Part shown: in pieces, positions 1 through 64,000 of the stretch
How the letters are laid out: each line of letters starts with the position of its first letter
Position numbering within the stretch: the stretch's first letter is position 1
Source of the DNA: Candidatus Latescibacterota bacterium
GTDB taxonomy: Bacteria; Latescibacterota; UBA2968; GCA-2709665
Reading direction: 5' to 3'
NCBI GenBank assembly: GCA_965222075.1
Contig: OZ244937.1
Location: 5,280,001-5,344,000, forward strand
DNA length: 64,000 nt
The notes under the pieces: generated by a model
What the model was told of the DNA's origin: nothing
Seen by the model: the letters and a program-made list of their open reading frames with translations, nothing else
The model's database searches: none
Position numbers and translations under genes: made by a program

Positions 1-1
1 C

Positions 2-190
2 ACGGTTGTGCGGATCGGCGCCGAGTCGAGAGTTCTGGAGGTGATTCGGGAAGCGGGCATGGGCGCGGTGCGCATTCCGCATGCTGCGGTGGACAACCTG
101 GGGATCAACCTGTTTTTCGACGAGGTGGAACGGCGGTTTGGGCCGCTGAATATCATTCCATGCAATTATTTTGAGCGCATCAAAAGGTAA
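2..190 (+). CDS. 3' end of a NIF3-like dinuclear metal-centre protein (partial)
   Basis: C-terminus IPHAAVDNLGINLFFDEVE...IIPCNYFERIKR resembles the H-x-x-D-x-L-G-x-N-L ending of NIF3-like proteins; frame is open to the window edge. Confidence 0.5.
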   Translation, partial: TVVRIGAESRVLEVIREAGMGAVRIPHAAVDNLGINLFFDEVERRFGPLNIIPCNYFERIKR

Positions 191-222
191 GGCCGGATGC
201 CCAGATCCTCAAAGGCACCGCG

Positions 223-560
223 ATGAAACGGGTGAAGGGGGCAGCCATTGTCAACGTGTCTTCGCGCAATGCCCTGTCGAGCCCAGCCCACGCGCGGCCA
301 CTTACGACGCCGCCAAGGCCGCGCTGCTGGCCCTGACGCGCACGCTGGCCGTGGAGCTGGGCGGGGATGGTATCCGGGTGAATGCGGTGCTGCCGGGGTT
401 TATCGATACGCCCATTCACGGGGATCTGCTCAAGGACCGGGTCTTTGTGAGGAACTACCTCAAGCTGATTCCGCTCAACCGCATCGGGAAGCCGGAGGAT
501 ATCGCCAATATCATCTTTTTTCTGGCTTCGGACGGGGCTGCTTTTATTACCGGCCCCCCG
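223..560 (+). pseudogene. SDR oxidoreductase C-terminal fragment, frameshifted
   Basis: GAAIVNVSSRNA in one frame, then YDAAK and GIRVNAVLPGFIDT...FITG in another (shift near 285); no N-terminal Rossmann motif. Confidence 0.75.
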
Positions 561-714
561 CACCAAACCGGAGGAGTCGCAGAGGCGAGAGGCGTGAGGG
601 GGCGTGGACGGACGGCGAAGGTTACAGTGCCGACCTGGACGCAATCGCGTGATATGGAGCGAATAGCGGACGAAGTGGTACACAGAGTAGAGGCCTGGGA
701 CAAGGAGGTGTGCT

Positions 715-2898
715 GTGGCGATTGAGGTTCGAGGGAGGGTGATGGAAGACCCGTCCGGACGCGGCCTGGACGGCGTTTCCGTTTCCAACGGGGAGCGGAT
801 TGTGCAGACGGACGGTGAGGGTCGGTACGCGCTTGAGGTGCAACCGGAGGCGCACCGGTTCGTGTTTGTGACGGTTCCGGACGGTTTTCGGGCTCCGTCG
901 GGGTTCTATCGGTCTGCGCTGGATTGGACGGACGCGCAGGAGGGGGTGGATTTCGGGCTTGAGCCTGCGCCTGAGCGGGCCGGACGGCGGTTCAGGCTTG
1001 CGCAGATTACCGATACGCACGTTGTGACGGAAGGGGAGGCGCACAGTTCCGGAGAGGTGCTTGCGGAGGCGCTGCAGCAGCTTGTGCGGGAGGCTGAGCC
1101 GGACCTGATTGTGGTGAGCGGGGATCTGACGGACTGGGGGAGGCTGCCCGAGTTGACCCGTTTTCGTGAGGCGGTTGAGACGGTTTCGACGCCGGTTTTT
1201 CCGCTGTTCGGCGGACACGACGGGAACGAAGAGCGTTACGGAGGTATTTCGGTGGATGCATATCTGAGGATGAGTGTGACGCCGAATAACCCGAAGCTGA
1301 AGGAGATTGTGGAGAAGCACGCGGGCAGGACGTTGACCCGGCACTTTGAAGCGGTGCTCGGTCCTTCGTATTACAGTTTTGACTGGGGGGGACGCCACTT
1401 TGCGTTTTATCCGAACGAACAGTCGTTCTTTTCGCCGGCGGACCGGGAGCGGAAGGAGAGGTGGTTCCGGGCTGATCTGGGGCTGCAGCCGGCGGACCGG
1501 GAGATTGTGGTGGTGGTGCACACGCCGCCGCCGGTTTCGTTTCTGGAGGCGCTGGGCCGGTACAACGTCCGGCTTGTGCTGCACGGACATTGGCATTCCA
1601 GCAAGGTGTTCTCTTACGGGGATATGGTCGTGGCCGCGGCTCCACCGGTCTGTTTCGGGGGGATCGACACGTCGCCAAAGGGCTACCGCCTGGTGCGGTT
1701 TGGAGAGGAGGATGCGGCGGTGGAGATGAGGGAGCTTCAATCCGCAGGCGTCTCGCCGCCACCGGGGGGTGCGCCGCCGGAGATTTCGCTTGAGGGGGAG
1801 GTGCTGCGGCTTTGCTGGGAGCAGCGTCTGCCGGGAGGGCTCCACCGGGCAGCGCCCGTGCCGGCGGGGGACCGGCTGCTGCTGAGTCTGCGGGATGAGG
1901 GCGATCCCGGACGCAGCGGGATTTGCTGTGTTGAGGCCCGCAGCGGAGACCTGGTGTGGCATGCGCGTACGGTTGCGGCGGTTAAGAACAGCGCCGCTGT
2001 TTCCGGCGATGTGTGCGCGGCGGTATCGGTAACCGGACGGGTGTACGCGCTGGAGGTGGCGTCGGGAGAGGTGCTGTGGCAGGCGGACCTGCCCGGGTAT
2101 CCGGAGCGCTGGATTTACACCTCTCCGGTTATTGGAGACGGGAGAGTGTACGCGGGGGCAAAGGCCGGTTACGCGGCCTACGATCTGAAGACAGGAGGGC
2201 AGCAGTGGTATACGCCTGTGGAAGGCAGCGATAACTGGGCTTGCTACGCAAGCCCTCAAATCTGCGGCAACCTGCTTCTCCTGTTTGTCCAGCGGCGGGG
2301 GCTGATGGCGCTGGACCGGGAGACCGGGGACGTGGTGTGGGAACAGCCGGTGGGGTTCGAGTTCCCGTATGCAACCCCGGTTGTGGCCGGAGACCTGCTG
2401 GTGAGTGGAGGTGGAGGTGGTTCGTCCAATCTTCACCATTTCTCGGGGGAGGCGTCGCCACTCATCGCGCTGCGGACGGATTCGGGCGAGGGGGTCTGGA
2501 GCCGTCCCGTGCTGCCGTCCAGCTATCCGACCGGACTGCTCGTGCGGGACGGACGGATTTTCGCCACAACAACCGAGGCAGGGGCGCTCTGTTTCGATTT
2601 GGATTCCGGGGCGCGGTTGTGGCGGTTTCAGACGGGGGACGATCTGCTGGATATGGTTCCCTACCGGAGAGGGCTCCGTTCCATCCTGGCCGCGCCGGTG
2701 GTCTTTGAGGATCGTCTTCTCATTTGCGGGTGCGACGGGTGTCTGTACGTCCTTGACGCTGCTTCGGGCGAATGCCGGGGCCGCACGGCCTTTGGCTCGC
2801 CGATTACGGCACCTCCGTGTGCGGTGGAAGGTGGGCTGGTTGTGGGGACGTACGATGGGCGGGTTTTTTGTTTTGAACCATCGGAGGAAAAAAAATGA
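715..2898 (+). CDS. Calcineurin-like metallophosphoesterase fused to a PQQ-like beta-propeller
   Basis: N-terminal GLDGVSVSNG...TDGEGRY domain; motifs DTH, GDLTD, GGHD, HGHWH; repeated ALD..TG.V.W propeller blades; RBS AAGGAGG before GTG. Confidence 0.85.
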   Translation: MAIEVRGRVMEDPSGRGLDGVSVSNGERIVQTDGEGRYALEVQPEAHRFVFVTVPDGFRAPSGFYRSALDWTDAQEGVDFGLEPAPERAGRRFRLAQITDTHVVTEGEAHSSGEVLAEALQQLVREAEPDLIVVSGDLTDWGRLPELTRFREAVETVSTPVFPLFGGHDGNEERYGGISVDAYLRMSVTPNNPKLKEIVEKHAGRTLTRHFEAVLGPSYYSFDWGGRHFAFYPNEQSFFSPADRERKERWFRADLGLQPADREIVVVVHTPPPVSFLEALGRYNVRLVLHGHWHSSKVFSYGDMVVAAAPPVCFGGIDTSPKGYRLVRFGEEDAAVEMRELQSAGVSPPPGGAPPEISLEGEVLRLCWEQRLPGGLHRAAPVPAGDRLLLSLRDEGDPGRSGICCVEARSGDLVWHARTVAAVKNSAAVSGDVCAAVSVTGRVYALEVASGEVLWQADLPGYPERWIYTSPVIGDGRVYAGAKAGYAAYDLKTGGQQWYTPVEGSDNWACYASPQICGNLLLLFVQRRGLMALDRETGDVVWEQPVGFEFPYATPVVAGDLLVSGGGGGSSNLHHFSGEASPLIALRTDSGEGVWSRPVLPSSYPTGLLVRDGRIFATTTEAGALCFDLDSGARLWRFQTGDDLLDMVPYRRGLRSILAAPVVFEDRLLICGCDGCLYVLDAASGECRGRTAFGSPITAPPCAVEGGLVVGTYDGRVFCFEPSEEKK

Positions 2899-4169
2899 AG
2901 ACAGTAGACCCTGTTGCGGTCTGGGATGTGCGGCCGTGGGGATGCGATACGTTCTGTGTTGACGATTTTAACGGGGACGGCAAGCATGAGGTGCTTTTTC
3001 TGCAGACGTCGGGATGCCATGCCGACAGGCGGCACGATCCGAGGTTTCCGGCGTTCAAAGGCTACAAGACCGGCATCGAGGAGCAGGAGCTGTTCTGTAT
3101 GACGCTGGCGGATGGGGAGGGGAATATCCTGTGGCAGGTGGGAGAACCATGGGCGCTGGAGAGGCCCTTTTCGTGGAACGGGCACTGGAACGAGTTCTGC
3201 CATGTGGTGGATTTCGACGGCGACGGGCAGGTGGAGATTCTGTTCGTGTACAAGGACGACGTGCGGGTCTACGACGGGGCGACCGGGGCGCTGCGCCATC
3301 AGAGAGAGATGCCCCACCCGGGGGCGTATTACACCCGTGCGGTCAGGGCCGATCATTCGGGGCAGTACCATATTTTTGCGCATGTAGATCCCTGTTTTCT
3401 GCTAAGTCCAAATTTCGACGTGGTCTGGGAAAGAGATGCGCCCGGGGCGCGGCCCGGACATTTCGGGAGTTTTGCGGATGTGGACGGGGACGGGCTGGAC
3501 GAGTTGCTGGCCGGGTTCAGCCTGTTGGCCCACGACGGCACGCCGCTGTGGGCCCATCCGCCGGCATCGGAGGGGGACCACTTAGACGACGCTCGCATCG
3601 CGGATATCGACGGGGACGGCCGGCTGGAAATCGCCTTAGCGCACGACGGGCACGACGCGGTGGTTCACAACGACGACGGTGCCGAGCGGTTCCGCGTGAA
3701 GATGCACCACTGCCAGAATATCCTGATCGGGAAGTTTTTTGCCGATACGCCCGGGCTGCAGCTGGTTTTGATGGATAAGACAATCGGTCCGGCCGGGGAT
3801 AGGGAAGGGGTGGCTGTGGACGCCGAGGGAAGAGAGCTATCTCGTCATCGCAATCTGGGGTACTATTCGACGATCAACTGGGCGACCGATGTGGGGCCTT
3901 TGAGTTTGATCCGCGTGGAACGGCCGGTGGAACCGGATGGAGAGCACCGGGTGATGTGGGTTGCGCCCACGGGCGAGGAGCTGGCCAGTTTCAAGGTGCG
4001 TTCGAGTTTTTATGACCGGATCCAACGGCACGGGCTGGACAGGTTTCCCGGACGGGGCCGGTACTACGGCACGACCCACAGCCCGGCAATCGGCGATGTG
4101 GACGGGGATGGGTGCGATGAATTGCTGGTGACGGATCGGGAGAGGGTGTGGGTTTTTGAGAGGCCGTGA
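2895..4169 (+). CDS. FG-GAP/VCBS-repeat beta-propeller (rhamnogalacturonan lyase PL11-like)
   Basis: Five DxxGDGxxE motifs; GH, DH and HCQ motifs as in PL11-like propellers; ATGA overlap with the upstream gene. Confidence 0.65.
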   Translation: MKTVDPVAVWDVRPWGCDTFCVDDFNGDGKHEVLFLQTSGCHADRRHDPRFPAFKGYKTGIEEQELFCMTLADGEGNILWQVGEPWALERPFSWNGHWNEFCHVVDFDGDGQVEILFVYKDDVRVYDGATGALRHQREMPHPGAYYTRAVRADHSGQYHIFAHVDPCFLLSPNFDVVWERDAPGARPGHFGSFADVDGDGLDELLAGFSLLAHDGTPLWAHPPASEGDHLDDARIADIDGDGRLEIALAHDGHDAVVHNDDGAERFRVKMHHCQNILIGKFFADTPGLQLVLMDKTIGPAGDREGVAVDAEGRELSRHRNLGYYSTINWATDVGPLSLIRVERPVEPDGEHRVMWVAPTGEELASFKVRSSFYDRIQRHGLDRFPGRGRYYGTTHSPAIGDVDGDGCDELLVTDRERVWVFERP

Positions 4170-4214
4170 GGTAGGCGAAGACCCTCAGGAGTGGAAGCCG
4201 GAGGAGATTGCCGT

Positions 4215-7200
4215 ATGAAACTGCTTCGCCGGGTCGGGATGGTCCTCACGATGGTTTTTATCCTCTTTCCGCTCTTTGTGGGCCTGTCCGATTTCGACCG
4301 GGTTCAGGAATTTTTGAATGCGCTGCAGGGGGTTACGCCCGCCCGCCCGCTGCCTCCGGTAGCTGACACCGAAGTTCAGAGGGTTGTGGAACAGGTGCTC
4401 AACACAGTTTCCGAAGCAGACGTGCGGAGACACATGGCCCGCTTTACGCAGAATGGTTCCCGCGTGTGCGGCTATCCCGGGCACGAAGCCGCAGCCCGTT
4501 TTATTCGGGATGAATTTGAACGCATCGGTCTTCGGAACGTTGCGCTTGAACCCTTCGACGTTACTTCTCCTGTGGACAAAGGGTGCCGTCTCACCCTCCT
4601 GAGGAGCGGTGCCTCCTTCCCCATTTATGCGGTGTGGCCCAACCTGGCGAAGACCTCCACACTTCCACGGTCGGGGGTGCGCACCCGGCTCATCTACGGT
4701 GGGGACGGCGAGTTTCGGGATTTTGAGGGCCACGACATTGAGAACGCCGCAGTGCTGATGGAATTCAACAGCGGGAACAACTGGCTTAAGGCGGCGATGC
4801 TGGGGGTCTCGCAGGTTATTTTTATCGAGCCGGACGCCACCTTTACCAGGCAGGCCGAGCAGAAGTTTCTCCAGGTTCCCAACGGTGTGGAGCGGTTTTG
4901 GATCGATCGGGAGTCCGGACGGGCATTGGAGCGGACACTGGCCGTAGAGGGAGAACTCGAGGTTGAACTCCGGGCGCGGATGGACTGGGAGAAGAAGACG
5001 GCGTACAATATCCTGGGATCGGCGCCGGGGACCGATCCGGAGTTGAAAGATCAGATTGTGGTGATCAACGCGTATTATGACGCTATGTCCGTGGTGCCGG
5101 CCTTAGCGCCGGGTGCGGAGATGGCCTGTGGTATTGTGGCGCTGATGGAGCTGGTGGACTACTTTAAGCGTTACCCGCCCGGGCGCACGGTTCTCTTTCT
5201 GGCCAGTTCGGCGCACCACCTGGGGTTTCGGGGAATCTGCGATTTTCTGAGGCGGCACGCCCGGAAAGAAGAACATTTTGCGGCGTTGATGACCGATCCG
5301 ATCGATGTGCGCCTGTTTATTGGGCTGGATCTGACCAGTCAGACCGACGAGATCGGCATCTGGCACAACAGCCGATCCCTTCTTCACAGCCGTTTCTTCT
5401 CCTCTTTCGGGAAGAAGTTCGTCCGGATTTTCGAAATGTTCGCCGGGATCTTAGGGCCCGATTCGGCCGGGACAATGGTGAATGGCATCACCCCTGCCAA
5501 GGGCATGACCTGGGATATGTACATTCCAGGGAAAAATTTGAAGACCGACGGCGAGGTTGTTTTCGAGGCCGGTCTCCCTGCGATTTCTCTGGTGACGGTG
5601 AACGACGCCCGGTTCCGGGTGGATACGCCCTTAGACCTGCCCGAGCGTGTGAACTACGAAAACCTGACCGGACAGATCCGAATTCTGGCCGGGGTGCTTG
5701 CGCTGGCTCTGGATGATTCCGACCTCATTCCTGACTTCCGGCAGATTAAATTCGACGACCGGATGCGGGGGCTAAAGGGGTTTGTACGGACCTTCCCCAG
5801 GCGAAGCATTGTGCCCGACCGCCCCAAGCCGGGGGCGGTGGCCGCGCTGCGGATGGGTGTCGATAAGTCGGTTAAGGGGGTGCGCCGGATCTATTATGAC
5901 ATAGCCGACGAGAAGGGGGAGTTCTATATGCCCGGCATCGCCGAGCGCCGGGTGGCTGTGTCGGCCTACTATCTTGACGTCCAGACCGGAGAGGTTTCCT
6001 ACGCGCCCAATTTCGGGCAGCAGGCGCGGATCTACGCGAGTGAGTTCGATATGGACTGGTGGATTTCCAAGCGCACGCTGATTCTTTTTCCATGTATCGC
6101 CACGGATTTCTACGATACGGTGGACCCCAGGTATCTGACCAAGCTGTCCCAGATCAGCATTTACGGGGAGGGTCATACGGCCCCTCAGGAGTACGGATAT
6201 GCAATCGGGTTTGGACCGACCGAGCCGGTGGGGACAATTTTCACGCATCCGGGAGAGAAGGTGAAAATTGTGATGCGCTCGGGTGCCATCGGGGTTCGCT
6301 TTCTGCTGCTCAATTCTCTGGGGGTGGAGAGCAAGGAGGCGGCCCGGGGCGCGGGGTTCCAGACACTGACACAGGGGGCGTTTGTGCGCACGTCTTTCCA
6401 GGCGGCCAAAGATATGTGGATGTTGAATGAGGCGCGGATTCGGGAGCTGGAGCGGTATGCGATTGAGAACCAGCGGCTGAACGTGCTGCATGCGGATGCG
6501 GCGGTCCACATCCAGCGGGCCGAGGAGGCGATGGCGGAGAAGCGCTGGGACGCGTTTATGATGCACACGCGGGCGGCGCTGGGAATCGAGTCGCGGGCGT
6601 ATCCGGATGTGAAGTCGACGCAGAACGACGTGGTCCGGGGGATCATCTTTTTTATGGCGCTGGTGATTCCCTGCGCTTTTTTTGCAGAGCGCCTGATTTT
6701 TTCCGCTGCGGACATCCGCTGGCAGATCGCCGGGTTCGCCGGGATTTTTGCAGTGATCTGGTTTTTTCTTTCCACGGTTCATCCGGCGTTTGAGCTCTCC
6801 AATCCGATTGTCATCCTCCTGGCTTTCGTGATTTTAGCGCTTGCGGTTTTTGTGATTTGGCTCGTATTTTCCCGGTTTAACGAAAATATGCGCCGGCTGC
6901 GAGTGTCCGGGACGCTTTTGCACGAGACCGATGTGGGCCGCATCAGCGCCTCCCTGGCCGCCTTCTATTTGGGCATTGCCAATATGAAGCGGCGTAAGCT
7001 GCGCACCTGGCTGACTTTTATCACCCTGGCGCTCCTGACGTTTACGGTGCTGTCTTTTACGTCGATCAAGTCGATTCTCCGGTTCTACCGGCTTCCCCGG
7101 GAGGCGACGGACGCTTACCCCGGCATTCTGATCCGCAGCAAGTTCTGGGGTGCCCTGGAGGAGTCGGCCTACGACTATGCAAAGGTCAATTTCGAGAGCA

Positions 7201-8726
7201 TCGGCGCCGTTGTCCCGCGGAGCTGGTACTTCACACGGGACAAGAAAAAGATTCCTGTCGCGTCCGATCAGGCGACGACCAGGGCGCTGGGTGTGCTGGG
7301 GGTTACCCCACAGGAGCCCCGGGTGACCGGGCTTGACCGCTGCCTTAAAGTGGGACGTTGGTTCCGGCCCGGGGAACTGGCCTGTATCCTGTCTGAGGAG
7401 ATGGCCGGCCGCCTCGGGGTTATGCCGGGTGACCTCGACCGCAAACGTGTCCGAATTTTTGGAGAGCAGCTGACTGTGGTCGGGGTGATTGATTCGGAAA
7501 AATTCAAAGAGATCAAGGATTTAGACGGTGAAATTCTCAGTCCGGCTGATTTTAAAGTGACAGATGATGATGTCGTCAACCAGATGGTCTCCCGGGTACA
7601 GCTGGAGAAACAGGGTCTCGAGCTTCCCCAGGCTGCGGTTCTTCCTTTCACACATATTGACCCTGAAAATATCCTCATCATTCCTTACCACCTGCTGCGG
7701 GAGGTGGGCAGTCCGCTGCAATCGGTGGCCGTTCGGTTCTTCCCGGGGGTGAATGTAAAGGCGCAGGTGGAGGCTTTTCTTTCCCGACTTTCTATGGTTC
7801 TCTTCGCCGGTATTCCCGACGGTGAGGGACGGATTCAGGTCTCGGTTTACAGCTCTCTGGGCAATATTTCCTTTCGGGGGCTGGGTAACCTTTTTATTCC
7901 GATTTTGATCGCCGCGCTGATCGTGCTGAATACAATGATGGGGTCGGTGTATGAACGCTTCAAGGAGATTGGGATCTATTCGGCCGTGGGGCTGGCGCCG
8001 GTGCACGTCGCATTTCTCTTCATCGCGGAAGCCTGCGTTTACGCGGTTCTGGGCACCGTGTGCGGTTATCTGCTGGGGCAGGGGGTGGCCAAGGCGCTCC
8101 TGGCGCAGGGCTGGCTTGCGGGAGTCACGCTCAATTATTCCGCGCTTTCGACGGTTTACGCGGCTGCACTGGTGATGGCGGTGGTGATGCTTTCGGCTCT
8201 TTTTCCGGCGCAGAAGGCTTCTCTTATTGCGGGGCGGAACGTGACCCGCCGCTGGAAATTGCCCAACCCTGAGGGGAATTGCTGGCGGTTCGAGTTTCCA
8301 TTTACCGTAGGCAGTAGTGAGGCCCTGGGCCTGTTCGTTTTTCTAACCGATTATTTCGCATCTCACAACGACGAGTCGATGGGCGTTTTTTACACCAACG
8401 GCGCGAAACCGGGGGCGGTTCAGACCGAAACGGGCGAGGGGTACACCATCGATACGACAGTCTGGCTGGCGCCCTACGACGTGGGGGTGAGTGAGCGGAT
8501 CCACTTTGAGGCGGTGCCCACCGGAGAACACAATATCCACGCCCTGTTGCTTCGCATCGATCGGATCTCCGGAGATAACGCCTCGTGGCGCCGTGTGAAC
8601 CAGAGGTTTATGAAAACCCTGCGCAAACAGTTCCTCATCTGGCGCACCGTGGACCCTTCCACAAAGGCCGCTTACCGGGAGAGAGGTCTCAAGGAGGTGT
8701 TTGAAACGCAGGAAGGGGCTGTCTAA
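4215..8726 (+). CDS. Large membrane protein: M28/PA-like ectodomain plus MacB/FtsX-like permease
   Basis: SRVCGYPG, NILG, AYYD, APGAE and LDL M28-like motifs; 4-TM block; RRKLRTWLT; ERFKEIGIYSAVG FtsX motif; start taken after RBS GGAGGAG. Confidence 0.85.
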   Translation: MKLLRRVGMVLTMVFILFPLFVGLSDFDRVQEFLNALQGVTPARPLPPVADTEVQRVVEQVLNTVSEADVRRHMARFTQNGSRVCGYPGHEAAARFIRDEFERIGLRNVALEPFDVTSPVDKGCRLTLLRSGASFPIYAVWPNLAKTSTLPRSGVRTRLIYGGDGEFRDFEGHDIENAAVLMEFNSGNNWLKAAMLGVSQVIFIEPDATFTRQAEQKFLQVPNGVERFWIDRESGRALERTLAVEGELEVELRARMDWEKKTAYNILGSAPGTDPELKDQIVVINAYYDAMSVVPALAPGAEMACGIVALMELVDYFKRYPPGRTVLFLASSAHHLGFRGICDFLRRHARKEEHFAALMTDPIDVRLFIGLDLTSQTDEIGIWHNSRSLLHSRFFSSFGKKFVRIFEMFAGILGPDSAGTMVNGITPAKGMTWDMYIPGKNLKTDGEVVFEAGLPAISLVTVNDARFRVDTPLDLPERVNYENLTGQIRILAGVLALALDDSDLIPDFRQIKFDDRMRGLKGFVRTFPRRSIVPDRPKPGAVAALRMGVDKSVKGVRRIYYDIADEKGEFYMPGIAERRVAVSAYYLDVQTGEVSYAPNFGQQARIYASEFDMDWWISKRTLILFPCIATDFYDTVDPRYLTKLSQISIYGEGHTAPQEYGYAIGFGPTEPVGTIFTHPGEKVKIVMRSGAIGVRFLLLNSLGVESKEAARGAGFQTLTQGAFVRTSFQAAKDMWMLNEARIRELERYAIENQRLNVLHADAAVHIQRAEEAMAEKRWDAFMMHTRAALGIESRAYPDVKSTQNDVVRGIIFFMALVIPCAFFAERLIFSAADIRWQIAGFAGIFAVIWFFLSTVHPAFELSNPIVILLAFVILALAVFVIWLVFSRFNENMRRLRVSGTLLHETDVGRISASLAAFYLGIANMKRRKLRTWLTFITLALLTFTVLSFTSIKSILRFYRLPREATDAYPGILIRSKFWGALEESAYDYAKVNFESIGAVVPRSWYFTRDKKKIPVASDQATTRALGVLGVTPQEPRVTGLDRCLKVGRWFRPGELACILSEEMAGRLGVMPGDLDRKRVRIFGEQLTVVGVIDSEKFKEIKDLDGEILSPADFKVTDDDVVNQMVSRVQLEKQGLELPQAAVLPFTHIDPENILIIPYHLLREVGSPLQSVAVRFFPGVNVKAQVEAFLSRLSMVLFAGIPDGEGRIQVSVYSSLGNISFRGLGNLFIPILIAALIVLNTMMGSVYERFKEIGIYSAVGLAPVHVAFLFIAEACVYAVLGTVCGYLLGQGVAKALLAQGWLAGVTLNYSALSTVYAAALVMAVVMLSALFPAQKASLIAGRNVTRRWKLPNPEGNCWRFEFPFTVGSSEALGLFVFLTDYFASHNDESMGVFYTNGAKPGAVQTETGEGYTIDTTVWLAPYDVGVSERIHFEAVPTGEHNIHALLLRIDRISGDNASWRRVNQRFMKTLRKQFLIWRTVDPSTKAAYRERGLKEVFETQEGAV

Positions 8727-8750
8727 GGGAGATGGAAAAAGGAGTATGGG

Positions 8751-9929
8751 ATGCAACCGTTCTTTTCTTTTACGCGTATGGATCAACTTCTTGAAACGGC
8801 CGACATGGAGGCGGTGCTTTTCTGCCGTCCGTCTTCTTTTTTCTACTTTACGACACTGCCCTGGTATGAGAGGATGCACTTCTCCGAGATGCCGGGACAA
8901 TATATTGTGCCGATAGCCGGTTATGTGCGCGGCCGCCCGGAGCAGGCTTTTGCCACAGCGTCACCCCAGATGGATTTCCCCGATTTTGAGGCGCAGAATA
9001 TCTGGATTTCCGATATTCGCCCGATGATGTTGGCGGTTCCATACGAGAGGCAGGCCGAGCTTATCGTTCAGATCCTTGACGAAAAGGGGGTTCGATCGGG
9101 GCAGGTGGGCATAGAACGAGGCATGCTTCCCCACGATTTAATCGCGGCACTTGATGGTCTTGCTCCTGATATCCGCTGGGCAGAGAGCCGGGACGTGCTT
9201 TTCAAACTCCAGGAGTTCAAGTCCAAGGAGGAGCTGGACAGGCTCAGGACGGCCTGCCGGATAACCGAAAAGGGGATGATGCGAGTTTTTGACAGACTGA
9301 CGGCCGATGTGACGCCCGAGGACTTGATGGACGTTTTTATAAAGTCTACGGCAGGGCTCTATATAGAGCGGTTTGGACATTTTTTTTCGGTTCACTTCAA
9401 GGACTTCCATTTTACAGGCCAGGAGTTGAAGCGTCCGCTCCTGAAACCGGAGACGCTGATTCATATCGATGTGTCTTCAATCTATAAGGGACTGATTTCG
9501 GATATTGGCAGAAATTTCTATTTCGGCTCTCCGGTTCCACCCGAAGTGGAGAGGTGTAGTCTGGCCTGTACAAAAACAATGCAGGTCGTTTTCAACCGTC
9601 TGAAACCCGGGATCTCCTGCGCCGAGGTGGACAGCTTGTCGAAGGAGGTTCTTTTTAATACGCTGGGCGATTCAACAGGTCTTAATGTGGGATTTCATTC
9701 GCACGGGATCGGCTGGATTCTGTACAGCTATCCCTGCATTTCTCCCGAACCGGAAGGGGAAATCCTCCCGGGCCATGCGTTCACGCTGGAGTACAAGGTG
9801 AAATACCCGGGTATTGGACATTTCAAGTGCGAAGACACATTTGCCATGCACGAAGATGGACCGGAGTGTCTCTGCGGGCTTGAGCGCAAACTTTTTGTGA
9901 AGTCGGGTACATCCCCGGAGGGAGCATGA
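8751..9929 (+). CDS. M24 (Xaa-Pro peptidase/creatinase) family protein
   Basis: KSKEELDRLR; metal ligands D (IDVS), D (SDIGR), H (HGIG), E (TLE), E (CED). Confidence 0.85.
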   Translation: MQPFFSFTRMDQLLETADMEAVLFCRPSSFFYFTTLPWYERMHFSEMPGQYIVPIAGYVRGRPEQAFATASPQMDFPDFEAQNIWISDIRPMMLAVPYERQAELIVQILDEKGVRSGQVGIERGMLPHDLIAALDGLAPDIRWAESRDVLFKLQEFKSKEELDRLRTACRITEKGMMRVFDRLTADVTPEDLMDVFIKSTAGLYIERFGHFFSVHFKDFHFTGQELKRPLLKPETLIHIDVSSIYKGLISDIGRNFYFGSPVPPEVERCSLACTKTMQVVFNRLKPGISCAEVDSLSKEVLFNTLGDSTGLNVGFHSHGIGWILYSYPCISPEPEGEILPGHAFTLEYKVKYPGIGHFKCEDTFAMHEDGPECLCGLERKLFVKSGTSPEGA

Positions 9930-10942
9930 TAGAGAAAGACGGCCTGAACGTTGAAGCGGATGGCGTTCCGACGGATGCATGGAATCTGGATCTGCCGCAG
10001 ATGCCGGTAGGGGTGCACGGGTGTTTTGCCGTTTCGGACGGGAAGTGGATCTGCGTTGTGGGGGGGACGTCTGAGACGGGGCATACGGATGTCGTCCAGC
10101 GCTTCGATATCAGAAACGGATCGTGGCAAACGGCTTCGGTTCTCGCCTGGCAGGGACGGCTTATGGTGGGTGGGCTTCTGGACGCAGGGCTTGTCGTGGT
10201 GTTCGGAGGGGCGTTTTGCGTCTACCATCCCGATACAGGATCGGTTGATGGTCCCATTCCGTTGCAGACTTTGAGGCCGTATCGGAATGCGGGAAAAGGG
10301 GTTGTTTTTGAAGATTGTCTGATCGTTGTCGGGGGAACATGGGAGGGGGTCGACGCAGGGTGTTTCAGCAATCAGGCCGTTGAGCTGAATCCGGTTGACG
10401 GGACAGAGCGCCCGCTTTCTCCGATGCGCATCGGCCGGGCGCTGTTCGAGGCCGTAGCGTACGGAGGTGCGATCTACGTTTTTGGTGGAAAGGTCGACGA
10501 TTCGGGTGAGAGGCTGACGCGGAGCGTGACCGATACGATCGAACGCTACGATGTCAAGTCGGATACGTGGACGTTGCTGGATGTGCGGATGCCGCTTCCC
10601 CGGATGGTGTCGGCGGCGGTTCGCATCGACCGGTGGGCGCTGCTTTTTGACGGCCAGCCGAGAAACGATGCGCTTCAAATGTCTTCGGTGTGGGTGTTTG
10701 ACCTGGAGAGAGAGGTGTTTGTACAGAACACCTGGATTTCGCCCTATGCAGCCTGGTCCGGGGGCGCGGTTCTTGTGGGAGATACCGTCTATCTTGCGGG
10801 GGGTAACCAGCTCGTGTACCGAAAAGACCGCCCCGGTACGTTTACCATGCAGCATACGATTGTCAACCGGTTTATCTCTTTTCATCCCTCTCTTCCACCC
10901 GGGATGGACGCTGGAGAGGATGTTCCACGGAGGGTTTATTAG
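9926..10942 (+). CDS. Kelch-repeat protein
   Basis: Repeated VVGG/VFGG...YD...W kelch blades. Confidence 0.8.
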   Translation: MIEKDGLNVEADGVPTDAWNLDLPQMPVGVHGCFAVSDGKWICVVGGTSETGHTDVVQRFDIRNGSWQTASVLAWQGRLMVGGLLDAGLVVVFGGAFCVYHPDTGSVDGPIPLQTLRPYRNAGKGVVFEDCLIVVGGTWEGVDAGCFSNQAVELNPVDGTERPLSPMRIGRALFEAVAYGGAIYVFGGKVDDSGERLTRSVTDTIERYDVKSDTWTLLDVRMPLPRMVSAAVRIDRWALLFDGQPRNDALQMSSVWVFDLEREVFVQNTWISPYAAWSGGAVLVGDTVYLAGGNQLVYRKDRPGTFTMQHTIVNRFISFHPSLPPGMDAGEDVPRRVY

Positions 10943-10963
10943 AGGAGAACGAGAGGTTCAGAG

Positions 10964-12394
10964 ATGGATCAACCGATTTTGTACGCAGGTGCGGCCCGGC
11001 GAGTGATCACACCGCCGGTGGGGGTGTCGATGTCCGGATGGAACCCCCGGGCGGCGGGGGATATTCAGGCGCGTTATGTGCACGATGATCTTTACGCCAA
11101 GGCGCTCGTTTTGCAGCGGGGGAATCGGGCATGGGCTCTGGTTGCGGTCGATCTGACGGGTGTGGATGCGGTTGCCACGGCGCAGATCCGGCAGGGTGCG
11201 GCAGAACAGACCGGGCTGGCTCCCGATGCGATCATGGTCTGTGCGACTCACACGCATTCGGGGCCGGCGTTATGTCCTGTGGCGACGACGTACAGCCCGG
11301 AGGATATGGCGCGTCACACGATAAGGGGGGATGGGTCTGCGCCTGCGTCTATGGGCGAGGTGACAACGGTCTCGTCCTCGGCAAGCTGGGTGGGTGAGAC
11401 GGACATGGAATGGAAGGCGTGGTTTGTGACCCGGGCGATAGAGGCGGTGGTGGAGGCATGGGGGGCGCTGAGGCCGGCGGCGGTGGGGTTCGGACAGGCC
11501 GAGGTCGAGGGGGTGGCGAGTTCGAGGCGGGTGTTGATGTCGGACGGGAGTTGGGGCGATCCGAGGCGGGAGCCGGTTGCGGGGGGTGACGTGGTTTCGC
11601 GTACGGAGATCGATCCCCTGGTGCGGGTGTTCACGGTGAGGGAGCAGGAGACGGAGGTTGCGCTGGCAGCCGTGATCAACTACGGCTCGCACCCATGGAT
11701 CTTCTGCGGGTCGGGCATCTCGGCGGAGGTCGCCGGCGCAACGGCGGATCGGGTTGCAGAGGAGTGGGCGTCTGCGGAGGCAGAGCAGCCGGTTGTTCTG
11801 TATACTTCCGGACCCGAGGGGGATGTGAGTCTGATCTGGAATATCGATATCGAGCAGGTGTGGAAGACCCGGCCGGGGGAGCACCCGCAGGAGAGCCTGA
11901 CCAGGCGGGAGCAGGGGTTTGGGCGGGAGCTGGCGCGTCTGAGCAGGCGGCTGGCGGACGGGGTGATGGCGGCGATTGCGGGGGTGGAACGCTGGGATGC
12001 AGCGCCCGGGATGTGGGCCCGCCGGCAGGAGGTGGCGCTGCCTTTGAAGGAGGGATACCGCCCGGTGGACGAAGTGCTGCTGGCCGAGTGGCAGCAGGCG
12101 GCGCCGGAATCTTACCACCTGACGGAGGTGCAGGCGCTGGGGGCGGGCGAAGGCGCCTTCCTCGGGCTTCCGGGGGAGCCGTTCGCTTCTCTGGGGAGGG
12201 CAATTCAGGTCCAGTCGCGGTTCCAGCACCTGCTGATCTCTGCGCTGACCAATGAGTTCGGCGCGATCAGCTATATCGGCGACCGGGAGGCGTACGATCT
12301 GGGAGGGTACGAGACTGCGTTCACGCCGGTTGGTCCGGGCGCGGGAGAGGTGCTGGTGGACCGGGCAGTGGCTCTGTTGAGCGCGTGTGAGTGA
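10964..12394 (+). CDS. Neutral/alkaline ceramidase-like amidohydrolase
   Basis: AGAARRVITP, VHDDLYAKAL, ATHTHSGP, NYGSHP, LPGEPF, GGYE. Confidence 0.8.
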   Translation: MDQPILYAGAARRVITPPVGVSMSGWNPRAAGDIQARYVHDDLYAKALVLQRGNRAWALVAVDLTGVDAVATAQIRQGAAEQTGLAPDAIMVCATHTHSGPALCPVATTYSPEDMARHTIRGDGSAPASMGEVTTVSSSASWVGETDMEWKAWFVTRAIEAVVEAWGALRPAAVGFGQAEVEGVASSRRVLMSDGSWGDPRREPVAGGDVVSRTEIDPLVRVFTVREQETEVALAAVINYGSHPWIFCGSGISAEVAGATADRVAEEWASAEAEQPVVLYTSGPEGDVSLIWNIDIEQVWKTRPGEHPQESLTRREQGFGRELARLSRRLADGVMAAIAGVERWDAAPGMWARRQEVALPLKEGYRPVDEVLLAEWQQAAPESYHLTEVQALGAGEGAFLGLPGEPFASLGRAIQVQSRFQHLLISALTNEFGAISYIGDREAYDLGGYETAFTPVGPGAGEVLVDRAVALLSACE

Positions 12395-12407
12395 AGCAGA
12401 GGTCACA

Positions 12408-12536
12408 ATGATGGCGAAGCGGAAGAAGCTTTTTATTACGGGGGCCGGGGGGATCGTGGGGACGGCGCTGCGGAAACAGCTGCGAGAACGCTACGATTTG
12501 CGGCTGCTGTTCTATCCCGGGCCTGCGCCACATTGA
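12408..12536 (+). pseudogene. NAD-dependent epimerase/dehydrogenase N-terminal stub
   Basis: MMAKRKKLFITGAGGIVGTALRKQLRERYDLRLL (GxxGxxG), stop after 42 aa. Confidence 0.7.
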
Positions 12537-12569
12537 TGCGAAAGCTTTTTCTGCGGTGGGAGAGAAAAC

Positions 12570-13622
12570 GTGATCCATCTGAACAATTCAGGGTCGGCTT
12601 ATGATATTGGTCTGCAGCACGGGCGTTCCTGCCCTGCCGCCGTTGGCATGGCGTATGAGGCCTGGGTGCAACTTGAGGGGGTTGATCCTTCGTGGGTCGA
12701 GGGCGGCATTCGATTTGTGGAGGACAGGCTGAAACGGAGCTTTCCGGAGGTATTGCGTGAGATGCGGGGTATCGCCGACGGCTCCGGCGTGCTGTACGAG
12801 AATATCTTGACCCTGAACTGTCTGGATGCGATTCTTCCTGCCGGAAAAGGGTGGCCCCGCTGCTCGAACATCGGATTCAAGGATTCGGACGCAGGGGTGC
12901 TGTTGGGTAAGACGGCCGACTGGGAGGCCACGGGATCGGAGAATTTTGCGGCCTGGCAGCGGTACCAGCCCGAGGCCGATCAGGGGTATGCGTTTATCCA
13001 CTACGGCTGCGCCGGGACCCTCTGGAGCGAGGGTGGGCTGAACGAAGCCGGTCTGGGGATGGTCCTCAACGGCCTGCCCGGCTCGGGGGCTGGACCGGAC
13101 AGCGTGCACTGGTTGTGCCTGACCCGGGGGGTGCTGCAACATTGCCGAAGTGTGCAGGATGCGCTGGATTTCCTGGGCCGATACGATGTGATGTACTGGG
13201 GGGTGAACCTGACGCTGGCCGATGTGAGTGGGGATATGGCCTTTGTGGAGGTCGTGCCGGGCGCCCGGGCCGTTCGCAGGCCGGAGGGAGATTATCTGAT
13301 TCACACCAACCACTGTGTCTGCCCGGAAACGCTGGAACGGCAGCCCGAGAAGGACGTGCCCTCCGCCTTCGGAGTCGCGGGCTTGCGGGAGAACAGCCGG
13401 GCCCGGTATAAGACGCTGGAACGGATCGTGCCGGGGGCCCCCCGGACCGTGGCAGGGATGCAAGCGTTGCTTCGCGACCGGTCCATGCCAGGGCCCATCA
13501 GCCAGAGCGGCGAAGCGGGGATGCGGACGGTCTACGCCATGGTTGTCGCCCCTGCGCAGGGGAAGATGTGGGGCGTGGAAGGGTTTCCGCCGGATATGTC
13601 CTTTGCCGCATATCAGATTTAG
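12570..13622 (+). CDS. C45 family Ntn-hydrolase (acyltransferase/peptidase)
   Basis: GSAYDIGLQHG, EMRGIADG, RC|SNIG nucleophile Cys, GLNEAGL, HTNH. Confidence 0.85.
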   Translation: MIHLNNSGSAYDIGLQHGRSCPAAVGMAYEAWVQLEGVDPSWVEGGIRFVEDRLKRSFPEVLREMRGIADGSGVLYENILTLNCLDAILPAGKGWPRCSNIGFKDSDAGVLLGKTADWEATGSENFAAWQRYQPEADQGYAFIHYGCAGTLWSEGGLNEAGLGMVLNGLPGSGAGPDSVHWLCLTRGVLQHCRSVQDALDFLGRYDVMYWGVNLTLADVSGDMAFVEVVPGARAVRRPEGDYLIHTNHCVCPETLERQPEKDVPSAFGVAGLRENSRARYKTLERIVPGAPRTVAGMQALLRDRSMPGPISQSGEAGMRTVYAMVVAPAQGKMWGVEGFPPDMSFAAYQI

Positions 13623-13716
13623 GGTAAAGTTCGCCACTGGCGGTATGCTGCATTGCTTGATTCTGAATTGAAAACCAGCTGTATTCTCCTATGCAGAGAA
13701 AGCTCCTTGCGGATAC

Positions 13717-13754
13717 GGCCAACGTTTCCGCCGGCTGTGAACCTGCGCAGCAGG
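13717..13754 (-). mobile_element. Half attC-like site (remnant)
   Basis: GGCCAACgtttccgccggctgtgaacctgcgcagcagg closely matches the left arms of the sites at 19315 and 17596; the other arm is missing. Confidence 0.6.
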
Positions 13755-14006
13755 CGCGGCGACCCAGTGATTATAATAGCGTGTGCCATCGTCGGGAGTC
13801 CCGCGTTCTGCAGCCGCCTTTAACTCGTCTGCGAGTGCTGTGGCCCACTCCTTCCAGGTGAAGTGACCCTGTTCAGAGAGCTTCACGGCCAGGGCGAATG
13901 CGTGGGCTTGCCAAGGTTCGGCGAAAATCGGCCCCTCCTCGTCTTGAGGCAAGGGTGGCAGAGCCTCAATTCGTTTGGCATCAAGGTTAGTGTCAGGCTG
14001 GCTCAA
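13755..14006 (-). pseudogene. Nitrile hydratase accessory protein, 3'-truncated
   Basis: PIFAEPWQAHAFALAVKL...FTWKEWA...YYNHWVAA, then it breaks into the half attC. Confidence 0.8.
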
Positions 14007-14325
14007 GGTATTCCTCCCATAGATCAATGTAGACGATATCCCGTGGTGAGGCTCGTTCTCCCCAAAGTTCCTGAGAATCGAAGCGCACCGTGTATACGTG
14101 CTGCGGGAAGTTACCGAGCCGCTGGCCGTTCTCGTCGGTGTCCTGGAGAGCCCAGACGCCATTGTCTCTCAAAACGGTCCCTCGTTTTCCCCGGGCGTAT
14201 CGAGGTACACGTGTATGACCCCGCGGATGCAGGTTGCGGACACGGACCTCGTCGTCGACGCTGAAGCTCGGAGCAGGTGTAGGGGGGGCAGGCTTATTGC
14301 CCTCCGGAGGAGGAAGGAGCGTCGG
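13993..14325 (-). pseudogene. nthB: Nitrile hydratase beta subunit C-terminal fragment
   Basis: GHTRVPRYARGKRGTV...PQHVYTVRF...ELWG...IDLWEEYLEPA; the N-terminal half and the alpha subunit are absent. Confidence 0.85.
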
Positions 14326-14477
14326 CAGTGGCTGGCCCGGTCTCCAGGGCTGTCGTCGACGTGCTTTGAGAACAAGCAGCGGGGGCAGTGGTTTCGATAG
14401 CTCCCGTTGACCAAAGGATACACTTCCGCATGACAGAATTCGCAAACGAATCCGGTGTTCTCATCTTTCCTGTCCAT
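14325..14477 (-). pseudogene. RNHCP-domain protein N-terminal fragment
   Basis: FVCEFC...SYRNHCPRCLFSKHVD..PGDRASHC, then joins the nthB fragment. Confidence 0.8.
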
Positions 14478-14656
14478 GCCCCTTCTCTATTCAGATGAAT
14501 CAATCATCTCTCCTTTTACTATGCAAATATGGATTCCCTGCATGGCGTCTAATGTCTCACGGTTTGCTGATTCCGATATTCCGTTGCCAGGATTCCATAC
14601 TCGTGACAGACCGCCATGGCCGTTCATACCCGCATGCATCGCGAGAGAGATTCCGC

Positions 14657-15031
14657 TCAAACCCCTTCCCGGAAACGCGTGACGATGGATCGCGCACCGC
14701 TGATCAAGAATTCGTCATCGGTTCCGATTGCAAGAAATCGGAACCCTTGCTCGATGTATCTGAACGCCGAATCGGCATCCGCCGTGTACGCGACTCCGGG
14801 GACCACTCCGTGGCGCTCGCAGGCGTTGAGAACCTTTTGAAATGCCCGCTGCAGGTCGGGATTGTCGAAGTCGAGGTGGCTACCATCGACGGATGTGCTG
14901 CCGATATGCTCAATTTCGAGGGCTGCATCCCCGAAGACAGCGAGAAGTCCTCTCTTCTCAGCATCGTATTTGTGTCGCCACTTCGGGTCGAATTCTGACA
15001 ACTCCCATATGACTGTCTCATCCACTGGCAT
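14657..15031 (-). pseudogene. Chimera of a GrpB-family N-terminus and an HpcH/HpaI aldolase C-terminus
   Basis: FDPKW...E...IEHIGSTSV (GrpB) fused in frame to NPDLQRAFQKVLNAC..HGVVPG...QGFRFLAIGTD (HpcH). Confidence 0.75.
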
Positions 15032-15085
15032 TTCTCACTGTCTGCGAATGTACGGAGATCGCTGAATCATTCGTCACCCAATTTC

Positions 15086-15177
15086 AGGTAACGTTCTCGC
15101 GGTTTGCGAACGCCGACAGGCGTTGCCGCAGGCCAAGGCGCCTGAAAGGCGGCGCAGCGAAAACCGTGCTGTTATCG
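15086..15177 (-). mobile_element. attC-like site 1
   Basis: Plus strand AGGTAAC-N7-CGGTTT...AAACCG-N4-GTTATCG, between two cassette genes. Confidence 0.8.
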
Positions 15178-15190
15178 GAAGTAGACTCCA

Positions 15191-15958
15191 TTAGGCCTGC
15201 GCCGTCACAACTGGTTGAAAATAGCCAGACTGCTCAGGCGCATGCCAGACGATTTTCGTAAATCCGGCTGACTCCAGGGCCGAAGTGAGCTCGTTGCGTC
15301 TTATTGCCCTGTAGCGAGTCCTGGCCTCCTTCACTCGCCATCCACTCGATGCTTGGCTCATTATGAAAAGCCGGACTCGATAGGTATCTGATTCCTTGGA
15401 CCAGTCCCAGATCTGAAATGTTATTGCTCCTCGCTCGGGTACACCATCGAGATTCGGAGCCATAAACGATGGTCTTTCGGCGAGTAACCGATCGTAATCG
15501 CGAATACTGGCAACAAACCGTCCTTTGTCAGTCAGTACGTGCCGGATGCTTCGGAGAGCGAGAGTTAAATCTTCGTCAGTCAAAAGGTGCGGTAAGGAAT
15601 TGTCACAGCTGATCACGACATCGAATTTCTGGCCGAATACACATTCCAGCTCACGAACATCGGCAACAGCGAACCGTATGTTCAGCCCTCGCTTAGCTGC
15701 TTCTGATTTCGCCCTGGCAATCGCCTTCGGGCTAAGATCGGACGCGAAGACTTCGTATCCTCGTTGCGCCAAGCCAATTGCCTGGGTGCCTATTCCGCAT
15801 GAACAGTCCAGGACAACCGATGCATTCGCTGAAGACTCACATTGAATCAACTGATCCAGTGCATACGACTGCCGTTCGATTGCCGATTCCCAGTCCGCGT
15901 AAACGTGATGGTAATCAGCAGCTAAATCATCGTAAAAGCGTTTGACGGATTCGCTCAC
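15191..15958 (-). CDS. Class I SAM-dependent methyltransferase (cassette)
   Basis: VLDCSCGIGTQ, FDVVISCDNSLPHL; GTG start chosen downstream of attC 2. Confidence 0.85.
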   Translation of the reverse strand: MSESVKRFYDDLAADYHHVYADWESAIERQSYALDQLIQCESSANASVVLDCSCGIGTQAIGLAQRGYEVFASDLSPKAIARAKSEAAKRGLNIRFAVADVRELECVFGQKFDVVISCDNSLPHLLTDEDLTLALRSIRHVLTDKGRFVASIRDYDRLLAERPSFMAPNLDGVPERGAITFQIWDWSKESDTYRVRLFIMSQASSGWRVKEARTRYRAIRRNELTSALESAGFTKIVWHAPEQSGYFQPVVTAQA

Positions 15959-15987
15959 GTTGATGACTCTCTCAACGAGTCCATTTC

Positions 15988-16128
15988 CGATAACGTTCCC
16001 GGTGTGTGCGAACCTGCCGAGCGGGCGCGGCGGTTGCAACAGGGGTTTCGATTAGCAAGCGCCGTGACCGCGAAGGAAGGTTGGGCGATGGGGCGAATGC
16101 CCCAAAGCCGCAGCCGGTCGTATTAGCC
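15988..16128 (-). mobile_element. attC-like site 2 (degenerate core)
   Basis: CGATAAC...ATTAGCC with internal inverted repeats. Confidence 0.65.
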
Positions 16129-16186
16129 GTCCGAGCAGCCCACAGACTGCCCTTGCCAGGGTCGGCAAGGCCATCGTCTTTGACCT

Positions 16187-16744
16187 TCACGCTCTTCGAG
16201 TCTGTTTCATATCATGAGCGAATGGGTATAGTTCCCCGAAGTCCGCAGATTCTGGGCCAAATAGCTCTGCCGCTTGTCTGAAATGGACGGCCCGAACTTC
16301 CACAATCCTGCTATTCGGATCCGGATCAGCTCTGTCCTCGGTTTTTCGAACCACATCAGCCCACGATACGACTCGCACATGCTCTGGGTGCGGGAAGTGG
16401 GGCAACCTGGGGCGGTCGTTTCGAGAGACGCAGTAGTACATCCCTATCGGATGAAGTTCCCCCAGATTGCTTCTCGTTTCCTCCAATAGCTCGCGACGAC
16501 CAGCCTCCTCCCAATTCTCGTTGGGTTCGAGGGTGCCTCCCGGCAAGACCCATTTCCCGTTGGACCGCTTGGTCACGAGACAATGACTGTCGGAGACGAA
16601 AGGAATGATATAAGAGGAGCCACAAATAGTCGAAGCCAGTTCATTTTCGAATTTGCGGAAGTGGACATTGGGACGTAGTTGCCCATGCTCCTCACTCAGG
16701 GTGGGGTATTTCGAGATGAGCTTGTCGAACTGCGTACGGTCCAT
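16187..16744 (-). CDS. NUDIX hydrolase (cassette)
   Basis: Nudix box PGGTLEPNENWEEAGRRELLEET. Confidence 0.9.
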   Translation of the reverse strand: MDRTQFDKLISKYPTLSEEHGQLRPNVHFRKFENELASTICGSSYIIPFVSDSHCLVTKRSNGKWVLPGGTLEPNENWEEAGRRELLEETRSNLGELHPIGMYYCVSRNDRPRLPHFPHPEHVRVVSWADVVRKTEDRADPDPNSRIVEVRAVHFRQAAELFGPESADFGELYPFAHDMKQTRRA

Positions 16745-16811
16745 GTTAAAGGCTACGTGTGGTTTTCTGGCGGCGCGTCCTGCGCCGCCCCTGTCTTGCG
16801 GGCTGCTTCGC

Positions 16812-16892
16812 GGCTAACGTATCGCCGTGCCCGAGCCGCGCAGCGGTTGCGCGAAGGGCGTAAGCCCGAAGCCGGGCACGGACGTGTTAGCC
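16812..16892 (-). mobile_element. attC-like site 3
   Basis: GGCTAAC-N6-CCGTGCCCG...CGGGCACGG-N4-GTTAGCC. Confidence 0.85.
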
Positions 16893-16903
16893 GAAGTATG
16901 AAT

Positions 16904-17569
16904 TCACTTGAGGTTGCGTATTGTGCTCGGCAACTCGTCAAGATCGTCAACAACCGCATCCACAATCTCAGGCACCTCCCAGTACTCATCTCGCTTCCAA
17001 ATCGCTTTCATCCCGAAGGACTTGGCGCCCCGAACGTCGGCCTCCGGGTTGTCGCCAATCATGATAGCCTGATCTGGTGAGACGCCCAGGTTGTCGGTCG
17101 CACGACGGAAGATCTCCGCATCCGGTTTTGCGACCCCTTCTGCTTCCGAGATCAACATTGTGTCGAAATAGCGAGAGATTCCCAAACCATCAATCTTCGG
17201 CTGCTGCGAATCAACTCGCCCGTTCGTAACGAGCCCCATCTTTAAACCTTGTTGCCTGAGTATGGTAAGAGTCTGATGTGCCTTAGGAAACGGAACGCAT
17301 ATATGGGGAAAGTATGTCAGGAAGTCCTCCAGCAACCTCTGCCAAATACCGGGTGAGAGAGCAAAGTCGCGTTCAATGCTCCTAAACAGCCCCTCCTTCT
17401 CGGCGTGGCCATGTGCGTCCAACTCAATGACTCGCTCCATGTATTCGGCAAATGGAAGAGATTGAAGATCATTTGCTAGTCGTTCGACCTGAATATGCAG
17501 GTACACTCTAAGGCTACTGATCCGATCCAATAGCGTTCCGTCAAGATCGAAGAGCGCTGCTTGAAACAT
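16904..17569 (-). CDS. HAD-family hydrolase (cassette)
   Basis: FDLDGTL, VTNG, KPD, IGDNPEAD. Confidence 0.9.
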   Translation of the reverse strand: MFQAALFDLDGTLLDRISSLRVYLHIQVERLANDLQSLPFAEYMERVIELDAHGHAEKEGLFRSIERDFALSPGIWQRLLEDFLTYFPHICVPFPKAHQTLTILRQQGLKMGLVTNGRVDSQQPKIDGLGISRYFDTMLISEAEGVAKPDAEIFRRATDNLGVSPDQAIMIGDNPEADVRGAKSFGMKAIWKRDEYWEVPEIVDAVVDDLDELPSTIRNLK

Positions 17570-17595
17570 TTGTACCTCCAGTCGGACTCCATTTC

Positions 17596-17665
17596 GGCTA
17601 ACGGTCTCGCGGGCTGCGAACCCGCGCAGCGGGTTGGTGCGGAGGCGCAGCCCGACGTGTTAGGT
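17596..17665 (-). mobile_element. attC-like site 4
   Basis: GGCTAAC-N7-CGGGCTGCG...CGCAGCCCG-N4-GTTAGGT. Confidence 0.85.
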
Positions 17666-17691
17666 GCAGTGGCATTCAGATTCGTGTCTGG

Positions 17692-18138
17692 CTATTTCAG
17701 GCTCTTCCGAAAGAAGACCTCACTTGCAGGACCCGTGGGAGTCCCTGTCAGAATACCGCAGTCTTCGAAACCCATATGGCGGTGCCATTTCTGAGGGTCC
17801 AATTCATCCAGCTGAGAGGAACTAAGTAGATATGTGAATCCCTTCTCTCGGAGATAACATTCTAGAAAACCAAGCATAGACCGCCCCACACCCTGTCTTT
17901 GATACTTCTTCAAGACTATGATCCCGCTGATGTAGGGCGCGCTATAGTGATGGCCCTGCCAGATGAACTGAAATTCCAGGACACCAACCGGCTCTCCATC
18001 CAATTCCGCAACGATAAACTCCTTTAGCCGGATCTTCGTTTCCACTACATCCACGGTTTCTATTGAAAGCGTATGCTTGCACCATTTGGCGTCCTCGTCC
18101 TTCGCAAACCTCACGACCGTGTCACTAGACCTTGTCAT
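17692..18138 (-). CDS. GNAT acetyltransferase (cassette)
   Basis: YQRQGVG acetyl-CoA motif; WHRHMGF. Confidence 0.85.
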   Translation of the reverse strand: MTRSSDTVVRFAKDEDAKWCKHTLSIETVDVVETKIRLKEFIVAELDGEPVGVLEFQFIWQGHHYSAPYISGIIVLKKYQRQGVGRSMLGFLECYLREKGFTYLLSSSQLDELDPQKWHRHMGFEDCGILTGTPTGPASEVFFRKSLK

Positions 18139-18200
18139 GAAAGTACCAGCCTTTGTAAGAGATGGAGGACTTCGCCGAGAGGTCGAGACTGCGCCATTGC

Positions 18201-18298
18201 GCCTAACGTTCCCGCCACTTGCGAGCCCCGAGCTTGTCGAGGGGTTGCCGACAGGACAAGGCGCCGTAGGCGACGCAGCGCAAAACGCTGTGTTGGGC
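18201..18298 (-). mobile_element. attC-like site 5
   Basis: GCCTAAC...GTTGGGC with internal hairpins. Confidence 0.75.
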
Positions 18299-18326
18299 GA
18301 AGGAGCACGTCTTTTAGGGTATCATC

Positions 18327-18551
18327 CTATGCTTCGAGAAACTCCTCTGTTGTTACCCCAGCTTGCTTCAAGATTGCAGACAAGGTTCCTTCCGGTAAAT
18401 CCCCAGGATGGTTGGGGATCGTCGTTCGGCACCGGGTAGCAGGATTCCACCAGATTTCATGGCTCCCTCGTGCATGCCGATCAAACTCAAATCCCAACCG
18501 TCTCAGTTTTCCAGTTATTTGTCGATAGGTGAAACCTGCAAGACGTCCCAT
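18327..18551 (-). CDS. hicA: HicA-family toxin
   Basis: LRRLGFEFDRHARGSHEIW...IPNHPGDLPEGTLSAILKQAG. Confidence 0.9.
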   Translation of the reverse strand: MGRLAGFTYRQITGKLRRLGFEFDRHARGSHEIWWNPATRCRTTIPNHPGDLPEGTLSAILKQAGVTTEEFLEA

Positions 18552-18796
18552 CAGGCTCCTACCAGTATGTCCAGTTCAACAACCTCAGTATCCAGCGTTT
18601 GCAATCCTTCTGGGAGAGGATCACCGTGTTCACGGTAGGATTCAATCAGTTTTCGTGCCACATCCTGTGCAATCTCAGTTGTTTCGGCCACTGTTCTGCC
18701 TTGAGCAACTAAACCAGGAAAGCTATCCGAAGTAGCTAAAAATTGGCCGTTTTCAACTTTCTGCACTTGAAGATGCAATCTATATTCTTCTGACAC
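18551..18796 (-). CDS. hicB: HicB-family antitoxin (short, no DNA-binding domain)
   Basis: FPGLVAQGRTVAE...A...LIE....GDPLP; overlaps hicA by one base. Confidence 0.85.
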   Translation of the reverse strand: MSEEYRLHLQVQKVENGQFLATSDSFPGLVAQGRTVAETTEIAQDVARKLIESYREHGDPLPEGLQTLDTEVVELDILVGA

Positions 18797-18863
18797 GGCT
18801 CATGCTCCTGTTTGGTGAATAAGGTTAGCTTTTTCGCGTCAACAAACCCTGAGAATATTGACG

Positions 18864-19286
18864 TTAAGTTTTTCTATGCATAACTACCTGTTGAGTAACC
18901 CGAAATTTGCAACTTTTATAGAGAGAGGTCAATTCGGGGTCACAAAATAAAGAGACGATATCGATATCAGCTAGTTCCTCAAGAAGTCGCCTGAGCACAG
19001 CTTTTGCAATACCTGTACGATGATCGGGGTGTACTGTTACATCTTCTATATAAGCACGGAAATGCCCGTCTAGCACCGCGCGCGCAAATCCGATCAAGTC
19101 CTCTTCCTTCCAAGCACCCACTGCAGGATTACGGTTAAGAACGTCAGTAATATCCTGTAGAGAACGCTCCGGACACCACTCATTGGCAGCATAAAGACGA
19201 CGTACAGCATCTGCCGGTATAGGATGCTCTTGATGAGTGCGAATCACGTAATTTACCATTTCAGCGCAGGTATTAATGGAAACCAT
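18864..19286 (-). CDS. GNAT acetyltransferase (cassette)
   Basis: LIGFARAV.DG...AYIEDVTVHPDHRTGIA; the start must lie downstream of attC 6. Confidence 0.8.
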   Translation of the reverse strand: MVSINTCAEMVNYVIRTHQEHPIPADAVRRLYAANEWCPERSLQDITDVLNRNPAVGAWKEEDLIGFARAVLDGHFRAYIEDVTVHPDHRTGIAKAVLRRLLEELADIDIVSLFCDPELTSLYKSCKFRVTQQVVMHRKT

Positions 19287-19314
19287 GGTTGAACAAATAT
19301 TGGTTTGCTCTTTC

Positions 19315-19400
19315 GCCCAACGTTTCCGCGGGCTGCGAACCTGCGAACCAGGTTGGGTCGGAGGTGCGAATGCGCCGCAGTGCAAACTGATGTGTTAGCC
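19315..19400 (-). mobile_element. attC-like site 6
   Basis: GCCCAAC...GTTAGCC; left arm nearly identical to site 4. Confidence 0.8.
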
Positions 19401-19421
19401 GAAGTCGATCTATTTCCAAGG

Positions 19422-20159
19422 TTACATTTTTCTGACTATGAAGTATGCACGTCTGCCCAGCTCATAGGGCTCGCAATCCAGTGACGAAAAAGTATCGCAC
19501 ACCTCGAAACCCACCTCGGAAAAGAGAAATGTCAACTCTCGAAACCCGTAGACCCGCATAGAGCTTATCTTCGTCTCGGAAATTCCGTTCGCAACCAAAG
19601 TCCATTCAGTATCGATCCGGCTCTCCACGTGTCGGTAGTTCGTGTCCTCCAGGACAACTGTTTCACCTGCTTTGCTCCAACCGCGGAACCGGAGTCTTGG
19701 GAGTATTGTTTCAGCGACGTTGGGAATATCCAGAGCAAACCTCGAACCAGTCTTGAGCGCTCGATGCACTGCCTCAAGGAATCGCCTATTTCCGTCGTCG
19801 TCGAAGTATCCGAAACTTCCCCAAAAACAGAATGCCGCATCGAATGTCTCAATCCAGGACAGATCCCTCATATCCGTCTCGACAAGCTCAAGATCAAGAT
19901 TCGCTTCTTGTGAAGCGGATTGCGCCTCTTGAAGAAGGACTGTCGTGATGTCAACGCCAGTTACTTTATAGCCTCTCTCAGCCAGCGGAATCGCCAATCT
20001 ACCATTGCCACACGGCACATCGAGAACCCGACACCCTGGCTTCAAATTGAGCGCGCGCACGAGAAAGTCTACCTCTTCTGAAGTACGCCCTGCTCGCGAG
20101 TTTCTTTGAACGTCGAGCCAGTTTCCCGCAAAAAAAGTGGTCCACCACTCAGTACTCAC
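19422..20159 (-). CDS. Class I SAM-dependent methyltransferase (cassette)
   Basis: VLDVPCGNGR, DMRDL, SFGYF; RBS GGAGG before GTG at 20159. Confidence 0.9.
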   Translation of the reverse strand: MSTEWWTTFFAGNWLDVQRNSRAGRTSEEVDFLVRALNLKPGCRVLDVPCGNGRLAIPLAERGYKVTGVDITTVLLQEAQSASQEANLDLELVETDMRDLSWIETFDAAFCFWGSFGYFDDDGNRRFLEAVHRALKTGSRFALDIPNVAETILPRLRFRGWSKAGETVVLEDTNYRHVESRIDTEWTLVANGISETKISSMRVYGFRELTFLFSEVGFEVCDTFSSLDCEPYELGRRAYFIVRKM

Positions 20160-20199
20160 GTTTAACCTCCAATCTCGGGTCACTCCAACATTCGATTTC

Positions 20200-20283
20200 A
20201 GCTAACGTTTTCGCCGTGCCCGAACCGCGAAGCGGTTGGGCGAAGGGCCGTATGGCCCGTAGCCGGACACGGACGTGTTAACC
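20200..20283 (-). mobile_element. attC-like site 7
   Basis: AGCTAAC-N7-CCGTGCCCG...CGGACACGG-N4-GTTAACC; close relative of site 3. Confidence 0.85.
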
Positions 20284-20370
20284 GCAGTGGGCATGACACC
20301 AATGAAGCTCGCAAATCAAAATGAGTGCCAAACAGAAAACACGCCAAGAAACTACCCTGGAGATATTGCT

Positions 20371-20889
20371 TCACAAGGTAAAGGAAGTATGCTTTCTCCA
20401 CTTGCCGTTGCGCTCCATCATAAGCCAAACCTCTTCTGCGCGACTCTTCATCGGCAGGTATGATTCAGCATTCGATTGAAATTTCTCGACGATTGCTTCC
20501 AACGCAACTGCATCATCCGCATGTGCTACGGTAAGGTGAGGGTTGACGGAAGAATAAGCCCCTTTGTAGGGTGGGTGGTCCGGAAATTGATTTACCAGAG
20601 CTTGAGTCATTCTTTTGAACTCATTATCGGGCTCCGGATGCAAATAGAGGACACCTGGAAACCTACGCACCTCGACAAGGAAAAAGTCGAACGGATGGAA
20701 ACTCTGAATCACCTCCCGGACTTCAATGACACTGTTTCTGGTGATGGCCTCTCGATCCAGAAACGGATAGAGTAGAGTGATATGGGCAGGGATCCCCGCC
20801 TTGGCTGCGGGATCGTATCTACTTCGATACGCCCCAACCAATTTCTCCGCCTTGGGCACCGGAATTAGGATTGCCGATTCGTCTGGCAT
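20371..20889 (-). CDS. 2H phosphoesterase / 2'-5' RNA ligase family (first cassette)
   Basis: Two HxT motifs: AHITL and PHLTV. Confidence 0.85.
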   Translation of the reverse strand: MPDESAILIPVPKAEKLVGAYRSRYDPAAKAGIPAHITLLYPFLDREAITRNSVIEVREVIQSFHPFDFFLVEVRRFPGVLYLHPEPDNEFKRMTQALVNQFPDHPPYKGAYSSVNPHLTVAHADDAVALEAIVEKFQSNAESYLPMKSRAEEVWLMMERNGKWRKHTSFTL

Positions 20890-20927
20890 TTTGCGAAATC
20901 ACTGGATGGAAACATCTTACCCATTGC

Positions 20928-20962
20928 GGTTAACTACGGGATTACCGAACAGTTACGGTAAT
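20928..20962 (-). mobile_element. attI-like array head site
   Basis: Minus strand ATTACCG-N8-CGGTAAT-N6-GTTAACC; the core pairs with the far end of cassette 1; no long attC hairpin. Confidence 0.6.
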
Positions 20963-20994
20963 ACGCGCCAGATCTGAGGATTTCCGAACGTTCG

Positions 20995-21393
20995 GGAACA
21001 TTTTGTTAATATTGGTTTTTGCAAGCCCGGTCAAACGCTTTCTGTACCGACCGCCCGGTCACCCGGTCTGGCGCCCGGGAACAGCCATGTTCGGGGTTGA
21101 TATTGGCGCCTGTAGTCTTGAACCGCCTTCTGTGCGACTGTGGAGAGCATCGTGTAACGATCCTTCCGGTGCTTGCCCTGGCGGATATGGAGCAGTTTTC
21201 GATCCCCGTCGATGTCTTCGACCTTCAACCGGACCACTTCACCCAGCCGAAGGCCTCCGGAATAGGTCAACAGCATGATCGCCTGGTGCTTCAGGTTTTC
21301 TACTGCATCCAGTAACCGAAGCACTTCTGCCCGGCTCAACACAGTGGGCAATTTGTGCTCCTTTTTCGGACGGGGCAGGTTTTCAAGAGGATA
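20995..21393 (-). pseudogene. Tyrosine recombinase remnant (non-IntI, integron-like family)
   Basis: PRPKKEHKLPTVLS...YSGGLRLGE...QGKHRKDRYTMLS...WLFPG, then frameshifted RSVQKAFDRACK; N-terminal domain, HxxR and Tyr are lost. Confidence 0.85.
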
Positions 21394-21770
21394 TTCCATT
21401 GAGGTCTTCTCTCGGCATTGCGGCTGAAAAAAGTGGATTGGCTTTGCTTTCAAACAAATCCCGTGCCGTAGAGACCGCTAACGGAGAACAATAAATGAAC
21501 CTGTTGTGAAATTAGTGTCAGATGGGAGAATATCCTTTTTTAAACAGACCTTTCAGGTTGCTGATTTGTTTCAAAACAGACCGTTCAACGCATTCAGAAA
21601 GTACCATATCCGAAGCGCTGAGAACGTGAACCTATTGTATTTTCAGGTCGTCGTATTGCCCCAATAAGGCGCTCACGGGATGGCGGAAGAGGGGCTGTGG
21701 GCGCGTTATCAAGCGCAGACGGTGATACAGGCGGCTCCGGCGGGTGTAGAGGCGTAAGCGCTGACTGAAG

Positions 21771-21815
21771 TAAAGGGTTGACCGGGGGTGCCCTGCAATA
21801 TATATTTTTCATGAC
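21771..21815 (+). promoter_or_regulatory. Sigma70-like promoter, copy 1 of a duplicated ~45-bp element
   Basis: TTGACC(21778)-N17-TATATT(21801). Confidence 0.65.
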
Positions 21816-21880
21816 CCCCGTGTTGAGGAACGGTGTCAGTCCGGCGATAATGAACCGATAGCACGCAGAAGGAGCCACCA

Positions 21881-22711
21881 ATGAATGCGAACAAGCCCCC
21901 GCAGACGTCCACGCCCACCTACACCATGGGGTACAGCGACGAGTTTCAGGAGATGCTCAAACACCGCAGCGCGGGCACCCATGCCGCGCACCTGCTCCCA
22001 TACCTCAAGCCCGGTCTCCGCGTTCTCGACTTCGGGTGTGGGCCCGGTACGATTTCGGTGGGGCTCGCACAGGCGGTGGACCCCGGGGAATTGCACGGCA
22101 TCGATATGGAAGCGTCGCAGATCGAGATGGCCCGAACTGCGGCGGCGGCGGGCGGGCACGACAACGCGGTATTCCATACCGGTGATGTGACCGATCTGCC
22201 CTTTGCCAACGACTCGTTCGATGTCGCCCACTGCCACGCCGTGCTCACACACGTTCCGGATACGCAGGCCACCCTGGCCGAGGCGAAGCGGGTGTTGAAA
22301 CCCGGGGGGCTCATCTCCAGCCGGGAACTGATTGGCGCCGCGTCGTTCGTCGATCCCGACCCCGGCGACCGCGGCGAGATGTGGGCGACGTTCTTGAAAC
22401 TGCTCGCGGGCAACGGGGGCCATCCCCAGATGGGGAAGGAACTCAAGCGGGCGTTTCTCGACGCCGGATTCTCGGATATCCGTGCAAGTGCTTCATTCGA
22501 TTCCTACGGCACGACCAGTGACATCGACAGGTTTTATGGGGTCGCCATCGGCTGGTTCTTCGCCCCCGATACTGTGGAAGCGGCCACGAAACACGGGCTG
22601 GCATCTCACGAGCAGTTCGATGACTGGCGCCGGATGCTCGACCAGTGGAAGGATGCCCCTGGTGCATTCGCCACCGTCGCCTGGGGAGAGGCGATCGGAC
22701 GTAAGCCGTAG
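21881..22711 (+). CDS. SAM-dependent methyltransferase (UbiE-like)
   Basis: VLDFGCGPG, LPFANDSFDV, RVLKPGG. Confidence 0.9.
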   Translation: MNANKPPQTSTPTYTMGYSDEFQEMLKHRSAGTHAAHLLPYLKPGLRVLDFGCGPGTISVGLAQAVDPGELHGIDMEASQIEMARTAAAAGGHDNAVFHTGDVTDLPFANDSFDVAHCHAVLTHVPDTQATLAEAKRVLKPGGLISSRELIGAASFVDPDPGDRGEMWATFLKLLAGNGGHPQMGKELKRAFLDAGFSDIRASASFDSYGTTSDIDRFYGVAIGWFFAPDTVEAATKHGLASHEQFDDWRRMLDQWKDAPGAFATVAWGEAIGRKP

Positions 22712-23058
22712 CCGCTCGGGTTACTGAAGCTTTCAACTGCGCCCTCTGGGGTGCCTTGAGCATCCTCGATGAAGAACGCGCCCGCCTGCTCCGCGCCTGA
22801 CTCGTGCTGCGCCAGCGCCAGTACGCCGCCGCCCAGGTCCGCCTCGTGGTCGAAAAAAATTCCCGTCTCGATGTAGAGCGCGAAACTCTCCCGATTGCCT
22901 CAGCGCCACGCTTTTCGCGTCTTGCGCTTCGGTTTCCCCTTCAGTGCAACGGCCACTTGTGGCGCGATTGCCGCCCAGTCTATTTCCGCTGGGGAGACAT
23001 GGGCTGCATCATCGGCAAATTCAAGCGGGCAGCATTCAACAGAGAAAGGAGTGGACCG

Positions 23059-23466
23059 ATGAGCGGTGAAACAGTGAAGTGGCCGATTGTAGAGCGGTGG
23101 GACAGCCATCCCCTGGACCTGAAGGATCCCCTGGAGCGTTTCAAGCGCTCGGAGTGGAACTACTTTTTGGTTGACCAGGAGTCGGGGGTGCTGATGGGCT
23201 ACTGGCTGGCGGAGGAGGGAGCCGAAGATTTGGGCGGAGACGAGTTCGACGAGGTGATGCACGTTATCGAAGGGAAGCTTTACGTGACCTGTGAGGGAGA
23301 GGCGTATACCGCCGGGCCGGGGGATACGATCGTGGTGCGTCCCGGCCGTCCGACCCGGATCGCCGCACGGGAGTTGACCCGGGCGTTCTTCGTCTGCTAC
23401 TCGATGTCGGACCCGGAGGCGTTCGAGGCGAGGATGCATAAAAGGATGGCGGAGAAGGGGCTGTAG
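23059..23466 (+). CDS. Small cupin (EutQ/cupin_3-like)
   Basis: FDEVMHVIEGKLYV...AGPGDTIVVRPG; RBS AAAGGAG before ATG 23059. Confidence 0.8.
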   Translation: MSGETVKWPIVERWDSHPLDLKDPLERFKRSEWNYFLVDQESGVLMGYWLAEEGAEDLGGDEFDEVMHVIEGKLYVTCEGEAYTAGPGDTIVVRPGRPTRIAARELTRAFFVCYSMSDPEAFEARMHKRMAEKGL

Positions 23467-23620
23467 ACCCGTTCTCAGTGTGACATCCAGCGCGAATATA
23501 GGCCCAGAAATCGCCGCATCGCTGAAGTTAATTTTTCTACGATTTAGGGGGGGGTATAAGCCTTTGTTTTTAATGAGACTATGCGCCCCCATTTTTACGA
23601 TGATCCAGGCTGAAAAAAGC

Positions 23621-23670
23621 TTGACAGGATAGGCGAAGCTGTTTATCTTTAGTAGTGAGAGATTGTCACT
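23621..23670 (+). promoter_or_regulatory. Sigma70-like promoter of module 1 with a downstream palindrome
   Basis: TTGACA-N17-TATCTT, then AGTGA-N7-TCACT (23654-23670). Confidence 0.65.
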
Positions 23671-23831
23671 TGTACGAATCATCCCGTCAACACTGAAAGG
23701 GGTGGTGCTTGCCGAGTAGATGGCTAAGGTCGTGAGGCACTGAATCGGAGGTGAAGAGGTGTCTGATCCAGAGCCTCGATCTGACGATAGGGTTCAAAAG
23801 TAGCCGGGGTTTCTCACCAGGAGGTTGTAGT

Positions 23832-26800
23832 ATGAGACGTGTATACTTGTTGTTTGGCATTGTTCTGAGCCTCTGCCTGCTGGCCGGTCCGGTGTGGTCG
23901 CAGACGACCGGTAAGATCACCGGTAAGATGACCGATCCAAACGGTGAGCCTCTGCCGGGCGCCAACGTGGTGATCGAGGGCACCCGCTTTGGGGCGACGA
24001 CCGACGCGGAGGGCATCTACGTGATCCTGGGCGTAGAGCCGGGCTTCTACGAATTGAAGGCTTCGATGGTCGGTTACGAGGCAGTGATCCGCACGAACGT
24101 GCAGGTGGCTGCGTACCGGACCACGGAGGCGGATTTCACGCTGCGGGAGTCGGCGATCGAGGCGGCGGAGATCGTGGTGACGGCGGGGCGGCCGCTCATC
24201 GAGGTGGACCGGACCGGGAGCGAGGCGAAGATCTCGGAGAAGGAGATCGAGCAGCTCCCGATCCTCCGGGAGACGAGGGATCACCTCCACTATGTGGCGG
24301 GGGTGGATCCGGTGAGGAATAGTGGTATTAATGGGGTGATCATCCGGCGCTCAGATAACTTTCGGATTCAGCAGTTACAGGCCTGGACGTTTGACGGCAT
24401 CGAATTGACGCTCCTGGACAACGGGACCTCGGGGTCGCTTCTGTGGGGTCAACAGTACAACAACACGAATGTGACGGCTATCGGCGAGATGGCCGTTGTG
24501 AGAGGGGGACAATCCGCCTCGCAGGCCCAAAATGCCTTCGGTGTGGTGAACATCATCACCCGCGAGGGGACGCGGGTTCTCCACGGCGGCCTCGACGTCC
24601 GGATCGAGCCGTCGGGCAAGCGGCACCACGGGCCGAACGTCTACGACGCCACCCCCGGGCAGCAGGGGGGTGCGAACGGGATGTGGCGGGACAAGCTGAA
24701 GTGGAACGATCCGGACTGGGTGAACGAGGCCGACCCGGTCACCGGGAAGCAGATCCACGTGAAGCAGGACTACGAGGGCGCTGTCGGACACTTAGTGGAG
24801 GGGTGGCTCACCGGGTCGCTGGGTGAGAACGCCACGTTCGTCTTGAGTGCCAGAACCGGCCGGTCCAAGCAGACCTTCCCGGCTCCGCAGAGGACCAGCC
24901 TGCGCCAGCGGCACATCTTCGGGAAGCTCAGTTTCACGCCGTCCGACAACCTCAAGTTGAAGTTCGGCTACCACGACTCGTATGAGCCCACCTGGGGTCG
25001 AGGTGACCAGAGAGGGGTGAACAGCAACCTCTTCCTGGTCCGGGACCGGGGGCATACGGGGTATGAGAGGCGGTGGAAGAACCGGATCGTCTACCTGACG
25101 GCCACCCACACGCTCGGCCCGAAGACGTTCCACGAATTCCAGATCGGGTTCTACGGGACGAACGTCGATACAACAGAGGAGACCGACGGGGCGACGAGTT
25201 CCTGGCGGAGGGACGAGAGCGGGAACTTCAACGTGGATCGGAAGATTCGGAATCTGCAGGTTGACCACAACCGGCGCTACAACTTCCGCTACGCCATCAC
25301 CAGCCAGATGAGCCGGTGGAACCTGGTCAAGACCGGGTTTACCCATCAGATCTTCCACAACGCCAACTGGCATTTACAACAGGGGAGCCCGAGCGGTGCC
25401 ACGATCTGGGTCATGGGCAAGGACGGCGTGCCGGGCACGCGGTATGTCGTCCACCGGTTTGCGTGGTACGCCGAGGACAAGATCGAGTTCCGGGGCATGG
25501 TCGTGAACGTGGGGCTCCGCTACGACGCGATGTGGGGCGGGCCCAGGAAGACGCTGGCGGGGTTTTACAAGGCGACGCCGCAGCATCGGACGTACAAGGC
25601 ATTCCTGACGCGCACGCCCCGGGCGCAGGGGAAGGCGCTGGCCTACTGGTCGCCCCGGGTCGGCGTTTCACACCCGATCACGGCCAGGTCGGCCATCCGG
25701 TTCTCGTTCGGCCGCTACTACAAGCCGACGTCGTTCGGGCAGATATATTCCGAGTCGTGGGCCACCAACGACTTGCTCAACCACCCCAACCTGGACGGTA
25801 CCTGGGGAAATGGGGGCAAAGCGGGCGGGGGCTGGTATCTGGACCATATAAACCGCAGCCCGTCGGGGAGCCCGAATTTGACTGAGTTCGAGGTGTCCGG
25901 GGCCTGGAACTTTTTGAGCAACTACGTCTTAGACATGGCCACCTACTACCGGCGGACGGAGCGCGCGACCGGCGGGAATAACCGCTATTACGTGGACCCG
26001 GTACGGGGACAGGGTCAAGAACGGACGCAGGGGCCTTTTGCCCGTGCGGAGTCCAAGGGCTTCGAAATGGCGGTCTACAAGCCCCTGTCCCAGAACTTCG
26101 CCTTCCGGTTCTCGGTGGACGTGGGCTGGTCTTTCTACTATTTCACGGGCGCCGCCCCGGTCCTCACCCACATCTACCCCGACTCCACCTACATCGCCGG
26201 CCCGAACTACTTCTTAGTGGATACGAACGACGACCCGGTGCTGTTGACGGACACACAGATCCGCGATCTCGGCCACAAGGCCAACGAGACCATCCGGAAG
26301 GTGCGGGAGCAGTTGACCAGGCAGGAGCAGGTCACGGATATCTTGACGCCGCTTAAGCCCCTCTCGGAGTGGCCGGGCATAAGCGGCGAGGATCGGAGTC
26401 GGCCCGAAATCCAGGGCCTCTGGTATTCATCCACCTGGAGATCGCTCAAGAACGCTGCGTGGGGTCCGCCCGCGCCGACCACACAGGCGACGTTCCAGTT
26501 CCTCTGGTCCACCCCGTCCGACTGGGGGCCGGGGCCGACTGTGGGCGGGTCGAAGCTGTTGGGCGGCATCCAGGCGAACCTGGTCTGGCGGTTCAACAGC
26601 GGGGTCAACTTTGCGCATACGCCGCCGGACAACCCGAAGGTGGTCGATGCCTTCCGCTCTGGACCGATGTTCGTCCGGGCGGACCTCAACTTCCAGAAGA
26701 CGTTCGAGGCGGGTACGGGCCGGCCCACGCTCTACGTTGAGGTCTTCAACCTTTTCAATACCTATCTGGACCAAACCCGCAACGCCAACTACGTCCGGTG

Positions 26801-26915
26801 GGGGCTTAAACTGCCGACGCCGAACGATTCGAACTACAACAGGTACGGCGACCCGAGCCCATTTCGGGGCGGCACGCCGCGCTACGTGAACCTCGGGGTG
26901 CGGGTCAGGTTCTGA
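23832..26915 (+). CDS. TonB-dependent receptor 1
   Basis: Signal peptide; GKITG...GEPLPGANVVIEGT N-terminal extension; plug; NVGLRYD; SPRVGVSHPIT; C-terminal LGVRVRF. Confidence 0.9.
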   Translation: MRRVYLLFGIVLSLCLLAGPVWSQTTGKITGKMTDPNGEPLPGANVVIEGTRFGATTDAEGIYVILGVEPGFYELKASMVGYEAVIRTNVQVAAYRTTEADFTLRESAIEAAEIVVTAGRPLIEVDRTGSEAKISEKEIEQLPILRETRDHLHYVAGVDPVRNSGINGVIIRRSDNFRIQQLQAWTFDGIELTLLDNGTSGSLLWGQQYNNTNVTAIGEMAVVRGGQSASQAQNAFGVVNIITREGTRVLHGGLDVRIEPSGKRHHGPNVYDATPGQQGGANGMWRDKLKWNDPDWVNEADPVTGKQIHVKQDYEGAVGHLVEGWLTGSLGENATFVLSARTGRSKQTFPAPQRTSLRQRHIFGKLSFTPSDNLKLKFGYHDSYEPTWGRGDQRGVNSNLFLVRDRGHTGYERRWKNRIVYLTATHTLGPKTFHEFQIGFYGTNVDTTEETDGATSSWRRDESGNFNVDRKIRNLQVDHNRRYNFRYAITSQMSRWNLVKTGFTHQIFHNANWHLQQGSPSGATIWVMGKDGVPGTRYVVHRFAWYAEDKIEFRGMVVNVGLRYDAMWGGPRKTLAGFYKATPQHRTYKAFLTRTPRAQGKALAYWSPRVGVSHPITARSAIRFSFGRYYKPTSFGQIYSESWATNDLLNHPNLDGTWGNGGKAGGGWYLDHINRSPSGSPNLTEFEVSGAWNFLSNYVLDMATYYRRTERATGGNNRYYVDPVRGQGQERTQGPFARAESKGFEMAVYKPLSQNFAFRFSVDVGWSFYYFTGAAPVLTHIYPDSTYIAGPNYFLVDTNDDPVLLTDTQIRDLGHKANETIRKVREQLTRQEQVTDILTPLKPLSEWPGISGEDRSRPEIQGLWYSSTWRSLKNAAWGPPAPTTQATFQFLWSTPSDWGPGPTVGGSKLLGGIQANLVWRFNSGVNFAHTPPDNPKVVDAFRSGPMFVRADLNFQKTFEAGTGRPTLYVEVFNLFNTYLDQTRNANYVRWGLKLPTPNDSNYNRYGDPSPFRGGTPRYVNLGVRVRF

Positions 26916-26919
26916 GCAA

Positions 26920-26950
26920 GTAGGGGCGAGTCATCGACTCGTCCCTATAC
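26920..26950 (+). repeat. GTAG-type REP-like intergenic hairpin
   Basis: GTAGGGGCGAGTC-ATC-GACTCGTCCCTA. Confidence 0.6.
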
Positions 26951-26971
26951 TACAATCGGGAGAGGTTCGAT

Positions 26972-29503
26972 ATGCGTATGAGAGCCATTTTAGGCGTAGC
27001 CCTGCTCCTCGCGCCGGGGGCGCTGTGTGCCCCCGCAGAGGCGCAGCAGATGACTGTTGGAGGGACGGCCAATATTGCGCTTCCTCCCCGGCAGTTGACC
27101 CGGGGCAAGCTCTGGCAGAGCTTCATCAACACCGGCGCCGAGGGGGCGCGGCTGGTGGAGATCAACTACGGCGGCCTCTACGCCGACGTGGCCTATCCGG
27201 GCATGATCATCGCCGGCGGAAACGACTACGTCGAACACTACGGGGGGGCCACCGATTGGACGGACTTCCAGACCGATTTGATGACGCATCAGGGCCGGGG
27301 GCACGGGTGGTATATCGCTGCAAAGGTGGACGGCACCCCGGCCGTCAGCTTTGGCGACGCCCTGATCAAGGGCAAGGAGGAGAGCGACGATATCATCGCG
27401 ATGGCGTTCGATCCGACGGTTGACCTGGGGGGCCGCTTTGCGAACTTAGGGAACGAAGTGATCAATCCCAGATCGGGCCGGTCGATGGGCAACTGGTGGC
27501 CCGGCACGACCATCCCTCTGGACGCAAGCGAGCCGAGGGAGATCCTGAACTACAGGATCGGGCAGTATACTGACGCCTCCGTGGACAACTTTCCGGAAGA
27601 TATCATCCTGAGCAAGTGGACGACGAAGACGGGCATCACCGGAAACAAGGCGGCCTACGCCTGGAACCATCCGGACTACGACGACTTTATCATCGTGGAG
27701 TGGGTGTTTGAGAACACCGGGGATACGGACGGGGACCGTGCCGCCGACCTGCCGGGCGGGGGTCACAACTTGGAGAACGTGTTTTTCGCCTTTCACCACC
27801 GCTTTATGACCTCCGGCGCGGGGACCTCCCGGAGCAGCTACGTGGCCTACTACTGGGACTGGGGGCCGTTAGATGGGTGCGTCAGCATCTTTGGGGCTAA
27901 CGTGGACAACGGCCAGGACGACAAGATCAAGTATACCGAGTCGCCCAACTACGATGGTCCGACCGATGCCAGGGGGCTGAAGCTGACCTACCAGTACGAC
28001 TGGGACAACTTCTGCTACACCGGCTCGTTTGCCGACGACGTGGGCGACCCGTTTCGGGTCGGAAACCGATCACGTTCTGTGTCACCGCCTGCGATCACCC
28101 AAGACGGCGACCTCCTGTCGCCGGCCTGGATCGGGTGGACGGAGATCGACGTAGATCCGACGGATGGGTTCATCGGGGATAACGAGGTGTATGTGGCCCC
28201 GGATGTGGTGCAGCAGCCGTTTGCGCACAACCTGTTCCACTTCCAGTATCGGCAGCAAAACGTCCAGGTGCACAGCGACCTGCGGGGGGAGGAACCGAAT
28301 CCGACCGAGATGAGCGACGAGACGATGTACCAGATGCTCACCCGGTCGCCTGACCCATCCTACTTTGAGCCGTTGAACAGCCATGCCGCTGCCACCACGC
28401 GTCCCACCCGGGCGTCGGGCGACCCGAACTTAGGTGTACCCCTGCTGCCGCTGCCCGACAACCCGACCGGGCCGATGCCCTATGTGCCCGACCCCGAGTG
28501 GGAGTGGGTGGGCCGGAACGGGGTCGCTGCGGCGTATACGCCGATGGACACCTACGGGCCTTACGACATGGCGCCGGGCGACAAGGTGAAGTTAGTGTTC
28601 GCCTACGTGGCGGGTGCGCCGGTCACAGAAAACGTCCGGAAGTGGCAGAGGGCGGGGGACAACAGCGAGCTGCGGAAGGAAGAGAACGGGGCGGCGTGGG
28701 CGAACCTGGTCAACCACGTGAAGAGGGCGAAGGAGGCCTACGCCCTCGGCTACGACCTCCCGAACCAGCCGCCCGACGTGGATGTGAAGCTCGAGTCCTC
28801 GACCAACGCTCAGGTCCTGGCCACCTGGAAGGGCGACCTGGAGAAATCGAACAACCCGGATGCGGGCCAGCCCGATGTGGCGGGCTACCGGGTCTACCGG
28901 GCGGAGACGATTCCCGACGAGTGGGTGCTGGCGGGCGACGTCAAGGCGAACGGCTCGGCGACCTACGAGTTTGAGGATCCGCAGTCGCTGGCGGGCTTCC
29001 GGTATTATTACAGCGTGCGGAGCTATCAGGGGAGCGCGAATACGGGATTTGTGAGCCGTGTCACGGGCCAGACCGTGGCGGGGGGGGTGTCTGCGTATGA
29101 ATCGGGGGCGGGCGACCCTTCGACGTTCTACCTTGCCCCCACAGGGATGACGCCGTTCAGTCCGGCGCAGGTGGCCTCGACCGAGGCGGACCGGCTGGAG
29201 AAGGATATCCTGATCGTGCCCAACCCCTACATCGAAGACGGTCTGCACACCTACGAAGCTTCGACCAAGATTCGTATCCTGAACATTCCGAGGAGATGCA
29301 AGATCCGGATCTACAACTTCGCCGGGGATCTGGTGGCGGAGGTGGACCACGACTCGGCGACGGAGGGCGAGGCGGCCTACTTCCAGCTCAACCGGACGGC
29401 CACCTCTCCGTTGATCTTCGGCACCTATCTTGTGGCGGTGGAGTCCCTGATGCCGGAGAGCCGGGGCCAGGTTAAACGTGGTGCCTTCGTCGTTATTCGT
29501 TAA
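26972..29503 (+). CDS. Secreted protein with an FN3-like domain and T9SS-CTD-like tail (1)
   Basis: SPI signal (AEA-Q), no lipobox; DTDGD; DVAGYRVYR; tail IVPNPY...IRIYNFAGDLV...GTY...GAFVVIR. Confidence 0.75.
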   Translation: MRMRAILGVALLLAPGALCAPAEAQQMTVGGTANIALPPRQLTRGKLWQSFINTGAEGARLVEINYGGLYADVAYPGMIIAGGNDYVEHYGGATDWTDFQTDLMTHQGRGHGWYIAAKVDGTPAVSFGDALIKGKEESDDIIAMAFDPTVDLGGRFANLGNEVINPRSGRSMGNWWPGTTIPLDASEPREILNYRIGQYTDASVDNFPEDIILSKWTTKTGITGNKAAYAWNHPDYDDFIIVEWVFENTGDTDGDRAADLPGGGHNLENVFFAFHHRFMTSGAGTSRSSYVAYYWDWGPLDGCVSIFGANVDNGQDDKIKYTESPNYDGPTDARGLKLTYQYDWDNFCYTGSFADDVGDPFRVGNRSRSVSPPAITQDGDLLSPAWIGWTEIDVDPTDGFIGDNEVYVAPDVVQQPFAHNLFHFQYRQQNVQVHSDLRGEEPNPTEMSDETMYQMLTRSPDPSYFEPLNSHAAATTRPTRASGDPNLGVPLLPLPDNPTGPMPYVPDPEWEWVGRNGVAAAYTPMDTYGPYDMAPGDKVKLVFAYVAGAPVTENVRKWQRAGDNSELRKEENGAAWANLVNHVKRAKEAYALGYDLPNQPPDVDVKLESSTNAQVLATWKGDLEKSNNPDAGQPDVAGYRVYRAETIPDEWVLAGDVKANGSATYEFEDPQSLAGFRYYYSVRSYQGSANTGFVSRVTGQTVAGGVSAYESGAGDPSTFYLAPTGMTPFSPAQVASTEADRLEKDILIVPNPYIEDGLHTYEASTKIRILNIPRRCKIRIYNFAGDLVAEVDHDSATEGEAAYFQLNRTATSPLIFGTYLVAVESLMPESRGQVKRGAFVVIR

Positions 29504-29513
29504 GGAGATCGCT

Positions 29514-30506
29514 ATGCGGAGCACCTATTCGATCGGATTAGCGGCGGTGTTTGCCGGACTCGTCCTCTCCGCCCCCCCGGCGCTGGCCGACATCGAGGAC
29601 ACGGGCGGCATCTCGAATCAGACGCCGGTGGGCGAGACCTACGTCACCTTCTTAGAGGTGGTGCAGGGGGCGCGCGGTGCCGGGATGGGCGACGCCTTTG
29701 TGGGCGTGGTGGACGACATCAGCGCCGTGTTCTGGAACCCGGCCGGGCTGACGGCCATGCCGAAGAACCGGCTCCAGTTCACGTTCACCAACACGCAGTG
29801 GTTCGTGGATTCGCAGTTCAACTCCGGGGCCGTGGGCGTGAACACCGATTACGGGTCGTTCGCCTTCAGCGTGGTGACGGTCCAACCGCCTGACATGTTG
29901 GAGACAACGATCCTCCAGCCCGCGGGAACGGGACGCACCATAGATTCCGGGAGCTGGGCGGTCGGCGGGGCCTACGCCAAGCAGTTCACGGACCTGTTCT
30001 CCTTAGGCGTCCAGTTCCGGGTGGTCCAGGAAAGGCTGGACACGGGCTTCGACTTCCGGGTGTTTGACATGGCGATCGGGACGAAGTATTACACCGGCTT
30101 CCGGAACCTCCGGGTGGCCATGTCGATACGAAACTTCGGGAGGGATAAGGTCCTGTTTGACAACGGGAGGATCCGGGGCAAGATGCCCGTCATTTTTAGC
30201 GTCGCAACGGCTGCGGAGGTGATCGGAGAGAAGGAGGACCCGGCCTACCTCACAGGCGCCTTCGAGTACCTCTACTCTGTCAGCGTTGAGAGGCGGCTCC
30301 ATTTCGGGGGAGAACTCTGGCTCCGAAACCTCCTGGCGCTGCGAGGGGGGTACAAGTGGAACTACGACGTGCAGGACTTCACGGCCGGGGCTGGGGTAAA
30401 GCTCCAGCGGGGCGTGCACTACATTCGGGTCGATTTCGGCTGGCAAAACATCAAAAACAATCAGTTTGACCCTCCTCTGAGGTTCTCCGTTACGGGGTCG
30501 TTCTGA
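29514..30506 (+). CDS. PorV/PorQ (UPF0164)-family outer-membrane barrel (1)
   Basis: FL....GARGAGMGDAF..V.DD.SAVFWNPAGL; ET.ILQP.GTG; LALRGGY; terminal F. Confidence 0.85.
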   Translation: MRSTYSIGLAAVFAGLVLSAPPALADIEDTGGISNQTPVGETYVTFLEVVQGARGAGMGDAFVGVVDDISAVFWNPAGLTAMPKNRLQFTFTNTQWFVDSQFNSGAVGVNTDYGSFAFSVVTVQPPDMLETTILQPAGTGRTIDSGSWAVGGAYAKQFTDLFSLGVQFRVVQERLDTGFDFRVFDMAIGTKYYTGFRNLRVAMSIRNFGRDKVLFDNGRIRGKMPVIFSVATAAEVIGEKEDPAYLTGAFEYLYSVSVERRLHFGGELWLRNLLALRGGYKWNYDVQDFTAGAGVKLQRGVHYIRVDFGWQNIKNNQFDPPLRFSVTGSF

Positions 30507-30553
30507 CGTTACGGGTGCGGGAGGGGGGAGTGGTACGCTCTGAGATGAACCCG

Positions 30554-30596
30554 ATAGGCGGCTTTTGTTGATTTCGACAGGCCGCCTATTTACTTA
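30554..30596 (+). terminator. Probable intrinsic terminator of module 1
   Basis: ATAGGCGGC...GCCGCCTAT followed by TTACTT. Confidence 0.65.
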
Positions 30597-30660
30597 TGTT
30601 AATCTTTTAGATGTCGTTTTCCGCAGTTTACCCGTTTCACACCAAAGGAAGTGATGGTAT

Positions 30661-33414
30661 ATGGTCGATCGGATATCGGTTTTGCGATGGACGGTGGGAG
30701 GCGTCCTGTGCGCTGTTGTTTTGGGCCTGTGGACGGGGACAGATCTGGCGGCTGAGCGGTTGTCCCCGGCGGCCATTGATTCGCTTTACAGCCGGGCGAA
30801 ATATCTGGATGCCCGGGGCGTTCGTGCGCTGGCGAGGAGACTGGAAGGCGCCGTACCCTACTACCCCGAGAGTGCGGGCCTGCTGACCCGGATCGGGATG
30901 CTCTATTTGCGGGTGGGAGAGGCCGGCAGCGCGCGCTCGGCGTTTCAGCGGGCGATCGAGAAAGATCCCGGGCGGGCGACTGCACACTGTGGATTGGGGC
31001 GCATCCACCTGGAACTGGAGGACGATCCCAGGGGGGCGCTGCCCCACCTGCAGGCGGCTGTGGCGGCCGATTCCACGTATACCTGGCCCCCCTATTTCCT
31101 GGCACGGGCGCTGGCGCAGATCGGTCAAGGCCACCTGCAAGAAGGAGCGGCCGACAGCGCACGCTCGACGTTCCAACAGGCGGTCGGGTACGATCCGAAG
31201 CTAACTGCTACGCACTTCGGCTTAGGACGCGTCTACTTAGAGCTGGAGGAGGACCCGAAGGGGGCGCTGCCCCACCTGCAGGCGGCTGTGGCGGCCGATT
31301 CCACAAATGCCGACGCGCACTACTTTCTGGCCCGGGCCTACCGGGAGATTGGGCGGCCGGAGGCGAGGAAGGCGGCGGACCGGGCGATCCGGTACGACCC
31401 GATGTATGCGCCGGCTTATCTGCTGCTGGCCCAGTCGTATCAGGAGGAGGACAACCGGCTGGCGATGATGGTCTACTATAAAAAATACCTGGATCTGTTC
31501 CCGAAGGACCAGGAACCGGCGTATGCGTTTGCCCTGGATCTGATGCAGAAGAGGCGGTTCAAGGAGTTGGAAGAGATCACCTCTCTGATGATGGACAGGC
31601 GAGCGCTGCCCCTGCTGGCGCAGGCGCTGATGCGGCGGGGGGACTACGAAGGGGCGGTGCGGGCGTTTGGACACTACGTTGAGACTTTAGATCCGAAGGA
31701 GCAGGAGCTCTACGACGATATTTCGCTGGTGGGGCTGCCCCACGAGGTCGAGGCCTACAAGGCGGCGCCTCCGGAGAAGCGGGAGGCGTTTCTGCGGCAA
31801 TTCTGGCTGCGCCACGATCCGTTCAAGGCCTCCGGAGGGGCCTTGCGCCGTGCAGAGCACTACCGGCGGGTCTGGCACGCCCGGACCTATTACGGGAAGG
31901 TGAAGTCCCCGTGGGATCGCCGCGGAGAGGTCTACACCCGCTACGGGGAGCCCGACTACCGCTCCTCTTCGGAGGATATGAATGCCAAGATCCCCCCCGC
32001 TGTACAGCGCGTACAGGATCAGATGGCCTACGAACTCTACGGCGCGCAGGGGTTGGGAATCACGTTCGTGGGGCCGGTCTTCCCGATTCGGACAGGCGTC
32101 GGAAGCTACAGGGGCCTTCCTGGGGACCTGCGGATAGCAGGGTCCGATCCCGAAGGACCGATATCCGATCCGTTTAGTGCTATCTCTCCCGGGGAACGTC
32201 AATACGAAGCTGATGACATCGCCCCGCAAGAGATCTTCCCCGAGACGGTTGTGAAGCTGGACCCCGAGTTTGTGGTGGGACTGAGCGGGTGGAAGCCGGT
32301 GACCGTCGGAAACAACTGGGCGACAGTGCCCTGGGAGGTGTGGGTGTATGCCGACGTGGGGAAGGGGCTGGAGATCGCTTTTACGGATGAGTACCTTTCC
32401 GGCGTTTACGACTACGCCCCGATCCCCGGTGTGGATGAGCGGGACCTGAAGCGGTTGGATGAAGATCGGTTCGTTGGGGAGACCGCTTACCTGCGCCTGA
32501 TGCAGCGGCTGACGGAGTTGGCCCCCGCGATCCGGGTGGCCAAAGTGGTGCGGGAGGAGCCCGAGCGCTACGACATCTCCGGCTTCGAGCCGCTCGACTT
32601 CTACTACGATGTGGCCTCTTTCCGGGGGCGGAAGGGCCTGACGGAGGTGCAGGTGAACATCGGCATCCCGATCGACCATGTGATCCAGCCGGGGGATACC
32701 GATACCACGGTGGTGGTGGATCGGCGGGTTGCGCTGATCGGCAGCCGGTACACCCATCTGCTGCCGGCGCAGCGAAGCCTGGAGGCGCCGATCTCCGGAC
32801 TCGGCCGGAACCGGGCCCTGCTGGACCGGGTGCTTATGGAGGCTTCTCCGGGGAACTATGAGCTGGCTGTACAGGCGGGGCGCCGGGGCACGCGTCTGCT
32901 CCAATCCTACCTGCAGGACTTGAAGCTCCAGGATTATTCGGGCAAGGACCTGGGACTGAGCGACCTTTTGGTGGCAAAGCGGGTGACCGCAGCAACCGAG
33001 GCCACGTCGGATCCGAGGTTTGTACGGGGGAAGTGGCGCATCACGCCGCTGCCGTCGCACGTCTTCCAGGTTGGGCAGCACGTGTTTGTGTATTCCGAGA
33101 TCTACAACCTGATGCGGGATGAATTCGGGGCCACGCGCTACGAGGTGGCCTACGAGCTCCACGCGACCGGCACGGAAGGGACCGTATTGTCGCCCATCCT
33201 GACGAGGATTCTGGGGCGACAGTCGGAAGCGGCAGTGACGGTCCGCTACGAACAGACGGGCACGGAGGAGTCGGTCTCGGATTATGTGGAGCTGGACATC
33301 GGCAAGGCCGAGTCGAGGCGCTACCGGGTGCGGATGACGGTGAAGGACCTGAACAGCGGGCAGGAGGTGAGCAAGGAAGGGATGTTCTGGGTGGCGACAT
33401 CTGAATCCAGATGA
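30661..33414 (+). CDS. TPR plus GWxTD-like domain protein (1)
   Basis: Signal peptide; TPRs; FWLRHDP...EHYRRVWHA...PWDRRGEVYTRYGEPD; C-terminal beta-sandwich domains. Confidence 0.8.
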   Translation: MVDRISVLRWTVGGVLCAVVLGLWTGTDLAAERLSPAAIDSLYSRAKYLDARGVRALARRLEGAVPYYPESAGLLTRIGMLYLRVGEAGSARSAFQRAIEKDPGRATAHCGLGRIHLELEDDPRGALPHLQAAVAADSTYTWPPYFLARALAQIGQGHLQEGAADSARSTFQQAVGYDPKLTATHFGLGRVYLELEEDPKGALPHLQAAVAADSTNADAHYFLARAYREIGRPEARKAADRAIRYDPMYAPAYLLLAQSYQEEDNRLAMMVYYKKYLDLFPKDQEPAYAFALDLMQKRRFKELEEITSLMMDRRALPLLAQALMRRGDYEGAVRAFGHYVETLDPKEQELYDDISLVGLPHEVEAYKAAPPEKREAFLRQFWLRHDPFKASGGALRRAEHYRRVWHARTYYGKVKSPWDRRGEVYTRYGEPDYRSSSEDMNAKIPPAVQRVQDQMAYELYGAQGLGITFVGPVFPIRTGVGSYRGLPGDLRIAGSDPEGPISDPFSAISPGERQYEADDIAPQEIFPETVVKLDPEFVVGLSGWKPVTVGNNWATVPWEVWVYADVGKGLEIAFTDEYLSGVYDYAPIPGVDERDLKRLDEDRFVGETAYLRLMQRLTELAPAIRVAKVVREEPERYDISGFEPLDFYYDVASFRGRKGLTEVQVNIGIPIDHVIQPGDTDTTVVVDRRVALIGSRYTHLLPAQRSLEAPISGLGRNRALLDRVLMEASPGNYELAVQAGRRGTRLLQSYLQDLKLQDYSGKDLGLSDLLVAKRVTAATEATSDPRFVRGKWRITPLPSHVFQVGQHVFVYSEIYNLMRDEFGATRYEVAYELHATGTEGTVLSPILTRILGRQSEAAVTVRYEQTGTEESVSDYVELDIGKAESRRYRVRMTVKDLNSGQEVSKEGMFWVATSESR

Positions 33415-33626
33415 GGAAAAACGCCCGGTTTCTGACGAATGAGGGGCTGCCGCTGCCGAGGGTCCGGAATGGCGAAATAAAGGACAAGAACTGGCACCGG
33501 TACGGATGTCCGGCCGGGAACTACGCGGCGGAGGGGCTCTACAGGGCGCTGGAGTGGAGCGTGTTGACGATGGACATAGAGGTGGGGACATCCTACAGAG
33601 TAGAGGGAACCTATGGGCCGTGCTGA
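33411..33626 (+). pseudogene. Internally deleted 3' remnant of a paralog of 61515-63335
   Basis: GNYAAEGLYRALE|WSVLTMDIEVGTSYRVEGTYGPC matches two separated parts of the intact gene. Confidence 0.8.
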
Positions 33627-35643
33627 TGACCACCCTGTTGTCCCCTCAACTGGCCAGCCCATCGCCTCTCCTAAGATCCAGCCCTCCTGCGCGGTTACCC
33701 CCCGCGCCCTCGTCATCGGCCTCCTGCTGGTCATCGCGATCGATTTCTGGAATATCTATACCGAAACGGTCGCCCGCGGCTCACGGATCAATTTGACCCA
33801 GTTTCCCGTCTCCCTTGTCGCGCCCTTCGTGCTCCTTGCCCTCGTTCTCAACCCCGGCCTGGCCGCTCTGCGCCGGAGGTGGACACTCACCCGCGCCGAG
33901 TTGCTCGTCATTCTGGGCGTGGGTCTGGTCGGCGCTGTCATCCCTTCCTACGGCATGACCAGCATCCTCCTCGGCATGCTGGCCACCCCCTTCTACCACG
34001 CCTCTCCGGAGAACCAGTGGGACCTCTACTTCTTAGATCATATCCCGCCCTGGCTGGCCCCCCGAGATACCGGCTTTGCCCTCACCTACCTGTTCGAGGG
34101 ACTCCCCCCCGGGGCCGCCATCCCCTGGGGCGCCTGGCTGGTCCCCCTGTTCTGGTGGGGCAGCTTGATCGCCGCGGTGGTGGCCTTTAGCTTCGGGATC
34201 GCGGTGATCCTCCACCGCCAGTGGGCCGAACACGAGCGCCTCGTCTATCCGCTTCTGAGGCCTGCTATCGCCCTCACCGAGCGGCCCCAGCCCGGTACCT
34301 TCTGGGCCGACATCGTGCGGACCCGCCTCTTCTGGGCCGGCTTCGCCCTCGCCTTCGGATTCAGCGGCTGGCTCTACTTCTCCTCTATCTTTTCAATGGT
34401 CCCTTCCCTTCCCCGCATCCTGTGGCCGGGCCAGTGGTTCTACCTCGACCGATACATGCCTCCGCTCTGGACCAGGCTCAACCTCTACACGTTCGGCTTC
34501 GGCTATTTCGTCAACCAGGATGTCCTCCTTAGCTTCTGGGTCTTCAACCTGCTCCTGACTGCAGAGGTCGGGCTGTTTCAACGGGTGGGCTACCAGATCA
34601 GCGGCGAGGCCGGCGTCTTAGGCTACATCGGCGCAAGCGGCATCTGGGGCAGCGCCGTGATGGCCTGGCAGTGCTTCGGCGCCCTGACTGTGCTGGTGCT
34701 TTGGGGTTTCTACGTGGCCCGGCGACACCTGACCGACGTGGTCCTCAAGGCCCTCCGACCCAGCCACTCCATTGACGACACGGGTGAATTGCTCTCCTAT
34801 CGGGCCGCTGTCTGCTGCACCATCGGGGGCCTGGCCTACACGTTCTTCTGGTTTCACGCTGCCGGCCTGGAACTCCGGATGCTCCTTCCCTTTCTGTTTG
34901 CCCTCCTCATTGTCTACGTCGGCCTGTCGCGCTTCGTGGCCGATGCCGGGGTCCTTTACGCCTACAGCCCCATGAGCCCCCAGGAGTTCATGGTGCGGAT
35001 CAGCGGCACCGCCTCCATCTCCGCCTCCAGTATGACGCTTCTCACCTACTCCTTTGTCCTCCGCGCCAACGCGCGGGGGTTCCTCCTGCCCGCGCTGGCC
35101 CAGGTGGTCCGCCTGGGCGACCTGATCCGGGGGCAGGGACGACGGCTCTTCGCCGCGATCGCCCTTGCCATCTTCGTCGCTTTTATCACCTCGATTCTCA
35201 TGACCCTGTACATGGGCTACACCTACGGCGGTTCCAATTTCCGCGACCTTCCCTTAAGATACTACCCACCCTTGCTTTTCGACCGGACGCTGAGTCTCAT
35301 CAAGAGCTACGTTGAGACCGACCCGGAGCGCCTGATGTTCTTCGCCATCGGCGGAGGGGTTATGGCCCTCCTCACCTACCTGCGCTACCACCTTCCCCGG
35401 TGGCCTCTGCATCCCATCGGTCTCCCCATTGCCGGCACCAGTGCCCGAAGCTCGATTGTGAGCATCGTCCTGATCTGGGGCATCAAGTCGATCCTCCTGC
35501 GGATCGGCGGCGTGGGCCTCTACCGCGAGGGCATCCCATTTTTCACAGGCATCATCGTGGGCCACGCCGTCGTTGCCCTCCTCGGCCATCTGGCCGATCA
35601 GGTCTGGTTTCCCGGCCAGGGGCATTATATTCACGGATGGTGA
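33613..35643 (+). CDS. DUF6785/DUF6784-like polytopic membrane protein (1)
   Basis: Many TM helices; YHASPENQW; AIPWGAWLVPLFWW; RQWAEHERLVYPL; WPLHPIG. Confidence 0.8.
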   Translation: MGRADDHPVVPSTGQPIASPKIQPSCAVTPRALVIGLLLVIAIDFWNIYTETVARGSRINLTQFPVSLVAPFVLLALVLNPGLAALRRRWTLTRAELLVILGVGLVGAVIPSYGMTSILLGMLATPFYHASPENQWDLYFLDHIPPWLAPRDTGFALTYLFEGLPPGAAIPWGAWLVPLFWWGSLIAAVVAFSFGIAVILHRQWAEHERLVYPLLRPAIALTERPQPGTFWADIVRTRLFWAGFALAFGFSGWLYFSSIFSMVPSLPRILWPGQWFYLDRYMPPLWTRLNLYTFGFGYFVNQDVLLSFWVFNLLLTAEVGLFQRVGYQISGEAGVLGYIGASGIWGSAVMAWQCFGALTVLVLWGFYVARRHLTDVVLKALRPSHSIDDTGELLSYRAAVCCTIGGLAYTFFWFHAAGLELRMLLPFLFALLIVYVGLSRFVADAGVLYAYSPMSPQEFMVRISGTASISASSMTLLTYSFVLRANARGFLLPALAQVVRLGDLIRGQGRRLFAAIALAIFVAFITSILMTLYMGYTYGGSNFRDLPLRYYPPLLFDRTLSLIKSYVETDPERLMFFAIGGGVMALLTYLRYHLPRWPLHPIGLPIAGTSARSSIVSIVLIWGIKSILLRIGGVGLYREGIPFFTGIIVGHAVVALLGHLADQVWFPGQGHYIHGW

Positions 35644-35694
35644 GAACTGTAAAGCGAGGATTCCGTTTCAGAGTTGCCAGCAGGGTAGTGTGGG

Positions 35695-35934
35695 ATGTAT
35701 ATTGAGAAGGATTTTCCAGCCCACACGGGTGAGGAGCGGTATGCGGAGGCTGCGAAGGTCATCGTGGCGTCGTTTGCCGAAGGCCCCGACCCGCTGGCGG
35801 CCAGGGCCCCGGTAGGGGTGAAGCACGGCTATCAGGCCGTTGTGAGCACCGGCAACAGTATCAGTATTCTCTGGCGGGATAACCTGCGATTCTTCTGGTA
35901 CGCGGATAAGGCCGGGCTGCTGCGGGACTTCTGA
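35695..35934 (+). pseudogene. Deleted 3' remnant of a paralog of 36142-38430
   Basis: TGEERYAEAAKVIV and WRDNLRFFWYADKAGLLRDF versus TGDERYLEGCRKIV and YRGNFRFLYWADRAGLLKDL. Confidence 0.7.
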
Positions 35935-36141
35935 TGAACCATCGCAAACTGTCATAAAGAGGTTACACAGGAAGGGGGATGGGCATGCGTGAGCTCAAGC
36001 TCGAATTTTGAGCAAGGGCTATACCGAACCAGTTTCGGGGTGCCGGCGTTTGCTTACGGAAAAGTGGTGAAATGAACGACCCTAACTACAAGAGGTTCTT
36101 ACGCGGGTAATGTCTTAGTCCAAACATAAGGAGAGGTTTCA

Positions 36142-38430
36142 ATGACTGTTCAAGGACGTGGTGCCAACACTCGAGATGAAGCTGAAGTACCCGCGACCGG
36201 CGGCCGTGTGCCGCTCGACTTTGAGGAGCCGACCGGCACATCGCGCAGGGCCTGGCCGGTGACCGAGGGTTTTCCCTTCCCAAAGGGTGCCCTGAATTCT
36301 GTCGGGCAGATTCGGATTGTGGAGGAGGACGGCCGGGCGCTGGCCTGCCAGGTTCGCCCTTTGGCAGAGTGGCCGGATGGGTCGCTGCGCTGGGTGCTGC
36401 TGGATTTTCAGACGGATATCGTGGCCGGAGAGAACAAACGCCTCTACTTAGAGTACGGGCCCGATGTGAGCCCGCCCGCACCGGAGCGGGCCATCCGCAT
36501 CGAGGAGACCGAGAAGACAGTTACCGTTGATACGGGGCCATTGCAGGTCAAGATCGAACGGGGCTTTCTTTCGCAGGTCGTGCTGGATGGCGAGCCGATG
36601 GTTGCGGAAGGTGAGCCGATCGGTCCCTGGCTGATGGGGGAGGACGGGAAGCGTTTTCGGGCGACGGGCGATCCCGACTGTGAGGTGGCGGTTGAGGCGT
36701 CCGGTCCGCTGCGGGCGGTGATCCGGATGGCCGGGCGCCACACGGCTGACGACGGCGAACAGGTCTTCGGGTTTATCGTTCGGGTGACGCTGTGGGCCGG
36801 GCGCAGCGATTTGCAGGTGGAATACACGTTTGTGAACGATGCGGACGCGGAGGTGACAGAGCTTCAGGAGATCGGCGTTGACCTTCCGCTGCGCCTGGGG
36901 TCGGAGCGGGTTGGGACCTATGGCGCCTACGACTCTGTTCAGCAGGTGAAGGAAGACTTCCATCTGGTTCAGGACAAGCCGGTGATGCGTTCGCGGTCTA
37001 TCTTCAGCGAGCCGCGCGCCGCCGATGGAGAACCGCTGGCGGGACGGGGGCAGGGGTGGGTCGATCTGAGCGACGGGGTGCGGGGTGTGACGGCATCGCT
37101 GCAGACGTTTGGGCAGAACTATCCGAAGGTGGCGGCGGTCGAGGGAGATACGATCGGTTTCCGGTTGTGGCCTGCGGAGGGGGGGATTTTGAAGTTTGTG
37201 CAGGGGATGGCGAAGACGCACCGGCTTTATTACCACTTCCACGCGGGCGATGGGGCAGCGGCACAGGCTAACGAGGCAGCGGTGAATTTTGAAGAGCCGC
37301 TGCTTTTCGCCTCGCCCGATTGGGTGCTGGGCAGCGGTGCGCCGGGGGAGGTGTTCCCGTGTATGCCGGACCGGTATCCGGGCATCGAGCGGGCGTTTCG
37401 GGATGCATACGTGCATTACGCATACGACAACCTGGCATTCGGGATGATCGACTATGGCGACTTTCCACAGCTCGGCACGGAGGGTCGGGAGAGGTATATG
37501 GGGAACAACGAGCACGATCTGGCGCACGGTCTGCTGCTCCAGTTCGCCCGCACGGGAGACCGGATGTATTTCATAAGCGCGGATGCGGCGGTGTGGCATA
37601 CGATGGATATCGATACGATCCACCACACGACGGATTCGCCCGAGGTGCTGGGCGGACAGCGCGCGCACGGGGACGACCACGGGAAGGCGGCGATCTATCC
37701 GTCGCATATGTGGAGCGAGGGGCTGGTGGAGTATTACTGGATGACGGGTCATCCCCGGGCGCTGGAGATCGTGCGGGGGCTGGGGGATTGCTATCTGCGA
37801 ATGGTGGAGTTAGGTCGGTCTCTGCGGGGTGACCGGGAGGGGGGATGGTCGTTGATCGCGCTGACGGCGATCTACGAGGCGACGGGGGACGAGCGGTACT
37901 TAGAGGGCTGCCGCAAGATCGTGCATGCGGTGCAGGGGCAGCAGAGAGAAGATGGGGGATGGTTGATTAAGGTAGGATTTCGCCAGGCCATCTCGCCGAT
38001 GCACGTGTGCATCCTGCTGGCCGGGCTGCGCAAGGTGCACGCGCTGACCGGGGATGAGTCGGTGCGCGAGACTTTCCTGAAAGGGATGGATTGGGTCTAT
38101 GCGAAGGGGCGTTTCCCGGACGGGACGCTCCGCTACATTGACCATCCGGACCCGGCCTTCCGGCGGTCGCGTTACGGCGGGGATCTGCGGGAAGCGTTCG
38201 GGTATGCCTACCACCTGACGGGCGATCCGAAGTACATCGAGATGGGTCTGGTCAACAACAAGTGGGCGTTTGGGGTGGACTGTCTGCGCGGTTCCTGGAT
38301 GTTCGGGATCACCCAGGATCTCCGCTTAGTGATGGTGTTCGGATCGAATCTGGCGAGCGAGTACCGTGGCAATTTCCGCTTCCTCTACTGGGCGGACCGG
38401 GCCGGATTGCTGAAAGATTTGCCAGAGTGA
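36142..38430 (+). CDS. PcRGLX/YetA-like protein (exo-rhamnogalacturonan lyase-like)
   Basis: WPVTEGFPFPKGAL...WPDGSLRWVLLDF N-domain; GMIDYGDF...NNEHD; alpha/alpha toroid repeats; no signal peptide. Confidence 0.7.
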   Translation: MTVQGRGANTRDEAEVPATGGRVPLDFEEPTGTSRRAWPVTEGFPFPKGALNSVGQIRIVEEDGRALACQVRPLAEWPDGSLRWVLLDFQTDIVAGENKRLYLEYGPDVSPPAPERAIRIEETEKTVTVDTGPLQVKIERGFLSQVVLDGEPMVAEGEPIGPWLMGEDGKRFRATGDPDCEVAVEASGPLRAVIRMAGRHTADDGEQVFGFIVRVTLWAGRSDLQVEYTFVNDADAEVTELQEIGVDLPLRLGSERVGTYGAYDSVQQVKEDFHLVQDKPVMRSRSIFSEPRAADGEPLAGRGQGWVDLSDGVRGVTASLQTFGQNYPKVAAVEGDTIGFRLWPAEGGILKFVQGMAKTHRLYYHFHAGDGAAAQANEAAVNFEEPLLFASPDWVLGSGAPGEVFPCMPDRYPGIERAFRDAYVHYAYDNLAFGMIDYGDFPQLGTEGRERYMGNNEHDLAHGLLLQFARTGDRMYFISADAAVWHTMDIDTIHHTTDSPEVLGGQRAHGDDHGKAAIYPSHMWSEGLVEYYWMTGHPRALEIVRGLGDCYLRMVELGRSLRGDREGGWSLIALTAIYEATGDERYLEGCRKIVHAVQGQQREDGGWLIKVGFRQAISPMHVCILLAGLRKVHALTGDESVRETFLKGMDWVYAKGRFPDGTLRYIDHPDPAFRRSRYGGDLREAFGYAYHLTGDPKYIEMGLVNNKWAFGVDCLRGSWMFGITQDLRLVMVFGSNLASEYRGNFRFLYWADRAGLLKDLPE

Positions 38431-38588
38431 CAAGGCCAGCGGCGATAGAAGAGAAGTCCTGGAGGATTTCCGCTCTGAGGTTGTCGTGTCAGGAGAATCT
38501 GCAGGTGACGACGCAGGAGGGAGCGTTCCTGGTGCTGCGCTCTCGGCGGGACGAGGAATCGAGGAAACCTGATCAGATACGTGTCCAA

Positions 38589-38633
38589 TAAAGGGTTGAC
38601 CAGGGGTGCCCTACAATATATATTTCCCATGAT
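38589..38633 (+). promoter_or_regulatory. Sigma70-like promoter, copy 2 of the duplicated element
   Basis: TTGACC(38596)-N17-TATATT(38619); near-identical to 21771-21815. Confidence 0.65.
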
Positions 38634-38668
38634 CAAGCACTGGGTTTACGGCCCGGAAGTCGCCTACG

Positions 38669-38805
38669 GTAGGGGATTTGGGGCAACCGCAGGGGGGCAA
38701 TCACAGGGGGGCAACCGCAGGCGGGCAATCACAGGAGGGCAACCGCAGGGGGGGCAATCACAGAGGGGCAACCGCAGGGGGGCAATCACAGGGGATTGCC
38801 CCTAC
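38669..38805. repeat. REP-derived tandem repeat, 8 x ~14 bp with alternating units
   Basis: (CAACCGCA-G6 / CAATCACA-G6) x4, ending in the hairpin GGGGCAATC...GATTGCCCC-TAC; GTAGGGG at the left end. Confidence 0.9.
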
Positions 38806-38831
38806 GGGACGCTGTCTGTCGGAGGTTTGCG

Positions 38832-41294
38832 ATGAAAGCTTCAGTCGGATACCGAGATTCGGTTTTCTCCCTCAGGGGTCTCTGCCGGGTTCTGGCGCTG
38901 GTCTCTGTGTCTGCGACTCTAACGGCATCGGCGGCCTTCTCCGATGAGGGCGGAGCGGTTTCGGGTTCCCAGGTCGAGCGGCAACTGGATGAGGGGGAGC
39001 TCGACGAGGCCGTGGGTCTGTTCACCCGCCTGGTCGAGGCCTACCCGGAGGACGCCCACCTGCGGATCCGGCTGGGCTATGCCTACCTCAAGCGGAAGGA
39101 CTTTAAGTTGGCTACAAAGACCTTTAAAGAGGCCAAGAATCTGGATAGGACCCGCCCTGAGGCATACGTGGGGCTTGGGCTGGCCCATGCAGAGCGCCCT
39201 GCCAGAGGCCTGGAGGCCTTCTATAACTTCCGACGTGCCATAGGCGAGGCCAAGCGGGCGACCAGGCTGGACTCGACCTACGGACCCGCGTACCGCCTCC
39301 TCGGCGAGATCTACGAGCGCTATGAGGAGAATCATAAAAAGGCGATTGTATATTTTACGAAGTATGTCGAGCTGGAATCCGATAACCCGGACGGTCTCTA
39401 CTATTTCGGACGCGCCTGCGTACAGGCCAAGGAGTACGAAAAGATCGCCCAATACATCGCTCCCTACGTGAAGGCACATCCTGAGAAATCCCGGCTCCTT
39501 CCCTTAGTGGCGCAGGCGCATTTCTTTCTGGAGCGGTTTGATCTGGCTTTAGAATACTTCGAACACTACCTGCGGACGCTGGACGAGGCGGAGCATCAGC
39601 TTTATACCGATGTTTCCTTAGTTGCTTCCAAAAAGGAACTCGAAGACCTCCAGGCGACGCCCGAAGCGGAACGCGTGGCCTACCTGGAGCAGTTCTGGCT
39701 GAGGCGGGATTCCGATATTCTAACCAAAATCAACGAGCGTATTATCGAGCACTACCGCCGGGTCTGGTTCGCCCGGACTTTTTTTTCCGACAAGGTCCAT
39801 CCCTGGGACAAGCGGGGGGAGGTCTACATCCGGTATGGGGAGCCCGACTACCGCTCCCGGTCCACTGAGAGGCAGTTCGTTCAGAGTCCCGAAGTGGAGG
39901 CCATCCGCAACCGGATGGCGGTGATTATGTATGGGGCCGAGGCCACCTTTCTGACCTTTACGGGTCCTGTGTTTCCGATTCGGTCGCATCGTGATCCATT
40001 TGCTGCTACCCTCTACGACCAGGAGGATGCACTCGTAGATGTACTGGGTCCCGTCAATGAAGAGGGAGACCTCGCGGACGAGTTCGCGGAAACGACGCCG
40101 AACCTCAGTCTCCCTGCCAGCAGTGACGAGGAGGCCATTATTAATAAAGAGGACAGCCGCTTTGACGAAATTGGCAACCCGAAGACGCAGCTCAATTTTG
40201 GCGGGTACGCCCCTGTCACGATGGGCAACGAGTTCGGGACCGTGCCCTGGGAGACCTGGACCTACACGAAGATCGGGGGCGGCATCGAAATCACGTTCAC
40301 AGACGAGATGGGCAGCGGGGTGTTCGCCTTTGCTCCCATCCCTTCACTCGATGTTGACCCGGACCTTCGCAAGGTTTCCCAGGTTACCAGGTTTGCCCCC
40401 AGCACCATCTTCGAAAATGCCGTCGCCCAGGTACCTGACTACTACCGTCCGGGCTTTCTGCATCCCCCCCTCGAGTTCTACTTCGACTTGGCCGACTTCC
40501 GGGGTTCCGACGATCAGACCACGCTGGAGGTCTACTACGGGATTCCGGCTGAACAGATCGAAGTTTTTCAGAAGGCGGACTCGACCTTTGTGGAGGTGCA
40601 GTGCGCGGCGGCTCTGGCGAATGCGGACCATACCTCCGTCTACCGGACCGCATCGAAACACACCTATCGGGTTGTGGACCGTTTTACACAGGCCAGGGGG
40701 ACGTTCCAGCCCGAGCTCCTTAAGGTCCAGGCGCCTCCCGGCAGATACGAACTCCAGGTTCAGCTCAAGGACCTGACCTCGGGCCGCACCGGGATCTACA
40801 GGCAGTCCGTAGAGGTGAAGGCGTATCCTGAAGACGTGCTTCGGATCAGCGACATCCAGCTGGCCGCTGCGATCGAAGACACGGGGTCGATCGACAGGTT
40901 CAGGAAGGGGGATATCTGGGTTGTGCCGATGCCGACCCGCAACTACAGGGGATCCCAGAAGGTTTACTTCTACTGCGAGATCTACAATCTCAATAGGGAC
41001 ATCTTCGGTCGGACTCGCTACAGCATAAAGTACCTCGTCAGATCTGTTTCAAAGTCCACGATCGGGTTCGGTGAGGCGGCTGCAGCAAGACTCCGTTCTC
41101 TGCTCAGGAGCGGTAAACCTCAGGTTTCGATCGCCTACGAACAGACCGGGTCGGAGACGACCGTGCAGGAATACGTCGAGATTGATCTGACTAAGCTCAA
41201 GCGCGGGGCTAAAGTGTTTGAGCTCAAGATCAAGGATCTTGTCACCGGCAAGACCGCGACCCGCGAGATTCGTTTCCGGTACGGAGAAGGTTGA
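38832..41294 (+). CDS. TPR plus GWxTD-like domain protein (2)
   Basis: Signal peptide; TPRs; FWLRRD...EHYRRVWFA...PWDKRGEVYIRYGEPD; paralog of 30661-33414. Confidence 0.8.
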   Translation: MKASVGYRDSVFSLRGLCRVLALVSVSATLTASAAFSDEGGAVSGSQVERQLDEGELDEAVGLFTRLVEAYPEDAHLRIRLGYAYLKRKDFKLATKTFKEAKNLDRTRPEAYVGLGLAHAERPARGLEAFYNFRRAIGEAKRATRLDSTYGPAYRLLGEIYERYEENHKKAIVYFTKYVELESDNPDGLYYFGRACVQAKEYEKIAQYIAPYVKAHPEKSRLLPLVAQAHFFLERFDLALEYFEHYLRTLDEAEHQLYTDVSLVASKKELEDLQATPEAERVAYLEQFWLRRDSDILTKINERIIEHYRRVWFARTFFSDKVHPWDKRGEVYIRYGEPDYRSRSTERQFVQSPEVEAIRNRMAVIMYGAEATFLTFTGPVFPIRSHRDPFAATLYDQEDALVDVLGPVNEEGDLADEFAETTPNLSLPASSDEEAIINKEDSRFDEIGNPKTQLNFGGYAPVTMGNEFGTVPWETWTYTKIGGGIEITFTDEMGSGVFAFAPIPSLDVDPDLRKVSQVTRFAPSTIFENAVAQVPDYYRPGFLHPPLEFYFDLADFRGSDDQTTLEVYYGIPAEQIEVFQKADSTFVEVQCAAALANADHTSVYRTASKHTYRVVDRFTQARGTFQPELLKVQAPPGRYELQVQLKDLTSGRTGIYRQSVEVKAYPEDVLRISDIQLAAAIEDTGSIDRFRKGDIWVVPMPTRNYRGSQKVYFYCEIYNLNRDIFGRTRYSIKYLVRSVSKSTIGFGEAAAARLRSLLRSGKPQVSIAYEQTGSETTVQEYVEIDLTKLKRGAKVFELKIKDLVTGKTATREIRFRYGEG

Positions 41295-41406
41295 TTTCGT
41301 CTGTGCGATTATCGCTGCGCAAGGAGCCGAGTAAACGGTCTTATAATGTATGTGGTAGAAATTTAAGGGTATCTAATTGGAAAATTTAAGATTCTTAAAA
41401 TAAGGC

Positions 41407-41475
41407 TTGACAATGGTGCCAAACGGTTGTAATTTGGTTTTAGATTGGAGGGTTTGTTAGCGCAAACGTTCCCGC
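41407..41475 (+). promoter_or_regulatory. Promoter of the LacI gene with LacI-type operators
   Basis: TTGACA-N17-TAATTT; TGCCAAACGGTTGTAA (41417) and GCGCAAACGTTCCCGC (41460), both with a central CG. Confidence 0.65.
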
Positions 41476-41532
41476 AACACGACGTTTGTCTCGTCAAGGG
41501 GGCTGAGTCTTGGGGAAAAGAAGATTTGAAGG

Positions 41533-42585
41533 ATGAAACGGCAGAGGCGAGTCACGATTAAAGACATCGCGCGGTATTTGGGGATTTCGTCTTCGACGGT
41601 GTCGCGGGCGCTGAGCGGTGGTCTGGAAGACCGGATCAGCCTGGCCACACAGAAGAAGGTCCTGAAAGCTGCCTCGGCGCTGGAGTACTACCCGAACTTA
41701 ATGGCGCGCGCGATAGTCAAGCGGAAGAGCGGCGTTCTGGGCCTGCTTACCTGTGAGATCTTCTATCCTGGCCAGTCCAGCTACGTCCAGGACATAGTGA
41801 TGGAGGCGCACCGGCACGGCTATCAGGTTACGCTGGGGGTAGCCACCTCTTCCCGCTCTGAAGATGTGCTGGACGACCTGCAGGTGCAGGTCCGGCAGAT
41901 GATCTCAATGAATGTGGATGGACTGTTGATCCACATGCGGGGGATTGCCGGTGAAGAGAGGCAAATCGTCGATTCGGTTGGGGATGTGGTGCCTGCGGTG
42001 GCCTTTAGCCACCCCATAGAAGGGATTAGCAACGTGGTCCTGGACCGGGTTGCGGGCGCGTACGCGGCCGCGGAACATCTGATCCGGTTGGGACATCAAC
42101 GCATCGGGTTTGTGGGGGTGGATTGGGCGCGGGCGCGGATGTCCGCGCGGCAGGGTTACCTCCGCGCCGTACAGGAGTACGGCCTGACGCCGGAGGAGGT
42201 GTTTGTGGATGGCGAGACCCTGGAGGAGGGCTACCGGCTGGGTGTACAGATGGGGCGCGCGTCCGACCGGGCAACGGCCCTCATCTACTGCAGCGGCGTC
42301 TTGCTCGGGATCGGGATCTGCCGGGGTCTCCAGGAGGTCGGGGTTCGGGTTCCGGAGGAGGTCGCGGTCGTGGGGGGCGACACCAGCGGGCTCGGGGCCT
42401 ATTGCACCCCTCCTATGACGGCGGTCACTCCGTCTGTGGAGGAGGTTTGTCGGTATGCGATCCGACTGCTTATCGATCAGTTAAACGGGGAACCTGAGGT
42501 GAGGCGCGTGACGATTCAGCCGCGCCTCATCGTCCGGAAGTCCTGTGGGGCGGATCTGAGGCTGCAATCGGCTGTTTCAGTTTGA
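41533..42585 (+). CDS. LacI-family transcriptional regulator
   Basis: VTIKDIARYLGISSSTVSRAL HTH; YYPNLMAR; RVPEEVAVVG; LIVRKSC. Confidence 0.95.
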   Translation: MKRQRRVTIKDIARYLGISSSTVSRALSGGLEDRISLATQKKVLKAASALEYYPNLMARAIVKRKSGVLGLLTCEIFYPGQSSYVQDIVMEAHRHGYQVTLGVATSSRSEDVLDDLQVQVRQMISMNVDGLLIHMRGIAGEERQIVDSVGDVVPAVAFSHPIEGISNVVLDRVAGAYAAAEHLIRLGHQRIGFVGVDWARARMSARQGYLRAVQEYGLTPEEVFVDGETLEEGYRLGVQMGRASDRATALIYCSGVLLGIGICRGLQEVGVRVPEEVAVVGGDTSGLGAYCTPPMTAVTPSVEEVCRYAIRLLIDQLNGEPEVRRVTIQPRLIVRKSCGADLRLQSAVSV

Positions 42586-42606
42586 CTATGGCCTGATCGG
42601 CGGCCC

Positions 42607-42704
42607 ATAAGAAAGCCGTTAGCCACCGACCTGACGAGAAGGGGCTAACGGCTTAGAAGGGGATGTAAAGGGGCACCACAACCCTTTCATATCCCTTTGC
42701 AGAA
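42607..42704 (-). ncRNA. Putative small RNA (possibly Acido-Lenti-1-like)
   Basis: Own promoter; hairpin GGGATATGAAAGGG-TTGTGGTGC-CCCTTTACATCCC; terminator AAGCCGTTAGCC...GGCTAACGGCTTTCTT; no ORF. Confidence 0.65.
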
Positions 42705-42710
42705 GGTGCA

Positions 42711-42739
42711 AATATAGAAACTATTCGCAATAAAGTCAA
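42711..42739 (-). promoter_or_regulatory. Promoter of the small RNA
   Basis: Minus strand TTGACT-N17-TATATT. Confidence 0.7.
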
Positions 42740-43028
42740 GACCTAACCTCAATGTCGTGGTGGTCGAGGCCGTGGGACTGGTGGATGCGATCTATCGCTT
42801 GCAGATCTGACCTCATCAGGCAGGGAGAATCGCAGATGGGAGGTCTGAGTACCAAGCAAGTTTCGTTTTACGTGGAGGGGTTGAACTCGAAACCGGGGTG
42901 GTGTTGGGAAGTGCAGGGACCCTGAGCCGGGAGAAAGGAGGAAGAATGCGATATAGAGGATTCCGCTACAGTTTTGGGATTTTCGGAGGGATGAGGTGAT
43001 ACCTTCAACCCGAAGGAGAGGAGGAGAG

Positions 43029-46000
43029 ATGATGAGCAGGTTAAAGATAGGTATAGGCGCTGTCCTTGCGCTCGGGGTGGTTTTGGCGATGGTCAGCACG
43101 GCGACCGCCGGCTCGGTGGGAAAGGTGACCGGCAGGGTGACGGACGAGAGGGGAGGGCCGCTGCCGGGGGCCAACGTGGTGCTGGAGGGGACGCAGCGGG
43201 GCGCGACGACAGATACGGACGGGTCCTATGTGATCCTGTCGATTGATCCGGGGGTCTACTCGGCGACGGCCTCGATGGTGGGCTACCACCTGGCGGCCAA
43301 GGAGCGGGTGATCGTGCAGGTGGATCTCACCACGACGGTGGATTTCCGGCTTCGGGAAGAGGCGCTGAAGATGGAGGAGATGGTGGTGGTGGCGGAGCGT
43401 CCGGCTGTGGAGCCGGACAAGACGGAGAGCCGGTATGTGGTGAGCTTCCAGGATATCCAACGGGTACCGATTTTAAGGAATGTTGGGGAGTTTATGGAGA
43501 TGGAGGCGGGGATGGCGGTGGACGGCAGCGGACAGATCCGCTCCGGCATGGTCCTGGACAACGCATACTACGTGGATGGGGTTCGGCTGGTAAACAACGA
43601 TGTAAGGGGAATGACGGGCACACCCGCGGCCCGCCGTCCCGTCTCCTGGTACGCCCCGACGGCCGAGGTCCAGTGGTCGGGAGTCAACGTCAAGGCGGTG
43701 CAGGAACTCTCTCTCATAACGGGCGGCATGAACGCCGAGTACGGGAACGCGTCCGCTGGCGTGGTGCAGATGGTGACCCGGGATGGTGGGAACACGTACC
43801 ACGGCGAGGTTGAGTATCGGCTCACCCCGGCGGGCAAGAAGCACTGGGGAAAGAACGTGTATGATTCGCCCGAACACCGGGGCCGTGTGCGGTGGGACGA
43901 TCCGGAGTGGGTGTCGGAGGTGGATCCTGTGACGGGCCGTCTGGTTCACCAGCGGAAAAACTACACGGACTGGCGGGGGCACTACTTCGACGGTCACTTT
44001 AGCGGGCCGATCACCCGATCGGCGTCCTTCTTCGGCAGCGCCCGGCATAACCGGGATGCGGCCCCTTTTCCCAATACGTGGGATGAGCATCGGCCGTTCA
44101 ACTTCCGGACCACGGCGAAGCTGACTGTGTCGGCCACTCCGAATGTGAAGGCGCGGTTCGGTTGGGTCTTCGACCGTTGGAAAACCTTTGAACTCGCCGC
44201 TTATCGCAACATCCTCTGGGGGGCGGGACTGACGCGGGAAACAGAAAATAACGTGAAGAGGGGCCCCGGGCGGGACATCTTCTTGCCAGCAGGGTCGTCC
44301 GCCGGACAGAGCATCAAGGCGGAGAACGTGCTCTACGCTGTTCTGACCCACACGATCGGTCCCAGGACCTTCTACGAGCTGAGGGTGTCGAATTACCAGA
44401 GCAAGCAGGACACCAGCGGAGTGTCGGACAACACCTCAGCAGAGATCAGGACCGATAAGGCTAACTGGTTCTACCTGGGTTACGATAATGCGTCGAACTA
44501 TACCGTCGGGGAGCAGAATCGCCTCGGCCTCAAGTTCGACCTGTCCAGTCAGGTAACCAAGGGGCATTTCGTCAAGGCCGGGATCGATTTCACCCGGTAC
44601 GACAACTACTATGTCACCCAGACCAGTTCACCCGGCAATAAGACGAGGGCAATCGTCTACCTGGGCCCCGAACCGGGTGCAGGGGTCAAGCCCAAGCAGT
44701 TCGCAGTCTACGCCCAGGACAAAATGGAGTTTGAGGGGCTGGTCATAAACGCCGGCATGCGCTTCGACCGCTTCTGGGGTCCGCCCATACCGATAGCTAC
44801 CGGCTACAGGCAAAAGCTGTATAATTCTCTGCATCGCTTTCTTCAGGCACCCCGTTTCCCCATGGAGCCGATCGTCAACTGGAGTCCGAGGCTGGGGATC
44901 TCGCATCCGATCACGGACAGATCGAAGATGCACTTTTCCTACGGCGTCTTCAACCAGGTGCCGAGTTTCCAGGGGATGTTCCAGGACAATTGGCGGTCCG
45001 CCGGTCCTCCAACGGAGGTGAAGTGGAGCAACTACACTGGAAATTCCTACCCCGGAGACGCGTCCGTTACGAGGCCGATATGGCAGAACACCCCGCGGAT
45101 GATCAATTTTGAGGTGGGCGGGGAGTGGAACTTTGTCAGCGATTATACCGCCTCGATGGCTACCTTCATCAAGAGCGGCACATTTCAAGTGACCTTTGGC
45201 GGTGGAGCCTGGTTCGACCCAAAGACTGCGGGGTTGACGTATGGGACCGGCTACCCAACCAATTCGCACGCCCATGACGTCCGGGGCTACGAGTTCAGCC
45301 TGAGGAAGGACTTCAGCCACCAATTCTCGTTCAGGGCTGCCTTCAATATGGATTGGATGGAATTTTCTTACGGAGGGAATGATGGCGCCTGGAACGGCAG
45401 TACGCTCATCCCCGACTCCACCTACGTAGCCAGCGGCAATTACCACACCAGTTGGGAGATCGTCGGTGGGGTTGAGCGGCCGGTGAAGCTTACGGACGCG
45501 GAGATCAGGGAGATCGGGGCTCAGGCCAACGTGAACATAGCAAAGGTCTATGCGAATCCCCAGGCCTATGCCGGCGGTTGGGCGGCAAGTGATATTGTTA
45601 AGCTGTGGGAGCGGCCCTGGCTTACGGATGAGGAGAGGTCGAAGGTACAGGGCCTGCATATGCTCTACCTATCCTGGCGGGGCACTTCCCAGCGTACGCG
45701 TGGGAGGGGGCCTCGCAAACAGGCCAGCCTGCAGGCGTTCTTCTCGTCCCCGACGGACTTCGGACCGGGTCCGAAGATGGCCGGAGGCACGTTCTTAGGC
45801 GGCGTGAACGTGAACCTGATTTACCGGCTTTACTTCGGAACCGAGTTCAGGTACACCACTATCGAAGGGCTCCAGGACAAGTCGAGGGGGCCCGTGCACA
45901 CCACGGTTGACCTTAACATACAAAAGCGTCTTCACCTGGGTCGTGTGAGCGCCGACCTGTTCTTTGAGGCGTTCAACCTTTTCCAACAGAGGGACGCGCA

Positions 46001-46169
46001 GGTCCAACTGTATGGTTCGACGACAACGGGGCCATACATGTGGTGGGGTCTGGGGTCGGCGCCGGGTCCCGACGATGCGAACTATCTGAAGTATGGGGAT
46101 CCCCGGGATCGAGAACGCTACAGGGGAGATCCTCGGGTCACGCACCTGGGGATCAGGCTGAGGTTCTAA
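43029..46169 (+). CDS. TonB-dependent receptor 2
   Basis: Signal peptide; LPGANVVLEGT; plug GGMNAEYGNASAGVV; NAGMRFD; C-terminal LGIRLRF; paralog of receptor 1. Confidence 0.9.
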   Translation: MMSRLKIGIGAVLALGVVLAMVSTATAGSVGKVTGRVTDERGGPLPGANVVLEGTQRGATTDTDGSYVILSIDPGVYSATASMVGYHLAAKERVIVQVDLTTTVDFRLREEALKMEEMVVVAERPAVEPDKTESRYVVSFQDIQRVPILRNVGEFMEMEAGMAVDGSGQIRSGMVLDNAYYVDGVRLVNNDVRGMTGTPAARRPVSWYAPTAEVQWSGVNVKAVQELSLITGGMNAEYGNASAGVVQMVTRDGGNTYHGEVEYRLTPAGKKHWGKNVYDSPEHRGRVRWDDPEWVSEVDPVTGRLVHQRKNYTDWRGHYFDGHFSGPITRSASFFGSARHNRDAAPFPNTWDEHRPFNFRTTAKLTVSATPNVKARFGWVFDRWKTFELAAYRNILWGAGLTRETENNVKRGPGRDIFLPAGSSAGQSIKAENVLYAVLTHTIGPRTFYELRVSNYQSKQDTSGVSDNTSAEIRTDKANWFYLGYDNASNYTVGEQNRLGLKFDLSSQVTKGHFVKAGIDFTRYDNYYVTQTSSPGNKTRAIVYLGPEPGAGVKPKQFAVYAQDKMEFEGLVINAGMRFDRFWGPPIPIATGYRQKLYNSLHRFLQAPRFPMEPIVNWSPRLGISHPITDRSKMHFSYGVFNQVPSFQGMFQDNWRSAGPPTEVKWSNYTGNSYPGDASVTRPIWQNTPRMINFEVGGEWNFVSDYTASMATFIKSGTFQVTFGGGAWFDPKTAGLTYGTGYPTNSHAHDVRGYEFSLRKDFSHQFSFRAAFNMDWMEFSYGGNDGAWNGSTLIPDSTYVASGNYHTSWEIVGGVERPVKLTDAEIREIGAQANVNIAKVYANPQAYAGGWAASDIVKLWERPWLTDEERSKVQGLHMLYLSWRGTSQRTRGRGPRKQASLQAFFSSPTDFGPGPKMAGGTFLGGVNVNLIYRLYFGTEFRYTTIEGLQDKSRGPVHTTVDLNIQKRLHLGRVSADLFFEAFNLFQQRDAQVQLYGSTTTGPYMWWGLGSAPGPDDANYLKYGDPRDRERYRGDPRVTHLGIRLRF

Positions 46170-46262
46170 TGTGGGTAAATCCCCCTCGGTCTTATAAAAA
46201 GGGGCCAGGGAGGGATTTCCGGAGTTGTCGGGCCTTATGGATCATTCATTGAGGAGGTTAGA

Positions 46263-48563
46263 GTGATGAAAAAGCTTTACACATTCGGGACGGTTACCGT
46301 CCTTCTCGGCCTGCTGCTGTGGTACTCGGTCCCTGTGAGGTCACAGACGCTCGAGATCGCGGATAAGCAGCGATTCCAGACCCGTGCAAAGGTCTGGGAT
46401 ATATTCTGGAACAACGGCATCCAAGGGGTGTGGGAGCAAAATCGCATTAGTTTCCACCGGCACGTGGGCATGCAGTACCCCGGCCTCTTCACGGTCGACT
46501 ATGCGGAGGACTTCGTAAACTACTGGGGTGTGCGGTTTTGGAGAGGATTTGGATCTCAGACGAGGGCCTGGTACACCCAATTCACGGCCCTTATGCCGGG
46601 CTTCCACACCTTCGTTTCGACGGTGGTGGACGGGGATTACCACGTTTCGGAGTCGAAGGCGGCTCACGCGTCGGATGATATTACGCTAATGGCCTACGAT
46701 CCGTCGGTGGGGCCGGAGGCGAACATCGGCTATGCGAACCGTTCTCCCCTGGGTCCTGTTATGTCCAACTGGTGGCCAGGCCAGCCTCTGCCGGGAAGTA
46801 AAGAGGTGGTCGAGATCCACAACTTCCGGTACGGCCAGTATATGGAGCCGGACAAGGACATGTTTGCGGAAGATATCCTCATCATACACTACACCACAAA
46901 GCGGGGGATCACGGTAACCAAGAAGGTCTACGCGTGGAGCTACTTAGACTACGACGATTTTGAGATTATGGAGTATACGTTCGAGAACACCGGGGACTCC
47001 GACGGGGATGGGGTCGCGGATCTGAACGGTGGGGCGGGACTGCAGCTCAACGATACCTTCCTTGTCTTCGGGACCCGCTTCTTTATGTCGCAGGCCGGGC
47101 ACGTGTGGCGGAACTACAGTGGCTGGTATCGAACTGTGACTACTGAGGTGCTGGATGACGTGTACAAGTTTACGGAGGCGGACAACTACGACGGTCCGGC
47201 GTCCGGACAGGGGCTGAAGATGTGGTATTCGTTCGACGGAGACAACCCGCTCTTTCCGGGGGACGACCTGGGTCAGCCTTTCAGCTTTGGGAAATCCATT
47301 TGGCAAGAGATAGGTCCATTCCGGAGTGAGGGCGAGATCACGGCCTACCAATATGCGGGCGTTGCGCCGATCGCCTACACACCCGGGGCCGCCAACGATC
47401 CGGCCACGTGGACCTACGACACCGGAGGTGACGCGAGCTTTGTGGCGCCCAGAGTGGCCGACCAACCCCATACCGTGAGGTGGTGGCCATTTCGTACCCG
47501 GTACGACTACGACGAGCCGGACTCAAAGACGAATACCTGGGAGGAGATGTACAACCAGTTCGCCGGTCCCGCGCCTTCGATCAAGGCCAATTCGATGGAG
47601 CCCGGGGCGCTGCACGGCTCGTTTGCCTACGGCCCCTACGACCTGGCGCCCGGAGACAAGGTCAGGATCGTGTTGGCTTTGGTGGCGGCAGCTCCAGTTG
47701 AAGAGAATTTCCTGGCGTGGGCGAAACTGGGGAAGCAGGAGGAGATGCGCACGGACAAGGCATTCAACAACCTGGTCAAGCACCTCAACAAGGCCAAAGA
47801 GGCATTCCAGTGGGGTTACGACCTCCCCGATCCTCCGCCTGACGTGGGTGTGACTGTGGACGTCACGCCCGATGCGAACAACCTGTTGATCTGGAGCGCC
47901 GAGTCGGACGACACGACCGATCCGGACTATTCGGACGGTACGGGGAAGGACGTGGCGGGCTACCGGGTGTATCGGTCGGATTTCAATCTGTACGATTGGA
48001 AGCTTATCCAAGAAATTCCCGTGAAGGATCCGAAGTATCTTAAAGGGGACAAATACGAGTACGCCGACCCGAAGTCCCAGGCCGGATTTGAGTATCTTTA
48101 CAACGTCCGCAGCTACGACACGGGTCACGCCGATTGGAACGGGACCGGAATCGCCATTCCCTCTTTAGAGAGCGGGAACGGCTCCCCCGAGCAGTGGGCA
48201 AACGGTGTCCAAACCAATAGTCCCTTCGCGCCTGTCACCTCTGAGGCGGACCGATTGCAGAGGAAGGTGGTCGTGGTCCCCAACCCGTACAAAATCGACG
48301 GCGCCCATTCCTACCCGGGGGGAGGGGCTATCCGGTTTACCAATATCCCGCGCAAGTGCGAGATCAGGATCTTCACGATGGCCGGGGAGCTTTTTGCGAC
48401 GATCCCACACGACAGTCCGACGCAGGGCGAGGTGACCTGGACCCAGCTCCCCGATACCTGGATTGAGACCGCTCCTGCCGGGATCTATTTCTTCATAGTC
48501 GAATCGCGGGTGCCAGGGAGCGAGGGGCAGGTGCAGCGAGGCACTTTTGCAGTCGTCAAGTGA
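46263..48563 (+). CDS. Secreted protein with an FN3-like domain and T9SS-CTD-like tail (2)
   Basis: SPI signal (VRS-Q); NWWPG, DYDDF, FENTGDSDGD and YGPYDLAPGDKV shared with copy 1; tail VVPNPY...GTFAVVK. Confidence 0.75.
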   Translation: MMKKLYTFGTVTVLLGLLLWYSVPVRSQTLEIADKQRFQTRAKVWDIFWNNGIQGVWEQNRISFHRHVGMQYPGLFTVDYAEDFVNYWGVRFWRGFGSQTRAWYTQFTALMPGFHTFVSTVVDGDYHVSESKAAHASDDITLMAYDPSVGPEANIGYANRSPLGPVMSNWWPGQPLPGSKEVVEIHNFRYGQYMEPDKDMFAEDILIIHYTTKRGITVTKKVYAWSYLDYDDFEIMEYTFENTGDSDGDGVADLNGGAGLQLNDTFLVFGTRFFMSQAGHVWRNYSGWYRTVTTEVLDDVYKFTEADNYDGPASGQGLKMWYSFDGDNPLFPGDDLGQPFSFGKSIWQEIGPFRSEGEITAYQYAGVAPIAYTPGAANDPATWTYDTGGDASFVAPRVADQPHTVRWWPFRTRYDYDEPDSKTNTWEEMYNQFAGPAPSIKANSMEPGALHGSFAYGPYDLAPGDKVRIVLALVAAAPVEENFLAWAKLGKQEEMRTDKAFNNLVKHLNKAKEAFQWGYDLPDPPPDVGVTVDVTPDANNLLIWSAESDDTTDPDYSDGTGKDVAGYRVYRSDFNLYDWKLIQEIPVKDPKYLKGDKYEYADPKSQAGFEYLYNVRSYDTGHADWNGTGIAIPSLESGNGSPEQWANGVQTNSPFAPVTSEADRLQRKVVVVPNPYKIDGAHSYPGGGAIRFTNIPRKCEIRIFTMAGELFATIPHDSPTQGEVTWTQLPDTWIETAPAGIYFFIVESRVPGSEGQVQRGTFAVVK

Positions 48564-48653
48564 GCCTGCACAGGGCCATTCTGCGAGTGCATAGAGGCAT
48601 CCGGAAGACCTTCCGCGATGTTCCGAATCGGATTGGAGAGAGGAGATAGGGCC

Positions 48654-49610
48654 ATGAAAAGATTATTTTGGACAGGCGTGACGGTAATCGCGATCTGCGC
48701 GTGGCTTTTGCCGCAGTATGCCCAGGGGGCATCCCCTCAGAAGCGGCTTGGACGGGTGGTGTTCCCTGTGTTGAAGATAGACCAAGGAGCGCGCAGTGCA
48801 GGCATGGGCGGGGCATATGTGTCGGTCGCCAACGACATTAACTCCATTTTTGTGAATTCAGCGGGACTGGCCTACATTGAGAATGGAGAGTATACGGTCT
48901 CCTACACTCGATGGCTGGTGGATTCTCAGTTTTACTCCGGCGCGGTCGCCTATAACATCGGGAATGGGGTTCTGGGGGTGAGCGTGCTGGCCTTTACGCC
49001 GGAGAAGGTCGAAGAGACGACGATCTTCCAGCCACAGGGAACGGAGAGAATGTTGAGCTTGGGGGACCTCAGCATCGGTTTGGCCTACGCCAAGAAGATG
49101 ACGGACAGGCTCACGTTCGGTGTCCAGTTCCGTTGGACGCAGGAGACGCTGGACCTGGATAGGCTAAGCGCCTATGATGTGAGCATGGGGACCTTTTTTG
49201 ACACGGGATTCAGAAGCCTGCGGTTGGCCATGGCGATCAAGAACCTGGGAAGCAAGCAGAAGATTTTCGAACTCAATTACCACATGCCAACCACCTTCAC
49301 TTTTGGGTTCGCTATGGAGGTGTTTGGGGTGAAGGGCGAGCCGGCGTATTTGACGGTTACGGGAGAGAACTTCTTGGCCCCGGATTATGCGTCTCCACAG
49401 TATCGGCTGGGCGGAGAATTGTGGTTTCAGGATACACTGGCGCTTCGGGGGGGACGTAAGATCAACTTCGATGCGGAGACTTACAGCCTCGGAGTGGGGA
49501 TCAAATTCCGGCCGGTGGAGGGGAAGGAGATGCGTGCGGACTTCGCCTACACCAGTTTCGGCAATACGTTCAATGCGCCCTTGCGGTTCTCTCTGAGCGG
49601 ATCGTTCTGA
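48654..49610 (+). CDS. PorV/PorQ (UPF0164)-family outer-membrane barrel (2)
   Basis: GARSAGMGGAY...NSAGL; ETTIFQPQGT; PLRFSLSGSF. Confidence 0.85.
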   Translation: MKRLFWTGVTVIAICAWLLPQYAQGASPQKRLGRVVFPVLKIDQGARSAGMGGAYVSVANDINSIFVNSAGLAYIENGEYTVSYTRWLVDSQFYSGAVAYNIGNGVLGVSVLAFTPEKVEETTIFQPQGTERMLSLGDLSIGLAYAKKMTDRLTFGVQFRWTQETLDLDRLSAYDVSMGTFFDTGFRSLRLAMAIKNLGSKQKIFELNYHMPTTFTFGFAMEVFGVKGEPAYLTVTGENFLAPDYASPQYRLGGELWFQDTLALRGGRKINFDAETYSLGVGIKFRPVEGKEMRADFAYTSFGNTFNAPLRFSLSGSF

Positions 49611-49640
49611 ACAGCAGAGGGTTGTGTGTAGAGCCAGGTT

Positions 49641-49708
49641 AAGCCGTTTCTGGGAGCCATTCTTCGTTGTGAAGAGTACACAAGGAGGCTCTCAGAACGG
49701 CTTTTTGT
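49641..49708 (+). terminator. Probable intrinsic terminator of module 2
   Basis: AAGCCGTTTCTGGGAGCC...GGCTCTCAGAACGGCTT followed by TTTGTT. Confidence 0.7.
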
Positions 49709-49745
49709 TGAAGTGCAATGATGTGACGGATGCACGCCGGAAGGG

Positions 49746-49829
49746 GGGAGTCGTGGTGTGCTGGAGGTGTCGGCGGTGAAGGGGGTGACGCTGAAGGAGG
49801 TGCGGGAGGCATTCCTGGCGACGGAGTAG
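49746..49829 (+). pseudogene. Deleted copy of the 3' end of the deacetylase gene 57750-58727
   Basis: Near-identical to about 58587-58695, with 39 bp removed between GGTGAAGG direct repeats. Confidence 0.85.
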
Positions 49830-49857
49830 ATAACCCATTTTTAAGGAGATCTTACCG

Positions 49858-50697
49858 ATGGGAAGGGAAAAAACGGAGACACCAGCGGCGTGCGGTCGTA
49901 CGCAGCGAACAGTCACGACGTGGAACGAGTTCCGTCAGGCCTTTGACGGGGTGCTCAACTTCCTGATGGCCGGCGAATGCGTGCCCTTCTCGTTCGATAT
50001 GCCGCCGGTGGAGCAGGTGATCGACGAGATCCGGCGCGACCCCGACGCCCGCATCGTCAGTGGGGTCAAGGGCGGCAGCCTGGACAGGACGGATACCTCG
50101 GAGCAATTCCGCAAGCTCCCGATCGAAGAGGCTGCGAATGCGCAATTTCAGATGTCGCACTACAGGCTGCCCAACTTATACGGGTCGGGCAAGCTGTTTC
50201 ACGGCTTTGAGGCGCAGGTGATGGAGCCGTGGCGGCAGGCGCTTGTGGCTGCCGGATTCACCTGGACGCGCTGCTACCCGATTGTCTTCAGCAGCGGGCC
50301 TCACTCCGCCACGAACTATCACATGGACCCCTCGAACGTGCTGGCCTGGCAGCGCTGCGGCACCAAGCGCTTCTGCGGGATGAAGGACCCGGACCGCTGG
50401 GCCCCGTTCGATGTGCGCATGGAGGAGCCTGGTGACCAGGTACAACGTCCCGAGGAGATTACCGATGCCGACATACTTTGCTACGAGATGGCGCCCGGCG
50501 ATGTGCTCTGGAACGTGCTGCTCACCCCGCACTGGGTCGAGGCCTCCGACCATGTCACCTACAGCATCAACATTTCCCACGGCGGGCTACGCCTGGACGG
50601 CAGGCTCTGCCCACACGAGCAGGAACTCAAAGACTTTCAGAAGGACCACCCGGAGGTATTCAGGCGAAAAACCTATCCCAAAACCTATTTTAAGTGA
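49858..50697 (+). CDS. JmjC/cupin-like Fe(II) oxygenase
   Basis: NYHMDPSNV...GTKRF; MAPGDVLW....PHWV (HxD...H). Confidence 0.75.
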   Translation: MGREKTETPAACGRTQRTVTTWNEFRQAFDGVLNFLMAGECVPFSFDMPPVEQVIDEIRRDPDARIVSGVKGGSLDRTDTSEQFRKLPIEEAANAQFQMSHYRLPNLYGSGKLFHGFEAQVMEPWRQALVAAGFTWTRCYPIVFSSGPHSATNYHMDPSNVLAWQRCGTKRFCGMKDPDRWAPFDVRMEEPGDQVQRPEEITDADILCYEMAPGDVLWNVLLTPHWVEASDHVTYSINISHGGLRLDGRLCPHEQELKDFQKDHPEVFRRKTYPKTYFK

Positions 50698-50785
50698 GTA
50701 AAAATGCAGGTATGGCTGGCACAGAAGTCTGGGGGCCGAAGCCGAGGGACAACCGGACCGGGGGGTAACGCTAAAGGAGGGCGCA

Positions 50786-51667
50786 ATGGACACAAGCTGT
50801 CTGGACTATCTCATAACCGATGAACAGCGTCAGCATTTTGAGGAGCAGGGCTATCTGATCGTGCGAGACGTCCTTTCCTCAGAGCAGATAGAGGAACTCA
50901 CGGCGGCTGTAGATCGGATCTGGGAAGTAGAGGCGCCCAAGAGCCCGGAGGAGCTCGAATTGTTTGAGCAGCAGAGGGGGTTTATTCCAAAGGGCATTAC
51001 CCCCACGACCTTCCACGTGCCTTTCGTCGGCCGCGAACAGGTCTTTATCGACCTGATCGACCACCCGAAGACCTTTCCCATCATCTGGGGCATCTTAGGC
51101 TGGAACATCCATATCTACGTCACCCACCTGGGTGTCAAGCTTCAGGATGCCCCCGAATCCGAACCGATGAAGGTGCCGCTCAGGTTCCACCAGGACAGCG
51201 GTCGGGTCAACCGCGATATCGAAACGCATCCGAGGCCCCGCCTCTCGCTCAAGGTCAGCTACTGGCTGAACGATGTGTCCGAACCCGGGCGTGGGAATAT
51301 GTACATTATCCCCGGCGGCCATCTCAAGGACACGGTAGAGATCCCCGAAGACCGCAACCCGGACGGTGCGATACCGATTCTGGCCAATCCGGGAGATGCC
51401 GTGTTTTTTGACCGGCGCCTCTGGCACGCGGCAAGTCCCAATCACTCTTCCATCGTCCGGAAGGCCATCTTCTACGGCTATGGCTATCGCTGGATCCACA
51501 ACAGGGACTTCGTTCCCACGCGGCCCGATCTGTTTAAGAGGTGCGACCCGATCCGGCAACAGCTCCTGGGCGCCCAATCCGACTCCGAAGGCGTCTATTC
51601 ACCCTTTGACGAGGATGTGCCGCTGAAACTATGGCTGCAAGCGCATGGGGTGGAAGTTATGGAATAG
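50786..51667 (+). CDS. Phytanoyl-CoA dioxygenase (PhyH) family
   Basis: FEEQGYLIV; FHQD; PGDAVFFDRRLWHAASPN...R. Confidence 0.9.
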   Translation: MDTSCLDYLITDEQRQHFEEQGYLIVRDVLSSEQIEELTAAVDRIWEVEAPKSPEELELFEQQRGFIPKGITPTTFHVPFVGREQVFIDLIDHPKTFPIIWGILGWNIHIYVTHLGVKLQDAPESEPMKVPLRFHQDSGRVNRDIETHPRPRLSLKVSYWLNDVSEPGRGNMYIIPGGHLKDTVEIPEDRNPDGAIPILANPGDAVFFDRRLWHAASPNHSSIVRKAIFYGYGYRWIHNRDFVPTRPDLFKRCDPIRQQLLGAQSDSEGVYSPFDEDVPLKLWLQAHGVEVME

Positions 51668-51746
51668 GGTTCAACGCCTGTCTCCTTTCCCAAAAAGCGG
51701 GCTGACAATTGGGGTTTGGACAAACTCTGATCTGAAAGGGCAAGTT

Positions 51747-52565
51747 ATGTTTAAAGTCTCTTACGACGGCACCAACCGGAAGGTCCTCTGGCAGGAGATG
51801 TGGCGGCACGAATTCGAGGAGGCGCTGAAGCACGACCCCGTGGTCATCCTCCCCACCGGATCGGTAGAGCAGCACGGCCCCCACTGTCCGGTGGACGTGG
51901 ACATCTCCGGGCCCTTCTACATGGCCGTGCAGGCGGCGCAGGCTGTCACGGAGTTCCCCGTCATCGTGGCCCCGCCCGTCTGGTCGGGTTTCACTCACTA
52001 CAACATGGGCTTCCCCGGCACCCTCAGCCTGCGTCTTGAAACTTATCAGAACCTTATCTTCGACATCTGCCAGAGCATCTACGCCAACGGCTTCAAACGG
52101 ATCGTCCTGATCAACGGGCACGGTGGGAACATCTCCCCCAACGACGCGATCATGCACTCCATCTCGGAGGAGAATATCTTCATTATCGCCTTCGGCTGGT
52201 GGGATATTGCGCGGGAGGAGATGGTCCGACTGAGCGAGGCGGATGGGGGCAGCGAGGGGCACGGCGGGGAGTGGGAGACCTCCATACAGCTTTATCTCCG
52301 CCCACACCTCATCGATCACTCCCGCATGGTCGCGGACACTCGCCCCTACCCCTTCAGCCCGGAACTCCGATCGTTTGCCCAGTTGGCGGAGCGTCGGCGG
52401 GACTCCGCAAAGGTCACAGGGACCCACGGCAACCCGTTCGTCGCCTCCGCGGAGAAGGGCGAAAAGGTCGTCTATACCATCGTTCAGAAACTCGTCCAAC
52501 TGGTCCGGGAATATCACACACAGCCGGTGCAGGACTACCGGGAATTCGGAACGCACTGTCCATAA
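51747..52565 (+). CDS. Creatininase-family amidohydrolase
   Basis: PTGSVEQHGPHCPVDVD; NGHGGN; HGGEWETS. Confidence 0.9.
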   Translation: MFKVSYDGTNRKVLWQEMWRHEFEEALKHDPVVILPTGSVEQHGPHCPVDVDISGPFYMAVQAAQAVTEFPVIVAPPVWSGFTHYNMGFPGTLSLRLETYQNLIFDICQSIYANGFKRIVLINGHGGNISPNDAIMHSISEENIFIIAFGWWDIAREEMVRLSEADGGSEGHGGEWETSIQLYLRPHLIDHSRMVADTRPYPFSPELRSFAQLAERRRDSAKVTGTHGNPFVASAEKGEKVVYTIVQKLVQLVREYHTQPVQDYREFGTHCP

Positions 52566-52608
52566 GCGCCATAGAACCCCTGACAGAATGACCGTGGAAG
52601 GCAGGCGA

Positions 52609-52676
52609 TTTCACCATCAGCCGTGGGGCAAGGTAGACATTGGTTTCACCATCAGCCGTAGGGGCGAGATAGACAT
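52609..52676. repeat. Two-copy direct repeat (period 35 bp) with a REP-like GTAGGGGCG
   Basis: TTTCACCATCAGCCGT(A)GGGGC.AG.TAGACAT twice. Confidence 0.75.
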
Positions 52677-52728
52677 CGAATGGGCCTTCTTCTGAGGATC
52701 AAGACAACCTATTCTAAGATAACGAATT

Positions 52729-54702
52729 ATGCCAAAGATTACGAGAATGGCCGAGGCACAACCGGAGCGGGGGGTGACGCTCCGGGCGGTCGCCTTCGGA
52801 CTCTGCCTCTGCGTCGCTGTGAGCCTGCTGGACAATACGATCCTCTACCTCATGCGTGGGTCGCGTCTGAACGAAAGCCACATGCCGATGGCAAACCTCA
52901 TCATCTGCCTGCTGTCGATGCTGGTATTCGCTGCGCTGGCCCGGTGGTTCGGCCGTTGGTTTGTCTTCTCTTCGACAGAGTGGATCACGGTCTTCTGCAT
53001 GGGGTTCATGAGCACGCCTGGGTCTACCTACGGCGGCGGCGGCGCCCTCATTGGCCAGATCGCAACCCTGTATTACTTTGCAAGCCCGGAGAACCAGTGG
53101 GCCGAGTACCTCCACGCCCACCTGCCGACGTGGTTCGTCCCCACAAACAAAGGTCAGGTGATGACGTGGTTCTACGAGGGGCTCCCCCAGGGGATGTCCA
53201 TCCCCTGGGAGGTGTGGATCGTTCCGCTTTTCTGGTGGTTTTCGTTTTACGGTTCCCTGGCGCTGGCCGCGGCGTGCGTCTCAATCATCATACACCGGCA
53301 GTGGTCGGAGAACGAGAGACTGGTATATCCGGTGATCACGCCAGTTGTAGAGATGATGACGCAGGCGGGGACGGGGAAACGGGTGTTGCCGGAGTTTATG
53401 AGAGGGAAGGCGTTCTGGGCGGGGTTCACGCTGACGTCTTTCGTGTTCTGGTGGAACATGATCTCCTGGTTCTACCCGGGATTCCCAACCTTTCCGACGG
53501 TGAAGAACATATGGATCCATTTGCCGCAGCCCTATCCTCCCTTCAGGTTCATTCTGAACACGGCGGTCATCTGTTTTTCCTACTTCGCCAGCCTGGAGGT
53601 GCTGTTCAGCATCTGGTTTTTCGATCTTGTGTTCATCCTGGAAGGGGGCTTTCTGAACCGGATCGGCATCCCGGCCACGACTTCGTATCGTGTACTCATT
53701 AACGGACCCTATATGTGGCAGACGGCCGGGACCTTCATCAGTCTGGTCCTCTGGTGGCTGTGGATCTCCCGGCGGTATCTCCGGGACGTCTTCCGGAAGG
53801 CGCTGCACCCGGACCGTTCCCCGGTCGACGACAGCCGGGAGCTGCTCTCCTACCGGGGGGCGACGATCGGCCTGATCTGCAGTGTTATCTACATGGCGTT
53901 CTGGCACGGACGGGTCGGCATGGAGGTCAAGTTCATCCTCGTGCTGGTTCCCGCTACGTTGTTCCTCTACCTCGGCGTGGCGAAGTTTCTGGCCGATTCG
54001 GGATTCATCTATGTCCGGACGCCGTGCTACCCGGGGGATTTCTCCCTGTTTGCCTTCGGCCGCGCGGACCTGCATGCCTCTACGCACGCGGCCCTTGGTA
54101 TGTCGTGGTTTGTCCTCACCAGTACGAGAGGGTTCGCGATGCCGGTGATGACCCACGTCAATCGTTTAGCTGACTTCGTGCCGAAGGACAAGCGTCGGCT
54201 CTTCTGGGCGATTGGCGCGGCGTTCGCTGTTGGGTTGACCACCTCCACGTTCTACACGATCTGGCTGGGTTACACGGTGGGGGGCTACAACTTCCGGCCC
54301 GACTGGCTGCCCTTCGCGGGCTGGTGGTCCTACCAGTGGGCCGTAGACCAGATCAGGGATCCCAAGCCGGTGGAGATGATCAACTACTGGTTTTTCTTAG
54401 CCGGAGTGGGGTTCATGGTCTTCCTGAACCTGATGCGCTACCGCTTCACCTGGTGGCCGTTGCATCCGATCGGGTTCATCATCTCCGGCATTTCGGTTTC
54501 ACGGCTGACCAGCGTTACCATCCTGATTGCGTGGTTGATCAAATTCGTCATGCTTAAGTTCATCGGGCCGTCGTTCTACCGGAAGTCGAAGCCGTTTTTT
54601 ATCGGCATGCTGATCGGCTACATCTTAGTCGTGACCGCAGGGATAGCGGTAGACGCCATCTGGTTTCCTGAGCGGGGGCATGTGGTGCATAAGTGGTATT
54701 GA
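52729..54702 (+). CDS. DUF6785/DUF6784-like polytopic membrane protein (2)
   Basis: YYFASPENQW; SIPWEVWIVPLFWW; RQWSENERLVYP; WWPLHPIG; paralog of 33613-35643. Confidence 0.8.
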   Translation: MPKITRMAEAQPERGVTLRAVAFGLCLCVAVSLLDNTILYLMRGSRLNESHMPMANLIICLLSMLVFAALARWFGRWFVFSSTEWITVFCMGFMSTPGSTYGGGGALIGQIATLYYFASPENQWAEYLHAHLPTWFVPTNKGQVMTWFYEGLPQGMSIPWEVWIVPLFWWFSFYGSLALAAACVSIIIHRQWSENERLVYPVITPVVEMMTQAGTGKRVLPEFMRGKAFWAGFTLTSFVFWWNMISWFYPGFPTFPTVKNIWIHLPQPYPPFRFILNTAVICFSYFASLEVLFSIWFFDLVFILEGGFLNRIGIPATTSYRVLINGPYMWQTAGTFISLVLWWLWISRRYLRDVFRKALHPDRSPVDDSRELLSYRGATIGLICSVIYMAFWHGRVGMEVKFILVLVPATLFLYLGVAKFLADSGFIYVRTPCYPGDFSLFAFGRADLHASTHAALGMSWFVLTSTRGFAMPVMTHVNRLADFVPKDKRRLFWAIGAAFAVGLTTSTFYTIWLGYTVGGYNFRPDWLPFAGWWSYQWAVDQIRDPKPVEMINYWFFLAGVGFMVFLNLMRYRFTWWPLHPIGFIISGISVSRLTSVTILIAWLIKFVMLKFIGPSFYRKSKPFFIGMLIGYILVVTAGIAVDAIWFPERGHVVHKWY

Positions 54703-54722
54703 TGAGGCGCTGGAGGTTTGAG

Positions 54723-55730
54723 ATGGCAGATTACCACGTTATCCTGAGCCACTATCTCGGTTACGGACCCTACGAGGAGGAGCGGGACCGACTTGCTGCA
54801 AACGGCGCGGCGTTGACCGTGGTTGAGGGAAGCCCCGAGACGGTCAATGACGGGGTGATGGGCCGGTGCGACGTGCTGCTCAACATCGGCTGGGAAGTGA
54901 CGGCGGCGTTGATGGATCGGATGCCGAAGTGCCGCCTGATTACGGTGTATGGCATCGGCACCGACAGCGTGGATCTGGAGGCGGCGACCAAGCGGGGCAT
55001 TGTGGTGAGCAACATCCCGCTGGCGGCGGTGGACGACGTTGCGAACCACGCGGTTATGCTGATGCTGGTCTGTTTGCGACGGGTCGTGGACCTGGATGCT
55101 TCTGTGAGGCGCGGCGATTACGACTGGGAGGTTATGCGGCCCTCGCACAACCCACGGGGCAAGACGCTCGGGCTGGTGGCCTTCGGCAATATTGCGCGCG
55201 CGGTTGCCGCAAAGATGTCGTCCGCGTTTGGGATGCGCGTGATCGCGTACGATCCCTATGTCGCGCCGGAGGTGGGCGAGCAGCAGGGCGTCCGGCTGAC
55301 GACGCTGGAGGAGGTGATGCATGCGTCCGATCTGATCTCCGTCCATGTGCCAATTACGCCAGCGTCGCGTGGGATAATCGGCGAAGCGGAACTTCGGACG
55401 ATGAAGGCGACGGCCTTCCTGATCGTGACCAGCCGGGGTAGTGTGGTAGACGAGGCGGCGCTGGTCCGTGCGCTGAGGGAGGGATGGATCGCCGGGGCCG
55501 GGCTGGATGTGCAGGCCCACGAGCCGCTCCCGCTGAACGACCCGCTGTTGGGTGCGCCGAACCTGATTCTGACGCCGCACTGCGCGGGCCACTCCGAAGA
55601 GTGTATCGCCGAGTTGAAGCGGCTGGCGTGCGAGGCGACGTGCCGGGTGCTTGAGGGGCGCTGGCCCCGCTGGGTGGTCAACAAGACGGTGAAGCCGAAG
55701 GTCGAATTAACCGAAGGGTTGGAGAGATGA
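54723..55730 (+). CDS. D-2-hydroxyacid dehydrogenase family (CtBP-like)
   Basis: GIGTDSVD; GLVAFGNIA; TSRG; DVQAHEP; TPHCAG. Confidence 0.9.
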   Translation: MADYHVILSHYLGYGPYEEERDRLAANGAALTVVEGSPETVNDGVMGRCDVLLNIGWEVTAALMDRMPKCRLITVYGIGTDSVDLEAATKRGIVVSNIPLAAVDDVANHAVMLMLVCLRRVVDLDASVRRGDYDWEVMRPSHNPRGKTLGLVAFGNIARAVAAKMSSAFGMRVIAYDPYVAPEVGEQQGVRLTTLEEVMHASDLISVHVPITPASRGIIGEAELRTMKATAFLIVTSRGSVVDEAALVRALREGWIAGAGLDVQAHEPLPLNDPLLGAPNLILTPHCAGHSEECIAELKRLACEATCRVLEGRWPRWVVNKTVKPKVELTEGLER

Positions 55731-56737
55731 AACCTGTAGGGATCGGAGTCGTCGGGTTGGGTAACTTCGGCGAGGTGCATATCCGGGCGATCAGCCGGAT
55801 GCCGGAATTCGAGCTGGTCGCGGTCTGTTCGCGCTCGGCGGAGCGGGCCGAGCAGATTGCAGAGACGTATGGCGTGCGCGGGCGGTATACCGACCCGCAC
55901 GAGCTGGCGGCCGACCCGGAGGTCGAGGCGGTGGATGTGGTGACCGGGGTGGCGCGGCACGCCGAGGTGATGCAGATCGCGCTGGCCGCAGGGAAACACG
56001 TCCTGGTGGAGAAGCCGCTGAGCGCGCGGATGGACGAGACCGAAGCGGTGCTGAAACTGGCTGAAGAGAAGGATCGCATCGTGATGGTCGGCTATGTCGA
56101 GCGCTACGATCCGAGGCGGGCGATGATCCGGGAGCGGGTCGCGTCGGGCGAACTGGGGGAGATCGTGTCGCTCTACGGGCGCCGCAATTGCGGCGTGGAG
56201 TATCTGAGTTGGCCACGCTTCCAGCGCTGGCCTCTCATTATCGAGCCGGGCATCCACACGGTGGACATGATGAGCTGGCTGACCGAATCGCGTGTGGAGA
56301 AGGTCTACGCGGTGGGCCGGTGCCACAACGAGTGGAATGTTACCGATACCTGGCTGGCCACTCTGGAGTTTGCAAGCGGGGCGGTGGGCGTGATCGAGCA
56401 GGTCTGGCAGATGCCCGAAGGGAGCGCATCCGAGTTCGACCAGGACAATGTCCTGGAGGTGATCGGCACGAAGGGCACCGTACAGATGCACGATCCGACC
56501 GATGCCTTCTGGGTCTGGGCCTCGGGGAAAACCCTGAGTCCCGATTTCTACCTGCTCCCCGAAGTGGCCGGGCAGGTCGTGGGCGCACTGCGCAATGAGC
56601 TGAGCTACTTTGCACGATGCGTGGTGAGCGGCGAGTGGCCGGCGCTGGGCACACCGGACGAGATCCGGCATACGACGGAGGTTGGATTGGCTATCGTCGA
56701 GTCGGCAGCACAGGGCCGGCCGATTGAGCTGGATTGA
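55727..56737 (+). CDS. Gfo/Idh/MocA oxidoreductase
   Basis: GVVGLGNFG; GKHVLVEKP; GIHTVD. Confidence 0.9.
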   Translation: MKPVGIGVVGLGNFGEVHIRAISRMPEFELVAVCSRSAERAEQIAETYGVRGRYTDPHELAADPEVEAVDVVTGVARHAEVMQIALAAGKHVLVEKPLSARMDETEAVLKLAEEKDRIVMVGYVERYDPRRAMIRERVASGELGEIVSLYGRRNCGVEYLSWPRFQRWPLIIEPGIHTVDMMSWLTESRVEKVYAVGRCHNEWNVTDTWLATLEFASGAVGVIEQVWQMPEGSASEFDQDNVLEVIGTKGTVQMHDPTDAFWVWASGKTLSPDFYLLPEVAGQVVGALRNELSYFARCVVSGEWPALGTPDEIRHTTEVGLAIVESAAQGRPIELD

Positions 56738-56791
56738 TTCTCCTGATTAAAGAATGACCGTTAACCCGGGTGGTGAGAAAGGAGCTATGAA

Positions 56792-57733
56792 ATGCCATCG
56801 AATTTTCTCGAACGTCTGGCCGAAGGTCCGCTGCTCTGCGACGGGGGGTACGTCCTGGAGCTTGAGCGCCGTTGTGTCGGCAGCGGCGTGACCGGCGGCG
56901 TACCCATGTCGGTCCTGAATTACCCAGAAGGGGTGCTGGAACTCCACAGGGAGTTCGCACGGGCAGGCGCAGAGGTGCTGCAGGCGATGTCTTGGGGTGT
57001 GCGACCGATGGAACGAGATGAAGAACTCAACCACAGGGCCGTGGAATTGGCCCGGGAAGCGGCCGGTCCGGACCGATTTGTTGCAGGCACCCTCAGTTCC
57101 TACACGTATAACGGCAGAAAGTTTGAGAAGTTGACCAGGAAACAGCAGGTCGAAGCCCAAAAACTCTTCGATCGATATATCGGGTCGCAGGTGGAGGCAG
57201 GCGTCGATCTTATGATCGCCGAGACGTTTCTCTCGGTAGACGAGGCGATTCTGGCCATTCCGTTCATCAAACAGGCCGGTGTTCCGGCAGTGGTGACAGT
57301 GAGCTTCTGGGTGACTGACTTTACCCGAGAGGGGTATACACCGGCTGGAGCTGCGAAGCGGCTGGTTGATCACGGTGCCGATGTGGTGGGTGTGAACTGC
57401 GCGCGGCCGTGGCAGACGACGGGGCATCTTATGCGCCAGATGCGAGATGCGGTGTCCGCACCCCTCTGTTCACAGCCCACTGCATATGAGCTGGCGCCGG
57501 GTGAGGTACGCAACCGTTCGATGGCTTCGGCGGGGACGCTGCAGAACCGGGTGGAGCCCAGGTACCTTCCCCGGCTAGAGATGGCCAATTACGCTGCTGA
57601 GGCGAAGGGCATCGGCATCGGCCTGATCGGTTCGTGCTGCGGCTCACTGCCGTACCACGTCCGTGCGATGGCCAGGGCCCTTGACAAGCCGGTGGAAGTG
57701 CCGGACGTGGACCGGGGCCATTATCCTACTTAA
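56792..57733 (+). CDS. Homocysteine S-methyltransferase family (BHMT-like)
   Basis: LCDGG; HREFARAGA; GVNC; IGSCCG Zn ligands. Confidence 0.9.
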   Translation: MPSNFLERLAEGPLLCDGGYVLELERRCVGSGVTGGVPMSVLNYPEGVLELHREFARAGAEVLQAMSWGVRPMERDEELNHRAVELAREAAGPDRFVAGTLSSYTYNGRKFEKLTRKQQVEAQKLFDRYIGSQVEAGVDLMIAETFLSVDEAILAIPFIKQAGVPAVVTVSFWVTDFTREGYTPAGAAKRLVDHGADVVGVNCARPWQTTGHLMRQMRDAVSAPLCSQPTAYELAPGEVRNRSMASAGTLQNRVEPRYLPRLEMANYAAEAKGIGIGLIGSCCGSLPYHVRAMARALDKPVEVPDVDRGHYPT

Positions 57734-57749
57734 ATGAGAGGAGAATAGA

Positions 57750-58727
57750 ATGGCGCGCGCGCCGCTTTATGTGAGTATGACGATGGATGTGGAGCGGATT
57801 ATCGAACTCTCGCCGACAGGGGGTCCCCCTTCATGGGAGTTCGCCGAGCGATCGGTGCGGTCCTTCTGCGGGTTGCTGGCCGAACACGATCTGCCCGCCA
57901 CGCTGTTTGTGGTGCCCGATACGGCCACCGAACAGGCGAAGATGCTGCGGGAGGTGGCCAGCGAGACGGGGTCGGAGGTGGGGATGCACTTTCACGCACA
58001 GAGCTGGCGGGATCACTACCGGGAGCCAGAGGCGTACGATTACTTTGGGGGGTATGCTGCGGAGGAGCAGTATAAGTTTTTGTCTGCGGGCAGGGAGCAG
58101 GTGGCGGAGGCGGTGGGTGAGGCTCCTGTGGCGTTTCGGCCTGGGAATTTTTCGGCGAACGATGCGACGTTTGGTGCGCTTGTGGACGCCGGGTTCACCC
58201 ACGGGAGCGTGAGCCAGCCCGGTCGGGCGTTAACGCGTATGAAGGCGGTCTGGGCCGGGGCGAGCAGTCCCCCTCGCCCGGGGTCGCGCGCCGTGAGGGA
58301 GGGCTGGCGGGATACGCATCTGGACGTGCACCGGGCGAACCGAACGTTCCGGATGGTGCCGGGGGACCTGGACTTCATCGAGGTGCCCCTGGTGAGCGAC
58401 CAGACCCGGTCGGATCACTGGGTGGGGGTGGGCGATGTGCGGCTGGAGGAGGCGAGCGTGGAGGAGGTGGAGCAGACGGTACGGCAGCACGTGGCCCGTC
58501 AGGTGTCGGAGGAGGTGGTTTTCAAGCACGTGTGTCTGTTTGGTCACAACACGGGCAATTTCTGGTCGTCAGACGAGTCGGAAGATGGGAGTCGTGGTGT
58601 GCTGGAGGCGTCGGCGGTGAAGGTTCGGGAGGTTGCGGAGGCGTATGGGTTGGAGGTGAAGGGGGTGACGCTGAAGGAGGTGCGGGAGGCGTTCTTATCG
58701 GCGGAGGGAGCGGGGCGGTTTGAGTAG
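57750..58727 (+). CDS. Polysaccharide deacetylase-like protein
   Basis: TMDVE; ATLFV; EVGMHFH; FRPGNF. Confidence 0.75.
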   Translation: MARAPLYVSMTMDVERIIELSPTGGPPSWEFAERSVRSFCGLLAEHDLPATLFVVPDTATEQAKMLREVASETGSEVGMHFHAQSWRDHYREPEAYDYFGGYAAEEQYKFLSAGREQVAEAVGEAPVAFRPGNFSANDATFGALVDAGFTHGSVSQPGRALTRMKAVWAGASSPPRPGSRAVREGWRDTHLDVHRANRTFRMVPGDLDFIEVPLVSDQTRSDHWVGVGDVRLEEASVEEVEQTVRQHVARQVSEEVVFKHVCLFGHNTGNFWSSDESEDGSRGVLEASAVKVREVAEAYGLEVKGVTLKEVREAFLSAEGAGRFE

Positions 58728-58765
58728 AGCCTGACCTGTCATGCAATTTCACACCCGGAGGAAGT

Positions 58766-60040
58766 ATGGTGACGACAGAGCTGGCCCTCCACGGAGGGCC
58801 GAAGGCGGTGACGATCGAGGACCCGGAGGGGTGGCGCGCGTTCGGGAGGGAGGAGGTTGACCTGGTGGGGCGCATGGCGGCGGACGCGGAGCTTTCGGGA
58901 AATGGAGCGGGGATTACGAAGGAGTTTGAGGAGGGATTTGCCAGGTATGTGGGGCGGCCCTATGCGCTGTCGCAGATGAGCGGGACGACGACGCTGTGGG
59001 CGGCCTACTTTGCGGTAGGGGTGGGACCGGGGGACGAGGTGATCCACCCGACCTACGCCTGGATCGGGTCGGTTGCACCGGCGGTGTTCTTAGGCGCCCG
59101 GCCGGTGTTCTGCGAGGTGGATCCGCAGACGCTGACAGCCGATCCGGAGGACATCGAGCGGCGGATCACGGTCCGCACCCGGGCGATCTGCGTGGTGCAC
59201 CTGTTTGGCAATCCATGCGATATGGACGCGATTATGGAGATCTCCCGCCGCTATGGGATCCCGGTGATCGAGGATTGCTCGCACGCGCACGGGGCGGAGT
59301 GGGACGGGAAGGTGGTGGGATCGATCGGGGAGATCGGGTGTTTCTCACTGAAGGGAGAGGGGAGGGGGGCGTTGAGCGTGGGAGAGGGAGGGATCGTGGT
59401 GACGGAAAAGCGGGAGTATTACGAGCGACTTCTGATCTGCGGGCACCTGAACCGAGTGGGGGTGATCGAGGAGCTGACGCGGCCGGAGTATCGGGCGTTG
59501 CGCAACTCGTGTCTGGGCATCAAGCTTCGGGCGCACGCGCTGGGGATGGGGCTGGGACGGGAGCAGGTCCGGAAGTTAGATGAGGTCAACGAGAAGCGGC
59601 GGGCGGTGCACCGACGGTTGAACCGGATCGCGGAGGAGATTCCGGGTCTGGAGCCGGTGGTGGTCCTGGAGAAGGCGACGCCGGGGGGCTTTTACGGGTA
59701 TCGGCTGCTCTACCGGCCGGAGGCGTTGGGCGGGCTTTCGGCCGAGACGTTTGTGGAGGCGCTGCAGGCGGAGGGGGCAGAGGTGGCGGGATGCGATTTT
59801 CCGCTGCTGCACACCCTGCGGCTGTTTGCAGAGGGGTTCGATCTCTACGGGGAAAACCGGGGTCCGCTGGCGGGGGACTACCCGGGCTACAAAGAGGGGG
59901 ACCTGCCGGTTTCTGAGGCGGTGCACAAACGGGTGCTGGCGCTGCCGGGGTTCACGGATCCGAAGCCTGGGGTGTTGGAGGCGTATATGGAGGCGTTTCG
60001 GAAGGTAGCGGCAAATGCGGGAGCGCTGAAGAACGTTTGA
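58766..60040 (+). CDS. DegT/DnrJ/EryC1/StrS aminotransferase-like (canonical Lys displaced)
   Basis: GVGPGDEVI; VHLFG; IEDCSHAHG; FSLKGEGRGALSVGEGG. Confidence 0.9.
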   Translation: MVTTELALHGGPKAVTIEDPEGWRAFGREEVDLVGRMAADAELSGNGAGITKEFEEGFARYVGRPYALSQMSGTTTLWAAYFAVGVGPGDEVIHPTYAWIGSVAPAVFLGARPVFCEVDPQTLTADPEDIERRITVRTRAICVVHLFGNPCDMDAIMEISRRYGIPVIEDCSHAHGAEWDGKVVGSIGEIGCFSLKGEGRGALSVGEGGIVVTEKREYYERLLICGHLNRVGVIEELTRPEYRALRNSCLGIKLRAHALGMGLGREQVRKLDEVNEKRRAVHRRLNRIAEEIPGLEPVVVLEKATPGGFYGYRLLYRPEALGGLSAETFVEALQAEGAEVAGCDFPLLHTLRLFAEGFDLYGENRGPLAGDYPGYKEGDLPVSEAVHKRVLALPGFTDPKPGVLEAYMEAFRKVAANAGALKNV

Positions 60041-60126
60041 ACGTTGGAGTGTACCCGGGGCAGGGCGTTTGGAACTTCCACAGGACCAAATTTCAATATG
60101 GATTGGATCATTTGGAGGACAGGGTA

Positions 60127-61443
60127 ATGGCACGGGCAAACGGAAAGCTGGCAATCCTGGGCGGGCCGAAGGCGGTGACGATCGAGCGGCTGGACCGGTG
60201 GGAGGCGATGCCGGAGGAGATGGTCCAGCGGGTGATGCAGGTTGTGGAGGGGGGCGATATTTCGACGCAGAGGGATCAGATTGCCCGGGAGCTGGAGGAG
60301 GCGTTTGCAACGTTTATCGGGGCGGAATATACGCTGGCTCAGCACAGCGGCACCTCGACGTTCTGGGCGTCCTACTTTGCGGTAGGGGTGGGACCGGGAG
60401 ACGAGATGATCCACCCCAATACGACCTGGATCTCTGCGATTTCGCCGGGGATGTTCCTGGGGGCGCGGCCGGTGTTCTGTGAGCTGGATCCGAAGACGTT
60501 TCTGATCGATCCGGAGGATATCGAGAAGCGCATTACGCCCCGGACAAAGGCCATCTCCGTGGTCCACTGGGGGGGGAATGTGTGTGACATGGACGGGGTT
60601 ATGGATGTGGCCAACCGGCACGGCATCCCGGTGGTGGAGGACTGCTCGCACGCCCACGGGGCGAGCTTTGACGGGAAGGCGGTCGGGACGATCGGGGCGG
60701 CCGGGGGGTTCAGTTTCCAGGGGATACCGGGGCCTGGGAAGCCGGTCTGCGGGGGTGAGGCAGGGATGCTGGCGACGATGGACCGGCACCTGTACGAGCG
60801 GGCGCTGCTGTTCGCGCACATCGGTCGGCCGGGCCTGACCGACGAGTTGCAGGAGCCTGAACACGAGAAGCTGGCGCCCTACGGGCTGGGGCTGATGTTT
60901 CGGCCACATCCGCTGGCGCTGGCGATTGCGCAGATGCAGATGGGGCGGATCCGGGAGCAGAATGCGAAGCGGACGGCGTACGTGCAGTTGTTGAACAGGG
61001 GACTGGAGGAGATTCCGGGAATCGACCCCCTCTATGTCTACCCGAAGGCGCAGCCGGCGGGGTGGTTCATGGGGTTAACGGCCCGGTATCGGGCGGAGGA
61101 TCTGGGGGGGCTGCCGAGGGAGAGGTACTGCGAGGCGTTAAGGGCCGAGGGGGTCGAAGTGCTAGAGGCCGGCCAGTCCCACGTGAGTTGGGATCACCGA
61201 GGTCATGGGGTGCCGTATCACATGTTGCCGTTGTTTGCCAGGGGATTCGACTTATACACCCACGGACGAGGTCCGATGTGGGAGGGGTATGAGGGGTATG
61301 CGCCGGAGGATTTTCCGCAGACCCGGGAGGCGCTTTCGAGAATGCTGCGTCTGCCGATGCTGACGGATCCCGATGAGGGGGCGGTGGAGCAGTTCTTGGA
61401 GGCGTTCCGGAAGGTGGCGGAGAGCTGCAAGTCGCTCCTGTAG
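60127..61443 (+). CDS. DegT/DnrJ/EryC1/StrS aminotransferase
   Basis: VEDCSHAHG; FSFQGIPGPGKPVCGGEAG; paralog of the upstream gene. Confidence 0.9.
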   Translation: MARANGKLAILGGPKAVTIERLDRWEAMPEEMVQRVMQVVEGGDISTQRDQIARELEEAFATFIGAEYTLAQHSGTSTFWASYFAVGVGPGDEMIHPNTTWISAISPGMFLGARPVFCELDPKTFLIDPEDIEKRITPRTKAISVVHWGGNVCDMDGVMDVANRHGIPVVEDCSHAHGASFDGKAVGTIGAAGGFSFQGIPGPGKPVCGGEAGMLATMDRHLYERALLFAHIGRPGLTDELQEPEHEKLAPYGLGLMFRPHPLALAIAQMQMGRIREQNAKRTAYVQLLNRGLEEIPGIDPLYVYPKAQPAGWFMGLTARYRAEDLGGLPRERYCEALRAEGVEVLEAGQSHVSWDHRGHGVPYHMLPLFARGFDLYTHGRGPMWEGYEGYAPEDFPQTREALSRMLRLPMLTDPDEGAVEQFLEAFRKVAESCKSLL

Positions 61444-61451
61444 GCGCTCGC

Positions 61452-61478
61452 CTGCTCGAGGCGGTCCCGAGCAGCTAC
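61452..61478 (-). repeat. GTAG-type REP-like hairpin
   Basis: Minus strand GTAG-CTGCTCG-GGACCGCCT-CGAGCAG. Confidence 0.5.
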
Positions 61479-61514
61479 AACGAGGTCTGCTTTTGCAATG
61501 GAGGATAGACAGCC

Positions 61515-63335
61515 ATGTCAGCGGAGGCGAAACAGCCGGTGCTCGTGCTGCTGCGGCGGTGGGCAGGGGCGCCGTTTAATCCGTATCTGGAGGAGATCCT
61601 CCGGATGGAGGGGTATTTCTGCTACCGGGCCGAGGATGTGACAGATCGGACGATCGGGGATGGGGTGCTGGGCGATGCGCCTGTGGCGGTGCTGGCGCGG
61701 ATGGAACTGTCGGCGGAGGAGATGGAGGCGCTGGGGCGCTACGTGGAGCGAGGGGGGCGGTTGATCGCATTTCGGCCCCCTGCGGCGCTGGCCGAACTGT
61801 TCGGGTGCCGGGTGCTGGAGGGGGCGTACAGCCTGGCATACAACAACTTCGTGGTGGTGGACCGGGAGCACCCGGCGACGCAAGGCTTTCCCGAGCGGGG
61901 ATTTCAGTTCAAGGGGGAGGCGGAACTCTACATGCCGGAGGAGGCAAACCGAATTGCCTCCTTCTGCGCGGAGCCGGATGAGCTGCTGCCGTTTGCGGGG
62001 GTGGCGCTGTGGTACCGGGGCAGAGGCGCGACGGCGCTGTTTGCGTACGACCCGGTGGAGACGGTGGTGCAGCTGCACCAGGGCAACCCGGAGCAGGCGT
62101 CGACGAGCAGCCGGCCGGACATAGACCGGGACAATATGTATAAGCCGAACGACCTGTTCGTGGGGGAGCTGGACGCGCGGATGAGGCTGGTGCCGCAGGC
62201 GGACCTGCATCAGGACCTGCTGGTGCGGGTGCTGCGGTTTCTGACAGATGGGGTGTTGCCGCTGCTGCGGGTGTGGCACTATCCAGGGGCGAAGCCGGCG
62301 CTGACGCTCCTGAACGGGGACAGCGATAGGATGGTGGATGGGGACCTGCAGCGGTTGGTGGAACTGGTCCGCCGGTATGGGGCGAGGTTCACGGTCTACG
62401 TGAGACGTGACGTACAGGAAGATCACTTCCCTCTGTTTCAGCCGGAGGCGATTCCGGATCTGAAGCGATGGGGATTCGACTTTGGGCCCCACCCCTACTG
62501 TGGGAGTTTGGCCCCCACGGTAGAACAGATGGCAGGGCACCTGGAGGAGATATCGGCGGGGTTCGAGAGACACTTCGGGTATCGGGCGACAAGCACACGG
62601 CACCATTGCGTGATCTGCCCGGGGTGGACGGAGACGTTCGAGACGCTGAGCCGGCTGGGCTACAGGATGGACACGAATCACATCGGGTGTCGCTATTTTT
62701 ACCCGGGGTATCTGTCGGGGAGCGGGCTGCCGTTCAAGTTCATCGACCGGAACGGCGAGATGATCGACCTCTACGAGCAGAATACGCAGCTGATGGATTT
62801 CCCTACGATGAATAAGCTGCTGCGGCTGACCCTTTCGGTGGATGAACATCTGGAGGCGGGACGACGGATCTTCCAGGAGTGTGTGGAGCGGTATCACACC
62901 GTCTTCCATCACTGTTTCCATCCAGCCATCCAGGGGGATGGGAAGTGGCAGGTATACGGGAGCTCGGGAGGAAATTACGGGGCAAAGGGGCTCTACAAGG
63001 CGCTGGAATTGACGCGGGACTACGGCATCCCGACAATTACGGGGGAATCCTGGTTGGCGTTCAACGATGGGCGGCGGTCGGTGCGGGTAAGGGTGGTCAA
63101 TGCAGAGGACGGTCGGTGTGGGTTCGAGCTGGAGGCTGGGCGCGCCGTCGAGGGGTTGACGTTGATGCTGCCGGGCCGAAGCAACGGGATGACGCTGTCG
63201 TCGGTAATAGTGGACGGGCAGCCGGTGGAGGTCGAGGTCGTGGGGTGGGAAGGGCTGGAGTGGGGAGTCTGGACGATGGACGTAGAGGCGGAGAGGTCCT
63301 ACAGGGTGGAGGGGAGCTATGGGCCGTGCTGGTGA
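61515..63335 (+). CDS. Uncharacterised protein: GATase-like N-domain plus deacetylase-like barrel
   Basis: YVERGGRLIAFRP; NGDSD; FGPHP; TRHH; YLSGSGLPFKF; CFHP. Confidence 0.6.
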   Translation: MSAEAKQPVLVLLRRWAGAPFNPYLEEILRMEGYFCYRAEDVTDRTIGDGVLGDAPVAVLARMELSAEEMEALGRYVERGGRLIAFRPPAALAELFGCRVLEGAYSLAYNNFVVVDREHPATQGFPERGFQFKGEAELYMPEEANRIASFCAEPDELLPFAGVALWYRGRGATALFAYDPVETVVQLHQGNPEQASTSSRPDIDRDNMYKPNDLFVGELDARMRLVPQADLHQDLLVRVLRFLTDGVLPLLRVWHYPGAKPALTLLNGDSDRMVDGDLQRLVELVRRYGARFTVYVRRDVQEDHFPLFQPEAIPDLKRWGFDFGPHPYCGSLAPTVEQMAGHLEEISAGFERHFGYRATSTRHHCVICPGWTETFETLSRLGYRMDTNHIGCRYFYPGYLSGSGLPFKFIDRNGEMIDLYEQNTQLMDFPTMNKLLRLTLSVDEHLEAGRRIFQECVERYHTVFHHCFHPAIQGDGKWQVYGSSGGNYGAKGLYKALELTRDYGIPTITGESWLAFNDGRRSVRVRVVNAEDGRCGFELEAGRAVEGLTLMLPGRSNGMTLSSVIVDGQPVEVEVVGWEGLEWGVWTMDVEAERSYRVEGSYGPCW

Positions 63336-63395
63336 ACGCGTCCCATCCGTCGAGACCGTGAAAACCGTAAGAACTTATCGAGTCGGAGGTGTGAG

Positions 63396-64000
63396 ATGGG
63401 GTCTCTGGAATTAACGGTCCGTTATTACCGGCTCTACCCTTATCCGGCCAGGTCTTTTCTGGGAGAGGCCGAGAAGACGTTGTCTCTTAAAGCGGACGAG
63501 ACCGCCTTCGTGTCGGTGCATTGCTGGAATATTGATACCCCTGAAGGGCCGAAGCCCATCCCTGAGCATACCGATTGTATGGGGTGGACGGAAGCCTATG
63601 CCCGGTCCATTCCGATCACTATTGAGCGCATAAAGCCGGCCATAGAGGCGGCACGGTCTGCGAGCATCCCCATTGTGCACGTCGCGTCTCCTTCTTACGC
63701 CTACCTCTATCCCCAGTGGCCGGTGTTGATGAAGCTGTCTCCCCCAGAACAGCCAGAGCCGGGTTCGGTTGAGGGCGGAAAATGGCATGAGGAGTTCACC
63801 GAGGAGGTCTTCGGCAAAGGCTACAACGAGGTCTGGGCGAGTATGTTGGAACCGGATGCTCAGCCCAAGCTGGACATTGCTGCTGTTGTCAAACCCCTGC
63901 CCCAGGATTACGTTGTCATTCACGGCACCCATCTGAACAGGATTTTGCGGGGCCTGGGGATCTGGAATTTGATCTACGTCGGTTTTGGCACGGCCGAGTG
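63396..64000 (+). CDS. Isochorismatase-like cysteine hydrolase (partial, runs off the window)
   Basis: RBS GGAGG; MGSLELTVRYY...TAFVSVHCWN...IEAARSASIPIVHV...GIWNLIYVGFGT; absent from the ORF track because it has no stop. Confidence 0.7.
   Translation, partial: MGSLELTVRYYRLYPYPARSFLGEAEKTLSLKADETAFVSVHCWNIDTPEGPKPIPEHTDCMGWTEAYARSIPITIERIKPAIEAARSASIPIVHVASPSYAYLYPQWPVLMKLSPPEQPEPGSVEGGKWHEEFTEEVFGKGYNEVWASMLEPDAQPKLDIAAVVKPLPQDYVVIHGTHLNRILRGLGIWNLIYVGFGTAE

Follow-up and report, generated by a model that had tools for sequence, protein, structure and literature searches.

The closest described systems are the chromosomal integrons, in which promoterless cassettes carry imperfect AAC-GTT hairpin ends, both ends of a cassette stem from a single site cleaved at G|TT, and an attI-type site lies beside the gene of the integrase IntI (TIGR02249). 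Passages in three papers make an extra domain the hallmark of integron integrases, both in their definition and in computational searches, and regard it as required for the recombination of folded attC sites (PMC9024848; PMC9668308; PMC7790495), and the evolutionary discussion in one of them remarks on a 'lack of intermediates' (PMC7790495). Parts of two papers describe the Treponema denticola integron, with intI and cassettes co-oriented and attI downstream of the gene (PMC4909258; PMC4889954). Sections of the latter speak of an inverted integron-integrase group and call IntI only where PF00589 and intI_Cterm both match; from these passages, the Treponema integrases would be expected to retain the insertion. 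Tyrosine recombinases of the IS91 family form, in a portion of the preprint by Smyshlyaev et al., an 'integron-like subgroup' that lacks the insertion (10.1101/542381). We found no paper describing an insertion-less IntI-like recombinase at the head of cassette arrays.

The locus described here lies in a 64,000-nt stretch of a Latescibacterota genome assembled as one 5.36-Mb contig; this whole stretch is referred to as the window. Between positions 15086 and 20934, the minus strand holds seven whole cassettes followed by a truncated one, with seven AAC...GTT hairpin sites as separators. Every ORF of the array is on the minus strand, and the gene order is LigT-like, methyltransferase, GNAT with HicB/HicA, GNAT, HAD, Nudix and methyltransferase, followed by a GrpB fragment. 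Read along the minus strand, the features are as follows.

21389..21678, minus strand: conserved non-coding stretch 5' of the recombinase gene, 84% identical to L034 10671-10974 (genome G002); also matches L036 and L035
21003..21453, minus strand: remnant of an IntI-like tyrosine recombinase without the IntI insertion; ORF 21031-21453, 140 aa; homology to intact orthologues 21003-21392
20922..21002, minus strand: attI-like site, 3' two thirds, with GAAC..GTTC-type palindromes; crossover GTT 20934-20932
20206..20933, minus strand: cassette 1, 2'-5' RNA ligase-like (LigT family) ORF 20371-20889; site A 20200-20283
19321..20205, minus strand: cassette 2, SAM methyltransferase ORF 19422-20183; site B 19315-19400
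18207..19320, minus strand: cassette 3, GNAT acetyltransferase 18864 to about 19286, HicB-like 18551-18796, HicA toxin 18327-18551; site D 18201-18298
17602..18206, minus strand: cassette 4, GNAT acetyltransferase ORF 17692-18138; site E 17596-17665
16818..17601, minus strand: cassette 5, HAD hydrolase ORF 16904-17569; site F 16812-16892
15994..16817, minus strand: cassette 6, Nudix hydrolase ORF 16187-16744; long site G 15988-16128
15092..15993, minus strand: cassette 7, SAM methyltransferase ORF 15191-16039; site H 15086-15177
14657..15091, minus strand: truncated eighth cassette and array end, GrpB N-terminal fragment fused in frame with unrelated sequence

In cassette 3, the name HicB is owed solely to the location of the ORF before HicA, and the ORF has no Pfam match; a possible decayed site is seen at 18797-18866. 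The real start codon of the cassette 7 methyltransferase is probably further inside its ORF. The GrpB fragment covers PF04229 positions 3-39 of 159, and a covariance-model search of the window below 15081 found no terminal site after it. A sequence-only reading of the locus had proposed seven cassettes plus a truncated eighth, AAC...GTT hairpins as separators and a recombinase remnant on the same strand directly upstream. The ORFs, the GrpB fragment, the seven minus-strand sites, each running from ..AAC to GTT..., and the position of the remnant ORF all bear this layout out.

The remnant corresponds approximately to residues 132-268 of the 333-aa protein of the related genome G018 and matches PF00589 positions 2-100 of 172. 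It retains the first Arg and the Lys, while HxxR, His and Tyr are lost. Both of its ends are cut; compared with the module conserved in related genomes, it shows two internal deletions and a frameshift close to the 3' end. KDRYTML and WLFPG lie about 20 residues apart, and the TIGR02249 match (72.4 bits; curated cut-off 265 bits) ends at profile position 176, just ahead of the IntI insertion. In IntI this insertion, the I2 helix region, sits between the beta-hairpin Lys and patch III. The same reading had called the copy dead and without the IntI-specific insertion, and both statements hold. The conserved non-coding stretch upstream carries a direct repeat in two copies (21537-21555 and 21569-21587). 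The remnant is a decayed orthologue of the recombinase in the conserved module.

In intact homologues the TIGR02249 match is split into profile positions 1-178 and 235-315, the intervening stretch being skipped. Residues 181-238 of chain 2a3v_A, which bears the name 'site-specific recombinase IntI4', face just 16 positions of the family profile, and 2a3v, minus the insertion, is the best PDB match both by sequence and by fold. The family shares the PF13495 and PF00589 domains with IntI. It differs in lacking the insertion and in scoring 205-241 bits against the 265-bit cut-off; the six fuller homologues span 191-241 bits. Scores against XerC and XerD are 168-194 bits, below the cut-offs of 330-335. 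R224, K249/K252, H314, R317, H340 and Y349, which we take to be the tyrosine-recombinase catalytic set, are invariant in 24 full-length homologues. From these comparisons, we place the insertion-less recombinase as the nearest known relative of IntI and not in a remote family.

Many array-linked members have an extra N-terminal domain of about 75 residues, which was not found in four IntI proteins and is deleted in the window remnant. Compared with HARP and XPB-DRD-like structure-specific DNA-binding domains, it matches Pfam HARP at E 1.3e-4 and 21.9 bits, under the cut-off of 25. Foldseek gives E 0.14 to 2fz4 and 4o66, and VIA gives Z 3.5-4.7 to 1rif, 2oca, 5tnu and 4o66.

RNAalifold folds the window sites into an outer box of 6 bp and a helix of 8 bp, with compensatory changes at 6 of 14 pairs. 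A covariance model built from them finds 55 sites genome-wide, the window's seven included. Among 41 distinct sites from distant phyla, compensatory changes occur at all eight inner-helix pairs; 89% of cells pair, as against 25-41% with the partner slid, in an alignment that was itself fitted to the model. This covariation supports a folded form of the sites. In integrons it is the bottom strand of attC that recombines, in folded form, and extrahelical bases determine its polarity. In the window consensus the unpaired spacers are asymmetric, 4 nt long on the 5' arm and 7 nt on the 3' arm; those of the class 1 aadA2 site, judged by eye, have 5 and 6 nt. The model gives no score to the class 1 aadA2 attC site, even with filters off and E up to 10, and an Rfam search of the array region returned no family matches.

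The origin of the cassette ends was examined in 144 model-detected sites from the window genome, its relatives and distant phyla, by comparing the four variable nt that follow GTT with the reverse-complemented four that precede AAC. Agreement with the next site is perfect in 63 of 107 pairs; within a single site it is so in 9 of 144 cases, and among random pairs in 208 of 5000. The two ends of a cassette thus pair as expected of circular cassettes cut at G|TT.

Conservation of the attI-like site of the window with six other copies (seven aligned) stops exactly after GTTA, and the junction, GTTAACCGCA, agrees over 10 nt with the reverse-complemented end of the first cassette's own site. In related genomes the conserved module consists of the recombinase gene, an attI-like site of about 130 bp ending in GTTA, and the array; in G047 a full-length gene is directly followed by the attI-like site and array. 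At 14 of 23 loci from several phyla, sequence lying 39-149 nt past the stop codon agrees with the site end of the nearest cassette over 9 nt or more; mismatched control pairs do so in 8 of 506 cases. The site beside the recombinase gene therefore qualifies, from its sequence, as a putative attI where cassettes would enter.

Linkage of intact homologues to arrays had been set in advance as a check on the sequence-only reading, and it is observed: intact relatives of the recombinase immediately precede cassette arrays in many bacterial and in some archaeal phyla. On both sides, the remnant is flanked by sequence that matches the intact loci of G002, G018, G044 and G047. Eighteen loci were fetched from relatives, 15 of them not IS91-linked; in 11 of these 15, model hits lie solely downstream on the recombinase strand, while two (G003, G057) have divergent or mixed array orientation and two have no arrays. 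At 80 loci from GTDB species genomes, 53 of 54 covariance-model hits are downstream on the recombinase strand; these loci comprise 307 kb of downstream and 506 kb of upstream sequence. The hits fall in Firmicutes, Spirochaetota, Nitrospinae, Gemmatimonadota and one archaeon; among distant loci with at least 3 kb of downstream sequence, 12 of 34 lack both model hits and an IS91 transposase. The co-orientation of gene and array differs from chromosomal integrons and resembles the 'reverse' or inverted integrons of Treponema, where attI is also 3' of the gene. The insertion is absent here, in contrast to what we deduce for those integrases, and this includes Spirochaetota members (L141, two-piece match).

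We consider it probable, from the sequence evidence above, that the window holds a fossil integron-type cassette platform whose cognate recombinase was IntI-like and free of the IntI-specific insertion. In keeping with the anatomy, synteny, cassette-end signatures and phyletic spread observed, the live module comprises the recombinase gene, an attI-like site of dyad-symmetric repeats about 40-150 nt past its stop codon and a promoterless cassette array, all on the same strand, each cassette terminating in an AAC...GTT hairpin site. The recombinase would place circular cassettes into the attI-like site and excise between hairpin sites, with strand exchange between G and TT of GTTA, in integron fashion. 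Its substrate would be folded single-stranded DNA, and we infer that the insertion-less protein catalyses the reaction at these sites. More speculatively, the N-terminal domain may provide the structure-specific DNA contacts made by the insertion in IntI. Against this reading weigh the decay among the closest orthologues, the two related loci with divergent or mixed arrays, the 12 distant loci without model hit or transposase, the subclade linked to IS91, the canonical IntI of G004, G060 and G064, the spacer asymmetry and the absent score on aadA2. The earlier proposal of a parallel capture system run by a different recombinase family gains support from the array linkage and the lack of IntI; the family is, by sequence and fold, the closest known relative of IntI, and its activity is deduced.

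A canonical IntI, either lost afterwards or working in trans, could instead have assembled the arrays, with the insertion-less recombinase as an unrelated passenger landing at array heads, for example as an attI-targeting mobile element. We regard this as unlikely. Canonical IntI above the TIGR02249 cut-off does occur in 6 of 61 related genomes and in one of five distant ones (G064); in G004, G060 and G064 it lies elsewhere in the genome and could act in trans. IS91-linked members also insert inside arrays (G007) and beside intI (G004), and one passage concludes that recombinases without intI_Cterm near attC are not IntI (PMC4889954). The earlier caveat that an IntI elsewhere might act in trans and the pre-set search for one that could recombine these sites meet the same answer, no IntI above the cut-off in the window genome. 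Nor is there any in G018, G002, G044 or G047, or in four of the five distant genomes, two of which, Desulfitobacterium sp. Sab5 and Brucepastera parasyntrophica, are complete. Each of the five carries a single full-length (two-piece) match of the insertion-less gene. Three canonical intI loci of relatives, inspected with 10-kb flanks, have no window-type site and no repeat array. The fixed position of the attI-like site, conserved with the gene, and the junctions past the stop codon also speak against a passenger.

Less probable still is a remnant that is mere debris of an IS91-type element carrying a tyrosine recombinase, its adjacency to the array a chance outcome of insertion and decay. Homologues at 41-55% identity are indeed followed by an IS91 Y2 transposase (PF04986 and PF14319) at loci L044, L045 and L047 and at 10 of the 80 distant loci; the four copies in the window genome are decayed, as is often the case with insertion sequences, and part of the preprint assigns the recombinases of IS91 and IS3 to the integron-like subgroup (10.1101/542381). 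The IS91-family recombinases belong to the same protein family and likewise lack the insertion, but they form one clade inside its tree, with the window's orthologues outside. The latter have no adjacent transposase and are followed by an attI-like site and array. The N-terminal domain that most array-linked members have is absent from IS91-linked members (0 of 10), tblastn with the G007 transposase gave no hit in the window genome or the 15 non-IS91 relative loci, and both remnant flanks are syntenic with gene-attI-array loci elsewhere. One subclade, 12 of 13 rows, accompanies IS91 transposases; the family is therefore not uniformly array-heading. A recombinase serving the array in dimer resolution, segment inversion or regulation, Xer-like and without cassette capture, is very improbable: homologues score as high against archaeal XerA NF040815 (204-219 bits, cut-off 220) as against IntI, and the archaeal Xer structures 4a8e and 5hxy rank closely behind 2a3v, but full-length Xer-like genes are present at two other places in the window genome, 3.27 Mb and 3.86 Mb, and the cassette-end and junction signatures would need G|TT exchange at a site adjoining the gene.

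If a widespread sister family without the insertion, heading arrays, is confirmed, the definition of integron-type systems would widen, such systems would be present in clades reported nearly integron-free, e.g. Firmicutes, some CALINs would be re-labelled complete systems, and natural proteins would become available to test the origin of structure-specific recombination. We lean slightly towards a broader view, in which canonical integrons are one branch of a larger, possibly older cassette-capture superfamily. The sister-branch recombinase would never have had, or would have lost, the I2 insertion, often bearing a HARP/DRD-like N-terminal domain instead, with co-oriented attI and hairpin-site arrays in Firmicutes, Gemmatimonadota, Spirochaetota, Nitrospinae/Nitrospirae, Thermodesulfobacteria and Archaea. 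Such a branch would supply the missing intermediates toward tyrosine recombinases acting on folded DNA, make the IS91-linked recombinases an offshoot still using such sites, and explain some of the 'orphan' CALIN arrays.

The window locus has no IntI in its neighbourhood or elsewhere in the genome and so fits the definition of a CALIN, a cluster of attC sites lacking an integron integrase; it differs from an orphan array in having a candidate cognate recombinase and an attI-like site. All four copies of this recombinase in the window genome are broken or decayed, which would explain the persistence of 55 hairpin sites without an integrase; with the window gene dead, the three other copies broken and no IntI, the window array and the other hairpin-site clusters would be frozen. 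Of the four closest orthologues, G047 alone appears full-length; the N-terminal domain is missing from G018, the G002 protein is truncated at its N-terminus, and that of G044 shows an internal deletion and an altered C-terminus, so the lineage nearest the window is decaying. Cassette turnover is seen between G018 and G002, which have cassette blocks in common, at 97-99% identity and in different order, while their recombinase-proximal cassettes differ and their chromosomal flank is 86% identical.

The cassette array lies on the minus strand of the window (G000:C1:5280001-5344000; the host genome, G000, is one 5.36-Mb contig), in a stretch of ~14.6-21.9 kb where G+C falls from ~62% to 49-57%. 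All sizeable ORFs of this stretch are on the minus strand.

Recombinase remnant and array ORFs of the window (cassette assignments from Pfam)
21031-21453, minus: recombinase remnant, an ORF of 140 aa matching positions 2-100 of 172 of PF00589
Cassette ORF 1, minus: LigT-like 2'-5' RNA ligase
Cassette ORF 2, minus: methyltransferase
Cassette ORFs 3, minus: GNAT, then a HicB-like ORF (named from its position only), then HicA
Cassette ORF 4, minus: GNAT
Cassette ORF 5, minus: HAD hydrolase
Cassette ORF 6, minus: Nudix hydrolase
Cassette ORF 7, minus: methyltransferase
Last array ORF, minus: GrpB fragment, profile positions 3-39 of 159

Seven sites of 70-141 nt separate the ORFs, each bounded by ..AAC and GTT... 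In the fold of the aligned sites, unpaired spacers of 4 nt (5' side) and 7 nt (3' side) separate a 6-bp outer box from a helix of 8 bp or more, and 6 of the 14 pairs show compensatory changes in the alignment of the seven. The sites, the ORF order and the GrpB fragment bear out the seven cassettes and truncated eighth of the sequence-only reading. An Rfam search found no matching family, and a promoter and terminator scan returned consensus matches only. Between the GNAT and HicB-like ORFs, a short stem (18797-18866) starts with ..TTAAC and lacks a terminal GTT. If this stem is what is left of a site, as it may be, cassette 3 was formerly two cassettes. Just past the array end, 13689-14477 holds an RNHCP-domain ORF and two overlapping nitrile hydratase beta-like pieces in different frames, apparently a frameshifted gene. 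Since 14562-14609 is 94% identical to sequence adjoining a site of another array of this genome, at 4.158 Mb, the decayed array may extend past 15086. Elsewhere in the window, the 5' end of a TonB-dependent receptor gene (23802-23999) is repeated with 96% identity at G000:C1:30830-31027, with weaker repeats in other places.

The head of the array is, as first described, a tyrosine recombinase that is not IntI. The remnant scores alike against the profiles of archaeal XerA (75 bits) and of IntI (TIGR02249; 72 bits, cut-off 265). Its TIGR02249 match stops at profile position 176, and the reading resumes in another frame for 13 codons before a stop. Positions 21003-21392 share 88% nucleotide identity with the middle of intact genes in two related genomes (G018 and G002), while the 290 bp upstream of the remnant (21389-21678) and 80 bp downstream of it (20922-21001) match the 5' and 3' flanks of the same genes. 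Because the homology covers the middle and both flanks, we regard the locus as orthologous and the remnant as a gene that lost its 5' and 3' parts through two internal deletions and is frameshifted. The window copy is dead, as first noted. Two 19-nt direct repeats (21537-21555 and 21569-21587 in the window) lie in the conserved stretch 5' of the recombinase gene and could be a regulatory or accessory binding site.

Homologues of the recombinase are present in 20 of 61 genomes of the same class. We searched 20-kb stretches around 18 of them with a covariance model built from the seven window sites (R1). An IS91 Y2 transposase gene follows the homologue in three loci. Among the remaining 15, intact homologues prove to be linked to arrays: in 11, the matches lie exclusively downstream on the recombinase strand, two loci have divergent or mixed-orientation arrays, and two have no match. 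The arrays of G018 and G002 run at least 15 kb further. Directly 3' of the recombinase gene we observe a ~130-bp element with palindromes of the GAAC..GTTC type. Its sequence is shared by the seven copies aligned, up to an abrupt end right past GTTA, and we refer to it as an attI-like site. Between G018 and G002, the chromosomal flank is 86% identical and common cassette blocks are 97-99% identical in changed order, and the gene-proximal cassettes are not the same.

Several loci show other arrangements. The recombinases of L041 (genome G003) and L042 (genome G057) are the highest TIGR02249 scorers (241 bits for L041) yet lack the insertion, and their genes are divergent from their arrays, as in classical integrons; in G003, hairpin sites flank the recombinase gene on both sides. 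A second copy of the recombinase 3' end with its attI-like site is found upstream of the gene in G018 (L033, 11839-12249) and 8.8 kb downstream, past several cassettes, in G047 (L035, 19213-19351). These copies may be products of recombination between two attI-like sites.

The sequence-only reading had allowed for an IntI elsewhere in the genome; none scores above the TIGR02249 cut-off in the 5.36-Mb contig. Six of the 61 same-class genomes have an IntI above this cut-off, and G018, G002, G044 and G047 have none. Arrays adjoining canonical intI in relatives were looked for in the 10-kb flanks of three such loci (L061-L063), which contain no R1 match, motif cluster or array-type repeat family; these IntI may have arrays elsewhere. 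In the host genome, the insertion-less recombinase occurs as four fragments, none intact (the window, 697 kb, 416 kb and 3,408 kb), and R1 finds 55 sites in at least six clusters. At the upstream end of three of six clusters lies a remnant of the recombinase gene or of the attI-like site. Further large clusters are all on the minus strand, for example G000:C1:3446742-3471097, 4158603-4174898 and 972710-982185; no recombinase remnant was found at the upstream ends of these three.

Had cassettes formerly been circles opened at G|TT, the bases past the GTT that closes a site would be expected to pair with the beginning of the following site and not with that of their own. Over 144 sites, this expectation is borne out: pairing is perfect with the next site in 63 of 107 cases, compared with 9 of 144 within a site and 208 of 5000 random pairs. 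The end of the attI-like site is likewise expected to match the first cassette's own site. Of 23 loci, 14 have a junction match of at least 9 nt located 39-149 nt past the stop codon, against 8 of 506 mismatched locus pairs; in the window it measures 10 nt. Across phyla, all eight inner stem pairs show compensatory changes, and in the alignment fitted to the model 89% of cells pair, versus 25-41% with the partners slid.

Comparative evidence from many independent loci supports the proposed parallel cassette-capture system, in which an insertion-less recombinase with putative catalysis and a putative DNA substrate would run the arrays. Scanning one genome per GTDB species gave at least 594 relatives, of which 80 distant loci were kept, from Firmicutes, Gemmatimonadota, Nitrospirae, Nitrospinae, Spirochaetota, Bacteroidota, Thermodesulfobacteria, several candidate phyla and Archaea. 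With an E-value limit of 1, R1 has 54 matches in 21 of these loci. Of the 54, 53 (20 loci) are found downstream of the recombinase gene and on its strand, with more sequence searched upstream (506 kb) than downstream (307 kb). A simple motif count gives 112 matches downstream on the recombinase strand (307 kb) and 40, 43 and 48 on the other strand and in the upstream regions. Where at least 3 kb follows the gene (34 loci), 15 loci have R1 matches, 7 have an IS91 transposase instead and 12 have neither. Desulfitobacterium sp. Sab5, whose full-length recombinase gene is at L075 9641-10798, has a clear array in which every co-oriented ORF is trailed by a site of 70-85 nt running from ATAAC to GTTAT. 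For 23 of the 80 loci, no more than 350 bp of contig remain past the stop codon, which is what a repeat array behind the gene would produce. Three other search routes were dropped: a MAFFT alignment for a broader site model (5' arms badly aligned), a strict hairpin scanner (2 of 7 known sites recovered) and a loose, noisy one (39 raw matches in the window).

Window-type sites resemble canonical attC in their AAC/GTT boxes, hairpin and G|TT exchange point, but differ in spacer geometry and in flanks conserved beyond the boxes. The aadA2 site of a class 1 integron, taken as control and read by eye, shows 5- and 6-nt spacers, and its 5' arm carries two additional bases; even with filters off, R1 gives it no score. 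According to PMC4889954, recombinases without intI_Cterm near attC are not IntI, and a Treponema group has an inverted integron-integrase; 21 recombinases near attC sites appear in its Supplementary Figure S1, and these may include members of the insertion-less family. Insertion-less recombinases of IS91 and IS3 have been assigned to an 'integron-like' subgroup in sources whose available portions leave arrays unmentioned (10.1101/542381, PMC8138268). Two further papers mention only 'a few CALIN' in Firmicutes (PMC9024848), and state that acquisition of the insertion (I2) enabled single-strand recombination and that intermediates are lacking (PMC7790495). In the non-subscription literature searched, no paper was found that reports an array with an insertion-less recombinase at its head.

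Full-length members combine PF13495 and PF00589. They score 191-241 bits against TIGR02249, with the match split into two pieces, and 204-219 bits against the XerA profile NF040815 (cut-off 220). The residues of the putative catalytic set are invariant in 24 of 24 sequences. The best solved relative by sequence is 2a3v (E 9e-65), whose residues 181-238 are unmatched; 2a3v is also the best fold match of the predicted model (mean pLDDT 84). A quick tree groups the IS91-linked members in a single clade, with array-linked members scattered across the remainder. The tree placed IntI within the insertion-less family, a nesting for which an AU test gave no support: a tree with all 82 insertion-less rows in a single clade gained 22.9 log-likelihood units (p-AU 0.78). 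We therefore claim only that the family is a close, possibly sister, relative of IntI.

Some IS91-linked members have cassette-like boundaries. In G007, a 2.5-kb unit of an IntI-like recombinase and an IS91 Y2 transposase (L044, 8067-10560; L045, 8155-10648) starts with the reverse complement of the start of its own 3' site, and identity between copies ceases directly past the GTTA of that hairpin site; several of the six copies lie within arrays. In G004, a recombinase of the IS91-linked type, present in three identical copies and sharing 41% identity with the remnant, is directly 3' of a canonical intI in two places (G004:C1:2158606-2160397 and 2493564-2495712; L047, L053, L062), with no window-type hairpin sites near these loci.

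A ~75-residue N-terminal domain, deleted in the window, is present in 47 of the 80 distant members (14 of 18 with model-detected arrays versus 0 of 10 IS91-linked) and absent from the four IntI and two Xer compared. Its elements follow the order strand-strand-helix-strand-strand-helix, with two invariant Trp (for example L035, 9301-9561). Comparison of the predicted fold yields weak matches, all below threshold, to HARP, the XPB N-terminal domain (XPB-DRD), the UvsW N-terminus and the MotA C-terminus, folds that bind branched or distorted DNA.

Follow-up and report, generated by a model that had tools for sequence, protein, structure and literature searches.

Remains of a probable integron-like element with non-canonical recombination sites and an insertion-less recombinase in a Candidatus Latescibacterota genome

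A cassette array adjoining a broken recombinase gene

The window, that is, the whole stretch of 64,000 nucleotides analyzed here, holds between 13.7 and 21.5 kb an array of small genes separated by attC-like hairpins, and this array adjoins the remnant of a tyrosine recombinase gene. The cassette genes, which as a whole set span 14657..20889, all lie on the − strand. The features are as follows.

13717..13755, + strand: remnant of an attC-like site at the far array end, 5′ half only (R′ box, spacer, first stem arm, and first inner hairpin), read from the sequence
14657-15031, − strand: cassette gene, GrpB fragment
15086..15177, + strand: site wA (site 1), one stem mismatch, 57.1 bits; its bottom strand is the + strand
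15191-16039, − strand: cassette gene, methyltransferase
15988..16128, + strand: site wB, degenerate, with the R″ box ATTAGCC and a broken stem, 45.2 bits
16187-16744, − strand: cassette gene, NUDIX
16812..16892, + strand: site wC (site 3), perfect 9-bp stem, spacers of 6 + 4 nt, 74.8 bits
16904-17569, − strand: cassette gene, HAD hydrolase
17596..17665, + strand: site wD (site 4), perfect 9-bp stem, spacers of 7 + 4 nt, 64 bits
17692-18138, − strand: cassette gene, GNAT
18201..18298, + strand: site wE, degenerate, three stem mismatches, 45.2 bits
18327-18551, − strand: cassette gene, HicA-family toxin (partner ORF 18551-18796)
18864-19385, − strand: cassette gene, GNAT
19315..19400, + strand: site wF, 5′ and 3′ arms of different subtypes, 64.5 bits
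19422-20183, − strand: cassette gene, methyltransferase
20200..20283, + strand: site wG (site 7), 9-bp stem with one mismatch, spacers of 7 + 4 nt, 88 bits
20371-20889, − strand: cassette gene, 2′-5′ RNA ligase family
20929..21001, − strand: attI-like platform site, crossover in GGTTAAC (20929-20935)
21002..21453, − strand: pseudogene of an insertion-less IntI-like tyrosine recombinase, adjoining the array

The remnant at the far end was not reported by the covariance model R1 in a search of the window with an E-value limit of 1, and the two arms of wF come from different subtypes and therefore form no stem. At the recombinase end, GGTTAAC of the platform site is the exact complement of the wG R″ box. 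Two of the palindromes with AAC..GTT centers lie before the platform crossover in gene direction, and the platform region is conserved in the genomes G002, G018, G044, and G020. The pseudogene retains approximately residues 145 to 259 of the 346-amino-acid G018 orthologue, with 88% identity and one frameshift, and its 3′ part has been deleted, so that the codons ...ANINK abut the attI-like region. Since all three copies of this gene in the genome of the window are broken and three of the seven window sites have decayed, the array is probably inactive and a decaying relic.

Recombination sites and their fold

The hairpins are real cassette recombination sites, and as a family they stand far above chance. 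The model R1, which was built from 17 sites, matched seven sites in the window, and 43 of 43 matches in the window and eight other loci lay on the + strand. The sequence-only reading, an annotation made from the letters of the window without database searches, had proposed that genomes be searched with a new covariance model; this check was run and gave 51 sites in the whole genome, spread over several arrays. The stems covary, as 10 of 11 pairs vary on both sides among the 17 aligned sites, and 92% of cells pair, versus 74.6% in shuffles and 33 to 38% in slid controls. In all 17 aligned sites, the AAC/GTT pairs are invariant or nearly so and the flanks of the triplets are variable, and the inverse boxes RYYYAAC...GTTRRRY can be read in all seven window sites, wB having an A in place of a G. 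A search of the window against Rfam returned no match.

Cassette boundaries are visible in the arrays themselves. The R″ box of one site matches the R′ box of the next at all four variable positions in 32 of 68 neighbor pairs, while the same comparison gave 7 of 94 with the site's own R′, 0 of 68 with the reverse neighbor, and 3.6% with shuffled partners. Two duplicated cassettes (888 and 1591 bp) start at the TAAC of one site and extend to the TAAC of the following site or to a point just short of it, with the gene on the − strand inside the unit. These boundaries place the crossover in the ORF-distal box, so that the R boxes in the arrays are chimeric, and together with the platform junctions they place it at the AAC triplet of the strand that does not carry the genes, which is the canonical bottom strand. 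It had been suggested from the sequence that strand selection is different; recombination of a different strand is not supported, since the recombined strand is the bottom strand, as in the canon.

The hairpins are G+C rich and stand between co-oriented, convergent-free genes, as would repeated extragenic palindromes or terminators with no part in recombination. Such an origin is hardly credible here: both the half-box complementarity of neighboring sites and the duplicated units, which are bounded inside the conserved TAAC, contradict it, and the conserved triplets with variable flanks and the strand specificity of the model matches count against it as well.

In canonical attC sites, two or three extrahelical bases lie opposite AAC, the first within L″ at position 16 and the last at position 23/24, 6 bp beyond it. 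The central spacer is described as approximately 5 to 6 nt, unpaired, on each arm (Nivina 2016, PMC5027507). Site 3 (wC, 16812-16892) has the perfect 9-bp stem CCGTGCCCG/CGGGCACGG and site 4 (wD, 17596-17665) the perfect 9-bp stem CGGGCTGCG/CGCAGCCCG, while the stem of site 7 (wG, 20200-20283) is that of site 3 apart from one C.A mismatch, its two arms being equally long. On the + strand, the spacers of the three sites measure 6 to 7 nt after RYYYAAC and 4 nt (ACGT) before GTTRRRY; read on the − strand, as was done in the sequence-only reading, they are 4 nt after R″ and 6 to 7 nt before R′. Its account of two perfect stems, a third with one mismatch and no bulge, and unequal spacers agrees with the sequence and with the anatomy table. 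In the minimum-energy DNA fold of these sites, the last CG of the long spacer pairs with the CG of ACGT, so that a single A of the GTT arm stands outside the helix, namely A16882 (site 3), A17655 (site 4), or A20273 (site 7). The term "unbulged" is therefore true of the 9-bp stem only and not of the whole helix. An alternative fold with extrahelical bases, named beforehand as a sign of ordinary attC sites, thus exists to the extent of one base in each of the three sites, but this base lies at position 11 from the 3′ end against the canonical 16 and 23/24, and it is absent in many sites of the family.

The minimum-energy fold of such sites has a G.T pair and, on the AAC arm alone, a 4-nt bulge; the other arm frequently extrudes a single base 2 bp into the stem. 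When 94 distinct sites were folded and parsed, 49 had a 3- to 4-nt bulge on the AAC arm with 0 nt opposite. A bulge on the other arm, 2 bp in, was the sole irregularity in 26 sites and was accompanied by others in about nine more, and in all approximately 35 of 78 parsed sites (about 45%) are able to extrude one base on the canonical arm. The single bulge is at position 11 from the 3′ end, and most sites have at most one; the stem bulge is absent in 15 parsed sites, and in four sites the arm opposite AAC is bulged twice. In the known attC of blaGES-5, which served as a control for the same method, a 5x4 internal loop was followed by a bulged G after 3 bp and by a bulged T another 6 bp on, and the family model R1 had no match in two canonical attCs. 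Neither an unpaired spacer of approximately 5 to 6 nt on each arm (the spacers are 6 to 7 versus 4 nt when counted to the 9-bp stem) nor two to three extrahelical bases (16 and 23/24) opposite AAC were found in the family. The site geometry is non-canonical, and the departure from the attC canon that had been read from the letters was upheld by this comparison with the control. Both strands were also folded, another of the checks proposed, and the bottom strand was the more stable in 80 of 94 sites.

The recombinase and its linkage to arrays across genomes

The IntI insertion (the I2 helix region) contacts the extrahelical bases of attC. In an alignment, the window fragment and all five whole insertion-less proteins were without the 25 + 6 + 10 residues that the G004 IntI has at this insertion, and the catalytic R, K, HxxR, H, and Y motifs aligned with IntI. 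The curated TIGR02249 cut-off for an integron integrase is 265 bits. The true IntI of G004 scored 464.6 bits, while the insertion-less proteins of G003 and G004 scored 240.9 and 212.6 bits and the window fragment 72.4 bits; the whole insertion-less copies fall below the cut-off, at 213 to 241 bits in two stretches that skip the insertion. Whole orthologues consist of PF13495, a SAM-like N-terminal domain, and PF00589, the catalytic domain of tyrosine recombinases, of which the window copy keeps only part of PF00589. The insertion-less recombinase is the closest kin of integron integrases, the tree being a quick build with an unresolved backbone. No integron integrase was found in the genome of the window, where the best TIGR02249 score was 93 bits against the cut-off of 265 and where the only whole tyrosine recombinases are two proteins of 325 and 306 amino acids. 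The claim that the adjoining recombinase departs from the canon in a way that matches its sites is thus sustained, as the insertion is absent, the score is below the cut-off, and the gene stands beside arrays in many genomes.

The gene, its insertion point, and the arrays are linked across phyla. Such sites are present in 38 of 61 related genomes, and an IntI over the cut-off in only 6 of 61. In the genomes with at least 10 sites (n = 13), a canonical IntI was found in one and the insertion-less gene or pieces of it in 10, and the six canonical IntI loci, four of which are shorter than 4 kb, gave no match to the family model. The insertion-less gene lies upstream of arrays and co-directional with them in G002, G018, G020, G038, G044, G058, G060, and G012, and the same layout recurs in four G007 copies and twice in G000.

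The layout varies: the gene was divergent from the array or inside it in G003 and G057, and G020 and one of the G007 copies had sites flanking the gene.

The recombinase protein alone was used to choose 80 loci in other phyla. Structural sites lay downstream on the opposite strand 46 times, compared with 3, 4, and 2 times in the other three classes, in a scan that presupposed the asymmetry later counted by strand. No site was found downstream in 58 of the 80 loci, many of which have little downstream DNA. R1 matched 6 of the 80, and 15 of 15 matches were downstream on the − strand. One of the loci analyzed is archaeal, from Methanoperedenaceae.

The start of the first cassette is fixed relative to the gene. 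A 7-mer complementary to the R″ of the first cassette was exact in 15 of 16 cases and had one mismatch in the remaining case, G038. It lay 86 to 290 nt after the gene in 11 cases, G038 among them; the position was +961 in Desulfitobacterium and +1489 in each of the four G007 copies, whose four 7-mers differ from one another. Among further loci, the 7-mer was present in 13 of 15, and in seven of these it lay 27 to 138 nt past the stop codon. The region before the insertion point is conserved and palindromic, and the junction falls exactly at G|TT, the following RRRY being complementary to the first cassette's own site.

The arrays could be ordinary CALINs (clusters of attC sites lacking an integron integrase), made of cassettes of a canonical integron, whose IntI was lost or acts from another place, whose lineage-specific attC flavor is still recognized by IntI through a single extrahelical base, and whose neighboring recombinase is unrelated. 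Core boxes, crossover point, and cassette order and content are indeed all canonical, the canonical-arm base is extruded in sites 3, 4, and 7 and in about 35 of 78 parsed sites, and a canonical IntI is present in 6 of the 61 related genomes. Clusters of this kind with no integrase close by are frequent (Cury 2016, PMC4889954), and some attC sites are reported to tolerate the loss of extrahelical bases with canonical IntI (Nivina 2016, PMC5027507). We nevertheless regard this explanation as unlikely. G000, G002, G007, G018, G020, G038, and G044 have 4 to 51 sites each, and in none of them was an IntI over the cut-off found; the six canonical IntI loci, short as four of them are, are free of family matches. 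In many lineages the first cassette begins at a fixed point after the insertion-less gene, four identical G007 copies each have a different first cassette, and the bulged base is missing in the 15 parsed sites noted above and in most Desulfitobacterium sites.

A described subgroup of the IS91 family carries a tyrosine recombinase gene before its transposase. G007 and G004 have exactly this gene pair, as part of an IS91-family unit that exists in multiple copies and encodes a Y2 transposase. In G007, a Y2_Tnp/Zn_Tnp_IS91 transposase comes after the gene in a unit of approximately 2.6 kb that occurs in six copies with sharp left ends, and in G004 the same pair stands beside a true IntI. With three broken gene copies in G000 and other copies inside arrays, the recombinase might belong to an insertion sequence of this or a similar kind that lands by GTT-bearing sites, nearness then reflecting target choice and not cassette exchange. 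This is quite improbable, more so than the CALIN explanation. Of 122 loci searched by tblastn, only 8 gave a Y2 transposase. These belong to G004 or G007, apart from one in Clostridia in which the transposase is not adjacent, and no Y2 transposase was found in the genome of the window; the absence from this genome and from nearly all other loci sets them apart from the IS91-family elements. Moreover, a junction at G|TT with complementary RRRY is what a site-specific attI x attC exchange leaves, and the left flanks of the G007 copies hold no attC body.

Interpretation and relation to known systems

We read the stretch from 13.7 to 21.5 kb, with its observed site anatomy, covariation, and cassette boundaries and the linkage of gene, insertion point, and arrays across phyla, as the remains of a non-canonical integron-like element, a variant with its own integrase, and give this reading a probability of roughly 0.68. 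An IntI acting in trans or since lost would speak against it, and 6 of 61 related genomes carry one. Both the sites and the recombinase are without the parts by which classical integrons recognize each other, and this pairing recurs in many distant microbes.

Along the − strand, in the direction of the genes, the element consists of the recombinase gene, an attI-like site approximately 100 nt after it, and then about nine promoterless cassettes, each ending in a hairpin site. These sites keep the core boxes RYYYAAC...GTTRRRY, with the crossover at AAC of the bottom strand (here the + strand). Between R box and stem, a pyrimidine-rich bulge of 4 to 5 nt (G-T-Y-Y-Y) is present on the AAC arm only, with 0 to 1 nt on the opposite arm, and the stem is without the two spaced extrahelical bases of canonical attC. 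The insertion-less recombinase probably performs the reaction, on a substrate that is likely single stranded, by binding the R box and stem of the folded bottom strand. Owing to the one-sided bulge, the cleaved strand alone would have the 6 nt of "central region", and this may fix the bend, and hence which strand is recombined and which monomer is active; the manner of strand choice would then differ from the canon. The partner would be a double-stranded attI-like site with palindromic binding sites.

Whether this amounts to a second, widespread integron class, with an I2-insertion-less IntI-like recombinase upstream of its own attI and cassettes and a one-sided bulge that marks the strand, we consider evenly balanced. 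If it does, the class would occur in Bacteroidota, Bacillota, Ignavibacteriota, Nitrospirota, Thermodesulfobacteriota, Archaea, and the window's own class, and would account for many "integrase-less" cassette clusters and for the apparent lack of integrons in some phyla. Integron detection depends on the IntI insertion and the canonical attC model, and a class without both would go unnoticed or be recorded as CALIN. Its existence would bear on the origin of CALINs, on the scarcity of integrons in Firmicutes, where they seem nearly absent, and in Bacteroidota, where they are described as rare (IntegronFinder 2.0, PMC9024848), and on the rise of single-strand recombination before the I2 helix, a question touched on by Escudero 2020 (PMC7790495). 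The insertion-less state may be ancestral, canonical IntI having arisen by gain of the insertion, and the sites would offer a structure-specific recombination substrate with simpler rules. For the window alone, a decaying relic with a broken recombinase gene, the matter is smaller.

With canonical integrons (class 1, class 3, and the Vibrio VCR with VchIntIA), the element shares the RYYYAAC/GTTRRRY boxes and the bottom-strand AAC crossover, a folded imperfect palindrome with a variable terminal structure and a more stable fold of the bottom strand, single-gene cassettes in which the gene precedes the site, chimeric R boxes in arrays, and the PF13495 + PF00589 recombinase architecture. It differs from them in that the two-sided 5- to 6-nt spacer and the G/T extrahelical pair 6 bp apart are absent, and the extra nucleotides stand on the AAC arm and not on the arm opposite it. 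Whereas IntI has the insertion and scores over the TIGR02249 cut-off, the recombinase here does neither, and its gene is co-directional with the cassettes and followed, past the stop codon, by the insertion point.

The published definition of a CALIN (Cury 2016, PMC4889954), as attC-like sites without IntI, fits all arrays of this genome. However, these arrays are accompanied by a specific non-IntI recombinase gene and a fixed insertion point, and "lacking an integrase" may therefore be an artefact of that definition. The proteins also fit the "Integron-like" simple tyrosine recombinases of Smyshlyaev 2021 (PMC8138268), as they score best on the integron-integrase model; in the parts of that study that deal with them, the insertion-less members are not linked to cassette arrays or to a matching site geometry. 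In archaeal integrons, the integrases are reported to have the IntI-specific additional domain, which is absent in the proteins here, and attI lies immediately downstream of intI (Ghaly 2022, PMC9668308). With an integrase co-oriented with its cassettes, these archaeal integrons have the same order as the element described here, from recombinase to attI to cassettes.

The site family and its array in the window

Reading of the sequence placed every gene between about 13.7 and 20.9 kb of the window on the − strand, with hairpin sites in between that read RYYYAAC...GTTRRRY on the + strand. The genes encode methyltransferases, NUDIX and HAD proteins, two GNATs, a HicA-family pair, a 2'-5' RNA ligase family protein, and a GrpB fragment, a content that is typical of sedentary integrons.

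Features of the array in the window
13717-13755, + strand, half-site, additional to the seven sites
15086-15177, + strand, attC-like site wA
15988-16128, + strand, attC-like site wB
16812-16892, + strand, attC-like site wC (site 3 of the sequence-only reading)
17596-17665, + strand, attC-like site wD (site 4 of that reading)
18201-18298, + strand, attC-like site wE
19315-19400, + strand, attC-like site wF
20200-20283, + strand, attC-like site wG (site 7 of that reading)
20929-21001, − strand, attI-like site in the junction region after the recombinase fragment

The sequence-only reading had described perfect inner stems in wC and wD, a stem with one mismatch and no bulge in wG, and spacers of 4 versus 6-7 nt, and both the sequence and a table of site anatomy confirmed these stems and spacers. 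In wF, the 5' half is of the subtype with stem arm CGGGCTGCG and the 3' half of the subtype ending in ...GCAG-CGCAAACCG, with the switch located in the inner hairpin region. The site resembles the product of homologous recombination between attC subtypes, and it cannot form its stem.

The attC-like sites form a real, large family. An Rfam search of the window gave no match, a loose pattern scan returned 79 pairs that were mostly random, and the counts of a second pattern scan were at chance level. A strict structural scan of the window's own genome (G000) yielded 44 matches, each site being counted on both strands, versus 26 in a reversed-sequence control; because of these control matches single hits mean little, and only clusters were taken forward, which revealed further sites of this kind elsewhere in G000, in two regions. 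Seventeen sites aligned well, and the structure for the pairing test was written by hand from the site anatomy. Pairing cells amounted to 92% in this alignment, compared with 74.6% after shuffling and 33-38% with the partners slid, and 10 of 11 stem pairs had changed on both sides. Building a new model and searching genomes with it had been proposed from the sequence alone. The covariance model R1, made from the 17 sites, matched 7 sites in the window and 51 in the whole of G000, and R1-type sites were present in 38 of 61 related genomes. Over nine sources including the window, all 43 R1 matches were on the + strand. Besides the window, G000 carries arrays at 0.972-0.982, 3.447-3.471, and 4.159-4.175 Mb; 48 of its 51 matches lie on the + strand, and therefore the arrays share one chromosomal orientation.

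Fold of the sites and strand of crossover

Nivina 2016 (PMC5027507) describes canonical attC as having 5-6 unpaired nucleotides per arm; the arm opposite AAC also carries two or three extrahelical bases, which start in L'' at position 16 and end 6 bp beyond it. As an in-clade control we looked beside the canonical IntI of relatives and found nothing array-like (five loci, four of them <4 kb); the substitute was a class 3 integron on a plasmid, which supplied two control attC sites only. When folded and parsed, its blaGES-5 attC displayed a 5x4 loop followed, after 3 bp, by a bulged G and, after another 6 bp, by a bulged T, and the aacA4 attC carried its bulges on the same arm. R1 matched neither of these two sites, even with filters off.

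We then folded 94 distinct family sites collected by sequence profile. In the commonest fold, a G.T pair adjoins AAC/GTT and a one-sided bulge follows on the AAC arm, 4 nt long in 41 sites and 3 nt long in 8, without unpaired bases facing it. Family sites thus have their unpaired surplus on the AAC arm, whereas in canonical attC it lies on the opposite arm. The bulge reads G, T, then pyrimidines. In the helix beyond it, a single bulged base on the GTT arm, 2 bp in, was the sole irregularity in 26 sites and occurred together with other irregularities in about 9 more, while 15 sites had a helix without a bulge; this base can be A, T, G, or C, and is absent where the stem extends to 11-12 bp. A perfect run of ≥8 bp was found in only 43 of the 94 sites, and therefore perfect stems are common, not universal. 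The inner variable region consists of two or three small hairpins rather than a simple loop, so that the site becomes a three- or four-way junction whose joint is almost fully paired. GAA or GCA triloops often close these hairpins; as a DNA mini-hairpin, d(GCGAAGC) has unusual stability.

The family sites behave as integron cassette sites. Read along the bottom strand (opposite the cassette genes), the four variable letters of the R'' box are the exact complement of the following site's R' in 32 of 68 neighbor pairs; the site's own R' fits in 7 of 94, the opposite neighbor in 0 of 68, and shuffled partners in 3.6%. In addition, two cassettes are duplicated in G000 as identical stretches of 888 and 1591 bp, each running from the TAAC of one site up to, or just short of, that of the next, and the gene inside the duplicated unit is on the − strand. 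From these boundaries and the gene position, the mobile unit is the gene plus its own site. Box complementarity and duplication boundaries together place the crossover in the ORF-distal box. There it falls on the AAC triplet of the canonical bottom strand, opposite the cassette genes; the sequence-only reading had suggested a different strand, which is not borne out. Folding of both strands, which that reading had also advised, showed the bottom strand to be the more stable in 7/7 window sites and 80/94 family sites, and C-GNA-G motifs in family sites numbered 256 on the bottom strand versus 41 on the other.

A recombinase lacking the IntI insertion

No integron integrase was found in G000, where the best score against the integron-integrase model TIGR02249 was 93 bits versus a cut-off of 265; the genome has just two whole tyrosine recombinases. 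The window ORF at 21031-21453 (− strand) is a recombinase fragment that aligns with residues 145-259 of a 346-aa protein of the related genome G018 at 88% identity; the 3' part of the gene is deleted, and two further broken copies lie elsewhere in G000. A 16-nt inverted repeat (21445-21460 / 21563-21578, 88% complementary) brackets an A+T-rich stretch just upstream of the fragment and may mark a rearrangement that took the 5' part of the gene.

Whole relatives have the domain make-up PF13495+PF00589. Their best model is TIGR02249, but the match is split in two and falls short of the cut-off (240.9 and 212.6 bits for whole insertion-less copies versus 464.6 for the true IntI of relative G004), and the alignment indicated that 25+6+10 residues of IntI at its insertion, the I2 helix region, are missing from them. 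In a quick tree that left out the Cyclobacteriaceae L089 and Chlorobiaceae L035 proteins, and in which two Xer rows had very long branches (one may be mis-extracted), four canonical IntI formed one well-supported clade among insertion-less proteins, with the backbone unresolved. The protein collection holds >7500 relatives, named tyrosine-type recombinase/integrase, XerD, or 'site-specific tyrosine recombinase/integron integrase'.

Linkage of the recombinase gene to the arrays

Strong copies of the insertion-less gene lie upstream of a family array and are co-oriented with the cassettes in G002, G012, G018, G020, G038, G044, G058, and G060, at four of the six G007 copies, and at two places in G000; in G003 and G057 the gene is divergent or inside the array. 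In Treponema integrons the integrase is inverted. A distant sample comprised 80 loci of other phyla among the matches listed, chosen by protein similarity alone (37-58% identity). R1 matched six of these 80 listed loci, and 15/15 matches were downstream on the opposite strand. A sequence-independent scan of the same listed loci covered 282 kb downstream and 608 kb upstream of the gene: 46 sites lay downstream on the opposite strand, whereas the remaining classes had 3 (downstream, other strand) and 4 and 2 (both upstream). In the Desulfitobacterium locus, the gene is followed by at least 10 one-gene cassettes.

A 7-mer complementary to the first cassette's own R'' was exact in 15 of 16 cases, the last (G038) having one mismatch. 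In 11 of the 16 (including G038) it follows the gene by 86-290 nt; in Desulfitobacterium it is at +961, and the four G007 copies, with four different 7-mers, all have it at +1489. The +961 7-mer was rejected as attI, being a site missed by the model, and the Desulfitobacterium junction is likely at +138. Among 15 further loci, with a chance expectation of 0.015-0.3 per locus, 13 had the complementary 7-mer, seven of them 27-138 nt past the stop codon. The sequence before the junction is conserved among the window, G002, G018, G020, and G044 and consists of palindromes with AAC..GTT centers; other lineages have different palindromes at the same place.

An IS91 element was considered as a general cause of the array linkage. 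In G007 the insertion-less gene is followed by a Y2/IS91 transposase in a 2.6-kb unit repeated six times, and in G004 the same pair stands beside a true IntI. By tblastn, however, this transposase was found in only 8 of 122 loci, namely those of G004 and G007 and one Clostridia locus where it does not adjoin the insertion-less gene, and none was detected in G000. The explanation was therefore set aside, the IS91 link being a side branch. In G004 (L014 / L025, G004:C1:2493441-2496954), the insertion-less recombinase and the IS91-family transposase directly follow the true integron integrase, and a second copy of this trio, whole or partial, lies at G004:2158606-2161600.

The simplest account of these sequence comparisons would be an integron variant with its own integrase, whose window copy is probably dead. 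That site and recombinase depart from the canon in matching ways, as claimed earlier, gains support from the cross-genome comparison. With neither extrahelical bases nor the I2 region, strand choice could be determined by the one-sided bulge, which would leave a central region of 6 nt on the cleaved strand and almost none on the other. A search of the openly accessible literature turned up no paper that ties insertion-less recombinases to attC arrays; the link is accordingly described as 'not found' there, not as 'not published'.

Several array-linked recombinases (L033, L036, L037, L040, and L067) carry about 100 extra N-terminal residues that share the motif G-R-x-W ... W-x-V/I-P. A weak HARP-like Pfam match plus HTH_17 was seen in one of these extended N termini, and the copies of the window's clade are without the stretch.

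Follow-up and report, generated by a model that had tools for sequence, protein, structure and literature searches.

The window analysed here, a 64,000-nucleotide stretch of a Candidatus Latescibacterota genome, holds two copies of a three-gene unit, hereafter triads 1 and 2. Each consists of three ORFs on the + strand in the order TonB-dependent transporter (TBDR), middle protein and PorV-like barrel. The triads and their neighbours are laid out as follows.

23621..23649, + strand: match to a sigma-70-type promoter, 5′ of triad 1 (TTGACA-17-TATCTT, 10/12 matches; a consensus match only)
23832..26915, + strand: triad 1, TonB-dependent transporter 1 (TBDR1), with CarboxypepD_reg domain, TonB-box-like motif, plug and barrel
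26972..29503, + strand: triad 1, middle protein 1 (MID1), 843 aa, with signal peptide, predicted beta-supersandwich, FN3 and T9SS-like C-terminal domain
29514..30506, + strand: triad 1, PorV/PorQ-family barrel 1 (148.7 bits on NF033709, cut-off 90), starting MRSTYS..., 11 nt past the MID1 stop
30553..30590, + strand: terminator-like hairpin after triad 1 (−22.9 kcal/mol, z −4.6), then UUUACUUAUGUU
30661..33414, + strand: 917-aa protein with a signal sequence, TPR and a GWxTD domain (TPR families; 46.2 bits on TIGR04514, cut-off 28)
33613..35643, + strand: DUF6785/DUF6784 multi-pass membrane protein (PF20581, 350 bits; at least 10 hydrophobic segments)
36142..38430, + strand: PcRGLX-like/GH127-like enzyme, no signal peptide (PF21345, PF07944, PF19501)
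38796..41294, + strand: second TPR and GWxTD-domain protein, 832 aa (TIGR04514, 56.5 bits)
41533..42585, + strand: LacI-family regulator upstream of triad 2 (PF00356, PF13377)
43029..46169, + strand: triad 2, TonB-dependent transporter 2 (TBDR2; AF2 model, pLDDT 75.9)
46263..48563, + strand: triad 2, middle protein 2 (MID2), 766 aa (AF2 model, pLDDT 84.5, pTM 0.86)
48654..49610, + strand: triad 2, PorV/PorQ-family barrel 2 (160.6 bits on NF033709, cut-off 90)
49641..49703, + strand: terminator-like hairpin after triad 2 (−34.5 kcal/mol, z −5.0), then UUUUUGUU
49858..55730, + strand: cupin/JmjC-like protein, PhyH dioxygenase, creatininase-family amidohydrolase, second DUF6785/DUF6784 protein and 2-hydroxyacid dehydrogenase (Pfam)

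For the barrel ORFs, the most likely starts are 29514 and 48654 rather than the first in-frame start codon. Both hairpins are strong, with a U-rich tail on the 3′ side and none of 200 shuffles as good in either case, in agreement with the terminator that the original prediction had placed at the end of each triad. A simple terminator scan misses both, because their loops are longer than its limit.

The claim of an identical gene order in two diverged copies holds. In pairwise BLASTP, the TBDRs of the two triads are 33% identical (E 3e-162), the middle proteins 35% (E 1e-130) and the barrels 42% (E 3e-72), and similarity so far beyond chance identifies the two triads as paralogues. To call the system duplicated was correct for these two copies but understated its number: the host genome, a single contig of 5.36 Mb that is 97.6% complete, contains 20 co-linear triads, 2 of them in the window. 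Of 80 related loci, mostly from Candidatus Latescibacterota MAGs, 76 have this order, and 3 of the 4 exceptions are interrupted by contig ends. Triads occur in 33 of 81 sampled Latescibacterota genomes and are also seen in MAGs with other phylum labels. Trees built for the three genes agree, as had been proposed for checking, with Robinson–Foulds distances (RF) of 8–18 against at least 28 in 1,000 shuffles and Mantel r of 0.88–0.94; such congruence is expected of linked genes, since they duplicate as a unit, and is no proof of contact.

The first gene encodes, by fold, a TonB-dependent transporter of approximately 1,050 aa. The model of TBDR2 has the fold of this family, defined by a plug inside a 22-strand beta-barrel, and its best Foldseek match is PirA (5fr8_A, E 3.3e-25), with SusC (8aa4_A, E 3.2e-22) and many further transporters of this type among the others. 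The N-terminal CarboxypepD_reg domain scores 68 bits in TBDR1, and Pfam Plug reaches 20.9 bits in TBDR1 and 22.1 bits in TBDR2, just below its cut-off of 23.9. A conserved TonB-box-like motif, ..E.VVVAERP.. or ..EIVVTAGRP.., links the N-terminal domain to the plug. Membership of the SusC/RagA subfamily (TIGR04056) was rejected, with 58.4 and 53.0 bits against a cut-off of 368.25 and a match to the N-terminal part of the model only.

Direct reading of the middle proteins finds a hydrophobic N-terminal signal sequence with no conforming lipobox, and their alignment a shared C-terminal VVPNPY...G.Y..VES...G.F.V(K/R) tail, both as originally predicted. MID1 as a whole has no Pfam or NCBIfam match. 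In the model of MID2, residues ~31–520 match the galactose-mutarotase-like supersandwich, most closely in the non-catalytic N-terminal domains of GH94, GH15 and GH65 enzymes (2cqs_A, Z 17.8, rmsd 3.7 over 266 aligned residues; 1lf6_A, Z 17.6), with aldose epimerases (Z 12–13) and the GH174 fucanase 9k1g_B (Z 13.4) among the further matches. The (alpha/alpha)6 catalytic domain is absent from the model. An FN3 domain follows, and then seven strands between residues 670 and 764, so that the middle protein, as modelled, is a galactose-mutarotase-like beta-supersandwich, a carbohydrate-associated fold, joined to FN3 and a seven-strand tail. A shared supersandwich fold is no proof of sugar binding or of a common function.

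PMC11285876 describes T9SS cargo as carrying a seven-strand Ig-like beta-sandwich at the extreme C-terminus, and the MID2 model ends in such a sandwich, with a Foldseek match to PorZ (5m11, E 4.9e-5). Across the 20 triads of the genome, the tails match the type B domain CHU_C (PF13585) in 16 cases (best E 5.1e-7), the C-terminal segment of the NCBIfam PorZ model in 15 (best E 3.3e-7) and TIGR04131, also type B, in one. The type A models TIGR04183 (best E 2.9e-4) and PF18962 (best E 0.013) each match 8/20 tails below their curated cut-offs, and none of the 16 type A domains above cut-off in the genome lies within a triad. The tail of MID2 itself has no Pfam match at E up to 1. The tails resemble the sorting domains of T9SS cargo, and that of PorZ most of all, in line with the predicted sorting-domain (CTD) tail.

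The third gene is PorV-like, as proposed: both window barrels pass the PorV/PorQ family cut-off (NF033709), and a profile of the 20 triad barrels matches the solved Flavobacterium johnsoniae PorV (6h3i_F, E 6.3e-21). PorV proper (NF033710; 48.8 and 60.9 bits against an equivalog cut-off of 250) and PorQ proper (NF033711; 50.2 and 61.1 bits against 220) were rejected as assignments for them. The predicted binding of the tail by the barrel is supported by a complex model of the MID2 tail with barrel 2, which scores 0.88 over three runs (0.87–0.89), compared to 0.00 for the best of three controls, although solved PorV-containing complexes exist and the pass may reflect likeness to them. At least 87% of contacts recur from run to run, partner pLDDT is 75 or higher, and the modelled interface draws on conserved residues of the VVPNPY motif and the last strand. 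On calibration, 116 of 157 solved complexes passed, against 2 of 215 mismatched pairs, a scale that is only rough with our own alignments. The model is blind to the difference between the cognate barrel and the housekeeping PorV. With these qualifications it supports tethering of the middle protein by the barrel.

The wider genome contains a type IX translocon but no SusD. The SprA/Sov homologue is a 2,057-aa ORF (TIGR04189, 630.8 bits against a cut-off of 200), and a separate 401-aa housekeeping PorV-like gene outside the triads (163.1 bits) is the best PorV candidate of the genome. A PorU-like protein of 1,961 aa has a C25-type region, and no PorZ homologue was found in the genome beyond the tail-level matches. 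The suggested check for T9SS core genes thus succeeded for SprA and not for PorK, PorL and PorM: matches to GldK (PorK) are confined to the FGE-sulfatase domain (best 129.9 bits, cut-off 350), and GldL and GldM gave no match in the genome or in the controls, a silence that does not show absence. The predicted lack of SusD is confirmed by 0 matches to SusD_RagB (PF07980), for which the Bacteroides thetaiotaomicron control is positive.

The SusC/SusD pair is the defining feature of polysaccharide utilisation loci (PULs), and surveys of genomes therefore overlook the uptake systems of phyla without SusD. The PUL-like setting noted for the window is present nonetheless, with regulators, multi-pass membrane proteins and catabolic enzymes adjoining triads, including the TPR-GWxTD, DUF6785 and LacI neighbours named in the original prediction. 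Similar to SusC/SusD (RagA/RagB) and the Bacteroidota utilisomes, the triads have a transporter gene directly 5′ of the gene for a putative surface-exposed partner, regulators and catabolic enzymes around it, many diverged copies per genome, and a transporter with the same succession of CarboxypepD_reg-type domain, TonB-box-like motif, plug and barrel. The differences are that the triad transporters fail the SusC/RagA model, that the partner is all-beta and without a lipobox, whereas SusD is a helical, TPR-like lid lipoprotein, and that a third gene, the PorV/PorQ-type barrel, is obligatory.

Two type IX systems offer closer parallels for the cargo and barrel. PMC5562754 and PMC10202324 describe how, in Porphyromonas gingivalis, PorZ remains attached to PorQ and PorU to PorV, with the CTD retained. 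The triads share this barrel family and the PorZ-like tail segment, but their barrels fall below both equivalog cut-offs, their cargo is probably a substrate-binding protein of a nutrient locus rather than a secretion component, and one genome holds 20 private cargo–barrel pairs, each with a transporter gene. PMC10202324 also describes type B CTD cargo encoded next to a private barrel gene, with the CTD probably uncleaved and the barrel proposed as its anchor. As in SprB–SprF of F. johnsoniae, cargo and barrel genes are adjacent in the triads and CHU_C is common among the tails, but the triad barrel belongs to PorV/PorQ and not PorP/SprF, and the pairs lie in uptake loci and not beside gliding adhesins. 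A full-text literature search found no description of a TBDR, middle protein and PorV-like barrel system, consistent with the original statement that none was known.

Here, then, a compact three-gene module, in 20 copies, looks like it fills the place of SusC/SusD, an undescribed capture machinery without the SusD lid. We consider it probable, at roughly 60%, that the triad is a self-contained outer-membrane module for nutrient capture and import, with the tail retained in the barrel. The TBDR would be its import channel. The middle protein would be exported by Sec and then cross the type IX translocon (SprA) by means of its C-terminal sorting domain; its tail would be kept rather than released, bound in the cognate barrel encoded next door, which would substitute for the lipid anchor of Bacteroidota SusD and surface glycan-binding proteins. 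The supersandwich, on its FN3 stalk, would bind substrate, probably a glycan or glycoconjugate, close to the transporter. Imported fragments would reach the inner membrane, probably pass it by way of DUF6785/DUF6784 proteins, and then be broken down by enzymes encoded nearby, with LacI, GntR or sigma-54 regulators in control. Folds, family memberships and synteny are observed here, along with the predicted tail–barrel interface; surface retention, ligand binding, any transporter contact and the DUF6785 role are inferences. Many of the neighbouring enzymes (PhyH, homocysteine S-methyltransferase-like, creatininase, hydantoinase) are not classical CAZymes, so the substrates may not be glycans.

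The barrel may instead be only a dedicated secretion shuttle, collecting the middle protein at the SprA translocon. PMC5562754 describes PorV as a shuttle in Porphyromonas, the PorU-like protein with its C25-type region is encoded in this genome, and the complex model fits transient binding equally well. We nevertheless regard a shuttle as unlikely: one barrel per cargo, kept in nearly all related loci, would be costly given a housekeeping PorV, the tails more often resemble the retained PorZ tail (15/20) than type A (8/20), and no PorZ homologue was found beyond such tails.

It is less probable again that the middle protein is an anchored or secreted enzyme of an undescribed family, cleaving or modifying glycans to make fragments for the transporter rather than serving as a binding lid. 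The supersandwich does contain a cluster of invariant or nearly invariant acidic residues (for example, DYDDF..E..FENTGD.DGDG), galactose-mutarotase-like domains are catalytic in aldose epimerases, and a GH174 fucanase is among the fold matches; yet the closest matches are non-catalytic domains, no family model matches the protein, and the acidic motif could just as well be a site for calcium. Highly improbable, finally, is that the three genes are co-transcribed yet form no machine; for example, the transporter could export or insert the middle protein, or the barrel could act as a FadL-like channel for hydrophobic compounds. Oar-type receptors of Myxococcus, which have a role in export or insertion, share the N-terminal CarboxypepD_reg domain and the length of ~1,050 aa with the triad transporter, and PorV lies within the FadL fold, with a weak Toluene_X match (18.2 bits). 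Against such separate functions stand the PorV/PorQ family scores, the T9SS-like tail, the confident predicted interface and a catabolic setting under LacI and GntR regulation.

A bolder form of the capture-and-import reading is possible but doubtful. It holds that the triad is one stable machine, in which a translocon-loaded barrel replaces the lipid anchor and holds the binding protein over its own TBDR, and that this capture architecture, a third TonB-dependent one after lone receptors and SusCD, is how Latescibacterota and several other SusD-less FCB phyla would mainly take up nutrients; type IX secretion would then chiefly assemble importers, and the DUF6785/DUF6784 proteins would be their counterpart permeases in the inner membrane, just as undescribed. 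Should the tethering model be true, the triad provides a marker for substrate-utilisation loci in uncultured FCB bacteria, a non-lipoprotein route to the display of binding proteins, and a wider role for type IX secretion and PorV/PorQ barrels beyond Bacteroidota. Its context also names candidates for two large families without a known role. The TPR-GWxTD protein at 30661..33414 is one of 20 paralogues in the genome; DUF6785/DUF6784, with 43 paralogues, is a candidate inner-membrane permease, and 13 of 19 mapped triads have DUF6785 nearby, as do 40 of the 80 related loci.

The window carries two co-oriented triads with the common order TonB-dependent transporter (TBDR), middle protein and PorV/PorQ-family barrel, hereafter labelled triads 1 and 2, with TBDR2, MID2 and barrel 2 as the products of the latter. 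The triad is best read as a capture-and-import module that does without SusD: beside a TonB-dependent transporter, a protein exported by the T9SS and probably binding carbohydrate would be kept at the surface by a PorV/PorQ-type barrel of its own. The tail–barrel step of this module has computational support from complex modelling; that the protein would stay at the surface, bind a ligand, contact the transporter and form a lid over it is our inference. The sequence description in the original prediction, two co-linear and diverged triads that each end in a terminator, is correct, because the gene order, the paralogue identities and the terminal hairpins are all confirmed, and the coordinates agree. 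Between the two triads, identity is 33% for the TBDR (E 3e-162), 35% for the middle protein (E 1e-130) and 42% for the barrel (E 3e-72). Both hairpins were revealed by folding and are missed by a simple consensus terminator scan.

Features of the two triads (window coordinates, strand, description)
23621-23649, +, promoter-like site (consensus match)
23832-26915, +, triad 1 TBDR
26972-29503, +, triad 1 middle protein
29514-30506, +, triad 1 barrel
30553-30590, +, hairpin with U-rich tail 3′ of triad 1 (-22.9 kcal/mol, z -4.6, 0/200 shuffles as good)
43029-46169, +, triad 2 TBDR
46263-48563, +, triad 2 middle protein
48654-49610, +, triad 2 barrel
49641-49703, +, hairpin with U-rich tail 3′ of triad 2 (-34.5 kcal/mol, z -5.0, 0/200 shuffles as good)

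The whole middle protein has no match to any Pfam or NCBIfam model. The AF2 model of MID2 (766 aa) is confident (pLDDT 84.5, pTM 0.86), and a VIA-align structure search with it identifies residues ~31-520 as a galactose-mutarotase-like beta-supersandwich, matching 2cqs_A (Z 17.8, rmsd 3.7, 266 aligned residues), 1lf6_A (Z 17.6) and aldose epimerases (Z 12-13). The fold was resolved by VIA-align; Foldseek with the same model returned TM-scores of 0.24 at most, to GH94 enzymes and FN3 pairs. The supersandwich is matched best by N-terminal domains without catalytic function in GH94, GH15, GH65 and GH116 enzymes, the (alpha/alpha)6 catalytic domain of which has no counterpart in the MID2 model. 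The supersandwich is followed by an FN3 domain and then by a seven-strand C-terminal sandwich. A conserved acidic stretch, DYDDF..E..FENTGD.DGDG, is prominent in the alignment of middle proteins and is a candidate for either a calcium site or an active site.

The tail of the middle protein, its C-terminal T9SS-like sorting domain, was analysed by scanning, one sequence at a time, the final 110 residues from 20 members of the family.

Matches of 20 single tails to sorting-domain models (model, tails matched, best E)
Pfam CHU_C (type B sorting domain), 16/20, 5.1e-7
NCBIfam PorZ, C-terminal segment (positions 664-752 of 757), 15/20, 3.3e-7
TIGR04183 (type A), 8/20, 2.9e-4
PF18962 (type A), 8/20, 0.013

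From this pattern of CHU_C, PorZ-segment and type A matches, the tail appears, as judged from sequence, to be a divergent class of T9SS sorting domain. The MID2 tail itself matched no Pfam model (E up to 1), and no PDB sequence matched the tail profile at the same limit. The genome also encodes 16 type A domains above the cut-off, all outside triad genes. By similarity, the tail appears closest to sorting tails known to be retained, not cleaved. A T9SS review describes the PorZ and PorU tails as retained on PorQ and PorV, reports that type B cargoes have PorP/SprF barrels as neighbours, and suggests that a cognate PorV-like barrel shields a tail against cleavage (PMC10202324); PorU:PorV and PorQ:PorZ sub-complexes are described in a further paper (PMC5562754).

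Both window barrels exceed the cut-off of 90 bits for the PorV/PorQ family model (148.7 and 160.6 bits), and neither reaches the equivalog cut-off for PorV or for PorQ. Barrel 2 (residues 26-318) and the MID2 tail were modelled as a complex, each chain being supplied as a 20-row alignment; the three runs score 0.87, 0.88 and 0.89, with at least 87% contact agreement between runs and a partner pLDDT of at least 75, and the best of 3 controls scores 0.00. In the calibration of the tool, 116 of 157 solved complexes and 2 of 215 mismatched pairs attained this mark, counts that hold only roughly for user-supplied alignments such as these. Contacts in the predicted interface involve the conserved VVPNPY motif and three strands, namely IRIF..AGD, G.Y.F and the last one. 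Since solved complexes containing PorV exist, resemblance to them may account for the pass. The modelling thus supports a fit between the tails of the middle-protein family and the PorV/PorQ-type triad barrels as families, stability and cognate specificity lying beyond the reach of the model.

The type IX machinery that the original prediction presupposes is found in part. The SprA translocon is encoded (630.8 bits against a cut-off of 200), but there is no convincing GldK, matches being limited to its FGE-sulfatase domain, and GldL and GldM gave no match in the genome, although the controls of both searches were silent and absence is therefore not proven. A separate 401-aa PorV-like protein scores 163.1 bits on the PorV model, and its gene adjoins a type A cargo; a 1961-aa PorU-like protein scores 212.8 bits, below the cut-off of 420. 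The PorZ search of the genome gave tail-level and weak propeller-like matches only. The T9SS appears reduced in this genome to SprA, one housekeeping PorV-like gene and a PorU-like gene.

The TBDR sequence has a CarboxypepD_reg domain and a Plug match slightly below the Pfam cut-off. At 58 and 53 bits, both window transporters fall short of the 368-bit cut-off for SusC/RagA, and TBDR2 matches PDB sequences through its CarboxypepD_reg domain only, with no solved transporter barrel among them. The AF2 model of TBDR2 (pLDDT 75.9, pTM 0.74) is a plug-in-barrel TonB-dependent transporter, for which Foldseek ranks PirA (E 3.3e-25) and a SusC (8aa4_A, E 3.2e-22) highest. On this model, the transporter is predicted to be TonB-dependent by fold and outside every curated subfamily. 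Directly upstream of the transporter, four triads have a small OMP_b-brl gene (238-280 aa), and in two other triads (genome 7192-7437 and 134703-134930) the protein encoded at that position is ~260 aa long and carries a canonical sorting domain of type A.

OMP_b-brl genes upstream of transporters (locus and coordinates)
L116:5600-6442
L117:5647-6363
L118:5584-6303
L108:13309-14028

The genome has no SusD_RagB match, in keeping with the earlier description of the system as SusD-free; among five triad-carrying genomes of other labelled phyla, SusD_RagB is absent in three and has one weak match in each of two. Genes around the window triads encode a LacI regulator, two proteins each of the TPR-GWxTD and DUF6785/DUF6784 types, and several enzymes: one PcRGLX/GH127-like, one PhyH dioxygenase, one of the creatininase family, and dehydrogenases. 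Near the other 18 triads (Pfam on 104 of 109 neighbour ORFs, five being omitted for opposite-strand overlap with triad genes), the recurrent families are PhyH, homocysteine S-methyltransferase-like, sulfatase, heparinase II/III, polysaccharide deacetylase, GFO/IDH/MocA and DegT, with LacI, GntR and sigma-54 activators bearing Reg_prop/Y_Y_Y sensor domains as regulators. The triad loci are PUL-like in organisation, and the enzymes present seem to point away from plant polysaccharides as substrates and towards small nitrogenous compounds and glycans with sulfate or other modifications. DUF6785/DUF6784 proteins, with at least 10 hydrophobic segments, number 43 genome-wide (window copies at 33613-35643 and 52729-54702); of the 19 triads with a mapped neighbourhood, 13 have a DUF6785 gene within it, as do 40 of 80 related loci. 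These proteins may form a hitherto undescribed family of permeases of the inner membrane, and full-text literature searches found no paper naming DUF6785. Secreted TPR-GWxTD proteins of 830-1300 aa also recur beside triads (16 of 80 related loci), with 20 paralogues genome-wide, including window copies at 30661-33414 and 38796-41294.

The original prediction spoke of a duplicated triad; the two window copies are real, but the number is too low, as tblastn and ORF extraction identify 20 co-linear triads in the 5.36-Mb single-contig genome, with three further, more distant PorV-like genes beyond the 20 triad barrels. The short transporter of triad T09 (907 aa) and a short middle ORF in another triad (539 aa) are probably frameshifts. 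Trees of the 20 transporters, 20 middle proteins and 20 barrels (IQ-TREE quick search, LG+G4) have well-supported clades in common, with Robinson-Foulds distances of 14, 18 and 8 out of 34 (minimum 28 in 1000 label shuffles) and Mantel r of 0.89, 0.88 and 0.94 (at most 0.45 in shuffles). The proposed congruence of the three genes is thus borne out among the genome's 20 triads, and each triad has been copied as an intact unit, with no swapping of parts between copies. Such congruence is compatible with physical interaction and no proof of it, because linked duplication alone gives the same result. Triads T09 and T10 (G000:C1:2083300-2127400), at a barrel tree distance of ~0.01, are a very recent duplication; each has a 1149-aa sigma-54 activator with Reg_prop/Y_Y_Y sensor domains, which we liken to the hybrid sensors of Bacteroides.

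Searched against 1.84 billion proteins, the middle-protein profile matches 313 cluster representatives at E <=1e-30 and 2198 at E <=1e-10, with relatives of 650-750 aa among them, and a scan of species-representative genomes gives 267 confirmed relatives. The order transporter, middle protein, barrel holds in 76 of the best 80 of these 267 relatives' loci, which are not independent cases because many come from closely related genomes; three exceptions (L022, L058 and L095) end at contig ends, and the fourth (L091) has a DUF6785 gene where the barrel is expected. Record titles of the 80 are mostly Candidatus Latescibacterota MAGs, with a few Gemmatimonadota or Gemmatimonas, Marinimicrobia/Neomarinimicrobiota, KSB1 and Cytophagia. 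Within the window's phylum, 33 of 81 sampled genomes carry the middle-protein family at E <=1e-30: 5/5 in the window's family, 22/24 in another family of its order and 0/15 in a third family that shares its class. Copy numbers in this sample are lower bounds, since at most 13 candidates were scored per genome. Full-text literature searches found no description of a module of transporter, CTD-protein and PorV-like barrel. A 2015 Latescibacteria genome paper assumes sugar entry via porins, with TonB uptake for B12 and iron only (PMC4454575), and the terms PorV, T9SS and type IX are absent from a 2026 glycoside-transporter review (PMC13543919).

Four RNA-library runs, all from one study and labelled 'sponge metagenome', have contigs over the LacI gene, the 3′ two-thirds of the TBDR2 gene and the middle and barrel genes of triad 2. 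Over 41400-50800, 19/19, 16/16, 17/18 and 17/17 contigs match at >=99% identity, and one contig (48335-48676) spans the middle–barrel junction; the lack of coverage at 42970-44225 carries no evidential weight. With DNA carry-over possible, these contigs give only a weak hint that the triad 2 region is transcribed. Six DNA-type runs from three other studies contain 99-100% of the sampled words of 41400-50800.

A paralogue of the 762-aa PcRGLX/GH127-like enzyme (36142-38430), with 89% identity, lies ~9 kb past the window end at genome 5353206-5355473. Together with a 78% paralogue of the 52729-54702 DUF6785 gene at genome 5347095-5349047, it suggests a segmental duplication. Just upstream of triad 1, a stretch of lower GC (~14000-22000; 0.49-0.55 against ~0.62) is possibly the remnant of an integrated element, with a truncated phage-integrase-family ORF (21031-21453, -), several methyltransferases and GNAT, NUDIX, HAD and 2′-5′ RNA ligase-like genes. 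A 1511-aa ORF at 4191-8726 is an unusually long fusion, its MacB-like periplasmic and FtsX permease domains being confined to the C-terminal third.
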